A model generated the notes under the pieces. The model made no database searches. It saw only the letters and a program-made list of their open reading frames with translations, and had not been told where the DNA came from. Source: Candidatus Magasanikiibacteriota bacterium (GTDB lineage: Bacteria; Patescibacteriota; Patescibacteriia; Magasanikbacterales; UBA922). From it: a stretch of DNA of 64,000 bases. Numbering within the stretch: the stretch's first letter is position 1; each line of letters opens with the position of its first letter. The position numbers and the translations under genes were made by a program. Of this stretch, positions 1 to 64,000 are shown piece by piece. The stretch covers positions 4,416-68,415 of the forward strand of contig JABIBU010000027.1 of the NCBI GenBank assembly GCA_018652595.1. The letters are read 5' to 3'.

Positions 1-518
1 GGTTGTTTTTAAAGCTACGTATTTCGATAATATTCTGATACTATCAGCTTCTCCAAATGTTGGCATTTCCTTTAAAGCAGAAGGCGAAACAAAAACTCCG
101 GGATCTTTTAATATTCTTTTAATTTCTGATTCTATTTCTTCCATCTTTTCTGGTGTTTGGTCTCTATAAAAAACTGGATCAATGCCTCCTATTGACATAA
201 TTATATCGAAAGTATTATCGGCAAAAGGTACTTGAGCTGCATCAGCTATTATTTTATTTTCAGTTTTTTCAGGATTAAGATTTTGATAATCAATACCACA
301 AGCCTGATATCCTTCTTCTAATAAAAAATCCACAGCCAACCCCTTACCAGTACCAATATCCAAGATTTTAGCTTTTTTATTTCTAATTTTTTCTCTTAGT
401 TCTTCGGGGATTGCTTCGTTTTTTAATATTTCTCTTAATATAAAACTCTCGACATATTTTTTTGCTTCTGCATCGCTTTCATCAGCTATAGGCATGTATT
501 CGCCTTTTTTTCTTATCA
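1..518 (-). CDS. Class I SAM-dependent methyltransferase, partial (start ATG at 518; C-terminus runs off the window edge)
   Basis: Manual translation of the minus strand gives MIRKKGEYMPIADESD...ILDIGTGKGLAVDFLLEEGYQACGIDY, with a glycine-rich GxGxG SAM-binding motif. The ORF is not in the supplied track because it is truncated by the window edge. Confidence 0.5.
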
Positions 519-521
519 TAT

Positions 522-1745
522 TTATAACTTAACCAATTCACTTTCCTCTTGATCCCTCTTCTTCACCTCTACACTACCCTGTTCTAGAGTTTTTGGACTA
601 ATTACATAGCGAACGGGAATACCAATTAGATCGCTGTCTGCAAATTTGGCGCCAGCAGAGGTATTGCGGTCATCATACAGCACATCTTTGCCCTCGCTTG
701 TTAATTTTGTATAAAGTTCATCAGCTTTTTTTACATCAGATTCTTCTTTGCAGAGTGAAACAAGATGAATATCAAATGGAGCAACTTCTTCTGGCCAGAT
801 TAGACCATTTTCATCATTGTGAACCTCGGCAATGGTGCCCATTACACGTCCGGGTCCTATTCCGTAGCTACCCATGATTACAGTCTGTTGCTTACTATCT
901 TTGTCATTATAGTTCAATCCAAGTGGTTCAGAATATTTGGTCCCCAAGGTAAATATATTACCAACTTCGACTGCTTTTACTTCTTCCAAATTATCTTTAT
1001 TTAATTCTAAACTTGCCAAAATTTCATCAGTATAGACTTCTTTATTTACGGCAATCTTTTTTTCTCTATCAAGATAAATAATATCTTCACCCGATTCAGT
1101 TAGGGTTTGAAATTCATGGGAATATTTGCTAAATACCCCACCTGAAGCAAAAGTAATAAAGGTTTTGTCACCCAGTCCACAGCGTTCAAATATTTTTAAA
1201 TAAGCTGGTTTGGTGCTTTCATAAAAATTATCATGCTCTTCTTGTGTGCGTGAGAATGAGTACAAATCTTTCATCAAGAATTCACGACAACGCATTATAC
1301 CACTCTTTGATCTAAGTTCATTACGGAATTTTGTCTGAATCTGATAAGGATAACAAGGTAAATCTTTGTAAGAATTGATATGGTTCTTCATCAAATTTGC
1401 TAATGGTTCTTCGTGAGTAAAAGCAAGGCCTAGCTCAGTATCATTTTTTAGTCTGGTTTTGAACCAATTATCCACTATTTCGTCACTCCAGCGATCAGTT
1501 CTTTTCCAGAGTTCTGGATTTTGCAGTGAGGTTAAGAATATCTCCTGTCCGCCAATTATATTCATTTCTTCACGAATAATATTATTGATTTTATTCAAAA
1601 CGCGCAAACCTAGAGGTAGATAAGAGTAAGCACCGGCAAGTTCTTTGTGGATAAAGCCAGCCTTAATTAGAAGCTGAGCATTTGTACTTACTTCATCTTT
1701 TGGGGTTTGCTTAGATGTTTTTGTGAATAGTTGTGATTGTCTCAT
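522..1745 (-). CDS. proS: Prolyl-tRNA synthetase (short class II form without editing domain)
   Basis: 407 aa. Class II aaRS motifs and an anticodon-binding C-terminus are present (GIGPGRVMG..., FADSDLIGIPVRYVISPKTLE). Confidence 0.85.
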   Translation of the reverse strand: MRQSQLFTKTSKQTPKDEVSTNAQLLIKAGFIHKELAGAYSYLPLGLRVLNKINNIIREEMNIIGGQEIFLTSLQNPELWKRTDRWSDEIVDNWFKTRLKNDTELGLAFTHEEPLANLMKNHINSYKDLPCYPYQIQTKFRNELRSKSGIMRCREFLMKDLYSFSRTQEEHDNFYESTKPAYLKIFERCGLGDKTFITFASGGVFSKYSHEFQTLTESGEDIIYLDREKKIAVNKEVYTDEILASLELNKDNLEEVKAVEVGNIFTLGTKYSEPLGLNYNDKDSKQQTVIMGSYGIGPGRVMGTIAEVHNDENGLIWPEEVAPFDIHLVSLCKEESDVKKADELYTKLTSEGKDVLYDDRNTSAGAKFADSDLIGIPVRYVISPKTLEQGSVEVKKRDQEESELVKL

Positions 1746-1766
1746 AAGGTTTATAATATATTATTT

Positions 1767-1866
1767 ATAGATACACGGATTAAACTGATCCAACAGATAA
1801 TAACGAATTTTAAATATATGTAAATCCGTTAAAATTCGTTTAATTCGTCAGATCTGTGTATCTATA
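1767..1866. repeat. Intergenic palindromic repeat element, family 1 copy (TATAGATACACGGATTAAACTGATC...CGAATT...GATCTGTGTATCTATA)
   Basis: The terminal inverted repeat TATAGATACAC / GTGTATCTATA flanks about 80 bp. Its core ACACGRATTAAACTRATC-AAC..TAACGAATT recurs at 10496, 11787, 22207 and 23269. Confidence 0.7.
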
Positions 1867-1969
1867 AGCATAGCGTCATTATTCTTTCTTTGTTGTAAAC
1901 CCAGCACCAAAGTATTGTTAATTATTGGTATGAGTCGCTATTAAAATTATTTTATTTTTTCTAATCCTA

Positions 1970-2356
1970 CTACTCCTTTTCTTGGTGCTGGGTAAAACTA
2001 AAGGCTAAGATAAAAGCCAAAGCAAGTAGAAATATTCCAGTATTCCACCATGTTAGGTATGCTCTGCCTTGTAAAAACAATAGCATAATCAGCGCGACAG
2101 AAATAAAAAAAGAATCACTAAAGCTTCTCTTCACATACCTAAACATTGGTAGGGCTTCGCGAGAAAAGAGCTGGCGAATAAAAAATGCCAGAACAGAAAT
2201 AGTACCAAGTAGAGCAAAGAACAGGCTAATATAAAAAAATACAAAGCCAATGCCGGTATCTTGAAATGGGTCAATATTAACAATAACAATACCCCATGCT
2301 GTCCAGCATAAGATTGATCCAAAAATCATGATTGTTATGTATTGTTTTAGTGTCAT
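1970..2356 (-). CDS. Small integral membrane protein (4 predicted TM helices), unknown function
   Basis: 128 aa, highly hydrophobic. Host-like AT-rich codon usage. Confidence 0.45.
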   Translation of the reverse strand: MTLKQYITIMIFGSILCWTAWGIVIVNIDPFQDTGIGFVFFYISLFFALLGTISVLAFFIRQLFSREALPMFRYVKRSFSDSFFISVALIMLLFLQGRAYLTWWNTGIFLLALAFILAFSFTQHQEKE

Positions 2357-2515
2357 GCTATACAGAAAACAGTTATCAAATAACAGATAACATTCTTTTT
2401 TACTTAAAAAATAGCTCTATTAAGCTACTTCATATTTTACTTGATTTTGACAATAATGGCAAGTGGTGCCCATTATCCTGCTAGCAGGCAGGTATGATTG
2501 ATAATAGCTATCTGA

Positions 2516-2782
2516 TTAGAGTAAATACCTAATTCTGTCGACTTCATCTTGGTCCAACATTTTATTAATTTCCACCACAATCTCTTCTTGGGCCTCACGT
2601 AGCTCTCGGGCAATCTCAGAATTGGCGCAGGTTACAGTAAGTGTTCTATTTTTCAAAAAAAGTGGATCAATCTTTTTTGAGGTCTCTCCCAAGACTGCTT
2701 CCAAGGATTTTTTGGCACACTCAAGCAGGTGCGCATCACCTTCTTTTTTGGGATCTTGTTGTGTTAGTGGTGAGAATACCAT
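2516..2782 (-). CDS. Small hypothetical protein, possibly DUF721/DciA-like
   Basis: 88 aa. The C-terminal LTVTCANSEIARELR resembles the DUF721 signature. Weak. Confidence 0.35.
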   Translation of the reverse strand: MVFSPLTQQDPKKEGDAHLLECAKKSLEAVLGETSKKIDPLFLKNRTLTVTCANSEIARELREAQEEIVVEINKMLDQDEVDRIRYLL

Positions 2783-2796
2783 AAATCAAATATAGT

Positions 2797-3312
2797 CTAT
2801 ATTTCGTACAAGTATATATTATCATCTTTTTGCAAATATTGCCAATCTGGAAAAGCAAAAGCATGGGAAATTATCCTACTACCAGGTTTCATCTCTTTTT
2901 TTATTTTCTTGGCCAGTTTTTCCATTCGGTGTGGTATGAAATAAATAAAGACCAGATCAAAGTCTGATAAATCAGTTTTCCACAGGCTTTCGTTTTTGAA
3001 TTTTATATTTTTTCTGCCTCTAGCTTTAATCTTACTAATCCAGTACAGAGATGGATTGATTTCTACTCCTATACTTTTTGCACAGTATTTTGCAGCTTCA
3101 ATTGTTATTCTTCCTTCGCCCGAACCAAGATCTACCACTTTGTCAGTTGGTTTTAGATTTGCCATTTTTATCATTTTTTTAAGCCTGGCTTTTTTGGTTG
3201 GGACGAATGGCGCTCCTGAGATAATCGCGTATAGTGAATACACGGAATATAAAAAAACTACTGCAATGAATATTGCAAAAATTGTTAGGAGTAACACTGT
3301 TGTAAGTGTCAT
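2797..3312 (-). CDS. Membrane-anchored class I SAM-dependent methyltransferase
   Basis: 171 aa. An N-terminal TM helix is followed by the VVDLGSGEGRITIEAA SAM-binding motif. Confidence 0.6.
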   Translation of the reverse strand: MTLTTVLLLTIFAIFIAVVFLYSVYSLYAIISGAPFVPTKKARLKKMIKMANLKPTDKVVDLGSGEGRITIEAAKYCAKSIGVEINPSLYWISKIKARGRKNIKFKNESLWKTDLSDFDLVFIYFIPHRMEKLAKKIKKEMKPGSRIISHAFAFPDWQYLQKDDNIYLYEI

Positions 3313-3317
3313 AAGTT

Positions 3318-6263
3318 TTACAGTTTTCTAAATTCACAAATTTCCTTATACTCACAATATTTACAAATAAATGGACCTGGAGTTGGTTTGAATTCGCCTT
3401 CACTAATCTTATTCATAGTATCTAATAATTTTTCTTGAAGTTTTTCAATGTCCTTGTCCTTGCCAATAAAAGATTGTCGTAGATCATCATTTACATAATA
3501 AAAAGTCAGCTGACTCACTTCGCCAATATTCTTGTATTCAGGTAGACTCTGAGCAGCTATCTGGTAGATCAAGAGTTGTTGTTTGTCGTCAGCTGATAAT
3601 TTTTCCTTGCCTTTGCCAGTTTTATAATCAATAATTTCCAAACTTCCGTCTTCAAGCTGATCTATTCTATCAATCCGACCATTTATCAAATACTCACCAA
3701 CTTTAATTTTGAAAAATCCTTCCAAACTAACTGGCACTGTCCAATTTCCTTCTTGAGAAGTATAAAATATCTTCAAAATTTCCTTTCCTTTTTCAAAATA
3801 CTGCTTGCGTTGTTTTTTGCTATTATACCAGTCTGCAATCCATTTTTCTTCATACATTTCTAGTAATTCTTCTATTTTTGGTACTTTGACACCACCTGAT
3901 ATGTCATGTCCTTTTTCTGCGGGCAAGCCAAACAATGAATCTTGCTTTACATTATTTAATTCTTGAACTCTTTCATAAAATTTTTGCAATGTGTTATGAA
4001 TTGTATTGCCAAAACTAAAGCTAGGACTACCTTTCATTGGAATTTTCAAGACATGAGATAATTTATATTGATATGGACAGCGATTGTAAGCATTTATTTG
4101 TGAGAAAGAAAATTTCTTTGGTGGTTCGTAGACTAGTTCGGCCTTGTCTTTTTTCTCACTAGTTTTTTTATTTAGAATTATTTTTTTGCTTGTTTTTTCT
4201 TTATTATCAATTGTTGTGCCTAGTTCTAGTTCGACTAAAAACCTACTTAGCTTTTTCTTTCTCATCCCACCATAATCTTCAGCGCTGGTTAAGAATAATT
4301 TTTGCTTAGCGCGAGTGCAGGCGACGTAAAAAAGTCGTCTTTCTTCTTGGTAGTGAAAGTCTCCTTCTGGTAAATTTTCTTTAATTAATTCACTTGGAAT
4401 TTCTATGCCACTACTTTTTTTTCTGGTTGGTAGTCTTTCTTCTACGCAATTTACCACAAAAACATATTTGTATTCTAGGCCTTTTGCGCTATGAACCGTA
4501 ATAATATTTACCGAGTCTGGCGTGTCTTCTATCTGTACCATTTTACCATTGTCACCCGACTCAATGATTTGATTGTAATGATCCACAAAGCCAGCAACAT
4601 GAGCGCCAGGGATTGCTTGCTCATATTTTTCGATTAGATTAAAAAATTGTTTTACATGATAAATTTGTCTGATTACCTCTCTATTACCAACCGTTTCTTC
4701 GTGAGCAAGATACTTCAAATACCCGCTGTCTTCCAAAAAATTGTATAACACTGCAGTTGGTTTTTCAAATCTAGCTCGTTTCATTCCATCGTGAACAAGG
4801 TCAATTAATTTTTGACAAATTTCAATTCCAACAGGTGAAATAAAAAATTCTCGGGCGCGTTTACAAGCTTCGTAATATGGGATTGATTTCTTTTTGGATC
4901 CACTAGTCAGCTTTTGTAAGTCATCCTCTTTAAAATTTAAAAATGGCATCCTGAGCAATCTATAAATCGCTTTATCATTATGAATATTCTCTACAATATT
5001 TAAAAAGTTTACCGAATCAAGTACTACAGGCTGGCGATACAGTCCAGATGAGGCAAGATACTCATACGGGATATTATAGGCCTCAAAAGCGTTTAAAAAC
5101 GGCTCTACGTGACTGTTGGCACGAACTAGTAAGGCAAAATCATCCAATGTGGCATCTTTGTCTTGCTCTTTTATTTCTGATATCTTTTTTACTACACCCT
5201 GCACTTCGTCATCTAAGCTTTCAAAATGTAAATGTTCGACTCCCCCGTCCTTTATACCACCTTTTGCTTTTAGTTTTTTATCTATTTTTAATTTTTTTTC
5301 TAGACGATCCGGATTATTGTGCTGTATAGATTTGTAAGCAAAATCAAGCACTTCTTTTGCAGATCTATAATTTTCTGTTAGTACAATTTCATCTGCATTT
5401 TTAAAATCTTCTTTAAAACGCATGATAATGGAGACATTACTTCCTCGAAAAGAATATATACTTTGATCATCGTCTCCGACTGCCGTAAGAGAAGTTTCTT
5501 TTCCTGTTAGAAGCTTCACTAGTTCATACTGTGCCCAATTAACATCTTGAAACTCATCTACCAAAATATATTTGAAACGTTCTTGTAATTTTTGCAAAAT
5601 ATTTGGTCGTTCACGCAGAAGTTTTACAGTATAAAAAATAAGACCACCAAAATCCATTGCATTGCTGTCCAGTAATATTTGTTCGTATTTGTGATATGCA
5701 TCAGCTACCTCTATTAGTCTGTTTTTTTCTTGAATCTCAGCTTCGTCTTTGTCCAGAATTATACCTTCAACGTGGTCCAAATATTCTTGAGTTGAAATAA
5801 GTTCATCTTTACACTTTGAAAAATGATCAAGTAGGGTGTGTATTTGCCCAGTCGGATTTCCCATTGGACGATAATAATCTAGATTGAAATCATAAATACT
5901 TTCCTTCATCATGAGCCAAGCATCGGTTTGGGATAATAATTTGAAATTTTTTGGTAAACCAATTTCTACTCCATATTCTTCGAGTAATCTCTGGCAAAAT
6001 GCATGAAAAGTTGAGATTTGTAAATCCACGTAACCTGTTTCAAGCATCTCATCCACGCGTTCCTCCATCTCCCCTGCTGCCTTGTCTGTAAAAGTCAAAG
6101 CCAAAATTTCCTCAGGTTTGGCGAAGTTTTTTTCTATTAAATAACTAATCTTCTTAGTAATAACAGTAGTTTTACCAGTTCCAGCACCAGCAACTATAAG
6201 AAGTGGACCTTTTGTGTGTTCTATGGCTTGTTTTTGAGCTGGGTTGAGTTTGTATTTTGGCAT
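3318..6263 (-). CDS. UvrD/PcrA-family SF1 helicase fused to a C-terminal PD-(D/E)XK (RecB/Cas4-like) nuclease with a Cys cluster (AddA-like single chain)
   Basis: Walker A GAGTGKTT after the conserved UvrD start MPKYKLNPAQKQAIEH (internal Met; the track ORF begins 23 codons earlier). The C-terminus carries RIDRID...DYKTGK and a CKYCEYKEIC 4-Cys motif. Confidence 0.75.
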   Translation of the reverse strand: MPKYKLNPAQKQAIEHTKGPLLIVAGAGTGKTTVITKKISYLIEKNFAKPEEILALTFTDKAAGEMEERVDEMLETGYVDLQISTFHAFCQRLLEEYGVEIGLPKNFKLLSQTDAWLMMKESIYDFNLDYYRPMGNPTGQIHTLLDHFSKCKDELISTQEYLDHVEGIILDKDEAEIQEKNRLIEVADAYHKYEQILLDSNAMDFGGLIFYTVKLLRERPNILQKLQERFKYILVDEFQDVNWAQYELVKLLTGKETSLTAVGDDDQSIYSFRGSNVSIIMRFKEDFKNADEIVLTENYRSAKEVLDFAYKSIQHNNPDRLEKKLKIDKKLKAKGGIKDGGVEHLHFESLDDEVQGVVKKISEIKEQDKDATLDDFALLVRANSHVEPFLNAFEAYNIPYEYLASSGLYRQPVVLDSVNFLNIVENIHNDKAIYRLLRMPFLNFKEDDLQKLTSGSKKKSIPYYEACKRAREFFISPVGIEICQKLIDLVHDGMKRARFEKPTAVLYNFLEDSGYLKYLAHEETVGNREVIRQIYHVKQFFNLIEKYEQAIPGAHVAGFVDHYNQIIESGDNGKMVQIEDTPDSVNIITVHSAKGLEYKYVFVVNCVEERLPTRKKSSGIEIPSELIKENLPEGDFHYQEERRLFYVACTRAKQKLFLTSAEDYGGMRKKKLSRFLVELELGTTIDNKEKTSKKIILNKKTSEKKDKAELVYEPPKKFSFSQINAYNRCPYQYKLSHVLKIPMKGSPSFSFGNTIHNTLQKFYERVQELNNVKQDSLFGLPAEKGHDISGGVKVPKIEELLEMYEEKWIADWYNSKKQRKQYFEKGKEILKIFYTSQEGNWTVPVSLEGFFKIKVGEYLINGRIDRIDQLEDGSLEIIDYKTGKGKEKLSADDKQQLLIYQIAAQSLPEYKNIGEVSQLTFYYVNDDLRQSFIGKDKDIEKLQEKLLDTMNKISEGEFKPTPGPFICKYCEYKEICEFRKL

Positions 6264-6322
6264 AGTTTTTATTATTTCTACAACTATTCTACCATTATTT
6301 AACAAAATTGACAAAAGTACTA

Positions 6323-6352
6323 AAAAATCCACCTAAATAGACGGATTTTTTG
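6323..6352. terminator. Rho-independent terminator hairpin (AAAAAATCC-loop-GGATTTTTT)
   Basis: Perfect 8-bp stem flanked by A/T runs, downstream of the minus-strand EamA-like gene. Confidence 0.5.
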
Positions 6353-6380
6353 TTTTATATGCTTTCTAGGAGAAATTCAT

Positions 6381-6803
6381 TTACTTCAAACTAATAAGTA
6401 TTGCTCCTCCGGCCATTAATATTGCACCACTTACACTTTTCCAGGTGAATCCTTCTGCTAGGAATATTCCAGCTAGAATTACTACGAATACGATACTCAG
6501 ACGATCAATTGCTACAACTTTACTAGCGTCACCATGTTTTAGTGCTATGAAGTAAAACAACCAAGATAAAGCGCCGGCAATACCTGATAAAGTTATCAAA
6601 ATCCAGTCTTTTGTTTGAATATTATTAAACTGAAAACCATCAAACTTTCTCATGCTAAGACTTACTAGTACCAAAAACACTGCCATAATAATACCACGAA
6701 TAGTAGTAGCAAGAGTTGAGTCAATAGTCTTGAGTCCCAGCTTACCAAAGATAGCAACCAAAGCAGCAAAGATCGACGCTAAAAATGCATAAAATAACCA
6801 CAT
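6381..6803 (-). CDS. Small EamA-like (DMT superfamily) membrane transporter, single 4-TM domain
   Basis: 140 aa, 4 hydrophobic helices, EamA-like pattern. Confidence 0.5.
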   Translation of the reverse strand: MWLFYAFLASIFAALVAIFGKLGLKTIDSTLATTIRGIIMAVFLVLVSLSMRKFDGFQFNNIQTKDWILITLSGIAGALSWLFYFIALKHGDASKVVAIDRLSIVFVVILAGIFLAEGFTWKSVSGAILMAGGAILISLK

Positions 6804-6835
6804 ATACGTTTGTAGTTTAATGATTTATTAGTTTT

Positions 6836-7396
6836 TTATTCTGGAATTACTCGCAAGGCATCATTAAATCTATTTATATAATTAAATAATCCAATCACTG
6901 ATGTTAACTCCACTATTTGCTGGTCATTGTAATGATTTTTGAGCTTGTTAAATAAATCATCACTTATTTTGTAGGCTTCGCGTGTTACAGCTTCGCCATA
7001 TTCCAAAACAATTTGTTCCGCTTTTGGTAAATCTTCAAACTTATGATTTTTTATCCGTTCCACTATTTCATCATCCAAGCCACAAGCATGTAGCTTATTA
7101 TGTGCTACGCTGGTACAGTACTCACATTCATTAACACGAGACACATGAAAAGCCATTTTCCATTTTACTTCAGCTGAAACCGAGCCTTCACACATTGTCT
7201 TTCTAAGCAAATTCGAAAAACTTAGTAAAATATCAGGGCAATGTGCCATAACTCTAGCCCACTCTGGAACTTTCCCCATCTTATCGGTCCAAGAGTCAAA
7301 AAGCTTATCTACATTATCTGGTGTATCGATTTTTTCAAGTATTTTTACTCGAGTAATTTTGTTGTCTTGCATATTATTTTTTATTTTCCTTCCCAA
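6836..7396 (-). CDS. Carboxymuconolactone decarboxylase/AhpD-like family protein
   Basis: 186 aa with a NECEYCTSVAHNKLHACG Cys/His cluster typical of the AhpD-like fold. Confidence 0.5.
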   Translation of the reverse strand: MGRKIKNNMQDNKITRVKILEKIDTPDNVDKLFDSWTDKMGKVPEWARVMAHCPDILLSFSNLLRKTMCEGSVSAEVKWKMAFHVSRVNECEYCTSVAHNKLHACGLDDEIVERIKNHKFEDLPKAEQIVLEYGEAVTREAYKISDDLFNKLKNHYNDQQIVELTSVIGLFNYINRFNDALRVIPE

Positions 7397-7659
7397 TGCT
7401 CTTCTGCTTCTTCTTCCATCTTATCAAGTCTATGATAATAATCGGAAAATTCATTCAAATGAGCTAAAGCGATTTTTCCAGTCAAAAGTGGGTCATCATT
7501 AGTTACATTTGTAATCGGATCTTCTGTGCCATGTTCTAGTTCTATATCCATACCATGACGAAATTGTTCTAGATCAAACCCTTTGGCTTCGAAATCAATA
7601 TTTAATTGATTTGCAACCTCCTGGGCTTGTTCTGAGGTAAACACTGTTTTTCCTGACAT
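7381..7659 (-). CDS. Small acidic protein, DUF5661-like (LEHG motif)
   Basis: 92 aa. GMDIELEHGTEDP motif. Confidence 0.4.
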   Translation of the reverse strand: MSGKTVFTSEQAQEVANQLNIDFEAKGFDLEQFRHGMDIELEHGTEDPITNVTNDDPLLTGKIALAHLNEFSDYYHRLDKMEEEAEEHWEGK

Positions 7660-7683
7660 AAAAAATTACTTAAGGATTAAAGT

Positions 7684-7709
7684 AAAAATCCCCACAAAGG
7701 GGGCTTTTA
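7684..7709. terminator. Rho-independent terminator (GCCCCC-TTTGT-GGGGAT + T run on minus strand)
   Basis: Hairpin plus a T-tract immediately downstream of the 7718..7879 small ORF. Confidence 0.45.
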
Positions 7710-7717
7710 CTTAGATT

Positions 7718-7879
7718 TTATTCTTCTTTGTCGTCTATTTCCTCCTCTGGTAAGTCGCCATCATCATCAGCTGTGCCATAACAAGCACAACAATGACCGC
7801 AGCGGCCACAACGAGTGCAGACTTCGTCTTCTAGAAGTACCGCTTCGCATTCTGAACAATAAATCATTTCTGTTTCCAT
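7718..7879 (-). CDS. Small Cys-rich peptide (53 aa, 10 Cys) with acidic DLPEEEIDDKEE tail
   Basis: Manual translation: METEMIYCSECEAVLLEDEVCTRCGRCGHCCACYGTADDDGDLPEEEIDDKEE. Below the track length cutoff. Terminator downstream. Confidence 0.45.
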   Translation of the reverse strand: METEMIYCSECEAVLLEDEVCTRCGRCGHCCACYGTADDDGDLPEEEIDDKEE

Positions 7880-7891
7880 ATTAATAGATTA

Positions 7892-8029
7892 CTAGCAAGT
7901 TTGGCAGTCACACCCACTGCATCCTTCTGTTTTTTCTTCTTTACAGTCACAGCATGCTTTACAGCATGTGCCGCCATCACAGCATTTGTTTTCGTCGTTT
8001 ATCTCGACTTCGCATTTTGTACAATTCAT
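7892..8029 (-). CDS. Small Cys-rich peptide (45 aa, 14 Cys), metallothionein-like composition
   Basis: Manual translation: MNCTKCEVEINDENKCCDGGTCCKACCDCKEEKTEGCSGCDCQTC. Lies in tandem with 7718..7879. Confidence 0.4.
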   Translation of the reverse strand: MNCTKCEVEINDENKCCDGGTCCKACCDCKEEKTEGCSGCDCQTC

Positions 8030-8055
8030 AGAAATTGTTTATTAGTTCCAGCCAC

Positions 8056-8100
8056 AGACTGCCTGCCCGCCAAATGGTCGGGGTCAGCCTTGGGCTGAAA
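8056..8100. repeat. Short intergenic repeat, family 3 (GCCCGCCAAATGGTCGGGGTCAGCCTTGGGCTGAAA)
   Basis: Near-identical 16-mer CAGCCTTGGGCTGAAA and about 25 nt of flanking similarity recur at 46307..46343. Confidence 0.55.
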
Positions 8101-8131
8101 GAATGATAAATATATTATACATTAGTAAAAT

Positions 8132-8551
8132 TTAATATTCAAGTAATACCACTTCCTCACTATCTTTTATATCAGCTAATATTGATTTTACTTCTAAGCC
8201 AGGGAATTTTGCATTTATTACTTCTTTAGCTTTGTTCATGTCGCTATTATACTTTTGTTTTTCAGTTTCCAAATTTTCAAAAGCACTATGACCACCATAT
8301 GCACCACAATCTGTGTGATGTACTAGATATAGAGTTTTTATACCATGTAATTTTACTGAGAGTTCTATTTGATTTAAGATGAATTTGGCATCAGCAGAAT
8401 CAACATCTTCGACAATAGCTTTGCTAATTCCGGCAACTGATATAACATCACAGTCATCCATAATTCCCTTTTCTTCCATCCATTTGTCTATGGCAGAAGT
8501 TAGGCGGAAGTCAATACATTTAATAAGTGCGCTTGAGCATTGGTGGGACAT
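8132..8551 (-). CDS. Beta-carbonic-anhydrase-like small zinc protein (CxDxR ... HxxC motifs)
   Basis: 139 aa. CIDFR and VHHTDCGAYGG match the beta-CA zinc ligand pattern, but the protein is shorter than canonical beta-CA. Confidence 0.4.
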   Translation of the reverse strand: MSHQCSSALIKCIDFRLTSAIDKWMEEKGIMDDCDVISVAGISKAIVEDVDSADAKFILNQIELSVKLHGIKTLYLVHHTDCGAYGGHSAFENLETEKQKYNSDMNKAKEVINAKFPGLEVKSILADIKDSEEVVLLEY

Positions 8552-8714
8552 ATAATTAGTAGAAGGTTAAAAGTAGAAAGTATAAAGATATTTTATATGA
8601 AAAATATATTTTTGTCCAACAAAAAACTACCTGCCATCAGATAGTCTTTTGTAGTTGGGGCGAGAATTATGGTGCTCGCCCGTTTCACCTTTGTTCTCGG
8701 TTGCGAGGCAAGGA

Positions 8715-8945
8715 CTACCTGTCCATGCCGGCGAGCAAGGCCTCGGCGCCGTTGGTCGTGTCGGTCCCCATCAGCCATGCCAATGACTTGTCGGGATCCT
8801 GACTTGATTCGACCGTGTTGGCGATGGCGTTGAGTTCTGCTTCTCCCTCTGTTGCACTCACTCCCGGCTGCAGGAGAGATCCCACCGGTAACGCCCCCTT
8901 CCTCTCCAGACGCTCCAGTCCGCCCATCTCACGATCCTGTGGCAT
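8715..8945 (-). CDS. Hypothetical 76-aa protein in GC-rich island A (own SD AAGGAGGG)
   Basis: ATG preceded by AAGGAGGGTATC. GC about 58% against about 35% in the host. Upstream TTGTAT-16-TAATAT promoter-like sequence. Hairpin downstream. Confidence 0.45.
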   Translation of the reverse strand: MPQDREMGGLERLERKGALPVGSLLQPGVSATEGEAELNAIANTVESSQDPDKSLAWLMGTDTTNGAEALLAGMDR

Positions 8946-9002
8946 GATACCCTCCTTGGTGTTTGGATCATCAGTTTATATGTATATATTATCATATATA
9001 TA

Positions 9003-9036
9003 AAAAAATACAACCTTTTGTGAGGTTGTATTTTAT
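9003..9036. terminator. Rho-independent terminator (AAATACAACC-loop-GGTTGTATTTT) for the antiporter gene
   Basis: Hairpin with flanking A/T tracts just downstream of the 9057 stop. Confidence 0.55.
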
Positions 9037-9056
9037 TCCATGTATATTATATCGTG

Positions 9057-10391
9057 TTAGATCGCTTCTCCCAATGGTTTAGGCTTCACACCAGTATCTT
9101 TCATAACAGCTTTTTCAAACATAATTGCACCAACTACAGTGACGAGAATTACAGCTAGAAGTGCGGCAGCGGCCATGGTTTCATCAAGTACATTATTGGA
9201 AATAGCAACTGCTACAAAGACTAATCCAACCTCACCACGAATAGCCATAGCAAGACCAACTTGATGACCTTCATGCCTGTCTTTGAATAAGTATTTTACA
9301 AGGTATTTACCAATTAAACCAAGAATAGTAAATACTATTGCCCAGGCCCAGGCTTTTGGATTCATAATAGCTTCACGAGAAAGCATAGTACCAATGCTGA
9401 CTAAAAATCCACCAACAAAGATGTGGATATACCCTTCAATCTTTTCCCATGTCTCGTGTTTAATTTCATTATCAACTTTTGATAGTACTACACCAATGCC
9501 AAATGCACCAAGAACAGGTTCCAGACCAACAACAGCGGCTAGAGTACCACCCAGCATAAGAGATCCAAAGAAGAATCTAGTATAAGGTCCGGTAGTATTG
9601 GAATAATGTTTGTCTAAATATTTTACAACTTTGTCCGCAATACCTGCGCTCCACATGGCGTAAGCACCACCAAAGAAAGCAATAACAGAAACACCAAGCC
9701 AGACAAGGCTCATAACATCAAGACCACCAGCTTCACCATGAGCACCTACGGCTCCAGCAGCGGATAATTTTGCAAGAACTGTCAAAACCAAAACACCTAA
9801 AATATCATCAATCACAGCAGCACCCACAATACGGTTTCCCATGTTGGTCTCAAGTTTGCCAGCTGCTTTCAAAGCCTCTACTGACAGACCAACTGATGTG
9901 GCAGTGAATATACCACCCAAGAAAATTGATGGTAACCACTCCAAACCAATAACATAGTGACCAAGTGCAGCAAATGATACTAAAGGAATAAGAACACCAC
10001 CAAGAGCTACAGCAGTGGCAATACCAATATTTTTCTTCAAAAGTTCTAGGTCAAAATGAAGACCAGCTTCAAACAAGATGAAAAGTACACCAGCAAGGCG
10101 AGCAATTTCTACACCACTTGCGTATGGATCAATAACTCCGATCAAAGCTGGACCAGCGATAATACCCATGACAATTTTTCCTGCCATTGGAGCAATACCA
10201 AACACTCTTGCTAAGCGTCCACCAAAAGAAGCAAACACAGCCAAGAAAGCAATGTCTAATAAAATAGGCATGATCGTGTTAATTTCGTGATGATGGCTAT
10301 GAAGTAATGCTCCGCGCAAATAGTGCAAAGCAGTTGCAGCCACAACTGTTTCTACTGCAACGAGTAGAATTGTCTTAAGTTTCTGTCCCAT
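9057..10391 (-). CDS. Cation:proton antiporter (CPA1/CPA2, Kef/NhaP-type Na+/H+ exchanger family)
   Basis: 444 aa, about 12 TM helices, Na_H_exchanger-like glycine-rich helices. Confidence 0.7.
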   Translation of the reverse strand: MGQKLKTILLVAVETVVAATALHYLRGALLHSHHHEINTIMPILLDIAFLAVFASFGGRLARVFGIAPMAGKIVMGIIAGPALIGVIDPYASGVEIARLAGVLFILFEAGLHFDLELLKKNIGIATAVALGGVLIPLVSFAALGHYVIGLEWLPSIFLGGIFTATSVGLSVEALKAAGKLETNMGNRIVGAAVIDDILGVLVLTVLAKLSAAGAVGAHGEAGGLDVMSLVWLGVSVIAFFGGAYAMWSAGIADKVVKYLDKHYSNTTGPYTRFFFGSLMLGGTLAAVVGLEPVLGAFGIGVVLSKVDNEIKHETWEKIEGYIHIFVGGFLVSIGTMLSREAIMNPKAWAWAIVFTILGLIGKYLVKYLFKDRHEGHQVGLAMAIRGEVGLVFVAVAISNNVLDETMAAAALLAVILVTVVGAIMFEKAVMKDTGVKPKPLGEAI

Positions 10392-10495
10392 ATGTATATG
10401 TGGATTATGAATTAATAGCTATGAGTTAAGAATTGAATAGCCAATATTATACTCTCGTTTTAGGGAAAAAACAAGGGTTTTTGTGGATAACATCC

Positions 10496-10526
10496 ACTAA
10501 TTCTAACACGAATCTACACGAATTTT
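10496..10526. repeat. Partial copy of family 1 repeat (AATTCTAACACGAATCTACACGAATTTTA)
   Basis: Shares the ACACGAAT / CTAAC core with copies at 1767, 11787, 22207 and 23269. Upstream of the antiporter start. Confidence 0.45.
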
Positions 10527-10563
10527 AAAGTTGTCGATTAGTGTTAAGATTGGTGGTTTATAA

Positions 10564-10636
10564 CAAAAAACTCACCAATCTCCTTGTTTATCTGCTAATT
10601 TACTTAGCAAGTAAACAAGTGCGGTGAGTTTTTTGT
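10564..10636. terminator. Long bidirectional terminator hairpin (AAAAAACTCACC...GGTGAGTTTTTT with nested stem)
   Basis: 12-bp outer stem flanked by A6/T6. Confidence 0.55.
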
Positions 10637-10679
10637 CCCTCGTTCGCAAGTGCCCTGTCTGTATTGAGGAAAAATTATG

Positions 10680-10931
10680 TCATCCATACTTGACATTGCT
10701 CACGATATCACTACAACAGGGGCCTGTGGGTCCGAATCTTACTCCGTCTATGTTTTGAGAACAATGACCCCATCTTTCACAGGGGTTAGAGAAATCCTGT
10801 GGATCGAAGTTTCGATTCTGGTTAGTCTCACCCAAAAACCACCACTTCAGAAATGTTCTGAAATCAAAACATTTCATGAGCTCTGGATATTTACCAGCGT
10901 ACCAGTTATACCTTCGTTGGTTTTCAGTCAT
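10680..10931 (-). CDS. Hypothetical 83-aa Trp/Cys-containing protein (second gene of SD-bearing two-gene cassette)
   Basis: Translationally coupled: the AAGGAGAG SD and ATGA overlap the end of the upstream gene. GC about 43%. Confidence 0.4.
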   Translation of the reverse strand: MTENQRRYNWYAGKYPELMKCFDFRTFLKWWFLGETNQNRNFDPQDFSNPCERWGHCSQNIDGVRFGPTGPCCSDIVSNVKYG

Positions 10932-11190
10932 CTTCGCTCTCCTTTTTGGATTGTTCTTTCAATCTAGCGAGTTCTTCAATTCTTTCTGCTCTCTTTTTCG
11001 GAGACATTTTTCCAGAACCGTCACAGGTATAACATTTTGTATACTCGGCCATTCTCCAGCCGCCTGTTTCATCAGTCCTCTGTCGTCCTTCTGAGGTCAT
11101 CACGATGCGCTCACCATGACAAACCATGCAGATATCACAAATTTGAATTTGTGAGCACTTTGAACATAATATTCCACGATAACACTCCAT
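10924..11190 (-). CDS. Hypothetical 88-aa zinc-ribbon protein (CxxC..CxxC plus DnaJ-type CxxCxGxG motif), first gene of cassette
   Basis: MECYRGILCSKCSQIQICDICMVC...KCYTCDGSGK. Preceded by the SD AAGGGAG. Bracketed by terminators at 10564 and 11271. Confidence 0.4.
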   Translation of the reverse strand: MECYRGILCSKCSQIQICDICMVCHGERIVMTSEGRQRTDETGGWRMAEYTKCYTCDGSGKMSPKKRAERIEELARLKEQSKKESEDD

Positions 11191-11270
11191 TGAAAACTCC
11201 CTTAGTTTACGACTTCAATAATGAAGTCAAATCGTGTTTGTAACTACTAGACTCAACCTAAGCATATCAT

Positions 11271-11301
11271 AAAAGCTCCCATCTGTCAATGAGAGCTTTT
11301 T
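11271..11301. terminator. Rho-independent terminator downstream of atpC
   Basis: AAAAGCTCCC-loop-GGAGCTTTT hairpin. Confidence 0.55.
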
Positions 11302-11318
11302 AAATGGCTTACTTAATT

Positions 11319-11747
11319 TTATTTTACATTCTTATATTTCTTCCCCACTTTAATCCTATTCATCTCCCTATCAATTACAGCTTGTAATTTTGCGAAATCA
11401 ATATTTTCTTCTGTCTTGGCTTTTTCTAATTCCTTTTCAGCACGTTTTCTAGCTTCCTCAGCTCGTTCTAGATCAATCTCTTCTGCTCTCTCAGCATTGT
11501 CAGCTAAAATTACAATTTCATTATTATCGCGCACTTCCAAAAAACCACCAGCGACGGCTAGGACATGTTCACCATCTTTGTCCGTAATCTTGATCTCACC
11601 AGCTTGTAATACAGAAACTAGTGGTATGTGATTTGGTAGAATTGTAACTTCACCAGAGGTTGTAGGGATAGAAGCTTGTTTTATTTCATCTTCGTATACA
11701 ACTTTCTCAGGTGTTGCTATCTTAAATTGTAGTATGTTGTCACTCAT
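11319..11747 (-). CDS. atpC: F1 ATP synthase epsilon subunit
   Basis: 142 aa. Last gene of the atp operon. Typical epsilon N-terminal beta-sandwich plus C-terminal helices. Confidence 0.8.
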   Translation of the reverse strand: MSDNILQFKIATPEKVVYEDEIKQASIPTTSGEVTILPNHIPLVSVLQAGEIKITDKDGEHVLAVAGGFLEVRDNNEIVILADNAERAEEIDLERAEEARKRAEKELEKAKTEENIDFAKLQAVIDREMNRIKVGKKYKNVK

Positions 11748-11786
11748 AAAAAATTAGTTCTGATTAGTTTAATCCGTTAAATCTCT

Positions 11787-11845
11787 GTATCTATAAACGT
11801 TAATAGATACACGAATTAAACTAATCTAACGAATATTAACGAATT

Positions 11846-11848
<3 letters not shown>
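11787..11848. repeat. Family 1 repeat copy between atpD and atpC (GTATCTATA-AACGTT-AATAGATACACGAATTAAACTAATCTAACGAATATTAACGAATTTT)
   Basis: Tight hairpin GTATCTATA/TAGATAC plus the conserved core. Abuts the atpD stop codon. Confidence 0.65.
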
Positions 11849-13219
<1,371 letters not shown>

Positions 13220-13243
13220 TTATTTATAAGTTTATTTTTTTAA

Positions 13244-14203
13244 TTACTCTAAAGCTGCGGCCCCACCAGCAATCTCAGCAATTTCTTGTGTGATAGCGGC
13301 TTGACGTGCTTTGTTAAATGTTAAATTTAGTTCTTTTATCATATCTTCTGCTGCATCAGATGCATTCCTCATGGCCATCATACGAGCACTGTGTTCACTG
13401 GCACTACTTTCTAATACTGCTTGATAGACCTGTGTCTCAACAAGTCGTGGTAGAATAGTTTCTAGCACTTCGCTTTTACTTGGTTCAAAAACATAGTCTG
13501 CGATTTCTTTCTTTTCTTCATTTTCTTTATCCTTTGCATCTTTGTCAGAACCCAACTCCCCAATCATTTTTTCTATATCTGTTTCCGAGACTGGTAAAAC
13601 CTGACGGAACTTTGCTACTTGTGCTATTGCAGATTTGAAATCAGTATAAGCTACTACTACTTTATCATAATTACCCTTCGTATATTCATCAATAATCATC
13701 TGAGAGATCGGCATTATAGCATCTAGCTTTGGTGTGTCGGAAAACTCACTGTATGATGCAATCAGATTATAGTTATTTTTCTTAGCAAAATCAGCGCCTT
13801 TTTTCCCAATTCCGATTACATCAATCTCTACTTCTTCACTTGCTTCCATATCACCCATTTCAGTACGTTGACGACTAATGTTTTTTGGATCTTTTAATTG
13901 TGCGGAAGTCTTTCTAATAATATTAGAATTAAAACTACCACAAAGACCTCGATTTGATGTGATTAGAACTACTAATAATTTCTTTACTGGACGCACATCT
14001 AATAGAGGTAATTTTTCTTTTTGTACTTTTGAAAGACTTACAAGCAAATCCCAAGCCATCGTAGCATAAGTACGAGTATTCAAGGCTGCTTCTGTTGCTT
14101 TTCTCATCTTTGCAGCGGCCACCATTTCCATAGCTTTGGTAATCTTTTTTGTATTACCAACGGATTTGATTCTAGATTTTATTGCTTTGGTATTGACTCC
14201 CAT
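13244..14203 (-). CDS. atpG: F1 ATP synthase gamma subunit
   Basis: 319 aa. Conserved N- and C-terminal gamma helices (…ITQEIAEIAGGAAALE), with an acidic insertion. Confidence 0.85.
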   Translation of the reverse strand: MGVNTKAIKSRIKSVGNTKKITKAMEMVAAAKMRKATEAALNTRTYATMAWDLLVSLSKVQKEKLPLLDVRPVKKLLVVLITSNRGLCGSFNSNIIRKTSAQLKDPKNISRQRTEMGDMEASEEVEIDVIGIGKKGADFAKKNNYNLIASYSEFSDTPKLDAIMPISQMIIDEYTKGNYDKVVVAYTDFKSAIAQVAKFRQVLPVSETDIEKMIGELGSDKDAKDKENEEKKEIADYVFEPSKSEVLETILPRLVETQVYQAVLESSASEHSARMMAMRNASDAAEDMIKELNLTFNKARQAAITQEIAEIAGGAAALE

Positions 14204-14205
14204 AA

Positions 14206-15690
14206 TTATTTTTTAAATTCACTACAGGCATCAGCTAATTCTTTCTCAATTTTTTCATCCCATTCCCCTGCTGTTAACTTATCTAGTAAAGTTCGTTTTG
14301 ATTTGTTCATGAATTCAATAAGTTTAATCTCAGTAGCTGATACATCTTTTACTTCTACATCATCAAATACACCGTTGTTTACAGCATAGATAACAGCAAC
14401 TTGGTTTTCTACTGCCATTGGAGTGTATTGAGGTTGTTTCATGATTTCTGTAATTCTATACCCTCTTTCAATTTGTTTTCTAGTATCTTCGTCAAGGTCA
14501 CTAGCAAACTGGGCAAAAGCTTCTAATTCGCGGAACTGTGCCATGTCTAGCTTGGTTTTACCAGCTACTTTTTTCATTGGTTTGATCTGAGCAGCTCCAC
14601 CCACACGGGATACTGAAAGACCAATACCAATAGCTGGACGAATACCTTTGTAAAATAAATCTGTTTCCAAGAAAATCTGACCATCAGTAATAGAAATTAC
14701 GTTTGTTGGAATATATGCAGTCAAATCCCCTGCTTGAGTCTCAATAATTGGCAACGCTGTGATAGAACCGCCACCAGCTTCTTCACTAAGCTTACAAGCG
14801 CGTTCCAAAAGACGTGAATGTAGATAAAACACATCACCTGGATAAGCTTCACGTCCTGGTGGACGACGAAGTAAAAGTGAAATTTCACGATAAGCCCAAG
14901 CTTGCTTAGTCAAATCATCATATACTACTAAAACATCTTCGCCTTTGTCAGCAAAATACTCCGCAATAGACACACCAGCATATGGAGCAATAAATGACAT
15001 GGAAGCTGCGTCTGATGCGCCAGCTACGACTACAGTTGTGTATTCCATAGCACCAGTTTCTTCTAGTTTGGCTACGATACGAGCAACTTTGGATTCTTTT
15101 TGACCAACCGCTACATAGACACACTTCATGTTCTGGCCTTTTTGGTTGATAATAGCATCAATTGCAATTGCAGTCTTACCAGTCTGTCTGTCACCAATAA
15201 TAAGCTCACGTTGACCACGACCAATAGGGATCATAGCATCAACAGATTTAATACCAGTTTGCACAGGTTCGTGCACTGGATGACGTTTCATTACGCCAGG
15301 AGCAATCTTTTCTACTGGATAGAATTGTTTAGTCTTAATCTCGCCTTTACCATCAATTTCTTGACCAAGAGCATTTACTACACGACCAATCATTTGCTCT
15401 CCAACAGGAACAGATAAAATACGACCAGTACGCTTCACTGTATCGCCTTCTTTAATTCCTTTATATTCACCCAAGATCATAGCACCAACAGTCTCTTCTT
15501 CTAGATTCAAAGCCACGCCCATGATTCCACCTGTGAATTCAAGCATCTCTTGAGCCTGGCAATTATTTAGACCACTCATACGAGCAATACCATCACCAAC
15601 TTCGATAACAGTACCAACTTCTTCCACTTCGACTGACTTTTCAAAATCAGCAATATGCTTCTTTAGTTGTTCAACAATAGTATTAGACAT
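14206..15690 (-). CDS. atpA: F1 ATP synthase alpha subunit
   Basis: 494 aa. Walker A GDRQTGKT. Confidence 0.95.
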
Positions 15691-15696
15691 AATTTT

Positions 15697-16086
15697 TTAA
15701 TTACTTAATTTTAGTTTTAATTTATTTAATTGAGTTTTTAGACTTCCATCCAAAATCTTATCTTCTGTTTTTACTGTGATTCCACCCAGCAATTCCTCAT
15801 CTACCTCTTCACTTGCTTCCACTTTATCACCAAATACTTTCTTTATGCCATCCATGGTTGTGCTATCTAGTTTTTTTGCAGATTTTATCTCAATCCCAAC
15901 TATGCCTTCTGCTTTTTTAGAAATACTCTCAAACTCAGCTATAATATTTCCAATTTGTTTTAATTTTTGTTTCTTTGCAAGCAAGTCAACGAATCTTTGT
16001 AAAGCACCGTCAAGATCAGCGCCAGATAATTTTTCTGTTGCTTCAAAAAGCGCTTGGGCTATTTGTTTGTTTGTTAATTTTGCCAT
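15697..16086 (-). CDS. atpH: F1 ATP synthase delta subunit (short)
   Basis: 129 aa. Operon position between atpF and atpA. OSCP-like. Confidence 0.7.
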   Translation of the reverse strand: MAKLTNKQIAQALFEATEKLSGADLDGALQRFVDLLAKKQKLKQIGNIIAEFESISKKAEGIVGIEIKSAKKLDSTTMDGIKKVFGDKVEASEEVDEELLGGITVKTEDKILDGSLKTQLNKLKLKLSN

Positions 16087-16088
16087 AT

Positions 16089-16679
16089 TTATTTACCAAG
16101 TTTTGAAATAGTCCCTTTTATTAGCTCCGCATCTTTTTTATCATCCAATTTTTCTTCCAAAATCTTTTCTACAGCAGCCACTACCAAATTTGCAGTCTCT
16201 TCTCTTAGCTCAGTCATCATTTCTTCTTTTTCAATCTTTATATTACGCTTGGCCTGGTCTACTACTAGTTCAATTTCTTTTTGAGCTTTTTCTTTCATCT
16301 TTTCAGTCAATTCAACACCTTCTTCTTGAACCTTAGATATTACCTTGCTTGCTTCAGACTTTGCATCGTCAATTCTTTCTTGAAATTTTATCTCAGCCAT
16401 TTGCAGGTTGGAATCAACTTCTTTGGCTTTATCAAGACTTTCGTCAATAAGCTTTTTACGCTCTTCTAAAGTCTTGGTAAGTGGCTTTAGAATTAAAAAC
16501 CAAATAATCACTGCTACTATTGCAAAATTCAAAAGCTGAAAAGCAAAGAGTTGTCCATTCAAACCTAGAGACGCTGCAACACTCTCATCACCAGTAGAAG
16601 CACCATGAGTGTCTACGACTTCTTCGTGAGTTTCTACTGCAGTTTCTTCAATATGTGTATTTTCTACTTCGTTTGACAT
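16089..16679 (-). CDS. atpF: Fo ATP synthase b subunit with acidic N-terminal extension
   Basis: 196 aa. Single TM helix plus a long coiled coil. Confidence 0.75.
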   Translation of the reverse strand: MSNEVENTHIEETAVETHEEVVDTHGASTGDESVAASLGLNGQLFAFQLLNFAIVAVIIWFLILKPLTKTLEERKKLIDESLDKAKEVDSNLQMAEIKFQERIDDAKSEASKVISKVQEEGVELTEKMKEKAQKEIELVVDQAKRNIKIEKEEMMTELREETANLVVAAVEKILEEKLDDKKDAELIKGTISKLGK

Positions 16680-16742
16680 ACTATTTATATATTAAAATAT
16701 TTCAATTGAGCTAGACCTAACAAAGATCTAGCATGAATTGAT

Positions 16743-17117
<375 letters not shown>

Positions 17118-17906
17118 TTAGTGTTCCTCTGCACCATGTGGCGCACTACTGGCCACAGTCATATATACTATTGTAAGCATGGCAAATACAGCAGCTTGAA
17201 TCAATCCGACTAGCAATTCCAATAACATAAAAGGAGTTGGGACAAATGCAGCAATTAAGGCTGATATAACAGAGATTAAGACTTCACCAGCAAATACATT
17301 ACCAAACAGCCTTAGAGATAGTGATAGTACTTTTGCAATTTCTGATACTATTTCGATCAAGCCTACACCAAATTCAATAACAGCACTAAACACAGCAATG
17401 GGTCCTTTTTTAAAACTTAGAATCAGATTTTTTATTTGTACAAACTTTCCTAAATGTGTAAATATACCTACAGCAGCAAAAGCATATATATGGGAAGCAA
17501 TAACAGAGACAAGTGCCATCGCTACAGTCAAATTCAAATCAGTGTTAGCCGGTCTCAAAACCATAGTATGACCATTTGTGATACTTCCAGTACCAGGCAA
17601 TAGTCCTAGCCAATTTGATAACAAAACAAAGAAAAATATTGAACCAACTACTGGTAAAAATTTTATAGTCTTCTTTCTACTGCCAGTGACCTGGTCAAAG
17701 TAGCCCAATACAGACTCCAAGAAAAATTCACAAGTGTTTTGCAACTTTCCTGGACGCAGTTTCACACTTCTTTTTACAGCTATCCCGAGAATCAAAAAAA
17801 TGATTATCGCAAGCCACGCATTAATCATTGTATTGGTAATATTAATATTGCCGATTTGTGTTACGACTTCTGGTGCCAGTGTTGGAATGTGAATTTCTCC
17901 AGCCAT
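17118..17906 (-). CDS. atpB: Fo ATP synthase a subunit
   Basis: 262 aa, 5-6 TM helices. A conserved Arg is present in the penultimate helix (LSLRLFGNVFAGE). Confidence 0.85.
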   Translation of the reverse strand: MAGEIHIPTLAPEVVTQIGNINITNTMINAWLAIIIFLILGIAVKRSVKLRPGKLQNTCEFFLESVLGYFDQVTGSRKKTIKFLPVVGSIFFFVLLSNWLGLLPGTGSITNGHTMVLRPANTDLNLTVAMALVSVIASHIYAFAAVGIFTHLGKFVQIKNLILSFKKGPIAVFSAVIEFGVGLIEIVSEIAKVLSLSLRLFGNVFAGEVLISVISALIAAFVPTPFMLLELLVGLIQAAVFAMLTIVYMTVASSAPHGAEEH

Positions 17907-17921
17907 ATTAATATTAAATCT

Positions 17922-18179
17922 TTATTTTTTATCTAAATTATTATATTCTTCACCATATTGCTTGGATTTTCTATAGATCATTTTTGCAGAAACTAGAGCA
18001 GCCAAAATGAAGGCAATAACAGTAAAAAGCGGTGTTTTTTCGTATCTTCCATCCAACCACTGCCCTATCAGAACAAAGACTATTACAGGCACAGCAATAG
18101 ATGCGCCAAAATCCCCTACAATACGTAAACCCATTAGTATATACTTCCTATCTGGGGAGTCTGGGGGTAAAAGTGACAT
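17922..18179 (-). CDS. AtpZ/AtpI-like small membrane protein preceding the atp operon
   Basis: 85 aa, 2 TM helices. Position is immediately upstream of atpB. Confidence 0.5.
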   Translation of the reverse strand: MSLLPPDSPDRKYILMGLRIVGDFGASIAVPVIVFVLIGQWLDGRYEKTPLFTVIAFILAALVSAKMIYRKSKQYGEEYNNLDKK

Positions 18180-18354
18180 ATTTTTTACTAAAAAAGCCTT
18201 TTAATAGAGCGACCATATTTTACTATAATTTTCAAACTAAGTCAACAGTGTTTTAAAATTGGCTTGTTAATAAGTTATTCTGTACTTAAAACTTGATTTT
18301 ATCTTTAAAAAAGTGTATCATTATATGATTCAAATTCGATAGGAGGGGTACAAC

Positions 18355-18474
18355 ATGAAGATTTTGGATAAGGCAGTTACCGAGGTGGCAAGCACTGTAT
18401 TTATGATTGCAGTAATCGCAGTGGTAGTAATTCCTCAGATGGTTCAAAAAAAGCGAGGGAATTTGTCTCAATGA
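18355..18474 (+). CDS. 39-aa hydrophobic peptide with basic C-terminus (type I toxin-like), strong SD AGGAGGGG
   Basis: Manual translation: MKILDKAVTEVASTVFMIAVIAVVVIPQMVQKKRGNLSQ. Upstream TTGATT-17-TATCAT promoter-like sequence. Structured GC-rich 3' region ending in a terminator. Not in the track (<60 aa). Confidence 0.4.
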   Translation: MKILDKAVTEVASTVFMIAVIAVVVIPQMVQKKRGNLSQ

Positions 18475-18563
18475 GAGACTGAGATATTCCTCCTGGATAG
18501 ACTGTCAATCGTTCTGCACAAGGGAGAATAAAATCTCCCAAGAGTGGACGACTTAACCTAGTA

Positions 18564-18607
18564 GGGGCTCGAGACGAAAGTCCGAGCCCCGAGGAGATTT
18601 TCTTATT
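18564..18607 (+). terminator. Rho-independent terminator (GGGGCTCG-loop-CGAGCCCC + U-rich tail)
   Basis: 8-bp GC stem at 18564-18590 followed by GAGGAGATTTTCTTATT. Confidence 0.5.
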
Positions 18608-19439
18608 ATATAATTTTCGTAAATAACCTCTTTGCATTTTCAACTGTAACATCTCTAACTTCTTCTTCTGTAAGTACTTTTATCTCCGCAATTTTCTTGG
18701 CAACTTCCTCTACCATCCACGGCTCGCAACGCTCTCCACGATATTTTTGTGGAGCTAGGTATGGTGCATCAGTTTCAATCAGTATTCTGTCCAATGGGCA
18801 GTTTTTTATTACCTCTAAGAGCTGTTCTTGAGGTTTTGGGCTGGTTTTCTTGGCTGGGAAGGTCGCAATACCAGTAAAACCCAAATAAAGTCCTAAATCA
18901 AGGAATTTTTGAGCATTTTGCCAGTTTCCAGTATAACAGTGCACTACACCTTTTGTTTCCGGATCCAGTACTTCAAGTATTTCCTTATAAGCATCTCTCA
19001 CATGAATAACAAGGGGTAGATTATGCTTTTTGGCAAAATCGGCTTGCTTTATAAAAATTTCTTTTTGTTTTTTCAATACTTCTTCCAAGCTTTTATCTTT
19101 TGGTAAGTGAAATAAATCTATGCCACACTCCCCCACTGCGATTACTTTTTCTGACTTAGCAAGTTCACCATAATATTCCTCATCAAAATCTTCTTCGCGT
19201 GAAATAAAGCTAGACTCTTCTTCATCTACATGCGTTGGAAAAAGATGAATAGGATGCAAACCAATCGTCGCATAAATATTATCATACTTCTCAGCAAAAT
19301 CTACTGCTTTTTTACTAGTCTCTTTTTGTGTGCCAACAGTATTTAATATAGTATTTTTTTCAATACAACGCTTGATTACTTCATCATAATCATCTTTGTA
19401 AGCATTGAATTGGATATGACAGTGGGAGTCTATTAACAT
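18606..19439 (-). CDS. tatD: TatD-family metal-dependent DNase/hydrolase
   Basis: 277 aa. MLIDSHCHIQF… His-rich TIM-barrel motifs. Confidence 0.85.
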   Translation of the reverse strand: MLIDSHCHIQFNAYKDDYDEVIKRCIEKNTILNTVGTQKETSKKAVDFAEKYDNIYATIGLHPIHLFPTHVDEEESSFISREEDFDEEYYGELAKSEKVIAVGECGIDLFHLPKDKSLEEVLKKQKEIFIKQADFAKKHNLPLVIHVRDAYKEILEVLDPETKGVVHCYTGNWQNAQKFLDLGLYLGFTGIATFPAKKTSPKPQEQLLEVIKNCPLDRILIETDAPYLAPQKYRGERCEPWMVEEVAKKIAEIKVLTEEEVRDVTVENAKRLFTKII

Positions 19440-19448
19440 ATTTGTATA

Positions 19449-19478
19449 TTGACTTTTTTTAAATTTATGACTATTATA
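19449..19478 (+). promoter_or_regulatory. Sigma70-type promoter TTGACT-17-TATTAT for island B gene
   Basis: -35 at 19449-19454, -10 at 19472-19477. SD GGAGGGGG lies 5 nt before the ATG at 19531. Confidence 0.45.
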
Positions 19479-19530
19479 CTACATCGGCAAAAACAGCGCC
19501 ACTTTGATGGCGTGCAATTGGAGGGGGTAG

Positions 19531-19974
19531 ATGCGTATTCGAGAATGGATTGAGAGACATGCAACCTCAGCATGGCACGAGGATGTTTGGGAAAATCCCA
19601 CCAAGATGGGCTTATACGTGCACCTGCGCTGGTGTGTGTTCGAGCCGGGAATGGCCCACATCAAGGAAGGGTCTGTGATTCTCATGGTTGTGGTCGAACC
19701 GGGTGGAGCGATTACACGCTACACACACGAGAACCGCAACAGCTGCAACTTCGCCATGGCTTGGCTGGAACGAAAGCTGGCAAGGCAGTTTGGCAACTGG
19801 GATCACGACAACGGTATGCCCAAAAGAGTTCAGCTGATGGCGGCCAGGAAGGAGGAGCAGCACATTCCTGTGACCTTCCTGATCATGAAGAAGGGGCGCG
19901 ATCTGATTCCCAGTGTTAGCTATCCAAACAGACCAGACCACCCGGAGGACAGAATCGCCAATCTCGTCATCTAG
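19531..19974 (+). CDS. Hypothetical 147-aa protein, GC-rich island B
   Basis: GC about 55%. Strong SD. Own promoter and terminator. No recognisable family. Confidence 0.5.
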   Translation: MRIREWIERHATSAWHEDVWENPTKMGLYVHLRWCVFEPGMAHIKEGSVILMVVVEPGGAITRYTHENRNSCNFAMAWLERKLARQFGNWDHDNGMPKRVQLMAARKEEQHIPVTFLIMKKGRDLIPSVSYPNRPDHPEDRIANLVI

Positions 19975-20028
19975 CGTAGGAGGGACCAAAAAAGGCGGAG
20001 GAGGCCGCCTATTGTTCATTGTTGGAGG

Positions 20029-20061
20029 AAGACCCTACGTAAAGTGGGGTCTTCTGTTTTA
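20029..20061 (+). terminator. Rho-independent terminator (GAAGACCC-loop-GGGTCTTC-TGTTTTAT)
   Basis: Perfect 8-bp stem plus a U tract. A second hairpin GGCGGAGGAGGCCGCC precedes it. Confidence 0.6.
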
Positions 20062-20065
20062 TAGA

Positions 20066-20602
20066 CTACAAAATGGCATCCTCAACATAATCAACCCCAC
20101 TCTCTAATAATTTCAAAGCATCTGGTAAGAGTGGAATTAAAATAGCAGCTGTCGAAGTCAAGAATGGTGCCATAAAAGACCCATCAATATACCCCATAAA
20201 ATGTTCTGACAAAGGTACTTTGTCAATAAAATATAAAATTAAACCAAGCGTCAGAATTCCTTCAAAAATTCCGAGCATCATCCCCAAAAATCTATTTATT
20301 CCTTTTATAAATGGAAGTTTTGTTACTATGTCAGTAGTTTTCTCAAAAATCCAGAACCCAAAGCCAACTAATCTATTTATTACAACGAACGCAATAATAA
20401 ACATCACAACTTTTGGAACATTACCCTCCCAACCAGTTATGTTTGCTAGCCACTCACCCATTGGTTCATACCAACGACTAGCGAGAAATGCTCCGAGTAT
20501 AGTACCAAGTAATGAGCCCAAAGTATGTATGAGCCCAAACCAGAAACCGAACATTGCGAAACCAGAGATAATAATTAGTAAAATTACATCAAATAATCCC
20601 AT
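20066..20602 (-). CDS. CvpA-family (colicin V production) membrane protein
   Basis: 178 aa, 4 TM helices, CvpA-like pattern. Confidence 0.6.
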   Translation of the reverse strand: MGLFDVILLIIISGFAMFGFWFGLIHTLGSLLGTILGAFLASRWYEPMGEWLANITGWEGNVPKVVMFIIAFVVINRLVGFGFWIFEKTTDIVTKLPFIKGINRFLGMMLGIFEGILTLGLILYFIDKVPLSEHFMGYIDGSFMAPFLTSTAAILIPLLPDALKLLESGVDYVEDAIL

Positions 20603-20693
20603 ATAGTTTGTTTTAATACACGAAAATCACGGAATTTAGGGAAGACACGGAACACTATCCAGTGTTTTCCTTTTATTCTATATATTCTGTGTT

Positions 20694-22172
20694 TTATTTT
20701 AAACGAGGAAAGAGAATCTCTCCTTTTTTTATTATACCATTTTCTAGCAGTTTTCCCCAATTATGGCTCAAATCTTTTGTTCCGAGCTGGTCTAAAATAT
20801 TTTTAGCTGACTCTGGGATGATTGGAAGTAGGGCTACTGCAATATGACGTAGACCTTCTGCAAGTTGATAAAGAAGTTCAGAAATATCCTCGCCATTCTT
20901 AGCCTTTGCCCAAGGTTTTTCATTTGAAATTAGTGCATCAATCTCGCCGACAAAAGAATTAATATTTTTTACACACTCTTCAAAATTATATTTACTCAAA
21001 CTATCATTATATTTTTTCCAAAACTCTGTTACTTGATATTTATCATCTGCTAGTTGTGGAATCTTATTATCATTATACTTCTCCAACATTGTAAGTACAC
21101 GTGAAGTCAAATTACCAACTCCATTCACAAGATGAGCCGTATAAAATTCTTCAAATCTTTCAATGCTAAAGTCACCATCGTCATAAGATGGAACTGCACC
21201 GAGTATGTAGTAACGCAGGGCATCTGTGCCGTATTTTTCAGCAATCTTAAATGGATCTACCACATTACCAAGAGATTTGCTCATCTTCTGGCCTTCTGAG
21301 GTAATAAAACCGTGTATAAAGACTTGTTTAGAAGTTGGAAGTCCAGCTGATAGCAACATGGCTTGCCACATGGCAGTTTGTTGACGCAAGTTATCTTTTC
21401 CAGCCACCTGAACCCCTGGCCAAAACTTTTCAAAATTCTCTTTATCGTCGGGCCAGCCTAAGGTAGAAATATAATTTACCAATGCATCAAACCAAACATA
21501 TATTACTTGTTCCGCGTCACCTGGTACTAGTACACCCCAAGGCATCTTTTCTTTAATTCTCGAAATACTAAAATCCTGCAAACCGCGTTCTACAAATTTT
21601 GTAATTTCATTGAATCTGTGTTGTGGTACCACAAAATCTGGATTGGCTTTGTACATTTCTAGAAGTGGTTCTTGGTATTTTGAAAACTTAAAAAAATAAT
21701 TTTCTTCGTCAATAATTTCCAAATCCAAATTTGGATGTACTGGACATTTGTCATCAACAAGCTCGGAATCAGTTTTTTCTAGCTCACAACCAACACAATA
21801 CTTTACTTGGTAATTTTTTTTATAAATATCCTCATTTTGCAAACACAATTTCCAAAATTTCTGTGCAGCTGCTTCGTGATGCTTGTCTGTGGTGCGAATA
21901 AAGCTAGTGTAAGATAAATTCAAAGCTTGTTTTAGAGCATCAAACTTTCCTGCCCATTCGTCACAATATGCTTGCGGCGAAACACCAAGCTCCTCAGCCT
22001 TACGAAAGATTTTCAAACCATGTTCGTCAGTTCCAGTATTGAAAACCACCTCATCATCGAGTAATGTATGGTACCGTGCCAAAACGTCTGCCTGAATAAT
22101 CTCCAAAGCAAAACCAATATGCGGTTTGGCATTTACATAAGGGAGTGTGGTTGTTATATAATATTTGTTCAT
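20694..22172 (-). CDS. metG: Methionyl-tRNA synthetase (short form)
   Basis: Conserved start MNKYYITTTLPYVNAKPHIGF (HIGH region) and KMSKS. The track ORF adds 6 upstream codons. Confidence 0.9.
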   Translation of the reverse strand: MNKYYITTTLPYVNAKPHIGFALEIIQADVLARYHTLLDDEVVFNTGTDEHGLKIFRKAEELGVSPQAYCDEWAGKFDALKQALNLSYTSFIRTTDKHHEAAAQKFWKLCLQNEDIYKKNYQVKYCVGCELEKTDSELVDDKCPVHPNLDLEIIDEENYFFKFSKYQEPLLEMYKANPDFVVPQHRFNEITKFVERGLQDFSISRIKEKMPWGVLVPGDAEQVIYVWFDALVNYISTLGWPDDKENFEKFWPGVQVAGKDNLRQQTAMWQAMLLSAGLPTSKQVFIHGFITSEGQKMSKSLGNVVDPFKIAEKYGTDALRYYILGAVPSYDDGDFSIERFEEFYTAHLVNGVGNLTSRVLTMLEKYNDNKIPQLADDKYQVTEFWKKYNDSLSKYNFEECVKNINSFVGEIDALISNEKPWAKAKNGEDISELLYQLAEGLRHIAVALLPIIPESAKNILDQLGTKDLSHNWGKLLENGIIKKGEILFPRLK

Positions 22173-22206
22173 ATTTTTTTCAACTCTCATTAATATTTAA
22201 ATTGTT

Positions 22207-22283
22207 TATAGATACACAGATTGAACTAATTTAACGAATACGAACGAATTCGTTTTGATCTGTTAAATTCGTTAAATTCGCGT
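22207..22283. repeat. Family 1 repeat copy upstream of metG (TATAGATACACAGATTGAACTAATTTAACGAATACGAACGAATTCGTT...GATCTGTT)
   Basis: Shares the core and the GAATTCGTT palindrome with the other copies. Confidence 0.65.
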
Positions 22284-22285
22284 AT

Positions 22286-22948
22286 TTATTTTGCAATAAC
22301 TATTACAAACTCCCCTTTTTCTTTAATTTCCATACTTGAAACTTGACTAATATTTCCTCTGTAAATTGTTTCAAACTTTTTGGTTAATTCACGGCAGACA
22401 CACACTTGTCTATTTTCATCTAATATTTCACTCAATTCCTTGAGTGATTTTTTTATTCTGTGACATGATTCATAAAAAGCGACTGTAAATTTCTGATCTT
22501 TTAATTCTTCAAAATATTTTTTTCGTCCTTTTTTATGTGGTGGAAACCCCATGAATACAAACTTATCAGTTGGAAATCCTGAAATTGACAAAGCTGTGGT
22601 GACTGCACTTGCTCCAGGAATTGGTATTACTTCTACCCCGTGTTCGGTAACTTGTTGTACTAGCTGATTGCCTGGATCGGAAATTCCAGGAGTACCAGCA
22701 TCGGTTACTAAAGCTAAATTTCTTCCTTCTTCTAGTAGTTTGATAATTTCATTTATTTTTTTGTCCTTACTGTGTTGATGATAGCTAATTGTATCTGTAT
22801 CTATTTCATGGCGATTTAAGAGCTTTTTCGTCACTCTAGTGTCTTCACACAATACAAAATCAACGCTTTTTAGAGTTTCTAGCGCTCGCAAGGTCATATC
22901 ACCCAAATTTCCTATAGGCGTAGCCACAATGTATAGTTTTCCATTCAT
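22286..22948 (-). CDS. rsmI: 16S rRNA (cytidine1402-2'-O)-methyltransferase
   Basis: 220 aa. YIVATPIGNLGDMTLRAL…CEDTR tetrapyrrole-methylase fold signature. Confidence 0.85.
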   Translation of the reverse strand: MNGKLYIVATPIGNLGDMTLRALETLKSVDFVLCEDTRVTKKLLNRHEIDTDTISYHQHSKDKKINEIIKLLEEGRNLALVTDAGTPGISDPGNQLVQQVTEHGVEVIPIPGASAVTTALSISGFPTDKFVFMGFPPHKKGRKKYFEELKDQKFTVAFYESCHRIKKSLKELSEILDENRQVCVCRELTKKFETIYRGNISQVSSMEIKEKGEFVIVIAK

Positions 22949-23061
22949 ATGGTAGTAGTTTAGCAGGATTGAGCAAAAAAATCAAAAAACCGCTCTTAAA
23001 CGGTTTCTTATAACTTAAAACTTATCAGAGAATACTGATACCCTGTGGGTATTGCTTTGTT

Positions 23062-23250
23062 TTACTCCTCACAACTAATTGCAGCCGTAGGGCATGAATC
23101 TACTGCCATTTTTACAGTTTCATCAGTGTCTCCTGGAGGATTAATAGCCTCTGCTTTATTTGTCTCATCATTCATAGCAAAGCTATTTGGTGCGACAGCT
23201 GGACATGTGCCACAGCCAATGCACAATTCTTCGTTTACAATGCATTTCAT
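23062..23250 (-). CDS. 4Fe-4S ferredoxin
   Basis: 62 aa. CIGCGTCPAVAP … DSCPTAAI motifs. Confidence 0.7.
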   Translation of the reverse strand: MKCIVNEELCIGCGTCPAVAPNSFAMNDETNKAEAINPPGDTDETVKMAVDSCPTAAISCEE

Positions 23251-23268
23251 AAAATTTAATTTAAAAAT

Positions 23269-23352
23269 AAATAGAACACGAATTAAACTAATCTAACTAA
23301 TTATAACGAATTCGTTCAGATTAGTCCAATTCGTTAGATCTGTGTTCTATTT
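23269..23352. repeat. Family 1 repeat copy (AAATAGAACACGAATTAAACTAATCTAACTAATTATAACGAATTCGTT...GATCTGTGTTCTATTT)
   Basis: Its right arm overlaps the last 5 codons and the stop of the IscU-like gene. Confidence 0.65.
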
Positions 23353-23777
23353 TTATAATCTTTAATAGCTTTTTCCAAAGCTTGATCACCCAAAACCGAA
23401 CAATGAATCTTATTCGGTGGAAGCCCGCCCAATCTTTCCAAAATATCTTGCGGAGTAATTTTTAAAGCTTTTTCAATTGTCATACCACCATTTTCTAGTA
23501 CCATCTCAGACATCATAGAAGTAGAAGCGATAGCACTACCACAACCAAAAGTCTGCCATTTGCAATCTATAATTTTATCGTCCTCAACTTTTATCCATAC
23601 CACCATTTCATCACCACAAGCTGGACTACCTACTCTGCCAACACCATTGGCCTTAAACTTTTCTTCTTCGCCGTGTTTCAATAAATTTCTAGGATTAAAA
23701 AAATGATCTTTGACTATATCAGAGTAAAGCCAATCATTACCTTGTTTATCTTTTATTTTAGGACTTTGATTTGTCAT
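23334..23777 (-). CDS. IscU/NifU-type Fe-S cluster assembly scaffold
   Basis: 147 aa. GSPACGDEM…FGCGSAIASTS…HCSVLG conserved Cys triad. Confidence 0.8.
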   Translation of the reverse strand: MTNQSPKIKDKQGNDWLYSDIVKDHFFNPRNLLKHGEEEKFKANGVGRVGSPACGDEMVVWIKVEDDKIIDCKWQTFGCGSAIASTSMMSEMVLENGGMTIEKALKITPQDILERLGGLPPNKIHCSVLGDQALEKAIKDYKNRTQI

Positions 23778-24993
23778 ATTTTAAATTAACTGGTGAAATT
23801 TCACGCAACTTCTCTACAATTCCAGGTAGATACTTTATCACATAATCAACATCTTCCTTGGTATTGCGCTTACCTAATGTAAAACGCAGACTACCATGGG
23901 CATACTCATCTGGTAGACCGCAAGCAATTAGTACATGAGATGCGTCTAGAGATCCAGACGAACAAGCAGAACCAGTCGAGGTCACGATTCCGTATTCGTC
24001 CAAATATAAAAGCATTGCCTCACCTTCGATATCCAAGAAGGTTACATTTAAATTGTTTGGTAGACGAGTTTTTTCATCGTCTAGCTTAGTTCCGTTTAAT
24101 ACTATCTTATCAATATTTTTTTGAAGTTCTTCCCAAAAATACTGTCTGAGTTCTATTAGTCTTTTGTTTTCTTGTCCTTTATTTTCTTGAGATAGTTCCA
24201 AAGCCTTTGCTAATCCAATTATACCAGGGACATTCTCTGTTCCAGCTCGTAATCCCATCTCCTGTCCACCACCGTGGATTAAAGAATGCAAGTCTACTTT
24301 TCGTCTTTTGTATAAAACACCGATACCCTTTGGTCCGTAAATTTTACTACCATTTATAGTCAACAGGTCTACATGCAATTTTTCTACATCCAGATCTAAG
24401 ACACCGGCAGCCTGACAGGCATCACTGTGAAAATACGGATAGACAGTATTTTTAGTTTTGCGCCATTTCAAAATCTCTCTACCCACATCTGCAATAGGTA
24501 GTATAGTTCCAATTTCATTATTAGCGTACATGATTGAGACAAGAATTGTATCCGTGCGCAGAGCATTTTTAAATTCTTTTAAATCAATTTGCCCTTCTTT
24601 GTTTACATTTAGATAAGTAATTTCAAAACCATCTTTTTCTAAAAATTTACAAGTCTCAAGCACTGCTGGATGTTCTATCTTTGTTGTAATAATATGCTTA
24701 CCATTTCTTTTGTGTGGGTAAGCCATTCCTTGAATAGCCAAATTGTCTGATTCAGTTCCACCACTAGTAAAAATAATAGTATCTGCCTGTGCACCCAAAA
24801 TTTGGGCAATACTTTTACGAGCATTTGCGACATCTTTACTAACCTCTCTACCAATTCCATAAAGTCCAGAAGGATTGGCAAATCTTTCTGTATAATAAGG
24901 ATTCATCACGGCTTTTACTTCCTTGTCTACATAAGTAGTGGCTGCATGATCCAAATATACTAGTTTTTTTTCTTTTGGTTTGTTTGGAAACAT
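23758..24993 (-). CDS. Cysteine desulfurase (NifS/IscS class V aminotransferase)
   Basis: 411 aa. PLP lysine motif region and SGSACSSGS active-site loop. Confidence 0.85.
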   Translation of the reverse strand: MFPNKPKEKKLVYLDHAATTYVDKEVKAVMNPYYTERFANPSGLYGIGREVSKDVANARKSIAQILGAQADTIIFTSGGTESDNLAIQGMAYPHKRNGKHIITTKIEHPAVLETCKFLEKDGFEITYLNVNKEGQIDLKEFKNALRTDTILVSIMYANNEIGTILPIADVGREILKWRKTKNTVYPYFHSDACQAAGVLDLDVEKLHVDLLTINGSKIYGPKGIGVLYKRRKVDLHSLIHGGGQEMGLRAGTENVPGIIGLAKALELSQENKGQENKRLIELRQYFWEELQKNIDKIVLNGTKLDDEKTRLPNNLNVTFLDIEGEAMLLYLDEYGIVTSTGSACSSGSLDASHVLIACGLPDEYAHGSLRFTLGKRNTKEDVDYVIKYLPGIVEKLREISPVNLKYDKSKS

Positions 24994-24996
24994 ATA

Positions 24997-25395
24997 TTAT
25001 ACAAAATCAGCGAGCTTAGTCTTTTCTAAATAGTCTGTAAGATGAGTGTTTATTTTTTTGAAAACTTTTCTTGATTCACATTTTTTTTCACGCTTACAGC
25101 CACACTTACCACGCAGGCAGTGAATAATTGCATAATCCCCTTCCAACGCCTCGATAATTTCCTTTAGTGTAATTTTCAAAGGATTTTTCTTTAACATATA
25201 ACCACCCTGGGCGCCTTTGGTCGCCTCTATGATATTTGCATCTTTTAATTTTTTTGCGATTCTTTGCAAAAACAAAAAAGATATCCCAGTGTCTTTGGAA
25301 AAAGTTCGCAAGCTTAGTAGGTCTCCTCTACTTCCTTTTGCGAGAGTTATTACTAGCTGTAGACCATAGTCTACCTCTTTGGTAAATTGAAGCAT
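24997..25395 (-). CDS. Rrf2-family (IscR-like) transcriptional regulator
   Basis: 132 aa. N-terminal wHTH. C-terminal Cys cluster CLRGKCGCKREKKC. Confidence 0.75.
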   Translation of the reverse strand: MLQFTKEVDYGLQLVITLAKGSRGDLLSLRTFSKDTGISFLFLQRIAKKLKDANIIEATKGAQGGYMLKKNPLKITLKEIIEALEGDYAIIHCLRGKCGCKREKKCESRKVFKKINTHLTDYLEKTKLADFV

Positions 25396-25494
25396 ATTTT
25401 TATAATTAATACTTGGTTAGTATGATATAATAAATCAAAACAAAAGTCAAGTAAAAATCAGCCTGAGGCTGATTTTATAGTATCTAATATATAT

Positions 25495-26082
25495 TTACAA
25501 TGGTAAAGTGAGATTAATATTACCACCACCAACTTCTCCATTACTACCGACTATTTCTTTTGGTAGATCAAAATTAACACCTATTGGCTGAAGATCTCCA
25601 GTCAAAGTCTGGATATATAACATCTTATTTTGCTTGCCATACTCATAAACTTCCTTTGTAACTTTTACATCTTGTTCGCAATATCTTTTTACATCTTCTT
25701 TCCTACCTTCTTCCCACCATTTCATAGCTTCCAATCCGTCAGCGCTTTTGGAAACATTTTCAAGAGTCGCTTTGGCCACATCGTCCAATTTATAGCGCTT
25801 TCCATTGATTTCTTTTATTACTTTTAGCAGATCTAGATGAGGAAAGGCCATTAAGTCGCCAGTATAGTATTTATTCAAAATGGGCATATCAAAATGTTCA
25901 CTATTGTATCCTATAGTACGTTCTGCTTTTTCCAAAACCGGCCACAGATCTCCGAGTTCATGTTCTTCAAAAGAAGTATACTTGTCAGTCTCATACTCAT
26001 AAATAGAGACAACTGTAATTTTTAATTCATCAAATTTTTTTATATCACCGATTGTTTCAATGTCGAGAACAACTTCTTTCAT
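25495..26082 (-). CDS. RNase H-like fold 3'-5' exonuclease-like protein
   Basis: 195 aa. N-terminal VVLDIETIG DEDD-like motif. Confidence 0.4.
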   Translation of the reverse strand: MKEVVLDIETIGDIKKFDELKITVVSIYEYETDKYTSFEEHELGDLWPVLEKAERTIGYNSEHFDMPILNKYYTGDLMAFPHLDLLKVIKEINGKRYKLDDVAKATLENVSKSADGLEAMKWWEEGRKEDVKRYCEQDVKVTKEVYEYGKQNKMLYIQTLTGDLQPIGVNFDLPKEIVGSNGEVGGGNINLTLPL

Positions 26083-26245
26083 ATTTTTACACGGATTACG
26101 CGGAATAAAAGGAATGCACGGAATATTACCAATCTATTTACTGCATAAATTAATTGTTAAGGTCATTATTGTAACATAGTTTTTATTTAAATACAAAAAA
26201 CACGGTGGATTCCGTGTTTTCCTTAATTTCTGTTTTTTCCGTGTA

Positions 26246-26473
26246 TTATTTCAAAAGTGTCTCGATTTTCGCTTTATCAAAACCTACAATAATCTCACCG
26301 TCGATATCAATAACAGGCACGCCCATCTGGCCGGACTTATCCATCATTTCCTTTGCTTTGTCTTGGTCTTCGGCAACATTAATTTCAGTATACTCCACAC
26401 CTTTTTCCTTAAAAAATTCTTTTGCCTGCAGGCAATAAGGACAAGTTGGGGTTGAATAGATTGTTACTTTCAT
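26246..26473 (-). CDS. Glutaredoxin/NrdH-like redoxin
   Basis: 75 aa. TCPYC active site. The C-terminus is an alpha/beta Grx fold. Confidence 0.75.
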   Translation of the reverse strand: MKVTIYSTPTCPYCLQAKEFFKEKGVEYTEINVAEDQDKAKEMMDKSGQMGVPVIDIDGEIIVGFDKAKIETLLK

Positions 26474-26547
26474 ATTTTTATTTATTAGATTAATTAACTA
26501 CCATTTTAGTATAACACTATTTAACTTAATCCAACCTGTGGATAAAA

Positions 26548-26898
26548 TTACATCTTTCTAAACTTTACAGAAAACAAAGGCTCGTATTCATTGTCATACT
26601 CATCTCTTATCTCAATGCTTTCACCCTTCATTACTTTATTAAGTGCTATATCATTCAACATTTCTTGATCTGACTCAATATCGATTTTTAAATCCTCCAA
26701 CTTAATAAACTCACCAGAAAACTGTTCCTTTGTTGTCTGTTCAATCTGCTTTTTCTTCTCACGCATTGTTCTTAATTTTTCTGTAAGTTCTTGATATTCT
26801 AAAGATGAAGCTAGAGCATCTTTGTAAGCTGTCCTAATGTCTTTTTGTTTTTTCTTGGCAACCTGGATTCTATTGAAGATTTCCTGTATATTTTGCAT
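26548..26898 (-). CDS. Hypothetical coiled-coil protein
   Basis: 116 aa, charged, with heptad character. Confidence 0.35.
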   Translation of the reverse strand: MQNIQEIFNRIQVAKKKQKDIRTAYKDALASSLEYQELTEKLRTMREKKKQIEQTTKEQFSGEFIKLEDLKIDIESDQEMLNDIALNKVMKGESIEIRDEYDNEYEPLFSVKFRKM

Positions 26899-26941
26899 AG
26901 TATTCTGTATTTAGTTAGTGTGAAACATTATAACACAGATC

Positions 26942-26978
26942 AAAAAACCGGTCACTGTTGATAGTTTCCGGTTTTCTT
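26942..26978. terminator. Bidirectional terminator hairpin AAAAAACCGG-loop-CCGGTTTTC
   Basis: 8-bp stem with A-run and T-run flanks. Confidence 0.5.
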
Positions 26979-26982
26979 ATTT

Positions 26983-27144
26983 CTATTCCTCTTTTGTCTC
27001 TTCTTCAGAAGGAAGATCGTGTTTTCCATCTTCACAATTACACTCTTTTAGATCATGTTCGTGTAGTGGGCAGGTCTCGGCTTGGCAAGTGCCAGGTGTC
27101 TCAGAAACACCCCCGCAACCACCAGTACATACATAGTGTGTCAT
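26983..27144 (-). CDS. Small Cys-rich peptide (53 aa) with acidic DLPSEEETKEE tail; paralog of 7718..7879
   Basis: Manual translation: MTHYVCTGGCGGVSETPGTCQAETCPLHEHDLKECNCEDGKHDLPSEEETKEE. Not in the track (<60 aa). Confidence 0.45.
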   Translation of the reverse strand: MTHYVCTGGCGGVSETPGTCQAETCPLHEHDLKECNCEDGKHDLPSEEETKEE

Positions 27145-27253
27145 ATGTTCTATAATTAAGATTTATATTTCAAACCCAACCAGACTAAGGTTGTATTTTT
27201 ACTCGGCTTATGCTAGTATACCATATCCAAATAAAGATATAAACAAAACTAAT

Positions 27254-28369
27254 ATGTCGTCAAGAGTTATAATAGTCCACTACGATGAAATTGCCATCAA
27301 AGGTAAAAATCGTCCAAAATTTGAGGGTCAGCTAGTGGATAATATCAGAGAGAAAATAAAAATCGCAAAACTAAAAGGCGAAGTACAAAAAAAGTATGGT
27401 CGTCTTGATATTGTAATTCCAGAGTTAGATCAAAAAGAAGATTGGATTAGGCTTCTCCAGACAACTTTTGGAATTGCTAATTTTAGTTTTGCTGTGCTTG
27501 TTGAACAAGATTTAGAGGTAATCAAAAACCAATGCCTAGAAGAAATTAGTAAACAAGAGTTTGAGACTTTTCGCATTACCACACAAAGAAGTAATAAAAA
27601 CTTTCCGATCGGCTCCATGGAGGTTAGCAAGGAAGTTGGTGCCTATGTTTTTGAAAATTTGAAAAAGAAAGTTGATTTGTTCAATCCTGACACTACTTGT
27701 TTTATTAGTATTGTAGATAATTTTGCACTCATATACTCAGAGAAAATCCAAGGCCCAGGAGGACTACCTGTAGGAATCAATGGCAAGGCTGTAGTACTGC
27801 TCTCTGGTGGAATAGATTCGCCAGTAGCTGCTTGGTATGCAATGAAACGAGGACTACGAATTAGTTTTGTGCATTTTCATTCGGCACCATATACTTCTCA
27901 ATCTTCTATCGATAAAGTGGAAGAGCTGGCAGAGATATTAAGAACTTACTCTCCAAATGCAAAGCTCACTTCTATTGCTTTTGGTGATATTCAAAAAAAA
28001 TTAAAATTGCAAATACCAGAGAAATACTTAATTATTTTTTATAGGCGCTATATGTTACGTCTAGCAGAAAAACAAGCAAGAGAATCCGGCGCCAAAGTTT
28101 TGATAACTGGCGAAGCACTAGGCCAAGTAGCTTCGCAGACTTTGGAAAACATGATAGTAGTGGAACAAGCTATTGAGATGATGATCCTTAGACCTCTAAT
28201 AGGTTTTGATAAAAAAGAGATAATAGTTAAAGCCAAGGAAATTGGAACTTTTGAGACTTCTATTCTTCCTCATGACGACTGTTGCACGCTCTTCATGCCA
28301 AAATCACCCGAGACTAGAGCAAAACTGGCAGATATTTTGGAGATAGAAGCTAAGATTGATCTGGAGTAA
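27254..28369 (+). CDS. thiI: tRNA 4-thiouridine(8) synthase ThiI (THUMP + PP-loop)
   Basis: PP-loop VLLSGGIDSPVAAW. Start taken at MSSRVIIVHYDEIAIKGKNR. The track ORF extends 21 codons upstream. Confidence 0.85.
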   Translation: MSSRVIIVHYDEIAIKGKNRPKFEGQLVDNIREKIKIAKLKGEVQKKYGRLDIVIPELDQKEDWIRLLQTTFGIANFSFAVLVEQDLEVIKNQCLEEISKQEFETFRITTQRSNKNFPIGSMEVSKEVGAYVFENLKKKVDLFNPDTTCFISIVDNFALIYSEKIQGPGGLPVGINGKAVVLLSGGIDSPVAAWYAMKRGLRISFVHFHSAPYTSQSSIDKVEELAEILRTYSPNAKLTSIAFGDIQKKLKLQIPEKYLIIFYRRYMLRLAEKQARESGAKVLITGEALGQVASQTLENMIVVEQAIEMMILRPLIGFDKKEIIVKAKEIGTFETSILPHDDCCTLFMPKSPETRAKLADILEIEAKIDLE

Positions 28370-28435
28370 CGCTTTAAAAAAGAACTAAAAGAAACACTCC
28401 GCCTATTTGGCGGAGTGTTTTTTCTTATTTATTCT

Positions 28436-29152
28436 TTATTTCATCAAACCCTCTTCAAAATCTACCAAATAAAAATTCCCATCATTTAAAACTGCGGCCT
28501 CAATTTTTTTATCAATTCCAAATATAATACTGAGACCTACAATAATAAATAATATCGCCAAAGTTTTTTTGAACCAACCCTTTGGATCTGCCAGACCACT
28601 CAATCGCTTCGTTACTTTTTGTCCCAGATATGCTATTAAGAGCAATATTGAAGAAAGTCCTGAAGCATAGATTAACAAATAAATAATTCCTACAAAATAA
28701 TTTTGAGGTAGTACAGTTGCCAGAATAAGAAAGTAAGTTGGTGAGCAACTAGAAAACACAGGGCCGAGCGCTGCACCCATCAAGATGTCTCCCCACAAAG
28801 TTTTTTTCTGACTAGACTCATAAAGAAATTTGTCAGATTTGGCAGAGAATTTTAGTTTATTACTAAGACTTCCCCAGAGATTCGGGAAAAGTGCAGTAAA
28901 TCCAAAAAATAAAATAATAAATCCAGAAACCAAGCTCCATGCCTTTGGTGGAATATCAATTAGCAGTGTGCTAGCTTTCAAAAGCAGAGTGAATAGAATA
29001 ATTGAGACAGCTAGCGAACCAACTATAATAAAGGGTCTGCGCTTATTACTATCTTCTACAGATTTGCCAATAATAATAGGCAAAATAGGCAGAATACAAG
29101 GAGCGAGCACTGTAAGTACTCCGGCTACAAAGCTGACTAGAGCTAATGTCAT
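28436..29152 (-). CDS. ccdA: CcdA/DsbD-family thiol:disulfide electron transporter
   Basis: 238 aa, 6 TM helices. APCILP and later Cys in TM4. Confidence 0.7.
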   Translation of the reverse strand: MTLALVSFVAGVLTVLAPCILPILPIIIGKSVEDSNKRRPFIIVGSLAVSIILFTLLLKASTLLIDIPPKAWSLVSGFIILFFGFTALFPNLWGSLSNKLKFSAKSDKFLYESSQKKTLWGDILMGAALGPVFSSCSPTYFLILATVLPQNYFVGIIYLLIYASGLSSILLLIAYLGQKVTKRLSGLADPKGWFKKTLAILFIIVGLSIIFGIDKKIEAAVLNDGNFYLVDFEEGLMK

Positions 29153-29186
29153 AGGCTTATATGGTTAAATTTTGGTAATAGATTTG

Positions 29187-29990
29187 TTATTTTAATTTGT
29201 CAAGAATACTTTGCAAATCACTACCTCCAGTCCATTTTGTAATTTGGTTTCCTTTTTCATCTACTTGAACAAGGGTGTGTTGATATGTAATACTGTATTT
29301 TTTACGAAGATCATTTGCATCATCATAATTTACTTGTAAAATATTCAAGTCAGTTGGAATATCATCTAAAGTTTTGTTCAAATTACTTTCCAAACGACGA
29401 CAAGTTGGGCACCAAGCAGCGTGAAAAAATAAAACTACATTATTTTCTTTTGCTAACGCTAACTTTTCTGGTGAGTAAACTTCATAAGTGCCAGGTAAAT
29501 TTTGTAATATTTCTTCTACTACTATTGTTTCTTCTACTACAGGGACTTCTTCGAGTACTTTTACTTCAGCAACCTGTTCATCAATATCTTTTACAATTAA
29601 TTTTCCAACCATACCTTGGGCGCGATGATTGCCAACCGAGCAATAGAATTCAAACTCTCCTGCTTTGTTAGCTACGAAAGTAACACTGGTTTTGTTACCT
29701 GTATTTATCTTTTTTGTTTTTACATTCAATTTGTCAATTACAAAGTCATGGAAACCTTGTGAATTATAGAAATCTATTGTGACAGTCTCTCCCTTATTTA
29801 TCGTGATTACGTTTGGGGTGAAAGAATAGTTTTTTCCTTCTACCTCTATACGAAGACCGTCTATATTTTGTACATCACCGGCTTCTGTATTTGGATTAAT
29901 TGGAAGGCTTGCTTCTTTGGAAACTTTGTTACAACCTCCACCGATCATAATCAGTGACATTGCAAACACAAAAAATATTTTGTATTTCAT
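29187..29990 (-). CDS. Lipoprotein fusion: cupredoxin (type 1 blue copper) domain + thioredoxin-like domain (WCPTC)
   Basis: Lipobox MIGGGCNK. Cupredoxin ligand set …H…CSVGNHRAQGM. C-terminal HAAWCPTCRR thioredoxin motif. The track ORF starts 25 codons earlier at 30065. Confidence 0.6.
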   Translation of the reverse strand: MKYKIFFVFAMSLIMIGGGCNKVSKEASLPINPNTEAGDVQNIDGLRIEVEGKNYSFTPNVITINKGETVTIDFYNSQGFHDFVIDKLNVKTKKINTGNKTSVTFVANKAGEFEFYCSVGNHRAQGMVGKLIVKDIDEQVAEVKVLEEVPVVEETIVVEEILQNLPGTYEVYSPEKLALAKENNVVLFFHAAWCPTCRRLESNLNKTLDDIPTDLNILQVNYDDANDLRKKYSITYQHTLVQVDEKGNQITKWTGGSDLQSILDKLK

Positions 29991-30006
29991 ATTTTTATTT
30001 ATTAAA

Positions 30007-31029
30007 TTAATCCCAAAGCAACCCATCATCCCCGTGATGAATGCTCCAAGAAAAATACATTTCATAATATCCCGGAACGGGTTTGTTGTTTAATTTTGCA
30101 AAAACTTCTCCATCAATCTTCTCTACTTCTAGGTTATCACTATTTATTTTTTTGGTTAACTTCTTGCCTTCTTCTACATTTTTATTTGCCACAGCAACAG
30201 ACTTATCTCCTACTGGGATTACAAACATAATTTCTTTTGGTGGAAATTTATCATCAAAATCAGAGGTTGGGAAATAAATATCATCGTTATCGTCATAGCC
30301 TCCATAAGGATAGAAAGAATAATTTCGTAGATGACCAGTCTTTTTGCTTAGAACTTTTGCATTTGGATATTTTTCTTTTACAGTAGAGAAAGGAATCAAT
30401 TGCATTGGTAAAATTTCCAACTTTGTCTCAGTATAATACCCTACCACAGCCTCTCCTCGAGCCTGTGACCATAGACTTTCAGTCTTTTTGTCATACATGA
30501 GTAGATTTGATTCGAACAGTCTTCCACTAACACCAAATTCTAAAATAGCACCATCAATATTCCTATTATACACAATCCCCGAGCCACACAATGGGCAAAA
30601 AGTCGCTGTAAAATAATTATCTCCTATATTGTCATTTACAATTTCATGCCAAACAAGAATATTATATGGATAATAGCGAACTTCACCATCAAAACTAACC
30701 AAAATACCCAAAGATTCTTCTGGAAAGTCTGCTGACGCAATATTAGTAAATTTTGGATTGGTGAGTGCAGGTATTCCATCTTTCCCCGGGCCTCCAGACA
30801 AGATTTGATTAGTGTCTATTATGGTTTTGTTAAAATCTGTTTTCAAATCAGACAACCTTATATCTGGATCCATATTCTCTAGTTTCTTGGGATTTCCTTC
30901 CTCATCCATAAAACTACTAATCATATTATTTATAGATTGCTGTTTTGTATTTTTAAGATTGACGTAGACCACTCCAGCTATAATTAATAAAATAATTATT
31001 ATAGCCAGTAAAATAATATTTTTTTTCAT
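30007..31029 (-). CDS. DUF3179-family protein with N-terminal membrane anchor
   Basis: 340 aa. DGIPAL and CPLCG motifs characteristic of DUF3179. Confidence 0.6.
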   Translation of the reverse strand: MKKNIILLAIIIILLIIAGVVYVNLKNTKQQSINNMISSFMDEEGNPKKLENMDPDIRLSDLKTDFNKTIIDTNQILSGGPGKDGIPALTNPKFTNIASADFPEESLGILVSFDGEVRYYPYNILVWHEIVNDNIGDNYFTATFCPLCGSGIVYNRNIDGAILEFGVSGRLFESNLLMYDKKTESLWSQARGEAVVGYYTETKLEILPMQLIPFSTVKEKYPNAKVLSKKTGHLRNYSFYPYGGYDDNDDIYFPTSDFDDKFPPKEIMFVIPVGDKSVAVANKNVEEGKKLTKKINSDNLEVEKIDGEVFAKLNNKPVPGYYEMYFSWSIHHGDDGLLWD

Positions 31030-31137
31030 ATGTAATTAGTATAACATAAAATGATTATTCGATAAACTTGACTTGACAAAAACTGCTAAATATGGTGTTA
31101 TATAAGTAATGAAACAACTGAAACCCGGGAGGGTAAT

Positions 31138-31884
31138 ATGAAAGGCGCTCTTTACGTTCTGTGTCTGTGCTGGTTCCTTCTGGGTTGTACTGAGAATGAT
31201 CTGGTGACAGACCCTGAAGAGATTGGTGTCGCCACGGACGCCACCCCGGAAGAAAAAGATGTCGTGGAGTCCACCGACCTGAAAGAGACGGACATCGAAG
31301 GCGACGCCTACACAGGCGAGGTTGTGCCCATCTCATACCCCACCTGCGGGGATTGCGACGATGAGAACGCCTGCACTGTGGGATGGTGTTCTGACCCCAA
31401 GCAGAACCTGTGTTCATACGAACCAGTCTACTGCGACGATGAGAACGAAGAGACCGATGACTGGTGCCATCAGATTGATGGGTGCATCTACTGGTCGCAG
31501 ACCTGTGTCCAGGATGTCCACTACGAGCTCTGGACTGACATGGTCTCGGGACCCAAGATCAAGGACACAATCTTGGATGTGAGCCTGGGGTGCTGTAACA
31601 GTGACCTGGATTGCAAGGGCTCACCTTGGGGCGAATACTGCGTCGAGTGGAAACCGCCTATGGTGGGGTTTGGTCTCAAACCCGAAGAAGACGATAACCA
31701 GTACGCATGGCTCTGTCACGAATGCGAGGACAACTGCGACTGTCCTTTCGGGCAGGAGTGTGTACTCGCAATGCAAAATCTCCTCACCCAAGAGGAGCTG
31801 GATTGCTACCACGAGGAGCTCGAACAAGACTTCCTCGGAGCACCACGACGGCCTGTCTTGCGCTGTCAGGATCCAGGAGGATAG
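31138..31884 (+). CDS. Secreted Cys-rich acidic lipoprotein with myxo-type cysteine-rich repeats (CxDxDxNxCTxxxC), GC-rich island C
   Basis: Signal/lipobox MKGALYVLCLCWFLLGCTEN. Repeats CGDCDDENACTVGWCSDP and YCDDENEETDDWCHQIDGC. SD GGGAGGG. GC about 56%. Upstream TTGACA promoter-like sequence. Confidence 0.55.
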   Translation: MKGALYVLCLCWFLLGCTENDLVTDPEEIGVATDATPEEKDVVESTDLKETDIEGDAYTGEVVPISYPTCGDCDDENACTVGWCSDPKQNLCSYEPVYCDDENEETDDWCHQIDGCIYWSQTCVQDVHYELWTDMVSGPKIKDTILDVSLGCCNSDLDCKGSPWGEYCVEWKPPMVGFGLKPEEDDNQYAWLCHECEDNCDCPFGQECVLAMQNLLTQEELDCYHEELEQDFLGAPRRPVLRCQDPGG

Positions 31885-31973
31885 ACATCGATCCTTCTAA
31901 AACATATTGGGCCACCCCCGTCGGGGGTGGTTGGAGAAGAACGTGGGCGAACAACACTGTTCGTCCACCACAC

Positions 31974-32003
31974 AAAAAACACCTATGAAGGTGTTTTTTG
32001 TTA
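31974..32003. terminator. Bidirectional rho-independent terminator (AAAAAACACC-TATGAA-GGTGTTTTTTG)
   Basis: Perfect hairpin between island C and the uvrC stop. Confidence 0.6.
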
Positions 32004-33212
32004 CTTAATTTTTCTTTTACTTCTATTAAATACTATTGCAAATCGATGAGCTTCGTCTCGGACCTGAATCAAGAGTTTTTGATTTGCCTTAACCCATTTA
32101 TCAGATTTTATACTTCGTGCAAATATAAATTCATTTTTCTTTCTATCTGACCCCTTGGCAATTCCGACTACTGGAATTTTTAGTAAATTTTGTTTGAGAA
32201 TTGCCTTTGTTTTATTAACTTGTGGTTTGCCACCGTCTACCAATATAACGTCCGGATACGGCCATTCTGGATGCTTTAGACGCCTTTCCAGTACCTCTGC
32301 GAGACAGTCTACATCACTTTGTCCTATTACTTTTTTAATATTGAATTTTCGATAGTCTTGTTTTTTAGAGTGGCCATTTTCAAACACTACCATTGAGCCG
32401 ACTTTATGAACGGAACCCAAATTTGATATGTCGTAACCCTCTATGCGAATTGTTGATCCTTGTTTTTTGATCTCTGTTTTAACAAAAGATTTATTGAGTA
32501 GAGCAATGTCTTGTATTTTATTTAAGTTTTTTATTTGGTTCCTAAGACGAGCTGCTTCTTCGAAGTTTTCTTGTTTAGAGACTAGTTTCATTTTCTTTTC
32601 CAGGTCTTTTATAAGACTTTTTTTATTTCCACGGAGAAATTTTGTAAGGGGAGCTATTACTCGCTTTTTATATTCAGTCGAGCTTATTTCACCATTACAA
32701 ACACCCAGACACTGTCCAAGTTGGTGATAAAAACATGGTTTGGTATTTTTTTCACTACAGGTAGAAATATAAAATAACTTTTGAAGTAATCTCATCATTT
32801 CTTTTACTTTTAGCCCTGGATATGGACCAAACATAAGCTTGGCATGCTTATTACTGTCGGCTTCGTGCTGTCTTATAGTCAAAACTCGTGGAAATTTCTC
32901 ATCAGTTATCACTATATAATTCCAAGACTTGTCATCTTTCCAATCTATATTATATTTTGGTCTATATTTCTTTATGTAATTTCCTTCTAAAATAATTGCT
33001 TCTAGTGTTGAATCAGTTTGAATAGTTTTTATATTTTTTACTTGATCGATCATTTGCTCTATTGGACGTGAGGTTCGCTTGCCAGAAAAATATGATCTCA
33101 CTCTACTTTTCAAATTTGTAGCTTTTCCAACATAAATCAACTCTTTTTTTGAATTATAAAAGAGGTATATTCCTGATGTGGTTGGTAAAGTTTTAAGATT
33201 TTTTTTGGTCAT
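32001..33212 (-). CDS. uvrC: Excinuclease ABC subunit C (short form lacking C-terminal HhH region)
   Basis: 403 aa. N-terminal GIY-YIG (GIYLFYNSKKELIYVGKATNLKSR) and an RNase H-like endonuclease region. Confidence 0.75.
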   Translation of the reverse strand: MTKKNLKTLPTTSGIYLFYNSKKELIYVGKATNLKSRVRSYFSGKRTSRPIEQMIDQVKNIKTIQTDSTLEAIILEGNYIKKYRPKYNIDWKDDKSWNYIVITDEKFPRVLTIRQHEADSNKHAKLMFGPYPGLKVKEMMRLLQKLFYISTCSEKNTKPCFYHQLGQCLGVCNGEISSTEYKKRVIAPLTKFLRGNKKSLIKDLEKKMKLVSKQENFEEAARLRNQIKNLNKIQDIALLNKSFVKTEIKKQGSTIRIEGYDISNLGSVHKVGSMVVFENGHSKKQDYRKFNIKKVIGQSDVDCLAEVLERRLKHPEWPYPDVILVDGGKPQVNKTKAILKQNLLKIPVVGIAKGSDRKKNEFIFARSIKSDKWVKANQKLLIQVRDEAHRFAIVFNRSKRKIK

Positions 33213-35717
33213 CTATTTTAAATGTTTCTTCAAATACTTCCCAGTAAAACTACCGGCTTTTCTCGCCACTTCTTCTGGTGTTCCAATTGCAACGACTTCC
33301 CCACCCTTGTCACCACCCTCTGGACCTAGATCTACTATCCAGTCAGCACATTTTATTACATCTAGATTGTGCTCAATTATCATAACAGTATTTCCTTTTG
33401 AAACCAAATCTTGTAACACGCTGATTAGTTTTTTTACATCTTCATAGTGCAGGCCAGTTGTTGGCTCGTCTAGTAAATATAGTGTCTTAGTAGTATTACG
33501 TTTAGCAAGTTCTTTGGATAGTTTTGTTCTCTGAGCCTCCCCACCAGAAAGTGTCTTGGCAGATTGACCAAGCGTAAGATAACCAAGACCGACTCGATCA
33601 AGCATTTTTAATTTGTCAGCCACATTTGGAATGTCAGTAAAAAATTCAGAGGCCTGTGTAATTGTCATGTCTAGAACATCGGCAATATTTTTTCCATCAT
33701 AGTGAATTGCGAGTGTCTCCTGATTAAATCTTTTTCCCTTGCAGACATCACAAACAATCTGCACATCTGGAAGAAAGTGCATCTCAATATTAAGAACTCC
33801 TTTTCCTTCGCAGTTTTCACATCTTCCACCTGGACGATTGAAACTAAAACGACCAACTTTGAAAGCTTTCATTCTTGCCTCAGCTGTCGCAGCAAATAAT
33901 TCTCTGATTGGTCCCCAAGTACCTGTATAAGTTGCGGGGTTTGATCTAGGACTTCTACCAATAGCGCGCTGATCAATACGAATAATTTTATCAATATAAT
34001 CTGTTCCGGTAATACTAGCATGTTTGCCAACATGTTTTTTTGTATGGTTTAGACGATTTGAGACAGTTCTATACAAAATCTTATTCATGAGAGTCGACTT
34101 TCCACTTCCAGAGACACCAGTAAGACAGACAAAGCGACGTAAAGGAATTTCTACATTAATATCTTTCAAGTTATGTTCGCTGGCTTTTTTGATTTTTATT
34201 TTTGGTGAATACTTATCAACTTTGCGACGTTTTTCTGGTAGATCAATTTTTAATTCACGACGTAAGTATTTTCCAGTTAGAGATTTCTTTGCTTGAGTAC
34301 TTTTTGCTTCTAATAATTCTTGTCTTTCACCACTAAAAGTTATCTTTCCGCCATGCTCCCCCGCTCCTGGACCAATATCCACTACCCAATCACTCGCCAT
34401 AATAGTATCTTCGTCATGCTCTACTACAATAATAGTATTCCCAGCATCACAAAGATTGCGCAAAGTGGAAACTAGCTGATCATTATCTTTTTGATGTAAG
34501 CCTATTGTTGGCTCATCTAGTACATAGAGTGCACCAACAAGCTTTTGGCCGACTTGTGAGGCAAGACGAATACGTTGAGCCTCTCCACCAGAAAGTGTTC
34601 CAGCTTTTCTATTTATTGTAATATAGTGCAATCCCACATCCATTAGAAATGATAAACGATTTTCAATTTCCTTCAAGGCTGGCCCAGAAATTTCTTTTTC
34701 AGTATCACTAAGTTTTTCATCTAGCTGCAAAAAGAAATACAAGGCATCACCAATAGTGAGATCTGTTACTTCCCAAATATTTTTTCCGCCTATTTTTACA
34801 CTTAGAGAATTTTTATTTAGCCTCTTACCATCACACTTGGGGCAATCATCTTCGGAAAACAAAGTCTTGGTTCCAAGCCCAGTACAATAATCACAATAGC
34901 CGTAAGGGCTGTTGAAACTAAACAAGCGCGGTTCAATCTCAGGAAAACTAAAACCGTCCTTTGGACAAGAGTATTCTGTACTATAAATATTTTCAGTTTT
35001 GTCAGCATAAATCACAGTACAAAGACCATCACTCAAATCTACGGCAGTCTCTATTGCTTCACTCAGACGATCTTTTTCTGTTCCATCAATACGATCTACA
35101 ACAACTTCAATCGTATGCTTTTTATTTTTGCTAAGCGTAATTCTATTTTTTAATGACTTAATCTTTCCGTCAACTCTAACTTCCAAAAAGCCTGAGTTAT
35201 ATAAATCATAAAGCATCTGATAGTACTCCCCTTTTCTACCACGCACGACTGGAGACAGAATAATCAATTCTCCCTTTTTCTTGCCTGCATGTTTTCTAAT
35301 TTGCTCAAACATTTCATCAATCGTCATTTTTTCAATCTTTGTCTCACAAAGTGGACAGTATGGTTGTCCTATACGAGCATACAAAACGCGCAGATAATCA
35401 TAAACCTCTGTGATAGTTGCTACGGTTGACCTTGGATTGGCTGTATGGGCCTTTTGATCGATAGAAATTGCTGGACTCAAGCCTTCAATTTCATCTACAT
35501 CAGGTTTTTGCATGCCACCAAGGAACTGTCTGGCATAAGCTGAGAGTGATTCTACATATCTGCGCTGTCCTTCTGCAAAGATTGTATCAAATGCCAAAGA
35601 AGACTTACCCGACCCAGACAGTCCTGTAAACACTATCATTTTATTTCGTGGTAACTCAAGATCAACATTTTTCAAATTATGTTCTCGTGCACCTTTGATT
35701 TTAATTTTATCTTGCAT
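33213..35717 (-). CDS. uvrA: Excinuclease ABC subunit A
   Basis: 834 aa. Two ABC ATPase modules (GLSGSGKSS, GVSGSGKST) and zinc-finger Cys pairs. Confidence 0.9.
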   Translation of the reverse strand: MQDKIKIKGAREHNLKNVDLELPRNKMIVFTGLSGSGKSSLAFDTIFAEGQRRYVESLSAYARQFLGGMQKPDVDEIEGLSPAISIDQKAHTANPRSTVATITEVYDYLRVLYARIGQPYCPLCETKIEKMTIDEMFEQIRKHAGKKKGELIILSPVVRGRKGEYYQMLYDLYNSGFLEVRVDGKIKSLKNRITLSKNKKHTIEVVVDRIDGTEKDRLSEAIETAVDLSDGLCTVIYADKTENIYSTEYSCPKDGFSFPEIEPRLFSFNSPYGYCDYCTGLGTKTLFSEDDCPKCDGKRLNKNSLSVKIGGKNIWEVTDLTIGDALYFFLQLDEKLSDTEKEISGPALKEIENRLSFLMDVGLHYITINRKAGTLSGGEAQRIRLASQVGQKLVGALYVLDEPTIGLHQKDNDQLVSTLRNLCDAGNTIIVVEHDEDTIMASDWVVDIGPGAGEHGGKITFSGERQELLEAKSTQAKKSLTGKYLRRELKIDLPEKRRKVDKYSPKIKIKKASEHNLKDINVEIPLRRFVCLTGVSGSGKSTLMNKILYRTVSNRLNHTKKHVGKHASITGTDYIDKIIRIDQRAIGRSPRSNPATYTGTWGPIRELFAATAEARMKAFKVGRFSFNRPGGRCENCEGKGVLNIEMHFLPDVQIVCDVCKGKRFNQETLAIHYDGKNIADVLDMTITQASEFFTDIPNVADKLKMLDRVGLGYLTLGQSAKTLSGGEAQRTKLSKELAKRNTTKTLYLLDEPTTGLHYEDVKKLISVLQDLVSKGNTVMIIEHNLDVIKCADWIVDLGPEGGDKGGEVVAIGTPEEVARKAGSFTGKYLKKHLK

Positions 35718-35740
35718 ATTATAAAATGCTTGAAATGCTG

Positions 35741-35835
35741 GAAAAGCTTAGAATGCCCGAAAGGCAACTTTTCTAGTATTTTTACTGTTAAATAACTTAA
35801 TATTTTTCAAGCCTTTCCGGCTTTTTAGGCCTTTC
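35741..35835. repeat. Cluster of GAAATGCT / GCCTTTC short repeat motifs (family 3b) between uvrB and uvrA
   Basis: GCTTGAAATGCTGGAAAAGCTTAGAATGCCCGAAAGGC ... CAAGCCTTTCCGGCTTTTTAGGCCTTTCAAGCC. Confidence 0.5.
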
Positions 35836-37867
35836 AAGCCCTCTTGTTCTTTTTTAATTCACGAACTTCATCACGCAAAATAGCTGCAAGTTCAAATTCC
35901 AATGCTTTTGCAGCTTCACGCATTTGTTTTTCTTTATCTTTTATAATTTCTGCACGCGGACGTTTATCTCCCATTAAATCCAATTCTAGTAAACGTTTTC
36001 TATTTTTTGTCGTAGTGCCTTTGGTTGTTTTCATATTACCAGCAGAGATACCAAACTCGTCTAGGATATTTTTGATATTTTTTTGAATTGTTTTTGGTGT
36101 AATACCATGTTTTTTATTATAAGCCAATTGCTTTTTTCTTCTACGTGCTGTCTCACCTACTGCCCTATTAATTGAACCTGTCATATTGTCGGCATACAGA
36201 ATTACCTGACCATTTACATTACGAGCTGCACGACCAATAGTTTGTATTAAACTTCGCTCACTACGAAGAAATCCCTCTTTATCAGCATCTAGTATCGCAA
36301 CTAGTGATACTTCTGGGATATCTAACCCCTCACGAAGCAAGTTTACACCAATTATAACATCTATTTTATTGGATCTAAGATCATTTATAATCTGGATACG
36401 TTGAATAGTCTTCACATCACTGTGCAAATACTCCACTCTTATTTTTCGTTCCTTTAGATAGTCTGTTAAGTCCTCAGCCATCTTTTTTGTAAGTGTTGTA
36501 ACTAGGGTTTTTTCATTTTTTTCTATCCTATCTTCTATCCTCTCCATCACATCTTCTATCTGACTTTTGCTTCCTTCATTACCTGTAATCGGCTTAATTA
36601 TTACTTCTGGATCAACTAGTCCAGTTGGTCTTACGATCTGCTCGACAATTTGTTTACTATTTTCCATTTCATAATCTGCTGGTGTAGCAGTCGTAAAGAT
36701 TACTTGATTTACCCGATCTTCAAATTCAGCAAATTTCAAAGGTCTGTTGTCGCGCGCACTTGGCAAACGAAAACCATGCTCAATCAAAGTATCTTTTCTG
36801 GATCTGTCCCCTGCATACATACCTCTAATTTGTGGAACTGTGACGTGCGATTCATCAATAATAGTAAGAAAATCCCCAATTCCGTATTTGAAATAATCAA
36901 GTAGAGTAAAGGCAGCTTCACCTGGCTCACGATCATCAAAATATCGTGAATAATTTTCAATTCCATTACAATATCCAACGTTTCTAATCATTTCCAAATC
37001 ATATCTGGTCTTACGTTTTAGCCTTTCGTATTCCAAAACTTTTCCATTCTTTTCAAAATATTCTAATCGTTGTTTTAAATCATTTTTTATCTGAGCAAAA
37101 GCCTCGCTGCGAGCTTCGTCTCCCAAAACATAATGTTTGGCTGGGAAAAGCCACAGATCTTCTTGCTCACGCATTATTTTCCTAGTTACAGGATCAACCT
37201 GTTCAATAATGTTAATTTTCTCGTCTATTTCCATGCGATAAATCTTTTCTTCATTTACTGGCATTATTTCGAAGACTTGTCCGCGCATACGGAATGTACC
37301 ACGCTTTAGTTCAGCATTCGTGCGAGTGAACTGCATATCAATTAACTGTTTCATCATTCCCTTACGATCAAGATCTTGTCCAGCAGTAAAATGCAAAACT
37401 TCTTTTTCATACTCCTTTGGATTCCCAAGCGAGTAAATTGCAGAGACTGAGGCAACAATAATAACATCCTTTCGAGTTAGCAAAGCCTGGGTACAAGCGT
37501 GACGAAGGCGGTCAATCTCTTCATTTATCTGAGCTTCCTTTTCTATATAAGTATCACTCCCTGGCATATATGCTTCTGGCTGATAGTAATCATAGTATGA
37601 AACAAAATATTCTACAGCACTGTCTGGAAAAAATTCTCTAAACTCATTACACAGCTGGGCTGCCAAAGTTTTGTTATGAGCGATTACTAGTGTTGGTTTT
37701 TGTACTTGCTCAATTACATTTGCAACTGTAAAAGTCTTTCCTGAGCCAGTTACACCCAGCAGAGTTTGCTTTTTAATATCTTTTTTCAAACCTAAAACAA
37801 GCAACTTGATAGCACTAGGTTGATCTCCCGATGGTTTGTAATCTGATTTTAGTTTGAATTGAGTCAT
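35834..37867 (-). CDS. uvrB: Excinuclease ABC subunit B
   Basis: Start at the conserved MTQFKLKSDYKPSGDQPSAI. Helicase motifs. C-terminal UVR coiled coil. The track ORF (to 37945) reads through the upstream palindromic element. Confidence 0.9.
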   Translation of the reverse strand: MTQFKLKSDYKPSGDQPSAIKLLVLGLKKDIKKQTLLGVTGSGKTFTVANVIEQVQKPTLVIAHNKTLAAQLCNEFREFFPDSAVEYFVSYYDYYQPEAYMPGSDTYIEKEAQINEEIDRLRHACTQALLTRKDVIIVASVSAIYSLGNPKEYEKEVLHFTAGQDLDRKGMMKQLIDMQFTRTNAELKRGTFRMRGQVFEIMPVNEEKIYRMEIDEKINIIEQVDPVTRKIMREQEDLWLFPAKHYVLGDEARSEAFAQIKNDLKQRLEYFEKNGKVLEYERLKRKTRYDLEMIRNVGYCNGIENYSRYFDDREPGEAAFTLLDYFKYGIGDFLTIIDESHVTVPQIRGMYAGDRSRKDTLIEHGFRLPSARDNRPLKFAEFEDRVNQVIFTTATPADYEMENSKQIVEQIVRPTGLVDPEVIIKPITGNEGSKSQIEDVMERIEDRIEKNEKTLVTTLTKKMAEDLTDYLKERKIRVEYLHSDVKTIQRIQIINDLRSNKIDVIIGVNLLREGLDIPEVSLVAILDADKEGFLRSERSLIQTIGRAARNVNGQVILYADNMTGSINRAVGETARRRKKQLAYNKKHGITPKTIQKNIKNILDEFGISAGNMKTTKGTTTKNRKRLLELDLMGDKRPRAEIIKDKEKQMREAAKALEFELAAILRDEVRELKKNKRA

Positions 37868-37879
37868 AATTTTACGGTT

Positions 37880-38008
37880 GTCATTCCGACTGCAATGAAC
37901 ACTGGCGATAGCCAGAGAATGAAACGGAGGGATCCCTTTAGACACCTCGTTATATGTAAAACATTTTATGTGCTTCTGAAAGGGATTCCTCGGCTACGCT
38001 CGGAATGA
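37880..38008. repeat. Family 2 palindromic element (GTCATTCCGA…GGGATCCCTTT / AAAGGGATTCCTCGGCTACGCTCGGAATGAC), about 129 bp imperfect inverted repeat in the uvrB leader
   Basis: Terminal arms GTCATTCCGA / TCGGAATGAC. Related to GTCATTGCGAGG...GGCAATCCC copies at 43651 and 46460. Confidence 0.6.
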
Positions 38009-38262
38009 CAGTGTGTAAACCACAAAATGCCCCGGAAAGGGGTTTATATAGGGGATGCTGAAAGGATTAGTGTCTTAATTATACTAGATTAGTATGCTTT
38101 GGTCAAGGTGTTAATAACTTTCATTCTAAATATCTCAGATTTGTTTTTAAAATTTTACTTACTTTTATCATCTTCTTGCCCCGACAGATGTCGGGGTCAA
38201 TATGGGGATAAGTTTTTTGTACTAAAAAACAACCTTGAAATAGATTGTTTTTATTTAAAATT

Positions 38263-38964
38263 CTAAACTGCAATTTCTTCTATCTCTTGGTCCAACTCTT
38301 CTACCATCTCTTCCTCTATTTCGTCGACATATCTTTGAGCCTCTTTTTTTGGATCCTTAAATTTTGGATCTGAGCCTCCTGGAAGGCCTTCGATCTTATC
38401 AAGTTTTATGGCTTTTGGGATAACCTTCATAAAATCATCCCTCATTTGTTCGTAATTATCAAAATCCAACTCCTTTGCTTGCTTTAGATGGACACCAGCC
38501 AAAATAGGATCTACTAGATCAAAATTTACTTTAAGTTCTTTTTCTTTTACTCTCTTTTTGTCAAAATCTACATCAATTACATTTTTACCTTTTTTTATAT
38601 CATCACCATCCAGACCCAGAGCATTATAAAAAACTGTTTGTATTACCTCTTGCCTAGCCTCCTCCACATCACCTTCATTTGCTTTTTCATACATTGTCTT
38701 GTGTGGAACCGAGATTTCTGTAGGATTTTCGCCAAACTGCTTAAAATCTTCACCAAATTGTGGTGATACATTAAACTGAGTATCTGTAATTTTAACCTCA
38801 TTTCCTTTGGTTTTTTCTTTCTTCGCTTCTTCTAACAAAGCCTCTCTCTGTCCGGGCGCATAGATCATAGTTTCTTCCGCGCTAAAATCTTCCGGTCTTT
38901 CATCAGCGGGCTTACCAGATCTAGAAAAATCTCCAACATGTTGTCCGGTCATTCCTTCTCTCAT
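38263..38964 (-). CDS. Hypothetical acidic protein
   Basis: 233 aa, Glu/Lys-rich. No recognisable motif. Confidence 0.35.
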   Translation of the reverse strand: MREGMTGQHVGDFSRSGKPADERPEDFSAEETMIYAPGQREALLEEAKKEKTKGNEVKITDTQFNVSPQFGEDFKQFGENPTEISVPHKTMYEKANEGDVEEARQEVIQTVFYNALGLDGDDIKKGKNVIDVDFDKKRVKEKELKVNFDLVDPILAGVHLKQAKELDFDNYEQMRDDFMKVIPKAIKLDKIEGLPGGSDPKFKDPKKEAQRYVDEIEEEMVEELDQEIEEIAV

Positions 38965-38968
38965 ACTT

Positions 38969-40012
38969 TTAAAACTTAACTATTTTATCTAAAATCTCTT
39001 CTTTTACAATATCTTCAGACAAAGCAGGTTGTGAGTCATTATTTATCACAATTGGCAAAATATTGTATTCAACTTCTATATTATCCCCTTTTTCGAGAAA
39101 AATTGCAACATTTAAACCTTGCTGAGTATCTGTAGAAAAATATTGATCAAATATAAAATTTCCAAGGCTATAAAATATCATTTTACCATTATACTCTTCA
39201 ATCGGCTGAATCACATGGGGATGAGTGCCAATAATTACATCCGCACCAGAATCAATTATAGTGTGAGCTTTTGTTTTTACAGAATTATTTACTTTGTCTG
39301 TGATATATTCTGTACCCCAGTGTGGTATTACTACTAGATAATCAACCAAAGGACGTATTCTTTCTATTTCGAGTATAGTATCATCAAATCCTCCAACAAC
39401 TAAATCGTGATAACCTATCATTCCCACTCTTATATTATTTTTCTCAATAATAAAAGATAGGTTTTCTGGATCATTTTCTGGATCACCAAAATAGCTAATT
39501 CCTTGCTCACCCAAATAATCTCTAGTCTGTTTTAGTCCATTGTAACCAAAATTAAGAGTGTGGTTATTTGCTAAACTAAAGACATCAAAGTATTTTGCCA
39601 ACGGTTCAAGAAATTCTGGTGAAAAAGTAAAGAAAAATCTACTACCACCAGTTCCATTAGAAATTGATTTAAAATTTGTAATGGCACCCTCTAGATTTCC
39701 AATTCGCAAATCATAATCAAAAAAGTAGTCTAGATTTTGAAATGAATGATTATAATCTCCAGCTTCTAGTGTTTTCAAATAAACACTTCTGTCCAGCATT
39801 ATATCACCAGTAAAAAGTAAACTAAGCTGATCTTTTGGTAGAATTATTTCTTTTTGTTTTGGTGGTGTAATAATATCGCTCAGATTCATTTTTTGTAAGA
39901 TTGGCAAATCCTCTCCAATAACTAAATCTTTTTTTAGACTAAAATAAAAAAAAGCTGATAAGCCTATCAAAGCTGTAATAAATACAATAATTATTATCTT
40001 AAACCATTTCAT
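38969..40012 (-). CDS. CapA/PgsA-family metallophosphatase (poly-gamma-glutamate/capsule synthesis-like) with N-terminal TM anchor
   Basis: 347 aa. GDIMLDR, GTHPHV, GNFIFDQ metallophosphoesterase motifs. Confidence 0.65.
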   Translation of the reverse strand: MKWFKIIIIVFITALIGLSAFFYFSLKKDLVIGEDLPILQKMNLSDIITPPKQKEIILPKDQLSLLFTGDIMLDRSVYLKTLEAGDYNHSFQNLDYFFDYDLRIGNLEGAITNFKSISNGTGGSRFFFTFSPEFLEPLAKYFDVFSLANNHTLNFGYNGLKQTRDYLGEQGISYFGDPENDPENLSFIIEKNNIRVGMIGYHDLVVGGFDDTILEIERIRPLVDYLVVIPHWGTEYITDKVNNSVKTKAHTIIDSGADVIIGTHPHVIQPIEEYNGKMIFYSLGNFIFDQYFSTDTQQGLNVAIFLEKGDNIEVEYNILPIVINNDSQPALSEDIVKEEILDKIVKF

Positions 40013-40015
40013 ATT

Positions 40016-41422
40016 TTAGAATAATCCAACCTTATCAAGAAGAACCAAGGCACTAAAAAATCCAAAGAATAAAAATATGACTACCATTATAATTTTACGA
40101 ATCCAACCTGGGCGGAATACTTTTGGCAATATAGTATGATTGAGCCAAAATACCAGTCCGATGTGCACAAACATAGCAAAAGCATTAATCACTGCACCGA
40201 GTATTATCAAAGTCTTTGGTTCATAGATATTAAATAAAAATAAAATAATGCCAAAGGCAATCTGCGCCCAGACAAAGACATAATAAATCTTGCAAAGATT
40301 TACTTTCTTATTTCCCTTTTCTTTGTCTAATTTTCTAATTGCAAAATTCTCAGACATAATACGGGAAGTAGAGTCCATCACACCCAGCTGAGTCTGAAAT
40401 AACATTATGGCTACCACTATGAGAAACGAAGTGCCCAAGAAAGGTGCTAGCGTCTTTCCGATTACCAATCCCTCGCTAATTACAAAATTAATTCCTTCGG
40501 CATTACCAGTCATGCCATGGGTAGTAGCAAAAGACAATAACATCAACATCATCATGGATAGTCCACCTATGAACCAAAACACAAACAAATGTTCCAAACT
40601 AATTAATTTCCACCATTTTTTGAAGCATTTTATATTTTCGTCATTTATCTCACACTCCTCACCTTCTAGTTTTATTTGTGTTTCTTGTTTTTTCGCAAAC
40701 AGGCCAGTTATTTTTTGTGAATATGCTCCCATTCCATATCCTTTTTCTTTTATATAAATTGATTGTGTGAGATTCAAATTCCCACCCGCTCCAGAATAAG
40801 CAAAGGCTGCAAGGAAAGTTGCAATACTAATTCCAGATGGCAAAAACCAAAATCCATCTCCCCTACCAATCATTCCAGAAAACAATGCGTTGAAGTCTGC
40901 TTTTGTAGCAATAACAATTGCCAAAATAAAAATAAATGGCACACCTATCAAAATTATCGTCTTGGTAAGACGCTCCATCATAGAATAAACTGTCTTTCCA
41001 ATGCTGAGAATCACGCCGATTATAAGTAAAAACCCAATTGCAAGCCATTTGAAACTCTCTAAACCAAATATAGTCGCCGTAACTTTGGCAGAGGCAGCTA
41101 TTATACCCGGCAAACCAAATCCGATAAAAGTAGATAGAATAAACCAATAGACTGCTGGTTTGAAAATTTTATGAATCCCAACAAATACGCTCTCGCCTTT
41201 TACTAATGCATAGCGTTCTATTTCCATGTTCATGAAATATTGAAATGTAATACCAAGCAAAGCTCCCCAAGCAATTCCCATGCCATAGTTTGCTGCCATA
41301 TATGGCCATAGTATTACCTCACCAGATCCTAAGCCAAGAGCGAGAATAATAAAGCTCGGACCAATAAGTTTTTTAAAGGAGATTGGTTTTGGGAATGGTT
41401 TTGTTGTTTTAGTGCTGTTCAT
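40016..41422 (-). CDS. Nramp-like divalent metal cation transporter
   Basis: 468 aa, 11-12 TM helices. N-terminal GPSFIILALGLGSGEV…MAANYG resembles Nramp TM1. Confidence 0.5.
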   Translation of the reverse strand: MNSTKTTKPFPKPISFKKLIGPSFIILALGLGSGEVILWPYMAANYGMGIAWGALLGITFQYFMNMEIERYALVKGESVFVGIHKIFKPAVYWFILSTFIGFGLPGIIAASAKVTATIFGLESFKWLAIGFLLIIGVILSIGKTVYSMMERLTKTIILIGVPFIFILAIVIATKADFNALFSGMIGRGDGFWFLPSGISIATFLAAFAYSGAGGNLNLTQSIYIKEKGYGMGAYSQKITGLFAKKQETQIKLEGEECEINDENIKCFKKWWKLISLEHLFVFWFIGGLSMMMLMLLSFATTHGMTGNAEGINFVISEGLVIGKTLAPFLGTSFLIVVAIMLFQTQLGVMDSTSRIMSENFAIRKLDKEKGNKKVNLCKIYYVFVWAQIAFGIILFLFNIYEPKTLIILGAVINAFAMFVHIGLVFWLNHTILPKVFRPGWIRKIIMVVIFLFFGFFSALVLLDKVGLF

Positions 41423-41488
41423 AACTTAATTATTTTATCGTGTCCCCTCCCCTATGAGGGGGGGCACGTTGAGGTAATTCTTATTTTA

Positions 41489-42460
41489 TTATAAAACAAT
41501 ATTAAACAAATAACCAATGAATATAATTCCAACAGTTACAATACCAAAAAATACTAAGAGCAATTTGAATTTTATTACCTTTTTTAAAATCAATGCTTCT
41601 GGAAGAGATAGACCAACAACTGCCATCATAAATGCCAAGGCAGTGCCAATAGGTACGCCTTTTACTACCAGAGCCTGTATAATCGGGATCACACCACTAG
41701 CATTGGAATAGAGTGGAACGGCGAGAATAACTGCCAAAGGTACGCCAAATATTCCTGCAGCCTGCAAATAAGTTTCGAAGAAATTTGTCGGAACAAATCC
41801 ATGTATTACAGCGCCAAGTGCCACACCGGCAATAATATAGAGTACAACTTTTCTTACTATCCCCCAAGCCTCACTGCTAATATTTAATAAAACTTGTTTT
41901 CTGCTTGGTTTTTCTTTTTTACAACCACAACCACAATTTTTCTTTGCTTGTTCAAATGGAATTAAATATTTTTCCATTTTTAATTTTTGCAAAACAAAAC
42001 CACCGACTACACCAACAAGCAAACCAGCCAATACATACAAAATTGTTATTTTCCAACCAAAAAGACTTAAAAACAATACAACAGCAATTTCATTTATAAG
42101 TGGTGAAGTAATTAGAAAAGAAAATGTAACACCAAGAGGAATCCCCGCTTGCATAAAACCAATAAAAAGTGGAATCGATGAGCAGGAACAAAATGGAGTA
42201 ATAGCACCAAAGCCTGATGCAATCAAATAATCTGCTCCATAAAATTTACGACTGGTCAAAAACTTTTTAAACTTATCCATTGGCAGAAAATGTCGCAACC
42301 AGCTCATGAAGTGCGTTACCAAAATTAAGAGTATCAAAATTTTCAAAATATCGTTAACAAAAAATACCACACTTTCTGCCAGATGAGTGTCTTGCCGTAA
42401 ATTTAATAGATTGTATGTAAACCAGTTTGCGAATGATTCTAATGGTTGGAATATACTCAT
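41489..42460 (-). CDS. Permease, UPF0718/DUF318-like, with cytoplasmic CGCGC cluster
   Basis: 323 aa, 8 TM helices. KNCGCGCKKEK loop. Confidence 0.45.
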   Translation of the reverse strand: MSIFQPLESFANWFTYNLLNLRQDTHLAESVVFFVNDILKILILLILVTHFMSWLRHFLPMDKFKKFLTSRKFYGADYLIASGFGAITPFCSCSSIPLFIGFMQAGIPLGVTFSFLITSPLINEIAVVLFLSLFGWKITILYVLAGLLVGVVGGFVLQKLKMEKYLIPFEQAKKNCGCGCKKEKPSRKQVLLNISSEAWGIVRKVVLYIIAGVALGAVIHGFVPTNFFETYLQAAGIFGVPLAVILAVPLYSNASGVIPIIQALVVKGVPIGTALAFMMAVVGLSLPEALILKKVIKFKLLLVFFGIVTVGIIFIGYLFNIVL

Positions 42461-42464
42461 AAAA

Positions 42465-43574
42465 CTATTCTTTGGTTTTCAAAAAATAAACCGCCAGATA
42501 GGTAGTAAGCGGAAAAGCTAAAATAAGTCCGATACTTCCGGATAGAGTGCGAACAATTTCAGTCGCAATAAATTCATTGTCCAGTGCACTCGCAAAAGTT
42601 ACTGATGTCTCAGGATTAATACTGAATAAAATTAGTAGTGGCAAAGATGCACCAGCGTAAGTGAGAAATAAAGTATTCACCATCGAGCTTAAGTGTGTCC
42701 TGCCAATTTCATTTGCTGATTTTATCATTTTTCTTTTTGATAAATCTGGTTTTAGTAATTTAATCTGATTGACAGCTTCCACTTGACCTAGAATAACATC
42801 GTCGAGAACACCTAAAGTACCGATTAAAATTCCTGCTAAAAGTAACCCACGAAAGTCAATTATATTAACCCCTGGCGTACCTACCAAAAAACTAGCTTCT
42901 TCTGAGGCAAAACCAGTTAGTTTGGTTAGTGCAACAAAAACATAAGACAAAACAAAAGTAATGATTAGTGATAGACTAATACTCACGATTGCAATGTGAG
43001 TTTTTTTACTAAACCCTTCGGTGACATAAATAATAGTAGCTAATATAAAAATAGAACCAATGAGTGCAATAATAAGCGGACTACTCCCACCTATGATCTG
43101 CGGAATGATAAACTTAATTATTACAAAAAATGTAATAACAAGACTTATGAGCGACCTGATCCCCTTTTTCCGGCCAACTGCAATAATTGCTACTGAAAAA
43201 ATTAATCCCAACAAATATAGATAACCGCGACGAACAAAATTCTGAATATAAAACTGGTCACTACCTTCAAAATCCTTGTCCCAGCGCACCAGCACCTTGT
43301 CACCTAGCTCAAATACAGTGTTCGACATGCTCAAAACTTCTATATCAGCTATGCCGATATAATCAAATTCCTTTTCTTCCCACGAACCGGATAAGCCAAT
43401 TAGCTTTATATTTTGTTGAACACTCTCTCCACCATTTTCTTGTATAATCTTTCTAGTATCAAAAATTTCTAAAACACGAGCTTCAAAAGTCTCGGGCACA
43501 AAATCAGCCTGAGCTTGAGTAGCTAGTGGTAAAAATAATGTAATTAAAAATAAAAGAATTATAGTCTTTTTCAT
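42465..43574 (-). CDS. YibE/F-like integral membrane protein with N-terminal signal peptide and extracytoplasmic domain
   Basis: 369 aa. Signal peptide …ATQAQA. C-terminal 6-7 TM helices. Confidence 0.45.
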   Translation of the reverse strand: MKKTIILLFLITLFLPLATQAQADFVPETFEARVLEIFDTRKIIQENGGESVQQNIKLIGLSGSWEEKEFDYIGIADIEVLSMSNTVFELGDKVLVRWDKDFEGSDQFYIQNFVRRGYLYLLGLIFSVAIIAVGRKKGIRSLISLVITFFVIIKFIIPQIIGGSSPLIIALIGSIFILATIIYVTEGFSKKTHIAIVSISLSLIITFVLSYVFVALTKLTGFASEEASFLVGTPGVNIIDFRGLLLAGILIGTLGVLDDVILGQVEAVNQIKLLKPDLSKRKMIKSANEIGRTHLSSMVNTLFLTYAGASLPLLILFSINPETSVTFASALDNEFIATEIVRTLSGSIGLILAFPLTTYLAVYFLKTKE

Positions 43575-43650
43575 AGACTTATTCTACCACTTTTATAGCA
43601 AAATTACTACTTATGTGATAGAATAAAGATTAATCACTTTTTAGACTGAG

Positions 43651-43688
43651 ATTGCCACGTCATGTATTCTCATTCCTCGCAATGACAC
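43651..43688. repeat. Family 2 repeat copy (ATTGCCACGTCATGTATTCTCATTCCTCGCAATGACAC), inverted relative to the copy at 46460
   Basis: Its reverse complement aligns with GTCATTGCGAGGAGTGTGTAACAACGACGTGGCAATCCC. Confidence 0.6.
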
Positions 43689-43801
43689 AAATTTAAGGCC
43701 TTTCCAGCCTTTCTAGCATTTTAAGCCTTTCAGGCATTTATATCATGCAACTACCAACCAGAAAACCAGGAAAATACTCTATTCCAAAATTTGATCCGGT
43801 G

Positions 43802-44239
43802 ATGAGTAAAGAAAAACTTGATGAACTCAAAGTTGAATTTGTTAAACTTAAGAAAAAACGACCTCATGCTTCTTCTGAAGTAGCTAGGCTCGCAGAAATG
43901 GGAGACTTTTCTGAGAATGTAGAGTATCAGCTAGCAAAAAGACGCCTACGAGGAATTAATAGTGCATTATTAAAATTAGAATATCAGATTGATCATGCTG
44001 AAGTAATTGATCTGAAAAATAATAGCACTATCCAAGTTGGCCATAGTGTAGTACTAAAAGTAGATAAAAATAAAAAAACCTATAAAATTCTAGGTTCTTC
44101 TGAGACAGATCCCACAAAAGGAGTTATATCTTACACTTCCCCAATTGGAGAAGCCTTACTTGGGCACAAGCTTGGTGATGTGTTTGATGTAGAGATTGGT
44201 GGAAAGAGTGTGGAGTGTGAGGTTTTGGATATAAAATGA
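43802..44239 (+). CDS. greA: Transcription elongation factor GreA
   Basis: Start at MSKEKLDELK. N-terminal coiled coil plus C-terminal FKBP-like domain. The track ORF begins 19 codons upstream. Confidence 0.85.
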   Translation: MSKEKLDELKVEFVKLKKKRPHASSEVARLAEMGDFSENVEYQLAKRRLRGINSALLKLEYQIDHAEVIDLKNNSTIQVGHSVVLKVDKNKKTYKILGSSETDPTKGVISYTSPIGEALLGHKLGDVFDVEIGGKSVECEVLDIK

Positions 44240-44262
44240 CAAGGATATAGAAATTAAGATAC

Positions 44263-44293
44263 AAAAAAACTTCCATATCTGGAAGTTTTTTAT
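44263..44293. terminator. Bidirectional terminator (AAAAAACTTCC-ATATCT-GGAAGTTTTTT)
   Basis: Perfect hairpin after greA. Confidence 0.6.
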
Positions 44294-44490
44294 TTCGGCT
44301 TTGTATTGGTCTTCCACATGCGGTTTCCTATGCTTCTTTGTCTTTGGGCACCGGCTTGGCTGCTTGCTTTTGCGTGGAAGCCCTGGAGACTGCTTTGTTT
44401 TTTCTTTGGGAGACTCATAGAAGGAAGCTTAGTCCCCTTGCCCAACTTCTTTTCTTCTTTTTTTAAATTTTTTAGGACTTTTGATAGCAT
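44290..44490 (-). CDS. Small Lys-rich basic protein, unknown
   Basis: 66 aa, pI very high. Possibly a nucleic-acid binding or ribosome-associated protein. May not be real. Confidence 0.3.
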   Translation of the reverse strand: MLSKVLKNLKKEEKKLGKGTKLPSMSLPKKKQSSLQGFHAKASSQAGAQRQRSIGNRMWKTNTKPK

Positions 44491-44500
44491 ATTATTTTAT

Positions 44501-46288
44501 TTACTTCTTCCTACCAGCTCTAACTCTATCAGTCTCAGTCAATTGCTGTTTTCGTAGGCGGATACTCTTTGGGGTGATCTCTAGGTACTCGTCTTCAGAC
44601 ATTACTTCCATTCCCCTTTCCAGCGTGAGATCCATAGGCGGGATGAGCGCGAGGGCATCGTCAGTACCAGAAGCACGCATATTGGTAAGTTGTTTGCCTT
44701 TTATTGGATTGACTGTCATATCTTGACCTTTGGCAGTATTACCAATGACCTGACCTTCGTAAACTTCCACATTTGCTTTTACATAAAGCACACCACGCTC
44801 TTGGAGATTGGCTAGTGCGTAACCAAGCACCTTGCCAGCTACACCAGAAATCATAGAACCAACGTCGCGTTTTTTGATCTCGCCAGCTACTGGTTTGAAG
44901 CCAATAACTTCGCTACACAAGATTCCTTCGCCACGAGTATCAACTGTAAATTCATTTTTATAACCTAGTAAGCCTCTGGTTGGGATTTCATAAACCACAC
45001 GAGTGTGATTTTGCTCAGGTTGCATAGATATCATCTGTCCTTTTCGTTTTGACATCTTTTCAATTACTGTTCCAGCAAATTCTTCTGGAATATCCAAGGT
45101 AACAAGCTCATATGGTTCGGACTTAACACCGTCCACTTCTTTTATAATAACTTGAGGTTGAGAAACTTGAAGTTCATAATTTTCACGGCGCATGTTTTCT
45201 AGTAAAATTGCAATATGAAGTTCGCCTCTGCCATAGACTTTGAAAAAATCATTATTTTCAAATTCAATTTTTAGCCCTACATTTACTTCCAATTCTTTTT
45301 CTAGTCTTCCTTTGATTTGTTGAGTCGTTACAAACTTTCCTTCTTTTCCAGCATAAGGAGAATTGTTTACAAGGAAATTCAATGAGATTGTTGGCTCGTC
45401 AATTTTAATTGCAGGAAGTAGTTCTTGATTTTCATCTATACAAATAGTGTCGCCAATATATATTTCTGGCAGACCAGATATCATTACAATATCACCTGCA
45501 CCAGCTTCGTCTACTTCTTTTCTATTTATTCCCTCAAAGGTAAATAGTTTTGCGATAGTTCCGGTTGTTGTCTTCTCACCGATTTTTTTTATAAAAACTT
45601 TTTGACCTGCTTTTACTTTTCCTTGATAGATTCTACCAATACCAAGACGGCCGAGATAATTATCATAAGCTAGGTTGAATGGTTGAAAAGAAAATGAAGC
45701 TTCGGTATCAGCCTCGGCTGGTGAAACTTTTTCTAGAATAACATCCAAAAGCGGAGTAAGATTGTCTGACTCGTCTTCTAGATTCATTTTTGCAATCCCC
45801 TCTTTTGCAATAGTATAAACTGTAGTGAAATCAAGTTGCTCATCATTGGCACCTAGATCCATGAAAAGTTCTAGTACCTTGTCATTGGCCCAGTCTGGTC
45901 TAGCTGCTGGCTTGTCGATTTTATTTAGAACTACAATAGGCTTGAGGCCTAGCTCTAGAGATTTTTTTAAAACAAATTTGGTCTGAGGCATTGGCCCTTC
46001 TTGGGCATCTACAATTAGAAGCACAGAATCAATGGAACGAAGAACTCGCTCTACTTCTGAACCAAAATCAGCATGACCTGGTGTGTCTACTATGTTTATT
46101 TTTGTATCTTTATAGAATACTGAAGTGTTTTTGGAATAAATAGTAATACCACGCTCTTTTTCAAGATCGTTTGAATCCATACTCACTTTTTCATCTGTCA
46201 CCATTCCAGTCTGACGCATAAGAGCATCAGTCAGCTTGGTCTTGCCGTGATCTACGTGAGCTATGATTGCTATGTTACGAGTTTCCAT
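44501..46288 (-). CDS. typA: Translational GTPase TypA/BipA
   Basis: 595 aa. AHVDHGKTKLTDALM G1 motif. EF-G-like domains. Confidence 0.9.
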   Translation of the reverse strand: METRNIAIIAHVDHGKTKLTDALMRQTGMVTDEKVSMDSNDLEKERGITIYSKNTSVFYKDTKINIVDTPGHADFGSEVERVLRSIDSVLLIVDAQEGPMPQTKFVLKKSLELGLKPIVVLNKIDKPAARPDWANDKVLELFMDLGANDEQLDFTTVYTIAKEGIAKMNLEDESDNLTPLLDVILEKVSPAEADTEASFSFQPFNLAYDNYLGRLGIGRIYQGKVKAGQKVFIKKIGEKTTTGTIAKLFTFEGINRKEVDEAGAGDIVMISGLPEIYIGDTICIDENQELLPAIKIDEPTISLNFLVNNSPYAGKEGKFVTTQQIKGRLEKELEVNVGLKIEFENNDFFKVYGRGELHIAILLENMRRENYELQVSQPQVIIKEVDGVKSEPYELVTLDIPEEFAGTVIEKMSKRKGQMISMQPEQNHTRVVYEIPTRGLLGYKNEFTVDTRGEGILCSEVIGFKPVAGEIKKRDVGSMISGVAGKVLGYALANLQERGVLYVKANVEVYEGQVIGNTAKGQDMTVNPIKGKQLTNMRASGTDDALALIPPMDLTLERGMEVMSEDEYLEITPKSIRLRKQQLTETDRVRAGRKK

Positions 46289-46380
46289 ATGGAAAGGCTT
46301 GAAAGGCTTGTCCGCCAGAGGACGGATCAGCCTTGGGCTGAAAATGCTTATCCACCCAAGGCGGATCAGTCTTTCAGCTG
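46289..46380. repeat. Family 3 repeats upstream of typA (GAAAGGCTTGAAAGGCTT; GGATCAGCCTTGGGCTGAAA; GGATCAGTCTTTCAGCTGAA)
   Basis: The 16-mer CAGCCTTGGGCTGAAA is identical to 8085..8100. Confidence 0.55.
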
Positions 46381-46459
46381 AATAACAAAATTCTCCTGGT
46401 AGGAGAATCTACTGTGACGGGATTATACTATAGTTTTGGGGTTTTGTCAACCCCCCCAT

Positions 46460-46498
46460 GTCATTGCGAGGAGTGTGTAACAACGACGTGGCAATCCC
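46460..46498. repeat. Family 2 repeat copy GTCATTGCGAGGAGTGTGTAACAACGACGTGGCAATCCC (partner arm CTCGCAATGAC at 46573..46583)
   Basis: 11-bp perfect inverted repeat GTCATTGCGAG/CTCGCAATGAC about 100 bp apart. Confidence 0.6.
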
Positions 46499-46592
46499 AT
46501 ACTTAAAAACCACTGTCAGTGCAATAAAGACTGAAATTGCCGCGCAACAAGTCCTCTTTGAGAGACTTATCGCTCGCAATGACAGTATAAAC

Positions 46593-46617
46593 AAAAAAAT
46601 ACCTTTTTAAGGTATAT
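46593..46617 (-). terminator. Rho-independent terminator for island D minus-strand gene (ATACC-TTAAAAA-GGTAT + U7)
   Basis: On the minus strand, ATATACCTTAAAAAGGTATTTTTTTG. Preceded by a GC-rich palindrome GTGTCGAACGGGCGGGGCGGTCGACAC. Confidence 0.5.
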
Positions 46618-46708
46618 AGTGTGTCGACCGCCCCGCCCGTTCGACACCGTTCTGGTAGTCTAGGCGGGGGGCCTCTGATTGTATGCGAAGTTCGCATGAC
46701 TTCCTCCC

Positions 46709-47245
46709 TTAGGTTCTGTTGCTTGGGTGCTCTGGACACCACTTCGCCTCGCAATTCTCGCAATCCACGTCCACATCTATCACAGTGGCAACAATTATGC
46801 CACGGCGACCAAGACCGACCGTGTCATCGAAAGTAACCTCCTCTCTTGTCTCGATAGTAACCCTTTTCGTGAAGATGAACCAGAAGGTACTCACGAACAA
46901 GGTAATCGTCAGCATCCAGGACAGGAGGCACCCAGGACAAACCATCCCAACTTCAACTGCCCTCATAACCAGGAAGACGGTGAATCCGCCCGCGAAGGTG
47001 ACGAGGATGTAGTTGAAGATTGGAAAGAGCCCCCACTTGCTTCTGCTGGACCTGGCCATAAGGGCCGTGAGCCCAATCGTCAGGTACCCCACAGCCCCTA
47101 TCAGAGCGAAGGGCACTCCCAACAGCAGGGTATCAGCGACGTCCTTAGCATGTCCCAGAGCACAGATGTGTGCCCCACCAGCCACGAGGATGCCGATGAA
47201 ACCAAGTGCCGCGATGACAGAGAAATAGAATCTGTGCAAATCCAT
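46709..47245 (-). CDS. Hypothetical 4-TM membrane protein with C-terminal CENCEAKWC motif, GC-rich island D
   Basis: Start MDLHRF preceded by GAGGGGGGG. The track ORF starts 5 codons earlier. GC about 57%. Confidence 0.5.
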   Translation of the reverse strand: MDLHRFYFSVIAALGFIGILVAGGAHICALGHAKDVADTLLLGVPFALIGAVGYLTIGLTALMARSSRSKWGLFPIFNYILVTFAGGFTVFLVMRAVEVGMVCPGCLLSWMLTITLFVSTFWFIFTKRVTIETREEVTFDDTVGLGRRGIIVATVIDVDVDCENCEAKWCPEHPSNRT

Positions 47246-47285
47246 GGAACCCCCCCTCAAGGTTTTCTAAGTTGTTGAACAAAGT

Positions 47286-47314
47286 TTTTATACCATAAAA
47301 TAAAAGGTTTGTCA
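47286..47314 (-). promoter_or_regulatory. Consensus sigma70 promoter TTGACA-17-TATAAA (minus strand) for 46709..47245
   Basis: Plus-strand TTTATA at 47286-47291 and TGTCAA at 47309-47314. Confidence 0.5.
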
Positions 47315-47391
47315 AGTATAGTAACAAAAAACACCCTATAGAATAATGTTTTTTTGACTAGACCCAACTATTCCACATTACAGTAAGGGAC

Positions 47392-47420
47392 TTGACAAAA
47401 GTGCTAAAATGTGCTATAAT
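47392..47420 (+). promoter_or_regulatory. Perfect consensus sigma70 promoter TTGACA-17-TATAAT (plus strand) with about 210-nt structured leader before 47637
   Basis: TTGACA 47392-47397, TATAAT 47415-47420. The leader contains the hairpin CTTGCTGGT…ACCAGCAAG. Confidence 0.55.
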
Positions 47421-47636
47421 ATATCGTCATAATCCAAAAATTAAGTCTAGTAAATAGCTTGTATTTTAAGGGGTTATAACGAGGTTCGTTTCAATCTAAA
47501 CCCACCAAAAGGAGTCTTGCTGGTGAAATATGTTTATTACCTACATAGGTGTGAGTATATTTGACCAGCAAGGCGTGCCTAATTAAGCGCCCTGCTATTA
47601 CGCGGTGACGTAGCCGCATTATACAGGAGAAGAGAA

Positions 47637-48221
47637 ATGGCTGACAACAAGAACGTCTTTACCTGCAGTGTGACCTGGGAAAACATCTGTAAGCTTTCGC
47701 TGCTCATGACCAACGGTCTCAAGGATGAGGAAGCCAACCAGGAACTGGTGTACATGGCGGATAACTCCTTCGGGTCTCGTGAGTGGGATGCAATGGAAAG
47801 TGCCCACCGCGTGGACAACGGCTGTGATGGGGACTGGATCGGCTTCCAAGAAGCAAGCTCATCCCGATTCCTCTGGGGCTCGGCCTCATCCGGGGCCACC
47901 ATCGAAGTCGTGAAGTATCACGAGTTCTGGGAGTTAACATTCACGGGTACGAACGTCACAGAGACTGGCAGAGAATCCTGGTATGCTACCGCGGCCGCAA
48001 TGGTAGTGAACCCCCGGGACATTCAGGAAATTGATTTCCCCGAGACTGTGGCATTCTTGGACACGGTACGAGTGTCGGAAAATGACGTGTGGGTCTCCGA
48101 TGAAGAGAAGCTCATACGCGCCAACTTCCTCGAGGGTTTCGAAGGGATCTTCTATATCAATGCACCGCTTACCGAAGCAGAGCAAATCGAAGCTGACTTC
48201 GACTCCGGTCGTCTAAGCTAG
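47637..48221 (+). CDS. Hypothetical 194-aa acidic soluble protein, island D
   Basis: SD AGGAGAAG. GC about 56%. No recognisable family. Confidence 0.5.
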   Translation: MADNKNVFTCSVTWENICKLSLLMTNGLKDEEANQELVYMADNSFGSREWDAMESAHRVDNGCDGDWIGFQEASSSRFLWGSASSGATIEVVKYHEFWELTFTGTNVTETGRESWYATAAAMVVNPRDIQEIDFPETVAFLDTVRVSENDVWVSDEEKLIRANFLEGFEGIFYINAPLTEAEQIEADFDSGRLS

Positions 48222-48467
48222 TGATCCTTCTCCACACCCCGCTCTTTCAACGTCGCATCTAGCTACTGGCGTGATGCGAAAGGCCTGATCTATCAGGTCA
48301 ACTACTACTGGTACGCGTTCCAAACACAGGAACGCCACACCTTCATCCCCGAAGGTTGCCAGTGTACTCGAAACGCACGCTCGACTCCCCGTCGACGTGC
48401 CTTCAACTATCTTACTCTTGGACTTTTCAAGGGTGAAATTGAGAAGAAAATACAATTTGAGACAAAA

Positions 48468-48497
48468 TAAAAAACCGTGAATTATCACGGTTTTTTT
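48468..48497. terminator. Bidirectional terminator (AAAAAACCGTGA-ATTAT-CACGGTTTTTTT)
   Basis: Perfect 8-bp stem between island D and the DEAD-box helicase stop. Confidence 0.6.
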
Positions 48498-48507
48498 AAT
48501 TTATATT

Positions 48508-49884
48508 TTATCTACTATATCTACGTCGAGGTGAATTGGTTGGGCGACTCTGTCCGGAACTAGAATTACTTCGTTGACCGTCTGAGGATTCGCTTCTTTT
48601 TCGGGAGTATGGTTTGTTTCTACTACCACTTCCACCACTTCTTTTTCCTCTACTATTCTTTTGGCCGTGTCTTGGGTTGTATGCTCCACCCTGACCTTGT
48701 CGAGGAGATCTACCTCCAGCTTGGAATCCTCGTTTTATAACTGGTCTTTCTCTTTCTGGTGGAAGTTTTGGAAGAGTTAGTATTGGTAAACTCTTGCGAA
48801 TTAGTCGTTCAATCTTTCTGACATCTGCCTTTTCTGATGGAGTAACAAATGAAATTGCTTTTCCAGATTTACCAGCACGACCAGTTCTACCAATACGGTG
48901 AACATAGTCCTCTAAACCATCTGGAAGATCGAAATTGATAACTAGATTAATATCTTTTACATCAATACCACGAGCAGCAATATCAGTAGCGACCATTACA
49001 CGAAATCTTCCTTTGGTAAATCCGTCCAATGCTTTTACGCGTTGTGCTTGAGAACGATTACCATGAATCTCTGTTGCAGTATGATTCATGTTGCCTATAT
49101 CACGAGCAATACGCTTGGCACCATGTTTGGTTCTAGAAAAAACAAGGACCTTGTCGTCTTTATATTGTTCAAGAATTGCATCGAGTAGACGCATCTTATC
49201 ATTTTTCCTTACGACAAATACTTCTTGATCAGTATTTTCTGCAGAAGTTCCTTGAGGTGCGATTTCAATTCGCAAAGGTAGCTTCATAAATCTAGTTGCG
49301 AGACTTGAAATAGTCTTTGGCATGGTAGCAGAGAATAACATTGTTTGTCTATCTGGTCTTATTGCTGATAAAATCTTTTTTATCTCTGGCAAAAATCCCA
49401 TATCAAGCATACGATCGCCTTCATCCAGAGTAATTATATTTACATTTTTCAAACTATAAGCACGTTGGTCTATCAAGTCCATAAGACGGCCGGGAGTAGC
49501 AATTACAATATGTGGATTGCGCTGTAGAGCTCTGACTTGAGGATGTTGAGAAACACCACCAATTACTACTGCTGTGGTCATTCTAAGAGGTGTGCCAACG
49601 TTTTTCAATGATTCCTCCACTTGGAGTGCTAGCTCACGTGTAGGGACCAGAATAAGGCCCTGACCCTTGTCTTTTGCTAGACGTTGGATCATTGGTATAC
49701 CAAAAGCTAGAGTCTTGCCAGTACCAGTCTGAGCAATACCCACGATGTCTTTTCCTTCCAATGCAGGTGCTATGACCTGGCGCTGGATAGGTGTAGGAGT
49801 TTCAAACCCCTTCTTTGAGAGGATGGTCAAAAAATTTGACGCTATCCCAAGGTCGCTAAAACGACCTGTATCTTCTTTTTGCAT
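48508..49884 (-). CDS. DEAD-box ATP-dependent RNA helicase with Arg/Gly/Ser-rich C-terminal tail
   Basis: Q motif, GTGKT, DEAD (LDEGDRM variant region), SAT, HRIGRTGR. Confidence 0.85.
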   Translation of the reverse strand: MQKEDTGRFSDLGIASNFLTILSKKGFETPTPIQRQVIAPALEGKDIVGIAQTGTGKTLAFGIPMIQRLAKDKGQGLILVPTRELALQVEESLKNVGTPLRMTTAVVIGGVSQHPQVRALQRNPHIVIATPGRLMDLIDQRAYSLKNVNIITLDEGDRMLDMGFLPEIKKILSAIRPDRQTMLFSATMPKTISSLATRFMKLPLRIEIAPQGTSAENTDQEVFVVRKNDKMRLLDAILEQYKDDKVLVFSRTKHGAKRIARDIGNMNHTATEIHGNRSQAQRVKALDGFTKGRFRVMVATDIAARGIDVKDINLVINFDLPDGLEDYVHRIGRTGRAGKSGKAISFVTPSEKADVRKIERLIRKSLPILTLPKLPPERERPVIKRGFQAGGRSPRQGQGGAYNPRHGQKNSRGKRSGGSGSRNKPYSRKRSESSDGQRSNSSSGQSRPTNSPRRRYSR

Positions 49885-50016
49885 ATATATTTTTAGTATG
49901 ACTCAATATTCTAGAAGGTCATACAAGACACAAAAAGATTCGAGTCGCGAGAGACAAATTAGTCTCAAGCATAAATAATACGGCAGTATAGCATATTTTG
50001 AGAGTTTTGTCAAGTT

Positions 50017-50859
50017 TTAGACAAAGTTCATCAAAATAATGCCTACTATTATAACAAACATACCAGCTAGCTTTTGTGGTACTCTTTCACGTTCTTTTAA
50101 GAAGAAGATACCTATAAGTACTGCAAAAACAAGCGACACCTGCGTAACTGGTATAACCTTCGATACATCTCCTATTTTCAACGCTGTATACAGGAATACT
50201 TCAAAAATTCCAAATAATACTCCAGATAATATTATTCCCTTAGAATTTAATTTCATTTCTTGATTAATTTTTTTAACATTAAAACCTAAAAAGGGAAAAG
50301 CTAGTAGTCCTACTGCCATCAAAACAAAAGATGCTAAAGCTATCTCAGAAAAATCATTTACCGTAATTTTTACAAACATAAAAGAAATTACAATAGAAAT
50401 AGTTGCTAATATAGCCAATATTACACCACTAGACCATGAAAATCTACGCTTTGTGTACACGGCTATAGCCACACCTACTATAATAATAACAATTGCAAGT
50501 ATTTTCAAAAAAGTAAGTGTTTCTGCAAAAAAGAAAAAACCACCAAATAAAATTAGAATATGTCTAATTTGAATTACTATTTGATAGAGTGATATATCAA
50601 TCTTTTTCAAAGCCAAAAAAGTCAGCCAATCGCATAAAAAAACAAAGATAACTATAAATCCAAAAAACAGCCAGGTAATCCCCTTTTCAGGCAAATCAAA
50701 ACCAAACAGAAGCATCGGTAACAAAACCAAACCAGCAACAAATTCATGGATAGCTGTGTAAGCCAGTGGATTTGATTCTCCTTTTAAAACAGTTCTCGCC
50801 ACCACTCTCGCCAAAGCAAAAAATAGACCTGCCAAGACTGATAAAATTATCCAACTCAT
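50017..50859 (-). CDS. EamA/DMT-family transporter (10 TM)
   Basis: 280 aa, two EamA-like halves. Confidence 0.6.
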   Translation of the reverse strand: MSWIILSVLAGLFFALARVVARTVLKGESNPLAYTAIHEFVAGLVLLPMLLFGFDLPEKGITWLFFGFIVIFVFLCDWLTFLALKKIDISLYQIVIQIRHILILFGGFFFFAETLTFLKILAIVIIIVGVAIAVYTKRRFSWSSGVILAILATISIVISFMFVKITVNDFSEIALASFVLMAVGLLAFPFLGFNVKKINQEMKLNSKGIILSGVLFGIFEVFLYTALKIGDVSKVIPVTQVSLVFAVLIGIFFLKERERVPQKLAGMFVIIVGIILMNFV

Positions 50860-50945
50860 AAGTTTATTATATTATATATATTAGTATACTACTTTTGCTT
50901 AAAAAATTCTAACTCTCGTCCACATCCTAAATATAAAAAAATGGG

Positions 50946-50974
50946 TTGACATTCTTTTTTATTTCTGTTATAAT
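50946..50974 (+). promoter_or_regulatory. Perfect consensus sigma70 promoter TTGACA-17-TATAAT driving tRNA-Asn
   Basis: TTGACA 50946-50951, TATAAT 50969-50974, about 25 nt upstream of the tRNA 5' end. Confidence 0.6.
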
Positions 50975-50999
50975 GTTCTCGTTGTTTACAACTAAACAT

Positions 51000-51385
51000 T
51001 CGACGGTAGCTCAGTGGTAGAGCAACTGGCTGTGACTTTAATAGCAGCCCTTGGTAGTAATACTGAGGTGAAAAACAAGGTGAACTGCAGGAACCCTTAA
51101 TCTGTTGCAAAACAGAAAAGGCGATCTGCAGCCAAGTCTTGACCCCTAATCCATATCCGGATTAATATTACGGACTTACTAAGACTGTAGTAGGGAGTCA
51201 AGAAAGGTTCAGAGACTATCCTTAACGGGAGTAGGATTCGATTTAATCGGATTCGAAGCGCCTTGCACCCCAACGCTCTTGATTTAGTCAAGTTTTTGGC
51301 GAGGGTGATAATATAGTCCACTCTTTTAGGAAACTAGAAGGCAAGTGTAACCAGTGGGTCGCCGGTTCGAGCCCGGCCCGTCGAG
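51000..51385 (+). tRNA. tRNA-Asn(GUU) interrupted by a group I intron in the anticodon loop (exons 51000..51033 and 51348..51385)
   Basis: Acceptor TCGACGG/CCGTCGA, D arm GCTC-AGTGGTA-GAGC, anticodon stem ACTGG/CCAGT, spliced loop CUGUUAA, variable loop GGGTC, T arm GCCGG-TTCGAGC-CCGGC, discriminator G. Confidence 0.75.
51034..51347 (+). other. Group I self-splicing intron (314 nt, no ORF) inserted between anticodon positions 35 and 36
   Basis: P1: exon GGCUGU pairs with the intron IGS GCAGCC (U.G at the splice site). P4 elements: CUGCAGG / UCUGCAG. R element GUUCAGAGACUA. S element AAUAUAGUCC. Terminal omega-G. Confidence 0.75.
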
Positions 51386-51391
51386 CAAAAC

Positions 51392-51422
51392 AAAAAAATA
51401 GTGTAATTACACTATTTTTTTG
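51392..51422 (+). terminator. Rho-independent terminator after tRNA (AAAAAAATAGTGTAATTACACTATTTTTTT)
   Basis: Perfect hairpin plus a U tract. Confidence 0.6.
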
Positions 51423-51440
51423 TTTATATCAATCTTTCTC

Positions 51441-52637
51441 TTACAATAATAAATCCTTCGGATCCACATACCCTTTATATCCATTACCATAATCAAAGCC
51501 AGCTGGACGATAGCCTAAATGGAGGTGAGAACCTGTGCTATCACCTGAATTGTCTGAGATACCTAATAAATCCCCTGCTTTTAATTTTTGATCTAACTTG
51601 ACACTTACTTTATCAAAATGACCGTAAACTGTTTGAGCTCCGCTAGTGTGTTCAAGTTTTACATATTTACCATAACCACCTGTATCTTTATTTCTACACT
51701 CAATTACTTTTCCATCTAAAACCGCGTAGACTTCCCTCTTTCCATCAGGACTGTCGTCAAATTTAGTGCGAAAATCAATTCCATTATGGCCTTTCATATC
51801 ATATTTTGCATAATGCTCCGGCCAGACACCAAATTCTTGAGTAATAAAAATTTTATCTAATGGATTACAAGCAAATTTATTTTTGTCTGTTTTTTTATCT
51901 ATATTAACAACTAGACCATCTTCCGTTGCTGTTGTATTTGGGAATATTTTCTTAGCCACTTTTTCAGCTTCATTGCGTTTTTTCAAATCCAAATAACTGT
52001 GAGCGGCAAAATGGGTAAGGTATAATTGTTTTACATTAGATTTTTTTGCAATCTCAGCCACATCATCTGGACTTGTATGACCCCAACTATCTTTTTCTCC
52101 TGGCAAAAGCGCGCACTCGTGAATCAATACGTCAGCATCTTGAGCTAGTTTATAATCATTTTCACATGGCCCCGTGTCACAGCAATAAGCTATTACCTTT
52201 CCATCTAATTCTATTCTATATCCGAGCGTATAATCTGCATGGTCTAATTTTAAACAAACAAATCTAAAAGGATTTTTGTAATGCCCAGGACGGAGCTTGA
52301 TAAAATCAGTTTTAAAAGTTAATTCACGAGATGAAGCTGTAAAAGGATGGTTTAAAAACTTTTTTAAATATTTTTTAGTTTTTTTACTGCCAAGAATTGT
52401 TAATTTTTGTTTAAATTTAAATTTTGGCAGACAATGCAAACCACAAACATGATCTATATGTAAATGACTGATGAATAAATAAATTGGTTTGTCTTCTGTG
52501 ATATATTTATCTAATTTACTAAAACCAAAACCAGCGTCAAAAATAATATAAAAATCTTTGGTTTCAAGCAAAGTACAAATAGTATTACCAGTATCAGTAT
52601 CATACCAGCCATTTGTTCCGAGGAAGGTTAGTTTCAT
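51441..52637 (-). CDS. Fusion protein: MBL-fold metallo-hydrolase + C-terminal M23 (LytM-type) peptidase domain
   Basis: HLHIDHVCG (MBL HxHxDH). C-terminal GHNGIDF … HLHLGY M23 zinc motifs. Confidence 0.6.
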   Translation of the reverse strand: MKLTFLGTNGWYDTDTGNTICTLLETKDFYIIFDAGFGFSKLDKYITEDKPIYLFISHLHIDHVCGLHCLPKFKFKQKLTILGSKKTKKYLKKFLNHPFTASSRELTFKTDFIKLRPGHYKNPFRFVCLKLDHADYTLGYRIELDGKVIAYCCDTGPCENDYKLAQDADVLIHECALLPGEKDSWGHTSPDDVAEIAKKSNVKQLYLTHFAAHSYLDLKKRNEAEKVAKKIFPNTTATEDGLVVNIDKKTDKNKFACNPLDKIFITQEFGVWPEHYAKYDMKGHNGIDFRTKFDDSPDGKREVYAVLDGKVIECRNKDTGGYGKYVKLEHTSGAQTVYGHFDKVSVKLDQKLKAGDLLGISDNSGDSTGSHLHLGYRPAGFDYGNGYKGYVDPKDLLL

Positions 52638-52804
52638 AGCATTGATTTCACTGATTAATTAATGATTACACAGATTATGATAACATTTTTTGAAGTAAAA
52701 AACAAAAACAACCCTTGGATAAGAGTCGCTTTTGAGTTTGTGCAAGTCTACCAGTCCTGCACACCCCCTCATATCGTATCCTCAGAATCAATCAGAGTAG
52801 AACT

Positions 52805-54559
52805 CTATTGAAAGATTCTTAGAATATATTCTTGAATGAACATGCTGTTCGAGGCCAAGTAATTGGCAAGTCCCCAAACAGCCCAAGGAACAAGTAACCA
52901 CTTCCACAAGTTCTGCTTTTTGGTGGAGATGAAACCACCAAGCAGTACGAGAAGTGGGTCTGCGATTAGACGGTTGGACCAGTGCTCAAATCCGCGTTTC
53001 CAGTCGGAAATTGCGATTCCGAACACCCCAGACTCCATCAAAAATTCGGCCAACTCCCAACTATAAGCGATCGCGAAGATCACAAGTAGGAGTTTCTTGA
53101 TATTGGAGTTTGGGAATACCTTCCTAAGGAGCGGATACATCACCACACCCAAAAGAAAGTGTTCTATTGACCACAGATCGAGCATGGCAACCTCTCTCGC
53201 TCCATACTTCTGTGGCACCACCATACAGATCAACGCCAGCCCCATGACTGTGTCGATGAGCAGGATGATCTTCTTTGGGTTGCTCGTCGGATCCCACTTG
53301 ACGAACTTGTAAACAAGCAAGGCAAGCACTACTAGCACTTCGTCTGCCTTGCGTGTGAGGTAGAGGAAGAATCCTGAAACACTGGCAGTAACCAGTGAGA
53401 TTCGCTTCGCATTTTCTACACCAAGCGCCACAGCCAACGTGTGCTTGTATCCCCTGTCGACCTTGACATCGTCGATGTCCTTGACGATCTCTCTCCACAG
53501 AACTATAAGGAAGAATACTCTGTACCAGATCCAAACACGATGATCACTGGTCCTAAGGTAGACTGAGCCACAGAGCACTGGGCTGGCGCCACAGACTGCG
53601 ACGATCAGGTTGTTGAGCACGATGATATTTTCCAGGTAGGAGTATATCAAGCCCGTGAGTAGGACGGCCAGACACAAGACTCCCAAGTAGAGGTCGTAAA
53701 ACATCAACGCACCTATCAGCACAAGAGTCACTACGGTCAGCTTGACCCAGTAACCCCAAAATGCTTTTGGGTAGTCGAATGCCAGACGTTTTCCCTTCTG
53801 GAGATCATGGCTTCTATCGTACCAGTCATTGAAGGTCATAATGCTCATGTGAAGCAAAGAGCAGGACAAGGCAGCCAGTAAGGCAATACCCCAATCTACC
53901 TGAATCTCTTCGTACATCACAAAACCGCCGAGTGTAAACAGGAAAGTGAAGAGAGTACCTCTAATCCTTCCTGTCTTGACCAACTCCACGAGTGGTGGAG
54001 CAGATGTCTCGAGGGCATCCTTGTAGCCCAGTAACGTATCTTCCACTACTGCGGCTATGTAGATTGACCAGCCGGCAATGGTTAAGAAAAGTACTTGCCC
54101 ATTCATATCACCTTTCAAGATATGGAACAGACAGATTGCCGTGGTGGCAACCCCAAACCCAAAGTAAGGCAGATGGACTATACCACCCAAGCTGATCTTG
54201 CCAGTCTTTGGAAATCCCCAGTTTGGCTTGTAGCTGGGACCAGTCCCAACCCTATACCAAAACCAGGCACCCAAACAGATCGACAGCGCGAACACTACCC
54301 ACCCGAGTGTGCTGACGTGGCCGTTCTGGACCAGGTGACCAAAACCGCAAAACACTAAGCCCATGCCAATGACATCTCCCCATGTCTGGCAATTGGCGTC
54401 CTGCCAATGGTTGAATTTCTGACTCGTGCCAGAAATAGGGCTCCGTCTCGCTGGAATTCTCCCCTGACTCAATTCCCACTGCTGAGTGAAAAATTGAGAC
54501 AAACAGATCAATCCATTAAGAAGGAGAACGATAAGAATGGTGCTGTAGTCTACTGCCAT
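52805..54559 (-). CDS. UbiA-superfamily prenyltransferase embedded in a large polytopic membrane protein (about 584 aa), GC-rich island E
   Basis: First Asp-rich motif FNDWYDRSHDLQKGKR, second motif DIDDVKVDRGYKHT. SD AAGGAGG. GC about 52%. Upstream TTGTAA-17-TATTAT. Confidence 0.6.
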   Translation of the reverse strand: MAVDYSTILIVLLLNGLICLSQFFTQQWELSQGRIPARRSPISGTSQKFNHWQDANCQTWGDVIGMGLVFCGFGHLVQNGHVSTLGWVVFALSICLGAWFWYRVGTGPSYKPNWGFPKTGKISLGGIVHLPYFGFGVATTAICLFHILKGDMNGQVLFLTIAGWSIYIAAVVEDTLLGYKDALETSAPPLVELVKTGRIRGTLFTFLFTLGGFVMYEEIQVDWGIALLAALSCSLLHMSIMTFNDWYDRSHDLQKGKRLAFDYPKAFWGYWVKLTVVTLVLIGALMFYDLYLGVLCLAVLLTGLIYSYLENIIVLNNLIVAVCGASPVLCGSVYLRTSDHRVWIWYRVFFLIVLWREIVKDIDDVKVDRGYKHTLAVALGVENAKRISLVTASVSGFFLYLTRKADEVLVVLALLVYKFVKWDPTSNPKKIILLIDTVMGLALICMVVPQKYGAREVAMLDLWSIEHFLLGVVMYPLLRKVFPNSNIKKLLLVIFAIAYSWELAEFLMESGVFGIAISDWKRGFEHWSNRLIADPLLVLLGGFISTKKQNLWKWLLVPWAVWGLANYLASNSMFIQEYILRIFQ

Positions 54560-54640
54560 CACGACCTCCTTCTATGTTGGTTGATTTTCAAGGTACATTA
54601 AAAATAATAGCATTTTTGAATGTTTTTTACAAGATTATAC

Positions 54641-54672
54641 AAAAACAAAACCCCGATTTTATCGGGGTCTAT
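54641..54672 (-). terminator. Terminator for the giant surface-protein gene (AGACCCCGAT-AAAA-TCGGGGTTTT)
   Basis: Hairpin plus U-rich tail on the minus strand. Confidence 0.55.
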
Positions 54673-54759
54673 CTATATCTAGTATTAGCAAGCTTTTTGC
54701 CTTTTTTCTTGCGGTGCTTTTTGAGTGCAACCTTTTTCTTTTTGTACATAGAATTAAAT

Positions 54760-57700
54760 TTACTGAATAACAGCTCTAGTCATCGGACCAAAGTAGCCAT
54801 AGGCTGGAAGCCCGACTGATTGTTGGAATTTTATTAATGCACTTTGTGTAAGTGAACCAAAGTATATAGATTCATTTCCAGGAGAACCAACACCAGTAGT
54901 GTCTACTAAAAATCCATTATTATTCAAATATTTTTGTAATTCTCTTACATCATCCCCTACCATGCCAAATTCTAAATTTTGACTAAATCCAAAATTGTTA
55001 CTTGGTTTAATAATATTTTTTCCATCTTCAAATTTAATTTCAGTATCAATAATAAATAGATCAGACCATTTATAACCAAAGTGATTAAAAGCTTGTTCAT
55101 CTACTATCCAGCATTTTTTACTATTTTCTACTTTGTAAACTTTTGGTGAATTACCATATTTAATTAATTTACCCTCATAATCATTTTGTTCAAGTTCACT
55201 AACTTCTTCCAGATCTTCCAAAATAGATTGGACTGTTAACTCGGCTCTATTTTTTACCACATCTTCAAATTTAATTTTAATATCTTTTATATTATCATTA
55301 TCAAGATCTACCTCCATTATTTCTTCTAATTTTAAAATGATTATTTGAGGTTCTGAACTCACTCTAATAGTCACAATATTATCAAACAAATCAAACTCTA
55401 TTATCTCTACTGTGTGTTGCTGGGCTGTATAACTACCATGATTAGAAACTGTGGTCTGAAAATTTGTCGGGGTATTTATATAAGTAGCAATATTGGTACC
55501 CGCTTGACTAATAGTTCCAGCATCACCAGTGGACCCCATAGGAACAACAGTGTCAGCTGTACCAATTCCAACTGTTGGGACTGGTACTGGTGTAGCAACA
55601 CCACTACTATTTGCCACACAAGCTCCATTTGTTAAAGTATAACCACTACTACAAGTTGCAACACCACAAGTTGGGTATGCATTATATGTTGAGGCATTAG
55701 AAATTGTTGGACAAGTTGGTGTATCAGCACTAGTAAAACTCCAAGTTGTTGAAGCAGAAATTCCTGCATAGCTATTACCTACAGTATCATCAAATAGAGT
55801 TGACGCTATTGTTATATAATATTCTGTTTCATAATCAAAATCAGAAGTAGGATTAATGGTAGCAATAGCACCACTTATACTTAATTGTGTAGAAGTTGCT
55901 ACAATAGTTTCAACAACAGTATCATCGCTTATTTTATAGATGATAAAATTACCTGTACTTGTGACGATATCTTCATTAAAAGTAATTTCTAAATTTTGAC
56001 TAATTGAAACACTAGTTGCACCATCTAGTGGTGACAAAGTAGCCGTAGGAGCTGTTGTGTCAATCACTAATGCCTTATTGGTAGCTAAATCAGTGCTTGC
56101 CGTAAGCGTTGTTGTACTATTTCCTGAACCATCTGTAATAGTACCAGAGAGAGTTGCATTTAAATCTAATGAATTATCACCTGCTTGAACTGTATAATTA
56201 CAAGTCCCTGTGGTTGAATTAATAACTGAAAAAGTACAAGTTTGATCAGTATCACCTGTTTCAAGAGTGACAGTTATGTTTCCAGTACTTGTGACAACTT
56301 CAGAAAAAACAATATCAATATCTATTACCTCACCTGCTTTGTAGGTATTATTAGCTTTGTCAGAAGAAATAGAAGTAACGCTCGGTGAATCTACATCAGC
56401 ACTAGTAAAACTCCAGGTGGTAGAGGCTGTAATTCCAGCATAACTGTTACCACTAGTATCATCCACTGCAGTTGTCGCAATAGTAATATAATATTCTATT
56501 TCACTATCTAAAGTTGTAGAAGGGTTGATTACTAGAGCGGTTGAACCAGAAGTTGTAACTTTAGTTCCTGTAACATCTATTGTCTCAACCACGCTGTCAT
56601 CACTGGTTTTGTAAACCACAATATTACCAGTTGAAGTAACGATATCTTCATTGAAAGTAATTGTAAAAGTGGAATCTACACCAACACCTGTTGCATTATC
56701 AACTGGAGATAAAGATGAAAGTATTGGATCTGTAACATCTGCTAAACTTTCATATTCAAAAGCTCCTATGTCTCTCGCCGCTCCTGCCAATGTACCACCT
56801 CTTTGATCAATTGTCGGAATACTAATACTATTATTAGCAGTAGAAGTCGCATTATTAATTGCAATACTATCAGCAAGAAGAGCATAAGTACGTGTGTCAT
56901 TCAAACTAGAATTTAAAGCAGCGGAACTATCTAAACTTAAAGTGCCAGTAGTACTAATACCATACAACTCATAAACATCATTTTCATCTTGGTCTGTCCA
57001 ATCACCTGTAGTAGAAGTAAAATTACTATTAGCATGACCTATTATATTATATCCATTATTATGAAAAGTCCCAGCTACACTTATATCTTTGTATACATCT
57101 GCTGAATTGCCCGCTACGATAGAATTAGAAAGATAAAGTGTGGCCGAACCACTCATTCCAATACCTCCACCATAATCATCGATTGAATTATCAGTAATAG
57201 TACAGTTGGTAATATGGGCTGTACCAGAACCAATATAGACACCTCCACCACCATCTGATCCACCAGCTGTATTTTGATTGCCATAAATTGTAGAGTTAGT
57301 CAAAATCAAATTTCCAGTTGAAGAAGAAAAATATATACCAGCCCCATAACCATTGTAAACATAATCTACATTGTTATAAATAGCTGAATTCGTAATTGTT
57401 AGATTACCAAGCATATTCATACCAAAACCATAACCACCATAAATTTTACAGCTGTGTACTTCTGAATTATTAATAGTTACATCTGAACCAGCAGAACCAT
57501 ACAAACAACCACCATTCCAACCAGTACTATTTGGATCACCATACCGAACAGTACTACTATTTATAACAAGACTATACCCATCATAGACAGTAAAAATACG
57601 CTTATTACTCGATTCAATAGTTGAATTAGGTTGAAAAATCGTTGAAGATGCTCCGTGACCAATAATGGTTATGTCTTTATAAATTCTATAACCATAACCT

Positions 57701-60700
57701 GAAACATCACCACTTTCACCAGTACCATTATCCCAATCAAAAGTACCAGTCATATCAAAAACATCACCATCTACGTACTCAGTATAAGCCTTATGAAAAC
57801 TTTGATAAGGACTTCCGGAAGAACCAACGCCAGTAGAATCATCACCAGTAGAAGAATTAACATAAATTGTTATTGGTGTATAACTAGCTTGAGTGTTGGG
57901 ATTATTGGTGCTAGTGCTGGTTAGATATACAGTACCGTCAGATACACCTTCACCATTATATTCAAAAATTTGTATAATATAATCTGTGCTAGCAGTAAGA
58001 CCAGTAACATCTACAGTTGTATCCGTACCATCATATATAGTATACCAACCTGTTGAACCAATTTGCTGACCTGAGGCAAAAACAGAACTAGCTGTATACA
58101 TAGTTCCATCTACTGGACTAGCCGTACCAGAGCTTGCCTGTTTCATAAAAGCCACACGGCGAGAACCATTTCCATTTGTCCAATCAATTGTCATACTCGT
58201 CCGAATAATTGAAGAAAATGAAACTTCAGAAGCTTGAGTTGTTGGAGCACTTATTGCTGCTAAACCTGTACCATCAAATTCAAAAGCACCAATGTCAGTT
58301 AAACCGCTTCTGCCAGCACGACGCTGGTCAAGGGATGGAATACTAATACTATTATTTGCAGTTGTGGTGGCATTATTAATAGCAACACTGTCAGAATATA
58401 GTGAGATAGAGTGAGTTTGGTTTAAACTACCATGCAAGGCACCTTCTGCACTCATGTTTAATGTACCAGTAGTAGAGGAACCATAAAAAGTAAATATATC
58501 GTCATTATCAGAATCATACCAATCCCCTGTTGTAGAAGTAAATCCGAAAGCAATTCCACCAATAACATTGTACCCATTATTAACAAGGGTGCCGGATCCA
58601 CCAACAAATAGATCATTGTAATCATCTGCTGAATTACCAGCTATAATAGTATTGGAAAGATAAAGTGTGCCAGCACTAATATAAACACCTCCACCATATT
58701 CATCTATCAAATTATTTGTAATAGTACTGTTGGTTATAGTAGCGGTACCATTGTGAATACATACACCTCCCCCACCATCTGCCCCACCAGATGTATTTTG
58801 ATTATTATAAATACTTGAATTTGTAATGATCAAATTTCCAGTTGAAGAAGAAAAATATATACCAGCCCCATAACCATTATAAATAGAATCAATATTATCA
58901 AAGAGAGCTGAATTTGTAAGAGTTAAATTACCAAGAGCATAGATACCAAAACCATAACCGCCATAAACTCTACAGCCATATATATCTGAATTATTAAGAG
59001 TTACATTTGAACCAGATTCGGAATTTATACAACCACCACTCCAACCAGTACTGTCAGTTTCTCCATAACGAATAGTACTACTATTTACTGTAAAAGAATA
59101 CCCATCATAAATAGTGAAAACACGCTTATTACTTGAGTCAATTACTGAATCGGATTGAAAAATGGTCGAAGAAGCACCATGGCCGTTAATAGTTATATTT
59201 TTTTGTATTCTATAACCATAACTTGTAACATCACCGGTTTCGCCAGCACCATTATCCCAATCAAAAGTACCACTAGCGTCAATTGAATCGCCACTAATCG
59301 CTTCTGAGTATGCCTTATAAAATGTTTTATATGGACTACCAGAAGTACCATCACCGGTAGAATCATTACCAGTGTCTGAATTAGTATAAATAGTAGCGGC
59401 TGTATGACTAGCTTGTGCTTTTGGATTATCGGTAGAGGTAGACGTCAAATAAACAATTCCACTTTCTGTTCCAACACCATGGTATTCAAAAACTTGAATA
59501 ATATAATCAGTACTTGAACTCAACCCAGTAATATCCACAGTTGTACCCGTACCATCATAAATGGCATACCAACCAGTAGCATCAATTTGATCACCACTAC
59601 CAAAAACAGAACTGGCGGAATACATAGTTCCATCAGCCGGCGTACTAGTGCCAGTACTAGCCTCTTTCATGAAAGCCACACGGCGAGAACCATTTCCATT
59701 TGTCCAACTAGCAGTGTAGGTGTAAAGTTCAACAGAACTATATGTGATATCATACGCTTGAGTTGTTGGAGCACTCGGAGAAGATAAGCCAGAACCATTA
59801 TATTCAAAAGCACCAATGTCTGTTGCTCCGCTTCTGCCAGCACCACGTTGATCTAAGGCAGGAATACTTACTCCATTATTAGCAGTTGTAGTAGCGTTAT
59901 TAATGGCAATACTGTTTGTATAAATAGCAACTGTATGAGTTTGGTTTAAAGATTCATTTAAATTTCCACCGCCAGAATTTAAATTAAGAGTACCCGTAGT
60001 ACTTGATCCATTTAAAATATAGACATCATCATTGTCACTATCATACCAATCACCTGTAGTAGATACAAAACCATTTGAAGCACCTATTACATTGTATCCA
60101 TTGTTGTTTAGTGTGGCAGATGCGCCTTTGAATATATTATAATTACTTCCAGATGAATATCTAATAGTATTGCCAGCAACAATTGTATTGGAAAGATTTA
60201 AAACAGCCGTAGCACTATTAAAAAAAATACCACCATTATAATAGCTTTCATTGCCTGTAATAGTACTATTGGTAATAGTTGCAGTACCACTAGAAAGATA
60301 CAGACCTCCACCATAACTACTGCCACCAGTATTTTCATTACCATAAATAGATGAATTGGTAATAACTAAATTACCAGTAGATGTAGAGAAAAATATTCCC
60401 ATACCAAGACCATTGTAGGCATAATCAACATTGTTATAAATAGATGAATTGGTAATTGTAAGATCCCCCAAACTATAAATGGCCAGACCATAACCTGCAT
60501 AAAATTTACATCCAGTTACTTCGGAATTATTCAAAGTAACGCTTGATCCAGAATAAGAATAGAGACACCCTCCACTATTATTAGGCTCGCCATAACGAAT
60601 AGTACTACTAGAAATACTTAGAGAGTAACCATCATAAGTGGTAAACACGCGCCTGTCAGATGAATCAACTGTCGAAGCAGATTGAAAAATAGTCGAAGAA

Positions 60701-61011
60701 GCACCATGACCAATAATATCAACGTCTTTATCATCAATTTTAAAACCATAATCAGATGAATCGCCTGTTTCACCAGCATCTGACCAAGTAAAAGTACCGT
60801 GCGCATCAATAGTGTCGCCCGAACTAGCTGCATTATAAGCTTCGTTAAAAGTATTATATGGCTCTGCCTCTGTACCACTTTCTGTTCCTGAATAACTACT
60901 ACTCGTGTAAACAGTCGCTGCTTCAACAGAACTTAAACCAAAAAACAAAAAGAAAGTAACAAAAGATACCAAAAAATACTTTTTGTGTTTAAAACAAATT
61001 TTTTTTATCAT
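54760..61011 (-). CDS. Giant secreted surface protein (2083 aa): signal peptide, three tandem about 480-aa units of right-handed parallel beta-helix plus FN3-like domain, two bacterial Ig-like domains, Thr/Ser-rich linker, C-terminal peptidoglycan-binding (PG_binding_1-like) domain
   Basis: Internal triplication (…NSSIYNN…ITNSTIT…GNGSRRVAFMK…DYIIQ[VI]FEY…). Ig-like LSPVDNATGV… ×2. C-terminus LEFGMVGDDVRELQKYLN…LIKFQ. Confidence 0.8.
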   Translation of the reverse strand: MIKKICFKHKKYFLVSFVTFFLFFGLSSVEAATVYTSSSYSGTESGTEAEPYNTFNEAYNAASSGDTIDAHGTFTWSDAGETGDSSDYGFKIDDKDVDIIGHGASSTIFQSASTVDSSDRRVFTTYDGYSLSISSSTIRYGEPNNSGGCLYSYSGSSVTLNNSEVTGCKFYAGYGLAIYSLGDLTITNSSIYNNVDYAYNGLGMGIFFSTSTGNLVITNSSIYGNENTGGSSYGGGLYLSSGTATITNSTITGNESYYNGGIFFNSATAVLNLSNTIVAGNTIRYSSGSNYNIFKGASATLNNNGYNVIGASNGFVSTTGDWYDSDNDDVYILNGSSTTGTLNLNSGGGNLNESLNQTHTVAIYTNSIAINNATTTANNGVSIPALDQRGAGRSGATDIGAFEYNGSGLSSPSAPTTQAYDITYSSVELYTYTASWTNGNGSRRVAFMKEASTGTSTPADGTMYSASSVFGSGDQIDATGWYAIYDGTGTTVDITGLSSSTDYIIQVFEYHGVGTESGIVYLTSTSTDNPKAQASHTAATIYTNSDTGNDSTGDGTSGSPYKTFYKAYSEAISGDSIDASGTFDWDNGAGETGDVTSYGYRIQKNITINGHGASSTIFQSDSVIDSSNKRVFTIYDGYSFTVNSSTIRYGETDSTGWSGGCINSESGSNVTLNNSDIYGCRVYGGYGFGIYALGNLTLTNSALFDNIDSIYNGYGAGIYFSSSTGNLIITNSSIYNNQNTSGGADGGGGVCIHNGTATITNSTITNNLIDEYGGGVYISAGTLYLSNTIIAGNSADDYNDLFVGGSGTLVNNGYNVIGGIAFGFTSTTGDWYDSDNDDIFTFYGSSTTGTLNMSAEGALHGSLNQTHSISLYSDSVAINNATTTANNSISIPSLDQRRAGRSGLTDIGAFEFDGTGLAAISAPTTQASEVSFSSIIRTSMTIDWTNGNGSRRVAFMKQASSGTASPVDGTMYTASSVFASGQQIGSTGWYTIYDGTDTTVDVTGLTASTDYIIQIFEYNGEGVSDGTVYLTSTSTNNPNTQASYTPITIYVNSSTGDDSTGVGSSGSPYQSFHKAYTEYVDGDVFDMTGTFDWDNGTGESGDVSGYGYRIYKDITIIGHGASSTIFQPNSTIESSNKRIFTVYDGYSLVINSSTVRYGDPNSTGWNGGCLYGSAGSDVTINNSEVHSCKIYGGYGFGMNMLGNLTITNSAIYNNVDYVYNGYGAGIYFSSSTGNLILTNSTIYGNQNTAGGSDGGGGVYIGSGTAHITNCTITDNSIDDYGGGIGMSGSATLYLSNSIVAGNSADVYKDISVAGTFHNNGYNIIGHANSNFTSTTGDWTDQDENDVYELYGISTTGTLSLDSSAALNSSLNDTRTYALLADSIAINNATSTANNSISIPTIDQRGGTLAGAARDIGAFEYESLADVTDPILSSLSPVDNATGVGVDSTFTITFNEDIVTSTGNIVVYKTSDDSVVETIDVTGTKVTTSGSTALVINPSTTLDSEIEYYITIATTAVDDTSGNSYAGITASTTWSFTSADVDSPSVTSISSDKANNTYKAGEVIDIDIVFSEVVTSTGNITVTLETGDTDQTCTFSVINSTTGTCNYTVQAGDNSLDLNATLSGTITDGSGNSTTTLTASTDLATNKALVIDTTAPTATLSPLDGATSVSISQNLEITFNEDIVTSTGNFIIYKISDDTVVETIVATSTQLSISGAIATINPTSDFDYETEYYITIASTLFDDTVGNSYAGISASTTWSFTSADTPTCPTISNASTYNAYPTCGVATCSSGYTLTNGACVANSSGVATPVPVPTVGIGTADTVVPMGSTGDAGTISQAGTNIATYINTPTNFQTTVSNHGSYTAQQHTVEIIEFDLFDNIVTIRVSSEPQIIILKLEEIMEVDLDNDNIKDIKIKFEDVVKNRAELTVQSILEDLEEVSELEQNDYEGKLIKYGNSPKVYKVENSKKCWIVDEQAFNHFGYKWSDLFIIDTEIKFEDGKNIIKPSNNFGFSQNLEFGMVGDDVRELQKYLNNNGFLVDTTGVGSPGNESIYFGSLTQSALIKFQQSVGLPAYGYFGPMTRAVIQ

Positions 61012-61131
61012 AATAAATAGCTATCTTATTTTTTAACAATTTAATTATAGCACATATTTAAGGAGTAAGAAAGTTTTTCTGTGTACAAAAAAATCCAGTA
61101 AATTAATACCAGATTTTCAGTTAAAATATAA

Positions 61132-62139
61132 TTATTTCTTCCTCCCTGCCAACTGACCACAGGCGGCCTTTATATCTTGGCCAAACTCATGGCGCTCTGT
61201 TACTTTTATACCTTCACGCAATAAAATATTTTTAAATTTTCTAATTGATGTAGCAGTAGATGGTCTAAATCTACCACCAGTTGGGTTGTAACGAATTAGA
61301 TTCACTACATAGAGAGGGTGCTTCATTAGTCCTGCAAGCTCTTTGGCATGATATTCAGAATCATTTACACCATCAATAAGTAAATATTCAAACATTACTT
61401 GTCTGCTTCTCTTTTCTACATAATTTTCAATTGCTTCAAACAATTGATTTAGTGAATATTTTCTAGCAACTGGCATCAGCTCTGCTCTTAATTTATCATT
61501 TGATGCATGTAATGATATTGCCAGATTGATTTGCATTTTTTCATTGGCAAACTTATTTATTTCTTCTACAATTCCGGCAGTAGAAACAGAAATATGTCTA
61601 GCCCCAATATTAAAAGCTTCTTTATCATTTAGAATCTTTATTGACTCCATTACATTATCGAAATTTAAGAACGGCTCACCCATTCCCATGAATACTACAT
61701 TGGTTATATTTTTTTCTGATTTATTTTCTTTCAAATAACGTGCAAATAATAAAACTTGTAAAATTATTTCAGACACTGTCAAATCACGCTTAAAACCCAT
61801 TTTTCCAGTCGCACAAAATGCACAACCCAGAGCACAGCCCACTTGAGAAGATAAGCAAATAGTATTACGCCCATCTTTATGACGAAGTAAAACTGTTTCT
61901 ATCTTTTGGTCGTCTTCTAGAGTTAATAGCGCTTTTACTGATTCGCTTTTTTCCGAACCAAAAATCTCAGCTTCCACATCTAAAGAACACTCTGAATTTA
62001 AAACCTCTCGCAAATCTTTTGGTAGAGTCGTATTGTCATTCCAATCACTTATCAGATCAACAAAAACAGCCTTCCAAGCCTGTTTAAAGCGGAATTTTGG
62101 CTGACCTGCTAGTACTATTTGTAGACCTTTTAGATTCAT
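61132..62139 (-). CDS. rlmN: 23S rRNA/tRNA (adenine-C2)-methyltransferase, radical SAM RlmN/Cfr family
   Basis: CLSSQVGCALGCAFCATG radical SAM cluster motif. Start taken at MNLKGLQIVLAGQPKFRFKQ. The track ORF extends 35 codons upstream. Confidence 0.85.
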   Translation of the reverse strand: MNLKGLQIVLAGQPKFRFKQAWKAVFVDLISDWNDNTTLPKDLREVLNSECSLDVEAEIFGSEKSESVKALLTLEDDQKIETVLLRHKDGRNTICLSSQVGCALGCAFCATGKMGFKRDLTVSEIILQVLLFARYLKENKSEKNITNVVFMGMGEPFLNFDNVMESIKILNDKEAFNIGARHISVSTAGIVEEINKFANEKMQINLAISLHASNDKLRAELMPVARKYSLNQLFEAIENYVEKRSRQVMFEYLLIDGVNDSEYHAKELAGLMKHPLYVVNLIRYNPTGGRFRPSTATSIRKFKNILLREGIKVTERHEFGQDIKAACGQLAGRKK

Positions 62140-62285
62140 ATAAAGTATTTTTTTAGATATCCTTTGTGAGGATGTCCAATTATACCTGAGTAAAGACAGA
62201 TTGTCAACAGTGCAGTCATTATAGCAGACTTTTGCCATTGACAAAAGGTGTATATTAGTATATAATCAGCCAGTTAACTAGATAG

Positions 62286-63761
62286 ATGGCAAAACAAGTA
62301 AAAAATATGTCAGAAGAAGTAATCCTCAGATTTGACAATGTAATGTTTGAATATACAAAAAGAAAGCCCATCATTGATGAGGTGTCTTTTAGTGTTCGAA
62401 AAGGTTCCAAACTAACCTTAATGGGCCAAAATGGAGCTGGAAAAAGTACTATTTTCAAATTGATAACTGGAGATATAAAACCAACGGAAGGAGAGGTCTT
62501 TGAGAACAATAACGCAACTATTGCTACGGCTTCACAGATGATTGAAAAGGATGACATGGAATTGACTGTTGAACAATATTTTTCAAAAGCCTTTGGCGAT
62601 GTGCCTGGTAATATTCGAAGTCAAATAAGCAAAGCAATGAATGCTGTAAACCTAGACGTTCCGATTGATCTGAAAGTTGGTGCTCTGTCAGGTGGACAAC
62701 AAGCTAGAATCTTGTTAGCCTTTGCCCTTATCCAAAAGCCTGATATCTTACTTCTCGATGAGCCTACAAATAATCTTGATAAAGATGGTATTGATCATCT
62801 CATTCAATTTTTGATAATGTATGACAAGACTGTTATTGTTATTTCTCATGATGCTGATTTTTTGAATTGTTTTACCGAGGGTGTTATATATCTTGATGTG
62901 TTTACAAAAAAAGTAGAGACTTATGTTGGTGATTATTATTCTGTAGTAGAAGAAATAAATAAAAGAATTGAGCGAGAAGTAAAGAAAAACGCCCAACTCA
63001 AAAAAGAAATTATAGACAACAAAGAAAAGGTAAACTTTTTTGCCAACAAGGGTGGAAAGATGCGTAAGCTTGCCAGTAAGCTAAAAGAAGAGATAGAAGA
63101 TCTCGAAGAAAACAAAGTAGATGTGAGACGCGAAGATAAGACTATTAGAGAGTTTACTATTCCAGCCCAAGGAATTATTGGCGAGGTAGTAAAAATAAAG
63201 GCACTGAAAGTGATCAAAAATCATCAGGCTGTAATAAAAGAAGTAGATATAACTTTGCGACAAAGAGACAGACTGCTTATTTCTGGACCAAATGGTATTG
63301 GCAAAAGCACATTACTTCGATCTCTAGTAGAAAATAAAGACAAAGAGTCTACTGAAATTTTGGAAAATACTACTGTTGGATATTATAGCCAAGATTTTGC
63401 CACACTAGACTACGGACAGACTGTTTTTGACTCATTGCAAGACGCAATGGCAGACGGAATTGATACGCAGGAAATGCGTTCTATTGCTGCTGGTTTTTTG
63501 ATTACTGGAGAACTAATGGGATTGGATATTTCCCACCTATCAGAAGGACAAAAGGGCTTACTATCTTTTGCTAGATTAGTATTGATGAAACCAGGCTTAC
63601 TTGTACTAGATGAACCAACCAATCATATAAATTTTCGTCACATCCCAATCATCGCCAAGGCTATCAATAAATATGAAGGTACTATTATCCTTATTAGCCA
63701 CATGCCTGATTTTGTAAAGGAAATTGAATTTGAAAATCAACTCAACTTGGGGAGGATGTAA
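62286..63761 (+). CDS. ABC-F family tandem-ATPase (two NBDs, no TMD)
   Basis: Walker A GQNGAGKST / GPNGIGKST. Two LSGGQ signatures. Charged inter-domain linker. Confidence 0.8.
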   Translation: MAKQVKNMSEEVILRFDNVMFEYTKRKPIIDEVSFSVRKGSKLTLMGQNGAGKSTIFKLITGDIKPTEGEVFENNNATIATASQMIEKDDMELTVEQYFSKAFGDVPGNIRSQISKAMNAVNLDVPIDLKVGALSGGQQARILLAFALIQKPDILLLDEPTNNLDKDGIDHLIQFLIMYDKTVIVISHDADFLNCFTEGVIYLDVFTKKVETYVGDYYSVVEEINKRIEREVKKNAQLKKEIIDNKEKVNFFANKGGKMRKLASKLKEEIEDLEENKVDVRREDKTIREFTIPAQGIIGEVVKIKALKVIKNHQAVIKEVDITLRQRDRLLISGPNGIGKSTLLRSLVENKDKESTEILENTTVGYYSQDFATLDYGQTVFDSLQDAMADGIDTQEMRSIAAGFLITGELMGLDISHLSEGQKGLLSFARLVLMKPGLLVLDEPTNHINFRHIPIIAKAINKYEGTIILISHMPDFVKEIEFENQLNLGRM

Positions 63762-63775
63762 AAATATTTAGAAAA

Positions 63776-63858
63776 AACAAAAACCTATTCGCGATATCCT
63801 CCATATCTTTTTCCAAAAATATTTAGAAAAAAATATGGTGTGCGAATAGGTTTTTATA
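63776..63858. repeat. Inverted repeat AAAAACCTATTCGC … GCGAATAGGTTTTT (14 bp arms, about 55 bp apart) with internal direct repeat AAAATATTTAGAAAAAA ×2
   Basis: Read directly. Lies at the boundary between the ABC-F gene and the terminal GC-rich segment. Confidence 0.5.
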
Positions 63859-64000
63859 TTCTCGCATCCCCCACAGCCACAATTGTGATGGCAAGATACG
63901 TTTCACCTCCTTGTCTGGTTTTACTTCCTCATCAAATCTTGGACATCTCTTTCACGATCGCCATGACCAGGCGACAAAACGGCTCTTTCATGCGCTCGCC

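Follow-up and report, generated by a model that had tools for sequence, protein, structure and literature searches.

Candidate metal-binding mini-proteins of a marine Magasanikbacteria genome: a two-gene operon and a stand-alone gene

The window analysed here, a stretch of 64,000 nucleotides, is part of a marine MAG assigned to Candidatus Magasanikbacteria, within the candidate phyla radiation (CPR). It carries three small minus-strand genes for cysteine-rich proteins: P1 (7718..7879; 53 aa, 8 Cys, sequence METEMIYCSECEAVLLEDEVCTRCGRCGHCCACYGTADDDGDLPEEEIDDKEE), P2 (7892..8029; 45 aa, 13 Cys, sequence MNCTKCEVEINDENKCCDGGTCCKACCDCKEEKTEGCSGCDCQTC) and P3 (26983..27144; 53 aa, 6 Cys, sequence MTHYVCTGGCGGVSETPGTCQAETCPLHEHDLKECNCEDGKHDLPSEEETKEE). 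Their coordinates, sequences and tails, first reported in a preliminary description of this DNA, were confirmed from the ORF listing and by direct reading. The range of 8 to 14 cysteines given there holds for P1 and P2 and not for P3. The genes had also been called unannotated. Since P1 and P3 are already GenBank entries, this term applies to P2 alone: P1 is identical to MBT4121203.1 (HOA57_05040) and P3 to MBT4121229.1 (HOA57_04870), both 'hypothetical proteins' of marine Candidatus Magasanikbacteria MAGs. The P1 locus is present on GCA_018657365.1, in Saanich Inlet assemblies and in others. An alternative start, Met5 at position 7867, gives a P1 of 49 aa and is the one chosen in other assemblies. 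P2 has no exact counterpart in the gene calls among about 15 billion proteins, and six assemblies of the same organism leave the corresponding gap without a gene. P2 is a real gene that gene callers have overlooked in its Magasanikbacteria host.

P2 and P1 are arranged in tandem in this order, with a spacer of 12 nt. The pair lies directly downstream of a gene for a 139-aa putative carbonic anhydrase (Pro_CA_2, PF20393, E 6.6e-20), which bears out the tandem adjoining a carbonic-anhydrase-like gene noted earlier, and upstream of a DUF5661 gene. The same tandem is found in nine lineages: that of the window, L007/8, L009/10, L011/12/21, L017, L018/24, L020, L022 and L023. P2 homologues therefore lie directly upstream of P1 in eight lineages other than that of the window, and the operon has probably been inherited vertically within Magasanikbacteria.

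A sigma-70-like promoter (8114..8142, minus strand; TTGAAT-17-TATAAT, 10/12 matches) precedes the pair, its -35 hexamer overlapping the final codons of the Pro_CA_2 gene. Approximately 33 nt around the -10 box are near-identical in L009 and L011 despite saturated synonymous sites. In L007, where the context is different, the pair has its own upstream terminator followed by a perfect TTGACA-17-TATAAT. Downstream of P1 is an intrinsic-terminator-like hairpin with a U-run (7680..7712, minus strand; -14.6 kcal/mol, z -3.6), whose palindrome is reported on the plus strand by the scan. A hairpin of differing sequence followed by a T-run occupies this place in L007, L009, L011, L017 and L018. A terminator had been attributed to each of the three genes. 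P1 and P3 are indeed followed by a hairpin and U-run, whereas P2 is followed, after 12 nt, by P1. Because P2 has no terminator of its own, P2 and P1 constitute a self-contained bicistronic operon with the anatomy promoter, P2, 12-nt spacer, P1, terminator.

The 5' leader of this operon includes a GC-rich hairpin (8046..8100, minus strand; -28.9 kcal/mol, z -3.7) which contains the palindrome TCAGCCCAAGGCTGA. This palindrome, TCAGCC-N3-GGCTGA, is present in exactly 3 copies in the window. At 25458 it forms a terminator hairpin, followed by a T-run, ahead of the Rrf2 operon; at 46327 it belongs to a 31-nt element in the leader of BipA. Because of this recurrence, the leader hairpin behaves like a member of a dispersed hairpin-repeat family. 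Hairpin and palindrome are present in L009 and L017 and absent from L011 and L007. A riboswitch in the GC-rich leader was rejected, because it has no Rfam match and L011 and L007 lack the leader. An Rrf2 or metal-repressor operator, which would have tied the operon to the isc cluster, was also rejected, in view of the terminator and BipA leader locations of the other two copies.

The upstream neighbourhood of the operon varies between lineages. In four lineages the pair comes after the genes for a Na+/H+ exchanger and for Pro_CA_2; in two it comes after V-type ATPase subunit (D) genes. Since a V-type ATPase D gene precedes the pair in the latter, the carbonic anhydrase link is one of synteny and not an independent association. 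A functional link of the pair to Pro_CA_2 or to the Na+/H+ exchanger was rejected for the same reason: the synteny is that of one clade, and two lineages have the V-ATPase operon in its place. P2-P1 has no consistent neighbour among metal-sensing regulators or metal transporters, and no regulator of the SmtB/ArsR or Zur type was seen beside it. An ABC exporter (ABC_membrane + ABC_tran, 587 aa) is encoded 1-3 genes downstream of the pair in L011, L017 and L018, and not near the pair of the window.

P1, P2 and P3 are real conserved genes under purifying selection (dN/dS about 0.1). Their reading frames are kept in relatives and changes are concentrated at third codon positions. Pairwise differences at codon positions 1, 2 and 3 number 2-13, 3-10 and 18-26 for P1 and 4-12, 4-9 and 19-23 for P2. 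In pairwise codon comparisons, dN is 0.07-0.26 and dS 0.8-2.0 for P1 (dN/dS about 0.1), and dN is 0.13-0.27 with saturated dS for P2. Comparison of P3 with the gene of the sister genome gives a dN of 0.076, a dS of 0.91 and a dN/dS of 0.08. The preliminary description had proposed that a lack of conservation in related genomes, or conservation independent of frame, would speak against these genes. Neither is observed for P1, P2 or P3, since all are conserved with third-position-biased divergence.

P2 contains a CxxC, three CC and several CxC motifs. Residues A6, C3, C6, C17, C23, C26, C27, C29, C37 and C42 are invariant in an alignment of six lineages. Thus nine cysteines are invariant across six lineages, and the seven of the N-terminal core across all nine. 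The C-terminal cysteine cluster is variable among the nine lineages, a feature typical of metallothioneins.

The cysteines of P1 follow the pattern C8xxC11-x9-C21xxC24xxC27xxC30C31xC33. All eight are invariant in 12 lineages, as are A13, V14, L16, E17, D18, E19 and Y34. The segment AVxLEDE is therefore conserved throughout the 12 lineages and indicates a specific interaction surface, which a plain metal sponge would not need. A shorter P1-like gene occurs alone, without P2, in three more distant lineages (L019, L025, which is P0041, and L026). An exhaustive HMMER search with the P1 profile recovered two further small true homologues. The other matches correspond to eukaryote-like CCHC zinc-knuckle repeats aligned on the stretch CxRCGRxGH and were set aside as analogues, since the P1 family does not conserve H29.

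The AF2 model of P1, which is of low confidence (pLDDT 59), pairs residues 5-8 with 13-16 in a beta-hairpin that surrounds the first CxxC. A Zn_ribbon_3 match (E 1.1e-3) was obtained with one of nine P1 members and a Zn_ribbon_9 match (E 0.029) with another, both below the family threshold. Weak sequence or fold neighbours in the PDB include rubredoxin and zinc-ribbon proteins, among them an HVO_2753-like small zinc-finger protein, RPA12, S27e, L40e and HypA. Foldseek matches of the model include zinc ribbons, all with E above 1 for a model of pLDDT 59. The N-terminal half of P1 may resemble a zinc ribbon, as proposed at the outset.

P1 and P2 share a core, CxxC-x9/10-C…C-x2-CC-x-C, which is aligned in register in profile-profile comparison. 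The hhalign E-values for this pair are 2.4e-4 to 8.8e-4. The score is exceeded by 3.3% of column-shuffled P2 profiles (p = 0.033), and single-sequence shuffles give p 0.06-0.09. The P2 homologue of L018 has an intermediate spacing, CxxCxCCxxCCxC. These statistics are suggestive, and descent of P1 and P2 as tandem paralogues is plausible though unproven.

P3 belongs to a family of wider distribution. At least 31 homologues were found in CPR with E 3e-8 or better, the two that bear a name coming from Magasanikbacteria and Uhrbacteria, while the P1/P2 family is confined to Magasanikbacteria. Residues H3, C6, T7, G8, C10, G12, S14, C20, C25, C35, C37, D39 and H42 are invariant in 32 sequences; among these invariants, 6 Cys, 2 His and 1 Asp are of the metal-ligand type. 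A 301-aa 'member' of the P3 cluster is a fragment of a release factor and was therefore discarded as a clustering artefact. P3 carries a variable acidic tail, for which pLDDT falls below 50 in an AF2 model of mean pLDDT 73, and a Foldseek search of this model against the PDB gave no fold neighbour. The gene is followed by a terminator-like hairpin with a U-run (26942..26977, minus strand; -14.5 kcal/mol, z -4.7). In the window it lies between an Rrf2-IscS-IscU cluster and ThiI, and it also adjoins ThiI in the sister genome. Its neighbours in four distant genomes are unrelated and none is conserved.

The three proteins had been described as a single family. The hhalign probability for P3 versus P1 or P2 is below 1%, and on this profile evidence they represent two or three separate families. 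The same description had interpreted an acidic tail shared by P1 and P3 as paralogous and as a conserved functional, export or recognition element. The shared tail is present in the window. Among its 238 six-frame ORFs, [DENV]LPx0-1EE is found only in P1 and P3. The alignment of the two tails stands out against composition-preserving shuffles (p = 0.008), as does LPx[ED]E in tails of the P3 family (p 0.004). The DLPxEE…KEE tail occurs here and in one sister genome, in which the P3 homologue shares an 82-kb contig with a P2-P1 pair that has DLPEEE at the end of its P1.

The distribution of the motif is narrow in both families. The LP motif is found in 6 of the 12 P1 lineages, in the clade-specific form [DNV]LP[EKD], and the other, more distant homologues keep the acidic tail alone. 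About 30 of the 31 P3 homologues lack the motif and show H-x-E-[AV]-[FML] at this position; the family members that carry it are those of the sister genome (ELPTKEE) and P0009 (LPPEE). Moreover, the P1 and P3 tails differ at third codon positions throughout, so that nothing points to a recent transfer of DNA from one to the other. These third-position differences and the lack of the motif in most homologues argue against paralogy of the tails, and with its absence from half of the P1 lineages and nearly all P3 homologues the motif is no hallmark of either family. An export role is not supported either: the sequences, read by eye, contain no signal-peptide-like hydrophobic stretch. DLPxEE…KEE would be, at most, a clade-specific feature of disordered acidic C-termini and not a mark of common descent. 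It is possibly a short linear motif.

Neither the individual proteins nor the whole family alignments gave a significant match in Pfam, NCBIfam or PHROGs. For P2 and its six aligned homologues, nothing was found in Pfam, PF02069 included, at E up to 10. When the PDB was searched by sequence with the three family profiles, no match had an E-value under 0.05. None of the three proteins has a homologue of known function. A literature search on metallothioneins and cysteine-rich small proteins in CPR/Patescibacteria returned nothing relevant.

Metallothioneins are described as small cysteine-rich proteins (PMC10612145). The operational definition applied here is a size under 10 kDa with roughly 15-30% Cys, few or no aromatic residues, and cysteines arranged as CC, CxC and CxxC. 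In size and cysteine content, P2 (29%, 13/45) and P1 (15%, 8/53) fall within these limits, and P3 (11%, 6/53) does not. P2, which has no aromatic residue and no His, also conforms in its aromatic content and cysteine arrangement. P1, with Y7, the invariant Y34 and a hydrophobic AVLL, and P3, with Y4 and three His, do not. The metallothionein-like cysteine density suspected in the preliminary description is thus borne out for P2, which by composition is a metallothionein-like mini-protein.

Taken together, these features suggest, with modest confidence, that the locus comprises two separate gene sets for cytoplasmic metal-binding mini-proteins, the P2-P1 operon and the stand-alone P3 gene. Metal binding, the identity of the metals and the physiological roles are inferred here from the ligand patterns. 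P2 could wrap its 13 thiolates around a few clustered Zn(II), Cd(II) or Cu(I) ions. P1 probably originated long ago as a tandem paralogue of P2 and has since turned into a more rigid, fold-constrained domain. Its two CxxC knuckles may form a site of the zinc-ribbon type and its CxxCCxC run a second site, followed by the disordered acidic tail. Together, P2 and P1 might serve to buffer, store or pass on thiophilic metals inside an anaerobic marine bacterium whose cytoplasm is reducing and whose metal supply is limited. P3 would be an unrelated stand-alone Cys6His2 (plus Asp) mini-protein with two tetrahedral metal sites.

A second, rather unlikely reading is that P1, and perhaps P3, are regulatory zinc-finger micro-proteins. 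Their single structural metal site would serve as a scaffold for binding a partner protein or nucleic acid, [DE]LPxEE would be an interaction motif, and P2 would act as a co-factor or metal donor. The invariance of the non-ligand residues AVxLEDE and Y34 in P1 is consistent with this, as are the tail likeness beyond composition and the LP motif of half of the P1 lineages, P3 having the motif in the same two sister genomes. Archaeal small zinc-finger proteins with biological roles are also known (PMC10716476, PMC11241148). However, the motif is missing from the other half of the P1 lineages and from almost all P3 homologues, and no conserved candidate partner is encoded near the loci examined. 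The 13 cysteines in the 45 residues of P2 moreover far exceed the need of a scaffold.

It is decidedly unlikely that P1, P2 and P3 are iron-sulfur or Fe(Cys)4 redox mini-proteins (rubredoxin-, desulforedoxin- or ferredoxin-like), acting as electron carriers or as Fe-S scaffolds or carriers. The run C21xxC24xxC27xxxC31 of P1 resembles the ferredoxin CxxCxxCxxxC, and its weak PDB matches include 4Fe-4S subunits (E 0.3-3), but the Pro that follows the ferredoxin motif (CxxCxxCxxxCP) is missing in P1. A CxxC…CC spacing presumably recalls desulforedoxin. None of the Fer4, rubredoxin or Desulfoferrod_N models gives a significant match, and the CC/CxC-rich make-up of P2 is typical of metallothioneins instead. 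The position of P3 between the Rrf2-IscS-IscU cluster and ThiI, with the ThiI adjacency kept in the sister genome, is in keeping with such a role, although in other phyla the homologues of P3 are found among unrelated genes.

A more doubtful proposal gives the tail a larger part. In one Magasanikbacteria clade, the C-terminal [DE]LPxEE might be a lineage-specific short linear motif borne by the unrelated P1 and P3 which steers both to one partner, such as a metal-transfer, chaperone or proteolytic adaptor protein. P2-P1 would then be a two-component donor/carrier system for metal hand-off and not a passive buffer. To our knowledge, no such system of the P2-P1 kind has been described in CPR bacteria.

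Finally, it is very improbable that these peptides are RiPP precursors (sactipeptide, ranthipeptide or SCIFF-like) with a maturing enzyme encoded elsewhere in the genome: their small size, many cysteines, Asp/Glu-rich tails and the ABC exporter near the pair in three lineages would fit, but the exporter gene is absent near the pair of the window, no NCBIfam model of SCIFF or other precursors is matched, the only radical SAM gene in the 64-kb window is RlmN (TIGR00048, 1.5e-107), 53 kb away, no maturase, protease or C39 domain is encoded in the flanks of related loci, and the cysteine region is conserved and the tail variable, whereas precursors usually pair a conserved leader with a variable core in the opposite order. 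The RiPP precursor suggested in the preliminary description thus finds no maturase in the window or in the related flanks.

Metal-binding mini-proteins would be nothing unusual as a class, and the analysis demonstrates no new mechanism; the value of the locus is therefore mainly one of annotation and as a lead for biochemistry. P2 is a concrete case of the annotation blind spot for ORFs under 50 aa. P1/P2 and P3 represent small-protein families that are rich in metal ligands and have yet to be characterised, and CPR genomes are so tiny that each retained gene is likely to matter. If they do bind metal, they would illustrate how uncultured bacteria of sulfidic zones manage thiophilic metals in short supply, and would bring in metallothionein-like sequences that have no relationship to SmtA.

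Among known systems, SCIFF and ranthipeptide precursors resemble P1-P3 in length (about 45-55 aa) and in having six or more cysteines. They differ in that P1-P3 match no precursor model, have no radical SAM/SPASM maturase nearby and belong to a CPR bacterium and not to Clostridium. Rubredoxin, desulforedoxin and 4Fe-4S ferredoxin share with P1 the pairs of CxxC knuckles and a CxxCxxCxxxC-like run; the similarity is non-significant and there is no Pfam match.

The Haloferax volcanii proteins HVO_2753 and HVO_0758 provide a closer parallel, P1 being likewise a protein of fewer than 70 aa whose two CxxC knuckles surround a predicted beta-hairpin. An HVO_2753-like chain is a weak P1 match (E 1.8). 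However, P1 differs from these proteins and from Zn_ribbon_3 by four additional invariant cysteines (CxxCCxC) and an acidic tail, and it is below the family thresholds. Its knuckles are CSEC and CTRC, in contrast to the CPxCG of the Haloferax C(P)XCG mini-proteins. In the latter, the motif may bind zinc, another metal or nothing, and AlphaFold2 cannot discriminate between these (PMC11241148).

The metallothioneins compared were the bacterial SmtA/BmtA type (PF02069), the Pseudomonas PflQ2 MT and the mycobacterial MymT. P2 resembles them in its 45 aa, with 29% Cys arranged as CxxC, CC and CxC, and in the lack of aromatic residues, His and signal peptide. It differs in showing no sequence similarity to any described family in Pfam, NCBIfam or the PDB. 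As in SmtA, the P1/P2 core begins with a zinc-finger-like CxxC hairpin. In contrast to these metallothioneins, P2 occurs in a fixed pair with a second cysteine-rich protein.

Upstream of the putative carbonic anhydrase gene (Pro_CA_2), there is an island at 8640..8950 with about 60% GC, against about 35% for the genome; a Na+/H+ exchanger gene lies on one side of it and the Pro_CA_2 gene on the other. The island carries a terminator hairpin and a small ORF of 76 aa (8715..8945, minus strand), whose ATG is preceded by a strong Shine-Dalgarno sequence, AAGGAGG, at a spacing of 6 nt. Neither the island nor its ORF has a match in Pfam or Rfam. At L011, a related locus in another genome, the exchanger and Pro_CA_2 genes are only about 100 nt apart. 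The island looks like a small foreign insertion.

For P1, the longer Cys-rich ORF of the tandem P2-P1 pair, the start is ambiguous (region 7865..7879). Other assemblies call a 49-aa form from Met5 (MIYCSEC…), and both P2 and the most distant homologues of P1 start two residues ahead of the first cysteine.

At L019, a related locus with a P1-like gene alone, contig JAAZJX010000069.1 contains a near-perfect palindrome (about 2431..5868, centre about 4150), in which the plus-strand Na+/H+ exchanger gene and the P1-like gene are repeated in mirror image on the minus strand. The probable cause is a chimeric assembly, not a true inverted duplication. Contig CAYXGV010000004.1 (L018/L024; GC 35%) belongs to a MAG labelled 'uncultured Gammaproteobacteria' and carries a P2-P1 pair of the Magasanikbacteria type, placed after V-type ATPase genes; it has probably been mis-binned or mislabelled.

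P3, the Cys6/His2 mini-protein of a separate family, lies in a sulfur and redox gene neighbourhood (23334..30065) comprising NifU_N/IscU, a cysteine desulfurase, an Rrf2 regulator, ThiI, a DsbD-like membrane protein and a cupredoxin-thioredoxin fusion. The architecture of this fusion protein (29187..30065) is unusual.

Elsewhere, a group I intron (about 51024..51340; Rfam RF00028, 78 bits) splits the anticodon region of a plus-strand tRNA gene at 51000..51378, with 5' and 3' tRNA-like halves on either side. It is because of this intron that ARAGORN, run over the window, reports zero tRNA genes.

The palindrome TCAGCC-N3-GGCTGA of the P2 leader hairpin (8084..8098) is dispersed: exact copies also occur at 25458..25472 and within 46311..46341, giving three in the window where about 6e-4 would be expected by chance, as estimated from base composition. 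The copy at 46311..46341, in the BipA/TypA leader, is a 31-nt version, TCAGCCCAAGGCTGATCCGTCCTCTGGCGGA, nearly equal to the P2 leader of the related locus L017. Together, the copies suggest that Magasanikbacteria harbour a dispersed family of GC-rich hairpins similar to REP elements.

Follow-up and report, generated by a model that had tools for sequence, protein, structure and literature searches.

GC-rich units of the window and their translation signals

The window analysed here is a 64-kb stretch of a Candidatus Magasanikbacteria (CPR/Patescibacteria) MAG, an AT-rich, ultra-small bacterium. As a whole it has 37% GC, and no tRNA was found within the 64 kb. The features considered, six outlier ORFs (units A to F) among them, are as follows (SD, Shine-Dalgarno sequence):

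8600..9010, minus strand: unit A, a 76-aa acidic ORFan with SD AAGGAGGG; CDS 8715-8945 (GC 0.62, GC3 0.71), 3'UTR with GC-rich hairpins and terminator 8600-8714
10680..11190, minus strand: intermediate-GC insertion with two small Cys-rich (zinc-ribbon-like), SD-led ORFs of 88 aa (10924-11190, GC3 0.37, SD AAGGGAG) and 83 aa (10680-10931, GC3 0.43, SD AAAGGAGAG)
18341..18474, plus strand: ORF of a 39-aa hydrophobic peptide (18355-18474, GC3 0.40) with SD AGGAGGGG
19449..20066, plus strand: unit B, promoter-like TTGACT…TATTAT (19449-19478), SD GGAGGGGG, CDS of a 147-aa ORFan (19531-19974, GC3 0.67), two GC-rich 3' hairpins
31068..31998, plus strand: unit C, promoter-like TTGACA (31068-31105), SD GGGAGGG, CDS of a 248-aa Cys-rich lipoprotein with lipobox LLGC (31138-31884, GC3 0.66), GC-rich 3' hairpins
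46600..47315, minus strand: unit D, a VKOR-family membrane protein with a CPGC motif (CDS 46709-47245, GC3 0.65), promoter-5'UTR-SD module (47250-47315), conserved GC-rich 3'UTR (46620-46708)
47392..47630, plus strand: promoter upstream of E (47392-47420, 12/12 consensus) and conserved structured leader of about 210 nt
47637..48221, plus strand: CDS of unit E, a 194-aa acidic protein (GC3 0.67)
48222..48496, plus strand: GC-rich structured RNA element 3' of E, directly after the TAG TGA stops; core 48222-48462, terminator 48469-48496
52699..54632, minus strand: unit F, promoter TTGTAA…TATTAT (54604-54632), SD AAGGAGG, CDS of a 584-aa membrane protein with a central UbiA prenyltransferase domain (52805-54559, GC3 0.60), conserved 3'UTR and terminator (52699-52804)
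63880..64000, minus strand: possible further GC-rich unit (GC up to 0.56) that runs off the window

Host genes have a GC3 of 0.26±0.03 (range 0.17–0.33, n=31) vs. 0.60–0.71 for the outlier ORFs A to F (n=6), each lying more than 10 standard deviations from the host value, and GC1 is likewise elevated. An SD of the AGGAG/GGAGG/GAGGGGG type at canonical spacing precedes all six, as against none of the 36 typical host ORFs (at least 150 aa) of the 64-kb window. The sequence-only reading made earlier of this DNA had set GC-rich, SD-led cassette genes against a host without SDs, and for A to F both contrasts hold. Its seven GC-rich loci are borne out where they contain A to F, but those at 10680-11190 and 18355-18600 are SD-led, lineage-specific insertions of intermediate GC, with moderate enrichment only. 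The supposed eighth locus, at 63880-64000, does include the end of a GC-rich minus-strand ORF, then AAGGAGGTG, but is incomplete and extends beyond the window; the locus at 46593-48497, GC-rich as described, is not one cassette but the divergent pair D and E, accompanied by two conserved RNA elements. Orthologues of D and F keep the SD, as do most homologues of F in CPR genomes, and it is therefore functional.

A near-consensus sigma-70 promoter does not mark the cassettes, contrary to what had been proposed: the host atp promoter and a site upstream of typA (12/12 consensus) are equally consensus-like. Nor can -35/-10 boxes of this quality be granted to every unit, since in A the -35 box is unclear. 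Messenger structure beyond that due to composition was detected in F and C only, not in A, B or E, and one host gene scores close to F and C.

Concerning the reality of these loci, each island protein occurs on 4–15 contigs, four NCBI MAGs included. Fourteen independently assembled loci (SPAdes, MEGAHIT, Logan) match the window with an identity of 99.97–100% over the junctions they cover (A, B, D, E and one end of F); chimeric assembly, a concern raised earlier, is therefore ruled out. The existence of GC-rich, SD-led units is thus confirmed.

Units D, E and F and their counterparts in a sister genome

At least 12 relatives share a conserved backbone with variable gaps. In one of them, the sister CPR genome L004, D, E and F occur at the same positions and in the same orientations as in the window, with promoters/5'UTRs 80–95% and 3'UTRs 83–97% identical. 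Unit D, formerly read as a 4-TM protein, is a VKOR homologue (Pfam VKOR, E=2.9e-7, exceeding the family cut-off). Its L004 orthologue is 50% identical (dS 2.5, dN 0.36, dN/dS 0.14), the CDS being about 60% identical vs. 85–93% for its flanks. The promoter module of D is duplicated in L004, where the second copy lies ahead of an unrelated gene.

Unit E has a single relative, P0039, which occupies the syntenic position in L004 (56% identity, pN/pS 0.33, synonymous sites saturated); the AF2 model of E (pLDDT 46) is unusable. The E leader, a single-copy sequence with a folding z of -5.2 and no Rfam match, is 85–95% identical to that of L004, the identity dropping to 55–60% across the SD and start codon. 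The 3' element is 90–97% identical to its counterpart and folds at -98.2 vs. -58.3±4.8 kcal/mol (z = -8.4); all four helix substitutions relative to L004 keep the pairing and none breaks it. A coding nature of this element was rejected, given the lack of codon periodicity, an in-frame stop in L004 and differences that are mostly transitions. E is flanked by two conserved structured RNA elements. No Rfam family overlaps any of the islands.

Unit F matches Pfam UbiA (E=1.5e-21). Its homologues (37–59% identity) were found in CPR-type genomes only, AT-rich or of moderate GC, and in none of the 10 genomes examined was the host GC-rich; the family has a GC3 of 0.42–0.68 vs. 0.25–0.47 for the hosts, and lies above its neighbours in 10/10 genomes. 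In L004, F has an internal deletion that leaves the promoter, ~7 codons at the start and 133 at the end, and the C-terminal part shows host-like synonymous divergence with a GC4 of only 0.37.

Occupancy of the insertion sites among relatives

Site occupancy varies among relatives, in line with the earlier view of accessory genes distinct from the core, and empty sites were found for both A and B. The NhaP–ProCA spacing (site A) is 505 bp in the window vs. 184 bp (L031), 107 bp (L032) and 5 bp (L048), the site being empty in L020/L031, L032 and L048. Unit B lies precisely in the interval from the CvpA stop to the TatD start, a junction of 9–33 bp without B in L032, L041, L048 and L051; in L020 the site is occupied by an unrelated 123-aa gene (GC3 0.72). 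The AtpC-NhaP gap, with the two Cys-rich ORFs, measures 927 bp in the window vs. 43–227 bp in L048, L041 and L031, and in L032 conservation is confined to the gap edges. The 39-aa ORF lies in the TatD-AtpI gap, antisense to the atp operon; in relatives this gap holds different, non-alignable GC-rich segments, with small ORFs in at least L031, and the atp promoter alone is conserved. In size and hydrophobic character the 39-aa peptide resembles a type I toxin, for which it is a candidate only.

Backbone gaps of the relatives contain AT-rich insertions too, and L004 lacks the 2083-aa gene that is the AT-richest in the window; high GC is therefore not a feature of all accessory genes, which is compatible with mixed donors. 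L004 carries three tandem GC-rich units between VKOR and TypA, and the lineages of the relatives include some with a GC3 of 0.42–0.49. F alone recurs as the same cassette family at different sites.

Searches for donors, mobility and defence functions

No GC-rich donor was found for any unit. The homologue search with B recovered its own 90% cluster alone, and no full-length relative of C was found among 1.84 billion representatives, a Cys repeat of ~50 aa being the sole match; C has CcdA/DsbD-like and thioredoxin-cupredoxin genes as neighbours. The absence of an adjacent integrase or transposase, already noted, was upheld: no similarity to integrases, transposases or reverse transcriptases was found in the 64-kb window, and neither target duplication nor recombinase gene is visible at the insertions. 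The suggestion of defence, toxin or phage modules fared less well, PADLOC yielding nothing significant on the units, apart from two marginal matches (E about 0.005–0.009), both for the 76-aa A, while PHROGs, viral-contig scans and a plasmid search returned nothing.

Age and proposed maintenance of composition

Compared with L004, host genes of the window show a dS of 0.6–1.2 and a dN of 0.05–0.08 vs. saturated dS and a dN of about 0.35 for D and E; the D, E and F proteins evolve ~5x faster than core proteins, yet under purifying selection. Given their shared positions and flanks, the three units predate the split of the window lineage from L004. At 4-fold sites, host genes show an excess identity to L004 of 0.45, against 0.06 for D+E (upper 95% limit 0.18). 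Under neutral decay, D+E would have required an ancestral GC4 of 1.2–2.0 (window) or 0.9–1.45 (L004), in a simple two-state model with a host equilibrium GC4 of 0.21 and the CDSs taken as true in-situ orthologues. The GC-rich codon usage of D and E has thus apparently outlasted a full synonymous turnover, which points to a gene-specific force rather than a fading donor signature, an argument drawn from three genes and one sister genome (L004). Their composition would have been kept since before the two related lineages split, and is not explained by simple recent transfer.

Origin of the units

We give roughly even odds to the units being accessory, SD-dependent monocistronic genes, some of them inserted at operon junctions, with the GC-richness of D and E maintained. 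Each would have a sigma-70 promoter of the usual host type, be translated via a strong SD unused by core genes, and end in a GC-rich structured 3'UTR and terminator, the likely products being envelope/thiol-redox proteins (VKOR-like oxidoreductase, UbiA-type prenyltransferase fusion, Cys-rich lipoprotein) and small proteins. In this lineage, tight operon junctions of the conserved backbone would have received A, B and both loci of intermediate GC, possibly through uptake of DNA and its illegitimate recombination. The ancestor common with the sister lineage would already have had D, E and F, together with their regulatory flanks. Selection on SD-dependent, highly structured mRNAs may keep the GC high or, alternatively, GC-biased conversion linked to cassette-allele exchange.

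The sequence-only reading, partly supported overall, favoured genes acquired recently and independently, and not yet ameliorated, from donors with high GC and SD use, perhaps the episymbiont's host. GC3, GC1 and SD all unlike the core speak for it, as do relatives without A and B; the loci of intermediate GC could have come in earlier and since been ameliorated in part, and nearly any donor looks GC-rich beside a very AT-rich recipient. We nevertheless consider it unlikely: B is an ORFan and C one bar its Cys repeat, the single relative of E sits in a sister CPR genome, those of F are GC-rich outliers confined to CPR-type genomes, and D, E and F are older than the L004 split, with neutral decay excluded at the 4-fold sites of D+E. 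Nor is it supported that these three brought their own promoters, as had been thought, their promoters and 5'UTRs being conserved backbone-like DNA; that of E drives the conserved structured leader. Repeated CDS swaps, with 5'/3' RNA or UTR segments as homology arms and divergent alleles drawn from an unsampled GC-richer reservoir (e.g. GC-richer relatives or extrachromosomal elements), would fit CDSs far more diverged than their flanks, the change being abrupt at the SD/start and stop, E arms of 93–97% identity vs. 80–87% for backbone genes, unrelated payloads adjoining a similar -35 end at site B in the window and L020, and the reuse of the D promoter module in L004. Although lineages at a GC3 of 0.42–0.49 exist among the relatives, no sampled genome reaches the cassette level, and exchange among AT-rich or moderate-GC hosts cannot keep GC3 above that of each host; with only the F family recurring at different sites, and RNA function alone accounting for the conserved arms, such swaps are improbable.

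Selfish modules (toxin-antitoxin, defence or integron-like cassettes) are very improbable: the units are dispersed with their own promoters, no gene stands out as a partner, two of the products (D and F) are ordinary membrane enzymes, no integrase (integron or other) was found in the 64 kb and the defence, phage and plasmid searches gave the meagre result above, despite the small ORFans, strong SDs, structured mRNAs, 39-aa hydrophobic peptide and L004 tandem that speak for such modules. Almost no weight falls on the islands being structured RNA genes or assembly artefacts: in AT-rich genomes, islands of high GC often turn out to be RNAs, and structured RNA does flank E, but conserved ORF lengths, purifying selection, the Pfam domains of D and F, the lack of Rfam matches and the 14 concordant assemblies oppose it, and for D, E and F it is already refuted.

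Likeness to known systems

The amelioration model for horizontally acquired DNA was reportedly formulated by Lawrence & Ochman in 1997. Genomic islets so understood share with the present units atypical composition and codon usage, patchy presence and insertion between backbone genes; the units differ in being single genes without tRNA, integrase or flanking repeat, GC-richer and not AT-richer than the host, and the model forbids an atypical composition outlasting full synonymous turnover, as in D and E. Integron cassettes, too, are small genes, often ORFans, each with its own SD and a 3' hairpin, and one site, or one L004 promoter module, goes with different payloads; unlike them, the units stand alone at scattered places, most having a promoter of their own that can be recognised, and neither IntI in the 64-kb window nor a GTTRRRY-type junction at the D or E boundaries was found. 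O-antigen/capsule loci are hypervariable, with conserved arms and atypical GC; deeply diverged alleles, well-conserved flanks, a fixed site and atypical composition are common to both, whereas the units are of single-gene scale, flanked by UTRs or structured RNA instead of genes, with GC above and not below that of the host.

Gene transfer in Patescibacteria is common and mostly within the phylum (PMC12455944), in keeping with relatives found mostly within CPR. In Bacteroidia, translation is SD-blind, the anti-SD being masked by bS21/bS18/bS6, and the SD-led rpsU is translated by bS21-less ribosomes (PMC9976891, PMC13000453). Core genes without SD beside a small, strongly SD-led set are common to both, although the phylum is another and the SD-led gene there encodes a ribosomal protein, against accessory, GC-rich genes here. 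By analogy, a mechanism of this type could offer SD-led genes a route to a separately regulated translational class.

Composition and translation signals of the GC-rich genes

An atypical base composition is the usual mark of a recent gene transfer, one that should wane with time. For the whole window, which has a GC content of 37%, ORFs were called mechanically and each was measured for composition. The GC3 of the 31 clear host genes is 0.26±0.03 (range 0.17–0.33), while six ORFs, hereafter A to F, lie more than 10 standard deviations from this value, with a GC3 of 0.60–0.71 and an elevated GC1. Their relative synonymous codon usage (RSCU) is correlated with that of the host genes at -0.27. 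A strong Shine-Dalgarno (SD) sequence at canonical spacing was found in 6/6 of these units vs. none of the 36 typical ORFs with 150 aa or more, searched up to 20 nt from the start. The contrast drawn by the sequence-only reading, between GC-rich, SD-led units and AT-rich, SD-less host genes, is thus borne out, and the units have the atypical base composition and codon usage of genomic islands.

GC-rich and SD-led ORFs of the window

A: 8715-8945 (-), 76 aa, GC3 0.71
B: 19531-19974 (+), 147 aa, GC3 0.67
C: 31138-31884 (+), 248 aa, GC3 0.66, Cys-rich lipoprotein
D: 46709-47245 (-), 178 aa, GC3 0.65, VKOR-like protein
E: 47637-48221 (+), 194 aa, GC3 0.67
F: 52805-54559 (-), 584 aa, GC3 0.60, predicted UbiA-fusion membrane protein
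10680-11190: two Cys-rich small ORFs, SD-led, GC3 within 0.37–0.43
18355-18474: 39-aa hydrophobic ORF, SD-led, GC3 within 0.37–0.43
63880-64000 (-): end of a GC-rich ORF that continues beyond the window edge

The loci at 10680-11190 and 18355-18474 had been placed in the same class; they are indeed SD-led, but their GC3 is only 0.37–0.43.

Coding nature and assembly of the islands

RNA genes are the usual cause of GC-rich islands in AT-rich genomes. No island matched Rfam, either at the gathering cut-off or at E ≤ 1, so that structured RNA genes were rejected as an explanation; the window also has no tRNAs. At the protein level, D is assigned to the VKOR family (Pfam PF07884, 31.1 bits vs. a gathering cut-off of 27.5), and its sequence contains a CPGC motif, as expected from the CXXC that VKOR proteins carry in a transmembrane helix. 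Residues 206-416 of F are predicted to form a UbiA superfamily domain (Pfam PF01040, E=1.5e-21); since F scores far under every NCBIfam equivalog cut-off, its subfamily and substrate are not assignable. The other four units (A, B, C and E) have no family, and the structures predicted for E (pLDDT 46) and B (pLDDT 40) were unusable. Lipoprotein C adjoins a CcdA/DsbD-like transporter, a cupredoxin–thioredoxin fusion and a DUF3179 protein (28436-31029). With the Cys-rich C, the VKOR-like D and the prenyltransferase F, a thiol-redox theme emerges, and several cassettes may serve extracytoplasmic disulfide chemistry.

A chimeric assembly, which the sequence-only reading had wished to see excluded, was also rejected. 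Exact-sequence look-ups assign the window to Candidatus Magasanikbacteria, a lineage of the CPR. Each island protein was retrieved from 4–15 contigs, four NCBI MAGs among them. Over the junctions of A, B, D and E, as well as one end of F, the window agrees to 99.97–100% with 14 loci that were assembled independently and by different assemblers. This population is clonal, with 12 variants in total, and the direction of SNPs within the species is therefore uninformative.

Insertion sites among relatives

Exact look-ups of two highly conserved small host proteins, together with an AtpF metagenome scan, recovered graded relatives with one common backbone (Rrf2–NifS–NifU–…–MetG–CvpA–TatD–AtpIBEFHAGDC–NhaP–ProCA). 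At site B, the CvpA|TatD junction, the interval measures 626 bp in the window vs. 9–33 bp in the related loci L032, L041, L048 and L051, and 707 bp in L020 and L031, where it holds an unrelated 123-aa SD-led gene with a GC3 of 0.72. At site A, the NhaP|ProCA junction, 505 bp in the window compare with 5–184 bp in L048, L032 and L031. The cassettes are accessory genes. Relatives have empty sites corresponding to A, to B and to the 10.7 kb locus; D, E and F are all common to the sister-lineage locus L004.

Neither target duplications nor terminal repeats are visible at the A and B junctions, and no window ORF encodes an integrase, a transposase or a reverse transcriptase, in line with the earlier remark that the cassettes have no such recombinase beside them. 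Of the marks of a classical genomic island, mobility genes and a tRNA target are thus missing from the window, and direct repeats from the A and B junctions. Of the repeated, independent acquisition that had been proposed, gain at operon junctions stands for some units, but its recency is not demonstrable.

The gaps in the backbone of the relatives contain both GC-rich and AT-rich insertions. Adjoining F, a 2083-aa surface protein with Big_5, beta-helix and peptidoglycan-binding domains (54760-61011, -) is the AT-richest gene of the window (GC3 0.17), and it is missing from L004 between the corresponding flanks. As this AT-rich gene is itself accessory, the flexible genes are not uniformly GC-rich. 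In L020, the TatD orthologue carries an in-frame GC-rich insertion (…PLKRGSQRGCSPGEPIPPFIPPFQGGIRG…, 7550-7700), which looks like a small repeat element within a host gene.

Comparison of D, E and F with the sister lineage

The TypA, DEAD-box helicase, radical-SAM and ABC-F proteins are 87–92% identical between L004 and the window. D and E occupy equivalent positions in equivalent orientations in L004, and F is present there with an internal deletion. The three units are thus long-standing residents. The identity profiles change sharply at the edges of the coding sequences.

Nucleotide identity between the window and L004

E: promoter/5'UTR 85–95%; CDS 42–78%; 3'UTR 90–97% (240 nt)
D: promoter/5'UTR 85–90%; CDS about 60%; 3'UTR 88–93%
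F: promoter/5'UTR 80–93%; CDS 60–88% (C-terminal part); 3'UTR 83–88%

The claim that each cassette came with its own promoter has to be divided: B and C do have promoter-like hexamers, but the promoters and 5'UTRs of D, E and F are conserved with L004 and were thus not imported along with the gene. Moreover, consensus sigma-70 promoters are also a host trait: most of the aligned relatives have kept the atp promoter, and typA is preceded by a 12/12 promoter-like site. L004 has a second copy of the D promoter–UTR–SD module, ahead of an unrelated GC-rich gene (L004a). A genome-wide mobile promoter module was nevertheless rejected, the D module being restricted to D in the window and to the upstream regions of VKOR and L004a in L004. 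A single cassette family occupying several backbone sites was likewise discarded, as only F recurs.

The L004 copy of F (14310-14732) has undergone an in-frame internal deletion leaving a 140-aa ORF without the UbiA domain, which retains the promoter, the SD, the first ~7 codons and the last 133 codons. As this remnant is still 67% identical, the C-terminal domain of F might work alone. The synonymous divergence (dS) of the backbone is uneven over 44290-44490, 44501-46288 and 61132-63761. A 66-aa gene with 100% protein identity has a dS of 0.17, TypA and the DEAD-box helicase are at ~0.6, and the radical-SAM and ABC-F genes reach ~1.2, which suggests that recombination has left a mosaic or that the genes are under very different constraints. 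Before typA, a terminator-like hairpin (46410-46388) comes after the 12/12 consensus promoter (46450-46422), at ~100 nt from the start; the region 46289-46450 (-), with 84% conservation in L004, may be an attenuator or a leader.

Origin and proposed maintenance of the GC-rich signature

Transfer from a GC-richer donor, possibly the symbiont's host, had been one reading offered for the atypical composition. Word-indexed protein searches, exhaustive HMMER and a species-genome scan turned up no GC-rich genome with a relative, so that neither an identifiable GC-rich donor nor the symbiont's host is supported as the source. Where cassette relatives exist, they are in genomes of the Patescibacteria (CPR) type only, and the gene is again an outlier there. 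The relatives of F are 37–59% identical, all in CPR-type genomes with a host GC3 of 0.25–0.47, and the F homologue is GC3-richer than its neighbours in 10/10 genomes (0.42–0.68), usually with an AAGGAGG SD. No copy of F was found in a compositionally matching GC-rich genome, in viral contigs or in the 185,579 species genomes outside the group. B is an ORFan, as is C except for its Cys-rich repeat, and the sole relative of E is the L004 copy.

An older transfer, still ameliorating, was then the alternative for D and E. Between the window and L004, host genes have a dS of 0.6–1.2 and a nonsynonymous divergence (dN) of 0.05–0.08, vs. a dN of about 0.35 and a saturated dS for D and E (dN/dS of 0.14 for D). 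Judged from these rates, D and E are functional proteins, much more diverged than the surrounding DNA. Site memory, measured at the 4-fold sites of conserved residues as the excess identity over random expectation, is 0.45 in host genes vs. 0.06 (upper 95% limit 0.18) in D and E. Yet the GC at 4-fold sites (GC4) of D and E amounts to 0.64 for the window copies and 0.51 for those of L004, vs. 0.21 for the host. Under a two-state decay model, on an evidence base of few genes and one sister genome, the implied ancestral GC4 would be 1.2–2.0 (window) or 0.9–1.45 (L004). As these values are impossible or nearly so, an old ameliorating transfer was rejected for D and E. Selection for mRNA structure was considered as a general cause of the GC content: synonymous-codon shuffles showed more structure than expected in F (z = -6.4) and C (z = -3.3), but no surplus in A, B and E, while one host gene reached -3.2, and this inconsistency led to its rejection. 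Among the remaining candidates, GC could be upheld by selection linked to an SD-dependent or stable-mRNA expression class, by GC-biased conversion during the exchange of cassette alleles via the conserved arms, or by sequences arriving from a GC-rich reservoir that has escaped sampling.

Orthologous cassettes have kept the SD, from which it follows that the ribosomes can use it (usable anti-SD) though the core genes do not. The closest known analogue, as an analogy only, is the SD-blind translation of Bacteroidia, in which masking of the anti-SD leaves SD-led mRNA to ribosomes that lack bS21 (PMC9976891, PMC13000453). A bolder reading, which we consider improbable, is that the accessory genes form a second, compositionally separate compartment, in which a distinct mRNA expression regime actively preserves the GC-rich codons, the dependence on the SD and the structured UTRs. 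Such a regime may involve translation by none but ribosomes with an exposed anti-SD, or mRNAs of unusual stability; the most speculative version has messages suited to use in the partner cell; if this compartment were real, the F family would have borne its signature across many CPR genera.

Horizontal transfer in Patescibacteria has already been described in general (PMC12455944); what is new here is that a GC-rich, SD-led signature persists in single genes although the core of the genome is SD-less. In at least two genes, a strongly foreign-looking composition and a translation signal unused by the core have outlasted full synonymous turnover, and a third family (F) keeps this signature in every genome where it was found. 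If upheld, this would make composition-based transfer detection and amelioration dating unsafe in CPR genomes, and would point to a force that acts on the base composition of particular genes, or to a translational class of its own, in organisms in which gene expression has hardly been studied.

Comparison with known element classes

Integron gene cassettes have several features that the units do not share. Integrons rely on an integrase (IntI) with attI and a common promoter; neither the window ORFs nor the genes called in the related loci contain an integrase domain. At the 3' end, where integron cassettes carry attC, the units bear hairpins, with no common motif evident by eye. Integron cassettes are promoterless and arrayed in tandem, whereas the present units are dispersed, with conserved promoters in D, E and F and hexamers in B and C; in L004, three units do stand in tandem, each with its own upstream region and at least two with the promoter module. 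As for diversity-generating retroelements, the window has no reverse transcriptase, and, unlike in their targets, divergence covers entire coding sequences. A paper on hypervariation in Gracilibacteria (PMC6851277) proved not relevant.

The alternative suggestion of selfish defence or toxin modules fared no better. PADLOC gave just two marginal matches (E about 0.005–0.009), both to the 76-aa A, and PHROGs, viral-contig scans and a plasmid search gave nothing for the cassettes, so that a phage, plasmid or defence origin was rejected. By size and hydrophobicity, only the 39-aa ORF at 18355-18474 would be a candidate type I toxin (hydrophobic peptide <60 aa).

Structured RNAs and other elements

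Two kinds of new object came to light: a pair of structured RNAs around E and an apparently free-standing ribozyme. On either side of the fast-evolving ORF E, sequence comparison and folding indicate a conserved, strongly structured RNA element present in a single copy. The 3' element (48222-48462) has an MFE of -98 vs. -58±4.8 kcal/mol for shuffles (z = -8.4), and 4/4 helix substitutions relative to L004 keep the pairing; the leader (47421-47630) folds with z = -5.2. Neither the leader nor the conserved part of the tail matched Rfam at E ≤ 1. An in-frame tail ORF after the TAG TGA of E was dismissed as non-coding, given the absence of codon periodicity, an in-frame stop in L004 and differences that are mostly transitions. 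The tail opens with CCUUCUCC, complementary to the SD of E over 7 nt, with one apparent compensatory change in L004. This hints, as a lead, at long-range sequestration of the SD by the tail; a duplex scan did not single out the pairing.

The window also contains, at 50946-51340 (+), a group I ribozyme that is complete (Rfam RF00028, 78 bits, model positions 1-253). It is intergenic, on the strand opposite to its neighbours and without a surrounding host gene or tRNA. A 12/12 consensus promoter is found 50 nt upstream, and promoter and ribozyme are 88% conserved, in inverted orientation, in L004 (13504-14149). The element has the appearance of a group-I-like RNA that stands alone and is driven by a promoter, not that of an intron.

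Finally, palindromic GC-rich elements (GTCATTGCGAGGAG…) are present at 43638-43687 and 46459-46508, and also at 46566-46584. They form a 50-nt inverted repeat, 78% complementary, flanking the GreA–66-aa–TypA block. The gene order near TypA differs between the window and L004, where a copy occurs at an unrelated place (19214-19264), and these elements may be MITE-like repeats mediating rearrangement.

Follow-up and report, generated by a model that had tools for sequence, protein, structure and literature searches.

Introduction

In translational attenuators and in the expression platforms of riboswitches, of which ermC-type leaders are an example, three segments of the RNA compete for pairing. 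Elements that protect the ends of mRNAs include 5′ stem-loops, 3′ "retroregulator" hairpins of strongly expressed genes such as the Bacillus thuringiensis cry genes, and small RNAs derived from 3′ UTRs. In the VKOR family, a pair of cysteines in the loop between helices 1 and 2 shuttles electrons. That GC-rich intergenic DNA can mark a structured RNA is an older idea than the search strategy that now makes use of it. In this strategy, GC-rich intergenic regions are used to find structured RNAs in AT-rich genomes (PMC8632094). The regulatory RNAs of Patescibacteria are almost unexplored. Genomic islands and horizontally acquired genes are common in this group (PMC12455944).

Here, we describe a locus at positions 46,593–48,497 of a 64,000-nt stretch of DNA (the window; contig JABIBU010000027.1, positions 4,416–68,415 of the forward strand). 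Like the islands of other Patescibacteria (PMC12455944), it has an atypical composition and a variable content, and homologues of its gene B occur next to tRNA genes. Unlike them, it is tiny and has no mobility gene, and its non-coding frame is conserved whereas its genes have diverged, which is the reverse of the pattern of a transferred block. Our main reading, to which we assign a probability of roughly one half, is that the locus consists of two independent units that are rich in G and C at third codon positions (GC3), in one of which the orphan gene B lies inside a family-specific frame formed by a leader RNA and a 3′ RNA.

A variable islet with two transcription units

The locus is a small variable islet of 1.9 kb, flanked by typA on one side and a DEAD-box helicase gene on the other. 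The genome belongs to Candidatus Magasanikbacteria (Patescibacteria/CPR) and has a GC content of about 36%. The region is present in independent assemblies from ENA, NCBI, JGI and Logan and is therefore no misassembly. As a reference for the identity comparisons we used L001, the genome of a close sister lineage, and the gene content of the islet differs between these two sister genomes. Genes A and B have a GC3 of 0.65–0.67 and belong to a class of five GC3-rich genes (0.60–0.67) among the 49 long ORFs tabulated, while the other 44 lie between 0.17 and 0.34. The compositional island at A and B is thus genuine, although the GC content of each coding sequence is 53.6% rather than the approximately 56% given by an earlier reading that had only the letters of the window to go on (the sequence-only reading). 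The codon usage of both units looks foreign in this genome.

The two back-to-back promoters that this reading had located are both in place. The gene A promoter on the minus strand (47314–47286, TTGACA-17-TATAAA) was read in the sequence itself, because our promoter scanner skipped it solely for the final A of TATAAA. The gene B promoter on the plus strand (47392–47420, TTGACAAAAG...TG-TATAAT) is of the form TTGACA-17-TATAAT with a TG extension and matches the consensus at 12/12 positions. Its extended −35 sequence is also found upstream of B homologues in L005, L007 and L009. The weight that had been placed on such consensus promoters is not warranted, as they are ordinary here: in 40–60 kb of the window three promoters match at 12/12 positions (those of B, typA and a tRNA gene), and that of the helicase gene matches at 11/12. 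Consensus promoters are the norm for the housekeeping genes of this genome, and gene B is transcribed from a promoter of this host type.

Terminators close the locus on both sides, as had been proposed. The gene A unit ends at an AT-rich intrinsic terminator on the minus strand (46593–46616), an ATACCTT-AAA-AAGGTAT hairpin followed by a U-run. The terminator scanner skipped it because its stem has fewer than three G-C pairs; the hairpin is also present in L001. On the other side, a bidirectional terminator (48469–48496) with a 12-bp stem and U-runs on both strands is shared by gene B on the plus strand and the helicase gene on the minus strand. As A and B each have their own promoter, UTRs and terminator, they are independent units. 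Of the cassette described in the sequence-only reading, the two strong promoters and two terminators hold, but they delimit divergent monocistronic units rather than a joint cassette.

Gene A encodes a VKOR-like membrane protein

Gene A (46709–47245, minus strand) encodes a predicted four-helix membrane protein, 178 amino acids long when counted from its ATG. Both the ORF and its Shine-Dalgarno sequence, GAGGGGGGG, had been noted before, as had the four transmembrane segments, and four long helices are indeed predicted (residues 3–31, 36–66, 74–98 and 104–132; single-sequence model of low confidence, pLDDT 57). The protein is 99% identical to NCBI HOA57_00560 from Ca. Magasanikbacteria, and the GC3 of its gene is 0.65. 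It had been described as matching no nameable family, which holds for the B protein but not for A: the latter gives a weak match to Pfam VKOR PF07884 (31.1 bits against a cut-off of 27.5, E = 2.9e-7) that spans only model positions 49–133 of 134. A sequence search of solved structures with the gene A protein returned no match.

The cysteines of the protein are in part those of the VKOR family. As in VKOR proteins, a CxxC motif opens the last of the four predicted helices (CPGC at residues 103–106; CPAC in L001), and the score is above the family cut-off. Differences from the family are the partial coverage of the model, a single cysteine where the loop pair would be, and an additional Cys3His tail. 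We looked for the loop cysteine pair between helices 1 and 2 in the alignment with L001 and found it absent; the only conserved cysteine before the CxxC motif is C28, in an HxCALxH motif. The C-terminal tail, DCxxC...CPxH, is conserved in L001. A motif that had been quoted as the C-terminus is present, but it lies near the end and not at it, and the protein ends in ...DCENCEAKWCPEHPSNRT. On the basis of this weak family match, the gene A product is probably a VKOR-like homologue of membrane thiol oxidoreductases.

The flanks of gene A are also structured or conserved. The 3′ UTR (46618–46708, minus strand) is structured, with a fold z-score of −4.2, and its core is about 93% identical to L001 in an alignment read by eye. 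The block of 5′ UTR and promoter (47246–47320, minus strand), which contains GAGGGGGGG, is 85% identical. In L001, this promoter/5′ UTR block also precedes an unrelated GC-rich gene of 135 amino acids. Repeats of the islet UTRs were sought in the rest of the window, and none were found.

Gene B encodes an orphan protein that is not paired with gene A

Gene B (47637–48221, plus strand) encodes, as had been reported, an acidic soluble protein of 194 amino acids (pI 4.15, net charge −23) preceded by a Shine-Dalgarno sequence. It belongs to a rare, uncharacterised and unannotated family, with 42 cluster representatives among 1.84 billion. The AlphaFold model of the protein is confident (pLDDT 94), and comparison of the predicted fold with solved and viral structures gave no significant match. 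Searches with 38 members of the B family against PADLOC and Pfam found nothing, PHROGs returned one weak match for one of the 38, and tblastn of B against phage and plasmid collections had no match. Homologues of B are found in GC-rich hosts (L011, L132, L133 and L135), and some adjoin tRNA genes. These tRNAs were considered as decoders of codons ending in G or C, an idea we rejected, as they are the ordinary Leu-UAA, Asp-GUC and Trp-CCA. We also rejected the idea that the coding sequence is GC-rich for the sake of RNA folding, as its fold energy is the same as that of shuffled sequences (z = −0.12).

A membrane protein next to a cytosolic partner had suggested a toxin/immunity, sensor/effector or small defence module. 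Such a functional two-gene module would explain why A and B are adjacent and divergent in the window and why both occur at the equivalent chromosomal site in L001. It would also fit the very fast evolution of both genes (dN of about 0.35, with dS at saturation in B and at 2.4 in A), the strong acidity of B, which resembles that of many immunity and anti-defence proteins, and the surroundings of the B homologue in L007, where OLD-like, HNH, recombinase and reverse transcriptase genes are found. However, the two genes do not form a conserved pair, which the sequence-only reading had itself named as a refutation. They are found close together only in the window and in the sister lineage L001, and even in L001 they are separated by a 275-aa gene, whose low GC3 is ordinary. 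In the loci with annotated neighbours (L007, L009, L011 and L135), the genes listed around B include no VKOR gene, and the short contigs L005, L008 and L134 have no VKOR neighbour. Together with the separate promoters, UTRs and terminators of the two genes and the lack of a defence, phage or Pfam model for B noted above, this makes a functional module very unlikely. What had looked like a cassette is a set of two unrelated units of one gene each, at a variable site.

The B leader is a conserved structured RNA

The B transcript begins with a leader of about 210 nt (47427–47636, plus strand), which has a fold z-score of −5.5 and is 87.5% identical to L001. It contains a 5′ hairpin at the transcript start (47429–47477), a long hairpin P1 (47514–47574, GTCTTGCTGGT...ACCAGCAAG(GC)), and two covarying helices, P2 (47568–47575 paired with 47588–47595) and P3 (47602–47617). 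The Shine-Dalgarno sequence AGGAG (47625–47629) follows downstream of P3. P1 is the stable hairpin that the sequence-only reading had recognised, and its proposal of a long regulatory leader is borne out by the fold score, by covariation and by the homologous leaders of other B loci. The architecture is alike in L005, L007, L008 and L009. In six sequences from about four lineages, 97.4% of the cells of P2 and P3 are paired, and three pairs have compensatory changes. None of 500 shuffles reached this score, and controls in which the helices were slid were 22–55% paired. A covariance model of this element (R1) has one match per B locus, at 58–79 bits, whereas scores elsewhere in the window do not exceed 12 bits.

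No leader family was found when Rfam 15 was searched with the island of the window (E up to 10) and with the homologous loci (E up to 1). A degenerate version of the leader pattern gave chance matches only across genome contigs, all in GC-rich genomes (L012–L130, which we regard as noise), and the exact pattern matched the L007 contig alone among metagenome contigs and nothing in viral scans. Judged from its covariation and its specificity for B loci, the leader is a genuine conserved and structured RNA with a putative regulatory role.

P1 and P2, as read from the folds, have the strand GCAAG in common and are therefore mutually exclusive; their segments lie at 47514–47524, 47564–47575 and 47588–47595. 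The 5′ strand of P1, the shared strand and the 3′ strand of P2 covary three ways (read by eye), with U/A/U in the window and L001 and C/G/C in L007 and L009. This resembles the ermC-type attenuators: segment 2 (GCAAGGC) pairs either with segment 1, as in P1, or with segment 3, as in P2, all three segments covary, and the element lies just upstream of the Shine-Dalgarno sequence. Alternative pairing of P1 and P2 may thus be a switch that sets the translation or the stability of the B mRNA. The leader differs from known attenuators and riboswitches in that it has no Rfam family, in that sequestration of the Shine-Dalgarno sequence is not above chance, and in that the short ORFs in P1 are not conserved in frame. 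The duplex energies of two models, pairing of the P2 3′ strand with the Shine-Dalgarno sequence and pairing of a GUUCUUU motif with the start region, were no better than those of shuffled or random controls, so sequestration was removed from the switch model and a link of P1 and P2 to translation is tentative. A leader peptide was considered and rejected, as even the window and L001 disagree in the frame and length of the short ORFs in P1.

The 3′ region is a large structured RNA domain

Directly after the stop codon of B, and upstream of the terminator, lies a domain of about 225 nt (48222–48447, plus strand) with at least six helices, in which CUUCUC (48227–48232) pairs with GAGAAG (48441–48446). 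Its minimum free energy is −99.3 kcal/mol, against −59.9 for shuffled sequences (z = −9.3), and the z-scores without the terminator are −8.0 and −9.2. The domain is 93.8% identical to L001, and 13 of the 14 substitutions are transitions. All four substitutions in stems keep their pairs through wobble; fully compensatory double changes were sought and none were seen between these two close sequences, which are the coverage of the 3′ domain in an RNA comparison that otherwise spans about five lineages. The sequence-only reading had suggested that this stretch (48222–48460) may be a decayed third gene. Instead, it is the best-conserved and most structured element of the locus, with no conserved reading frame: five of its six frames contain stops in both genomes, and the open one has two synonymous against ten nonsynonymous codon changes.

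The open frame, an ORF of 91 amino acids on the minus strand (48213–48488), could itself be a small gene that accounts for the conservation, as neither in the window nor in L001 is it interrupted by a stop codon. This is highly improbable. The excess of nonsynonymous changes is not that of a conserved protein, the two genomes do not share its start codon, which is inside the terminator in the window, and the ORF lies past the terminator of the helicase gene without a promoter of its own. Moreover, the plus strand folds far better than the minus strand, whose z-score is only −3.7.

Searches of Rfam with the island (E up to 10) and the whole window (E up to 0.05) gave no match to the 3′ domain, including to known ribozyme models. 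The 3′ regions of the B homologues in L007, L008, L009 and L134 are structured as well (z = −2.5 to −5.0); an alignment of these distant homologues with the domain of the window was attempted, and they are not alignable. In L134, a type III hammerhead (RF00008; 44.9 bits, E = 3.8e-8) occupies positions 1574–1629, where it lies between tandem modules and begins 50 nt downstream of the stop codon of B. Its core is complete (CUGAUGAG...CGAAAC), and its score is 3.6 bits under the Rfam gathering score of 48.5. The hammerhead is restricted to L134, and the 3′ domain of the window differs from it in lacking any known ribozyme match. A hammerhead at the equivalent position suggests that what these regions have in common may be the task of forming the 3′ end, through RNA structure or through processing, and it is a concrete reason to consider catalysis or processing in the 3′ domain.

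The 3′ region might also be a stand-alone functional RNA that is co-transcribed with B, either a self-cleaving or processing RNA of a new kind or the RNA with which protein B forms a ribonucleoprotein. Its extreme stability and conservation, the hammerhead ribozyme that L134 has in its place and the structured 3′ regions of other B homologues are consistent with this. However, none of the known ribozyme models match in the window, strong acidity would be unusual for an RNA-binding protein, no promoter belonging to the 3′ region itself was detected, and the element cannot be aligned across the B family. We consider a stand-alone RNA doubtful. As part of a frame around B, the domain resembles the elements that protect mRNA ends, since the B transcript has a 5′-terminal hairpin and a large stable structure between stop codon and terminator, although with 225 nt and at least six helices it is much bigger and more conserved than protective hairpins. 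The 5′ hairpin and the 3′ domain would then define and protect the ends of the mRNA, or the 3′ domain may be freed as a stable RNA.

Like the targets of the intergenic search strategy (PMC8632094), the domain combines a high GC content with a non-coding, structured sequence, whereas the genome as a whole has about 36% GC. The difference is that its coding neighbours are GC-rich too, through their third codon positions, so composition alone cannot tell RNA from gene. The lesson is that, in AT-rich genomes, a GC-rich stretch that looks like a dead gene beside an orphan gene should first be considered as an RNA.

Evolution of the islet

Around gene B, identity to L001 is 97% in the promoter, 87.5% in the leader and 93.8% in the 3′ domain, against 61% in the coding sequence. 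The gene A coding sequence is 62.5% identical, compared with 85% for its 5′ UTR and promoter. Between the two B genes, dN is 0.35, dS is saturated and third-position identity is 0.36; dS is 2.4 for gene A but only 0.63 for typA and 0.61 for the helicase gene. In these comparisons, the RNA frame around B is far better conserved than the reading frame that it encloses. Flanks that are 88–97% identical around reading frames past synonymous saturation are an unusual pattern, and the GC enrichment begins and ends at codon boundaries. The pattern is relevant to the way in which accessory genes are kept and replaced in the reduced genomes of symbionts.

Allele replacement, by recombination in the conserved UTRs, may explain how the coding alleles diverged between near-identical flanks, and it would fit a gene B under diversifying selection. 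With two lineages compared, local hypermutation is an alternative to recombination for the divergence of the B coding sequence. The high identity of the UTRs could in part come from recent exchange rather than constraint.

Plain horizontal acquisition would offer another account, in which GC-richer foreign genes entered a hotspot and acquired duplicated host promoters and terminators there. The conserved flanks would be no more than these promoters and terminators with some leftover DNA, and a gene remnant in decay would make up the 3′ region. The five GC3-rich genes are indeed set apart from the 44 ordinary ones, B homologues are found in GC-rich hosts and beside tRNA genes, one promoter/5′ UTR block is common to unrelated GC-rich ORFs, and Patescibacteria commonly carry genomic islands (PMC12455944). 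On the other hand, a gene remnant would neither exceed the conservation of typA (93.8% against 86.7% nucleotide identity to L001) nor fold at z = −9, and in the 3′ region no reading frame is conserved. The hairpins of the leader show covariation between lineages and specificity for B loci. In L007, the B gene has a GC3 of 0.94 between AT-rich UTRs homologous to those of the window, with a sharp shift at the start and stop codons, a pattern that is not expected from simple transfer and subsequent amelioration. This account is therefore rather unlikely, and we prefer the reading of two independent units with B inside a conserved RNA frame.

A wider version of the preferred reading is tentative, and we think it unlikely to hold in full. 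In this version, the B family of Patescibacteria would come with an RNA frame not described before, made up of the leader and the 225-nt 3′ domain. The latter would represent a novel class of large functional RNAs, in the place that the hammerhead takes in L134, and would act in processing or self-cleavage or serve as the RNA partner of B. The frame would stay fixed while highly diverged GC3-rich alleles are exchanged inside it, or a force limited to coding sequence would keep the alleles GC-rich in an AT-rich genome. If functional, the frame would give Patescibacteria a leader motif and a large structured RNA that are both new, tied to a protein family that has a confident predicted structure and no significant match. 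As to its alleles, the GC3-rich genes tabulated are uniform within each genome (approximately 0.60–0.67 in the window and 0.53–0.55 in L001), which fits evolution in place better than the import of random alleles.

The locus as two probably independent accessory genes

The window has a GC content of about 36% and carries most of its genes on the minus strand. A GC-richer islet at 46.6-48.5 kb, flanked by typA/bipA (44501-46288) and by the gene for a DEAD-box helicase (48508-49884), contains gene A (46709-47245, minus strand), which encodes a membrane protein of 178 aa, and gene B (47637-48221, plus strand), which encodes an acidic protein of 194 aa. The A and B proteins are 99% identical to the NCBI MAG proteins HOA57_00560 and HOA57_00565, and the source organism is a Candidatus Magasanikbacteria bacterium. 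As an ENA contig matches the window with 99.995% identity across 20.6 kb, and the islet site is also present in assemblies of a sister lineage (L001-L003; ENA, JGI and Logan), the islet is real and not an assembly artefact. All sequence features described in the sequence-only reading were found, namely the back-to-back promoters, both ORFs, the ~210-nt leader with its long hairpin, and a terminator at either end.

That reading had also proposed a two-gene toxin or defence module, with conserved pairing of A and B as its own criterion. The pairing breaks down. In L001, a 275-aa gene of low GC3 (0.19), in the ordinary range, stands between A and B, and two more GC-rich orphan genes adjoin A. At the other loci with B homologues, the neighbours of B are small ORFs and serine recombinase, reverse transcriptase, OLD-like and HNH genes (L007), DUF6938, a Fic/RhuM gene and tRNA-Trp (L009), tRNA-Leu (L005), tRNA-Asp (L008), a second tandem leader copy (L134), or lipoprotein-like genes and a Y1 transposase gene (L135). 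A VKOR gene is listed at none of these six loci, of which L005, L008 and L134 are short contigs. A two-gene module is therefore not supported; two accessory genes, independent of each other and set in a variable islet, are the best description of the locus.

Gene A matches Pfam VKOR with 31.1 bits (cut-off 27.5) and is predicted to have four helices, the fourth opened by a conserved CPGC motif. The loop cysteine pair of the VKOR family is absent from gene A, which carries a conserved Cys3His tail in its place. Gene A is termed VKOR-like here and is not a proven VKOR.

A 126-nt element (46459-46584) with perfect 12-nt inverted repeats (TGTCATTGCGAG / CTCGCAATGACA) at its ends separates the typA promoter from the VKOR terminator and is missing there in L001; further copies of its end sequence occur at 43675-43686 (minus strand) and at L001 ~19214-19264. 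The element has the look of a miniature inverted-repeat element. The stretch 44288-44502 is 96.7% identical to L001 910-1124, where it occupies a different place, and the adjoining typA gene is only 86.6% identical. It includes a lysine-rich minus-strand ORF of 66 aa, for which L001 has a gene call. At the L007 locus (1-12579; Ca. Magasanikbacteria, GCA_041665025.1), B shares a block with an OLD-like ATPase, MazG-like and HNH genes, a large serine recombinase and a 311-aa reverse transcriptase preceded by ~580 nt of non-coding DNA. In its gene content, the block resembles a mobile or defence island.

Diverged frames between conserved flanks

Identity between the window and L001 falls and returns at the start and stop codons. 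For B, it is 97% in the promoter, 87.5% in the leader, 61% in the coding sequence and 93.8% in the 226 nt 3' of the stop codon. For A, it is 85% in both the promoter and the 5' UTR, 62.5% in the coding sequence and ~93% in the 3' UTR core, the last from an alignment read by eye. Identity per codon position in B is 0.70/0.76/0.36. Synonymous sites are saturated in B (dS not computable) and dS is 2.4 in A, against ~0.6 in the flanking typA and helicase genes, which means that divergence of the A and B frames is several-fold higher than the neutral background in these genomes. The UTRs of A and B are less diverged than this background. The codon-level substitution patterns show A and B to be true genes under purifying selection.

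The GC excess is located at third codon positions. Among the 49 long ORFs tabulated in the window, five have a GC3 of 0.60-0.67 and 44 of 0.17-0.34, with none between. Besides A and B, the GC3-rich ORFs are a 147-aa orphan (19531-19974), a 248-aa Cys-rich orphan that looks secreted (31138-31884) and a 585-aa UbiA-family gene (52805-54562). Four islet genes measured in L001 have a GC3 of 0.53-0.55. In L007, the B gene reaches 0.94 beside a neighbour at 0.36, and composition shifts sharply at the B start and stop codons, with AT-rich UTRs homologous to those of the window. The B coding sequence folds at shuffle level (z = -0.12). The GC enrichment is confined to coding sequence, for which recurrent import of alleles, biased gene conversion at a hotspot of recombination and codon selection are candidate explanations.

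A conserved RNA frame around B

B is best described as a rare uncharacterised protein gene inside a conserved RNA frame, made up of a leader motif and a 3' domain. We infer the roles of these two elements with limited confidence, the RNA evidence coming from few lineages.

The B leader (47427-47636, plus strand) was compared among the B loci of L001, L005, L007, L008 and L009. The TTGACAAAAG promoter is common to them, except that it is not visible in L008, whose contig starts inside the leader. All five share hairpin P2 (GCRAGRC...GYCYYGC) and hairpin P3 (GCRG-YKANGUAG-CYGC), the latter ~10-20 nt upstream of the Shine-Dalgarno sequence (SD). The long hairpin P1 is found in four of the five and has one strand in common with P2, which is 3' in P1 and 5' in P2. 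Of the cells in P2 and P3, 97.4% are paired, with compensatory changes in three pairs; none of 500 shuffles reached the observed score, and slid controls were 22-55% paired. In alignments read by eye, an A to G change in the strand shared by P1 and P2 is met by U to C changes in both alternative partners, as predicted for a genuine two-state element. Two candidate pairings that would link the P1/P2 switch to the ribosome-binding site were no better than controls. Searched with a covariance model of P2 and P3, each B locus gives exactly one copy (58-79 bits), and the 64-kb window has no other match above 12 bits. The ~210-nt structured leader first noticed in the sequence is a new RNA motif specific to the B family.

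A short ORF (MFITYIGVSIFDQQGVPN; 47530-47586, plus strand) begins within P1, downstream of GGTGAAAT, and has its end in the P2 loop. A leader peptide in P1 is not supported, as the short ORFs of L001, L007 and L009 differ in frame and length.

The 3' domain (48222-48447, plus strand) follows the B stop codon. The region 48219-48500 has a minimum free energy of -99.3 kcal/mol (shuffles -59.9 ± 4.3; z = -9.3); without the terminator, z is -8.0 in the window and -9.2 in L001, and on the minus strand only -3.7. The predicted fold is a multi-helix junction with CUUCUC x GAGAAG as closing helix. The domain differs from that of L001 at 14 positions, 13 of them transitions, and all four stem differences stay paired by G-U wobble on the plus strand. 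Five frames contain stop codons, and the single open frame has two synonymous against ten nonsynonymous codon changes. The earlier suggestion of a decayed third gene at 48222-48460 is not borne out: the domain is a large and very stable structured RNA. It has no Rfam match.

Structure is also predicted for the 3' regions of the B homologues (z -2.5 to -5.0), except for that of L005, which is short (z -1.35). In L007, L008 and L009, they share the ending of the window's domain, a hairpin and a purine-rich GAGGA-type motif followed by the terminator; their interiors could not be aligned with it. L134 has a type III hammerhead ribozyme (1574-1629, plus strand) 50 nt 3' of the B stop codon, with the CUGAUGAG...CGAAAC core intact (44.9 bits, E = 3.8e-8; slightly below the Rfam gathering score of 48.5) and flanked by two tandem leader copies (752-844 and 1700-1792). 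This ribozyme suggests that sequence 3' of the B frame serves RNA end formation or processing. It would also make the unrelated 3' domain of the window a candidate for catalysis.

In the 3' UTR (31885-31995) of the GC-rich ORF that is Cys-rich, GATCCTTCT follows the stop codon and GGAGAAGAA precedes the terminator; together they resemble the helix that closes the 3' domain of B (GATCCTTCTCC...GAGAAGAA). The promoter spacer of this ORF (TTGACAAAAACTGCTAAATATGGTGTTATATAA) likewise resembles that of B.

Promoters and 5' signals

The consensus promoters of A and B are nothing special in this genome. Between 40 and 60 kb, three promoters match at 12/12 positions (B, typA and a tRNA gene), the helicase gene promoter matches at 11/12, and TTGACAAAA is the extended -35 sequence usual in this region. 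A promoter and 5' UTR block of ~90 nt (TTGACAAA-N17-TATAAA, then ...CAACAACTTAGAAAACC...GGAGG) occurs at 47236-47365 (minus strand) in the window and at 7302-7440, 8662-8800 and 7860-7990 (minus strand) in L001. It heads three GC-rich genes, the VKOR-like gene in the window and in L001 and an unrelated 135-aa gene of L001; a 115-aa gene has a looser form. One set of expression signals is attached to unrelated reading frames.

At 46388-46450 (minus strand), typA has a promoter of perfect consensus (46450-46422), and its leader is ~130 nt long. This leader holds the conserved hairpin AGATTCTCCTACCAGGAGAATTT, which has a terminator-like score, is identical in L001 and may be an attenuator of typA.

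A tRNA gene at 50993-51388 (plus strand), with a perfect consensus promoter at 50946-50974, has its anticodon loop split by a group I intron (51024-51340; Rfam Intron_gpI, 78 bits). ARAGORN reported no tRNA over the whole window. The exons are TCGACGGTAGCTCAGTGGTAGAGCAACTGGCTGTGA...CCAGTGGGTCGCCGGTTCGAGCCCGGCCCGTCGAGCA. The region and its L001 counterpart, which is inverted, share 87.6% identity.

Follow-up and report, generated by a model that had tools for sequence, protein, structure and literature searches.

Results

A tRNA gene interrupted in its anticodon loop

The locus lies within the 64 kb stretch of DNA analysed here (the window) and consists of a tRNA gene at 51000-51386 on the plus strand that is split by a 314 nt group I intron (Table 1). 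The 5' exon contains the acceptor 5' strand UCGACGG, the D arm, the 5' strand of the anticodon stem and C32, U33, G34 and U35, and the nucleotide preceding the 5' splice site is U51033 (U35). The 3' exon begins with U36, A37 and A38 and continues through the 3' strand of the anticodon stem, a 5 nt variable loop, the T arm and the acceptor 3' strand to the discriminator G51385. CCA is not encoded and the sequence runs on as GCAAAAC after the discriminator. Joining 51000-51033 to 51348-51385/6 produced a canonical cloverleaf of 72/73 nt with standard arm lengths, the T loop TTCGAGC and the anticodon loop CUGUUAA, and ARAGORN identified this spliced sequence as tRNA-Asn(gtt). Run without its intron mode, ARAGORN detected zero tRNAs in the 64 kb window. 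No tRNA was detected in the remainder of the window, which is therefore uninformative on the tRNA set of the genome.

Table 1. Window positions of the split tRNA gene, its flanking signals and the structural elements of the intron
Feature	Position	Strand	Basis
Predicted sigma-70-type promoter	50946..50974	+	consensus match 12/12
5' exon, tRNA-Asn	51000..51033	+	ARAGORN on spliced sequence; direct sequence reading
P1: exon GGCUGU 51028-33 / guide GCAGCC 51044-49, 10-nt loop	51028..51049	+	covariation; MFE fold
Group I intron, 314 nt, subgroup IA-like	51034..51347	+	RF00028 match; covariation
P2 hairpin 51050-56 / 51061-67, GUAA tetraloop	51050..51067	+	covariation; MFE
P3 5' strand, partner 51259-51265	51076..51082	+	covariation
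P4 51086-91 / 51125-30, enclosing P5 and P5a	51086..51130	+	covariation; RF00028; MFE
P6 51131-33 / 51206-08 and P6a 51137-43 / 51197-203	51131..51208	+	covariation; MFE
P7 5' strand, within R motif GUUCAGAGACUA (51207-18)	51212..51218	+	covariation alignment
P7.1 51219-22 / 51227-30; P7.2 51234-41 / 51247-54	51219..51254	+	covariation; MFE
P3 3' strand	51259..51265	+	covariation
P8, base 51266-70 / 51303-07, extended bulged distal stem	51266..51307	+	covariation; MFE
P7 3' strand, within S motif AAUAUAGUCC (51310-19)	51314..51319	+	covariation alignment
P9.0, P9 and omegaG	51320..51347	+	covariation; alignment
3' exon	51348..51386	+	ARAGORN on spliced sequence; direct sequence reading
AT-rich palindrome	51388..51425	.	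fold energy; terminator scan

A preliminary description of this DNA, made from the letters alone, had proposed a TTGACA-17-TATAAT promoter for the gene. This promoter was found to match the consensus at all 12 positions, with the -35 hexamer TTGACA at 50946-51, a 17 nt spacer and the -10 hexamer TATAAT at 50969-74, the latter additionally carrying a TG extension. From this arrangement transcription is predicted to start at about 50981, which would place some 18 nt of leader ahead of the tRNA 5' end. The same description had listed a terminator, the weak point among its items, as the sequence found there is a palindrome followed by a T run. The palindrome is a perfect 17 bp repeat with an A run and a T run at its flanks and is located between the tRNA gene and a convergent M23-peptidase gene. 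Its folding energy is -17.7 kcal/mol on one strand and -17.2 kcal/mol on the other, with z between about -6.7 and -6.8. It is AT-rich, and no G+C-rich terminator was detected downstream of the tRNA gene by the standard criterion of the terminator scan. The palindrome may plausibly act as a bidirectional terminator.

The neighbouring genes are chromosomal and encode GreA, TypA/BipA, a DEAD-box helicase, an EamA transporter, an MBL-M23 peptidase fusion, a UbiA-family protein and a 2083-aa surface protein. A phage origin of the locus was considered and rejected, as a blastn search of 50,697 phage records with the pre-tRNA gave no match and the neighbours include chromosomal housekeeping genes.

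The insert folds into a group I core backed by covariation

The Rfam group I intron model RF00028 matched 51024-51340 on the plus strand with a score of 78.2 bits (E 3.6e-18, gathering score 50) over model positions 1-253 of 253, and this was the sole Rfam match in the 64 kb window. The Infernal search, proposed beforehand as a check, thus confirmed that a tRNA gene is split by a group I intron, and the insert has the 314 nt length and the 35/36 position that had been claimed. No homing endonuclease ORF was found in the intron, with no sense-strand ORF of at least 60 aa, and its two antisense ORFs matched no Pfam family above cut-off.

The secondary structure was built by hand from P1 to P10 and evaluated on a MAFFT alignment of the window intron with 57 endonuclease-free homologues (58 introns in total). 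Standard pairs occupied 89.1% of cells as compared to 35-45% when the 3' partners were slid by 1-3 columns, and 54 of the 80 pairs were changed on both sides. The covariation score was 0.462 versus at most 0.11 for the slid controls and 0 of 500 shuffles reached the observed values. Covariation was seen in P2, P3, P4, P5a, P6a, P7.1, P7.2, P8 and P9. Independently, the MFE fold of 51026-51353 (z = -4.55) produced P1, P2, P3, P4, P5, P6a, P7.1, P7.2, P8 and P9, while the pseudoknotted P7 was not recovered. The hand-built structure, a manual fold of the kind that had been suggested earlier, is strongly supported by covariation, and the alignment establishes both the fold and the splice-site geometry of the intron.

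P1 pairs the exon with the internal guide as originally proposed, through six contiguous pairs of which the last is the U51033.G51044 wobble that marks the 5' splice site. Its four loop-derived pairs (U.G, G-C, U-A and C-G) were present without variation in 58/58 homologues. In P2, all seven pairs were changed on both sides and 90% of cells were paired, and P3 was 98.5% paired with 5/7 pairs changed on both sides. P4 was 100% paired with compensatory changes present, and encloses P5 (51095-98 / 51118-21) and P5a (51102-06 / 51111-15) with its GCAA loop. The long P6a ends in a three-way junction carrying two hairpins at about 51147-64 and 51169-89. This extension is lineage-specific and is also found in the nearest relative described below. 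P7 consists of G51212-C51319 and of G51214..A51218 paired with U51314..C51318, with A51213 bulged, and these pairs were invariant in 58/58. By established group I anatomy, G51214-C51318 would be the guanosine-binding pair. The strands of P4 and the R and S motifs had all been placed correctly in the preliminary description.

The P7.1 and P7.2 helices were well paired in the alignment (P7.1 98% with 3/4 pairs changed on both sides; P7.2 90% with 8/8). The presence of P7.1 and P7.2 between P7 and the 3' strand of P3 is a hallmark of subgroup IA, and the intron was assigned as IA-like from these two helices. The base of P8 was 92% paired with 4/5 pairs changed on both sides. P9.0 is formed by A51320-U51346 and C51321-G51345 and was invariant in 58/58, and P9 (51322-29 / 51334-41) is capped by a GAAA tetraloop with 6/8 pairs changed on both sides. 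The terminal G noted earlier ahead of UAA is omegaG, G51347, and is placed by the invariant P9.0; the ...GUG 3' end is conserved in the alignment. P10 has 2 bp here and 32% of its cells were paired across the aligned family.

The host tRNA is tRNA-Asn and not tRNA-Thr

With its intron mode switched on, ARAGORN reported a tRNA-Thr(tgt) with a 314 nt intron shifted by 2 nt (CU|GU...AAG|UGUAA). On the face of it this contradicts the anticodon given in the preliminary description, as the intron would then sit at 33/34 of a tRNA-Thr(UGU), with splicing after U51031, an intron end at G51345 and the anticodon loop CUUGUAA. The Thr option likewise places a U ahead of the 5' splice site and ends its intron in a G, and when the spliced tRNA was compared with E. 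coli genomes the top local match was a tRNA-Thr. That match is confined to nt 8-63, a segment made up of the generic D and T arms. The two readings also differ in the junction expected, ...GGCUGUUAACC... under Asn splicing versus ...GGCUUGUAACC... under Thr splicing. The intron itself points to the Asn site, as U51031 sits inside the P1 helix in a Watson-Crick pair with A51046 whereas the U.G wobble falls at U51033 in 58/58 introns. P1 has six contiguous pairs ending in U.G at the Asn site but three at the Thr site, and the invariant P9.0, in which the AC following the 3' strand of P7 pairs with GU, sets the terminal G at 51347. The P9.0 pairing also accounts for the conservation of ...GUG at the end of the intron, and it is this end that makes a 2 nt miscall between Thr and Asn possible.

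The acceptor end gave the same answer. In bacteria G1-C72 and C2-G71 are Thr determinants. The window tRNA has U1-A72, C2-G71 and G73, of which U1-A72 and G73 are typical of bacterial tRNA-Asn, and it carries neither G1-C72 nor U73. By contrast, the three tRNA-Thr genes present among the fetched Patescibacteria loci begin with GCC and have U73. Among the matches listed in the survey below, this intron family is hosted by 103 Asn-type tRNAs, and 98 of them have U1-A72 together with G73. A simple P1 scorer resolved seven homologues as Thr, a result that was rejected as all seven carry the Asn-type U1-A72 and G73. The same 2 nt miscall by ARAGORN/tFind has been documented, and the sequenced splice product of a homologue is tRNA-Asn spliced at 35/36 (PMC13011429). 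P1, P9.0, the acceptor end and the literature restore the Asn assignment and establish the identity of the host as tRNA-Asn(GUU); the Thr call is an artefact of ARAGORN and a genuine tRNA-Thr(UGU) is extremely improbable.

Naming the tRNA by BLAST against phage, plasmid and E. coli collections was also attempted and abandoned. The partial matches were mixed. With D and T arms being generic, tRNA-Thr as well as tRNA-Asp appeared among them, and the best (nt 5-68 or 8-63) included tRNA-Thr of an Aeromonas phage and of E. coli. Full-length matches were to a Listeria tRNA-Asn (82%, confirmed by ARAGORN) and to annotated tRNA-Asn genes of Gordonia phages. The 152 fetched loci, searched for intron-less tRNA-Asn and tRNA-Thr(UGU), yielded 16 uninterrupted tRNAs, with no tRNA-Asn among them. 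Given these mixed signals, the identity was rested on the acceptor end and P1.

Close relatives keep the intron

Contigs identical to this one are present in two NCBI MAGs, GCA_018657365.1 and GCA_018696835.1, as well as in several assemblies of marine origin, and the organism occurs in oxygen-minimum-zone samples of Line P / Saanich Inlet (for instance near JGI 3300000198). Nine such contigs, each from another sample, match the window with at least 99.96% identity and therefore carry no information on constraint. The nearest other genome was L132, a MAG labelled Candidatus Magasanikbacteria, which showed 91% identity across the pre-tRNA and 84% identity across 2.5 kb of genes nearby. A second relative, the metagenome contig L151, also showed 91% identity. 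NCBI puts the Magasanikbacteria lineage within the Patescibacteria group. Going by the label that the submitters gave to the neighbouring MAG L132, the host is likely a marine Magasanikbacteria-like Patescibacterium, a member of the candidate phyla radiation.

Both relatives keep the intron at 90-91% identity with differences that preserve the structure, and the pre-tRNA was conserved at 90-91% as compared to 82-84% for the neighbouring conserved genes. The window and L132 differ at 32 positions with the structure largely preserved. In P2 a U.G became C-G and a G.U became A-U, U.G was replaced by C-G in both P7.1 and P7.2, and a U-A became C-G in P9. The distal P6 hairpin contained a double change from C-G to U-A that kept the pairing. 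The enlarged P6 and P8 peripheral elements are common to the window and L132.

These comparisons bear on whether the copy could be decaying or silent, its intron having lost the ability to splice and its task having passed to an intron-less tRNA-Asn at another place in the genome. All core elements are intact and agree with the family-invariant positions, and related species differ by structure-preserving, compensatory changes. The neighbouring conserved genes have diverged further than the pre-tRNA, and the promoter is a perfect match to the consensus. It is rare for a complete genome to have both an intron-bearing and an intron-less copy for one anticodon (PMC13011429). A metagenome scan for an intron-less allele with the exact 3' half returned 0 matches, a weak negative because the junction with the intron was itself present in just two contigs of the collection, both from related species. 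We consider a decayed copy very improbable. The gene appears live and expressed, in agreement with the earlier suggestion that it is likely the functional tRNA-Asn.

The intron class is common in Patescibacteria genomes

GTDB species genomes were scanned with a core pattern derived as AGAGACTAT N66-96 ATAGTCCAC N8 GAAA. At least 120 species genomes matched, overwhelmingly MAGs labelled Patescibacteria. Among the matches listed, 109 lie in tRNA genes and 96 of these 109 resolved directly to tRNA-Asn(GUU) with insertion at 35/36. A further seven have Asn-type bodies, and the remaining hosts are tRNAs for Tyr (2), Asp, His, Arg and Ser. The tRNA-Asn examples number at least 100, far above the 15 published for 95 complete genomes of Patescibacteria, and a single narrow pattern was enough to demonstrate how common the tRNA-Asn 35/36 class is.

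Among the matches listed, 44 of the 107 tRNA-Asn-type introns were 484-632 nt long. In most of these long introns the P1 loop holds the start of an ORF of about 100-135 aa with CxxC...HH...CxxCH motifs. Two such ORFs scored 22.3 and 20.0 bits against Pfam HNH (cut-off 21.4) and a third had no match. In all, an HNH-like endonuclease ORF was present in about 40% of the tRNA-Asn examples among the matches listed.

Discussion

Taken together, we are highly confident that this locus encodes a tRNA-Asn(GUU) in a marine Magasanikbacteria-like Patescibacterium and carries a 314 nt, IA-type, endonuclease-free group I intron between U35 and U36. Transcription would begin from the consensus sigma-70 promoter, as judged by its sequence match, and the intron would fold into the P1-P9 core indicated by the covariance-model match and covariation. 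P1 would present U35 in the U.G wobble, and an external guanosine held at the P7 G-C pair would attack after U51033. The terminal G51347 (omegaG) would then occupy the G site, placed by the invariant 2 bp P9.0 with the weak P10 probably contributing little. Exon ligation would generate the anticodon loop CUGUUAA, and RNase P, 3' trimming and CCA addition would finish the tRNA. Catalysis is inferred from an intron of the same family that splices precisely at 35/36 in vitro.

It is plausible that the intron-bearing gene is the sole tRNA-Asn gene of the genome. A more far-reaching proposal is that all Asn decoding depends on the ribozyme, with the lineage-specific P6 and P8 enlargements tuning the folding or the splicing rate to cellular GTP, Mg2+ or temperature. 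We consider this combined proposal unlikely; if true, it would amount to RNA-level control of translation in a streamlined marine Patescibacterium. Nakagawa et al. speculate along similar regulatory lines for Patescibacteria (PMC13011429).

The preliminary description had implied that the intron was novel. It does fall outside the four classical settings of bacterial tRNA introns, but the class was already named in 2020 and spliced in vitro in 2026. Williams 2020 (preprint, bioRxiv 10.1101/2020.01.27.920355) enlarged the four settings to 21. As relayed in PMC13011429, the tRNA-Asn 35/36 intron is among them under the name 'Asn.4Ug', together with the confusion between 'Asn.4Ug' and 'Thr.2Ug'. 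Nakagawa et al. (mSystems 2026, PMC13011429) found that, among 95 complete Patescibacteria genomes, 15 tRNA-Asn and 3 tRNA-Asp genes are interrupted at 35/36, and that four of the tRNA-Asn introns contain HNH endonucleases. They demonstrated that a Patescibacteria tRNA-Asn intron (GCA_016700035.1) self-splices precisely in vitro, sequenced the ligated product and found that an omegaG-to-C mutant blocks ligation (PMC13011429). [quoted passage not shown]

The window intron shares with these published introns the tRNA, the anticodon, the insertion site, the U.G wobble, the terminal G, the ...GUG|UAAC 3' end, the IA-type core and the phylum. Long stretches are shared with the published GCA_025999335.1 and GCA_026016225.1 and with the in vitro-spliced GCA_016700035.1, and the motifs in common include P1, P3, P4, P6, P7, P7.1, P7.2, P9.0 and P9. 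The 57 homologues of the alignment above, likewise members of the class, match it along the entire core. The host differs in belonging to a marine lineage represented only by draft MAGs rather than to the 95 complete genomes of Nakagawa et al. At 314 nt the intron is also longer than the median of about 260 for endonuclease-free relatives, with the surplus in the P6 three-way-junction extension and the longer P8. It has a 10 nt P1 loop and lacks the HNH endonuclease ORF, unlike the relatives of the long form counted above among the matches listed. The window intron is thus an ordinary further member of a published, in vitro-validated class in a phylum where that class is typical. This copy is distinguished by its marine Magasanikbacteria-like host, by its enlarged P6 and P8 (also in L132) and by the lack of an endonuclease gene. 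Its biological significance is small because the class has been published and its splicing demonstrated in vitro. [quoted passage not shown]

The four classical settings are tRNA-Leu(UAA) at 34/35, tRNA-fMet at 33/34, tRNA-Ile2 (CAU) at 36/37 and tRNA-Arg(CCU) at 36/37, all of subgroup IC3, with the Leu intron known from cyanobacteria and plastids and the Ile intron from Azoarcus. The window intron resembles these in being a compact, presumably self-splicing group I ribozyme in the anticodon loop, with P1 formed from the anticodon loop and stem, a U.G wobble, a terminal G and GNRA tetraloops on L2 and L9. It differs in its tRNA host, in the insertion at 35/36 and in having P7.1 and P7.2, making it IA and not IC3.

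The td, nrdB and sunY introns of phage T4 belong to subgroup IA and have P7.1 and P7.2. The window intron has the same P7.1/P7.2 architecture, and its relatives carry HNH-type endonuclease ORFs as a further likeness to phage IA introns. In contrast to the phage introns it is hosted by a chromosomal tRNA gene and not by a phage protein-coding gene, and it contains no ORF. The same P7-P7.1 core motif was also found in IMG/VR viral contigs, where it lies outside tRNA genes.

Endonuclease-bearing introns and the range of tRNA hosts

Among the GTDB matches listed, 44 of the tRNA-Asn 35/36 introns, or about 40%, were long (484-632 nt). Most of these long introns encoded an HNH-like ORF, about 100-135 aa in length, whose start lay in the P1 loop, 20-50 nt inside the intron. 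Only four endonuclease-bearing tRNA-Asn introns were found in the published complete-genome survey (Nakagawa et al. 2026, PMC13011429), and in comparison our matches suggest that draft Patescibacteria genomes may contain such potentially mobile copies much more often. The same intron family was also found after U35 of other tRNAs with a GUN anticodon, namely Tyr, Asp and a putative His. These hosts agree with recognition by the P1 guide GCAG of the common loop sequence C32-U33-G34-U35, which suggests a route by which the intron could be transferred among tRNAs of the GUN anticodon box. One tRNA-Asn 35/36 intron was located in a MAG that carries the label Candidatus Woesearchaeota archaeon, on a contig of 2.1 kb (L123, CAZHMB010000061.1). 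Mis-binning of a bacterial contig is the most likely explanation, and a similar case was interpreted in this way by Williams 2020 (bioRxiv 10.1101/2020.01.27.920355).

The IA-type core in viral contigs

The IA-type core of the window intron was also matched in 21 IMG/VR viral contigs (L010-L030), with P7, a P7.1 motif (e.g. UAUCCCnnnnGGGAGUA), P7' and the P9 GAAA loop as the shared elements. The match in L010 looks like a chance one. In only three of the 21 contigs was the core located in a tRNA gene, namely tRNA-Arg(UCU) in L012 and tRNA-Asn in L021 and L028. In many of the other viral contigs P7 was directly preceded by coding-like sequence, suggesting phage introns in protein-coding genes with intron-internal endonuclease ORFs; these contigs were often 80-168 kb and from sample 3300045988.

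Features neighboring the tRNA-Asn gene

Between the tRNA gene and a convergent gene is a perfect palindrome of 17 bp, bordered by a run of A residues and, on the opposite side, by a run of T residues. The palindrome folded equally well on either strand (-17.7 and -17.2 kcal/mol) and looks like a bidirectional terminator common to both genes, and was too AT-rich to be picked up by a standard terminator scan. The convergent gene encodes a 398-aa fusion of an N-terminal metallo-beta-lactamase-fold domain (PF12706) to a C-terminal M23 peptidase domain, an unusual domain pairing, and the precomputed matches for the N-terminal domain include PF23023 (Anti-Pycsar_Apyc1). An ORF of 2083 aa probably encodes a giant surface protein; its domains are of the beta-helix, Big_5, fn3-like and, at the C-terminus, peptidoglycan-binding types. 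Internal repeats in this ORF shared about 76% DNA identity, and the ORF was not present at the equivalent site in L132, a related MAG labelled Candidatus Magasanikbacteria.

Window features and matched loci
Feature	Position or locus	Strand
Palindrome	51388-51425	
398-aa fusion protein gene	51441-52637	-
2083-aa ORF	54760-61011	-
Long tRNA-Asn introns (examples)	L034, L039, L045, L069, L085, L090, L092	
tRNA-Tyr(GUA) hosts	L037, L087	
tRNA-Asp(GUC) host	L059	
Putative tRNA-His(GUG) host	L043	
Core match, IMG/VR viral contig	L013:4446-4545	
Core match, IMG/VR viral contig	L014:2135-2243	
Core match, IMG/VR viral contig	L017:6915-7011	
Core match, IMG/VR viral contig	L026:7859-7956
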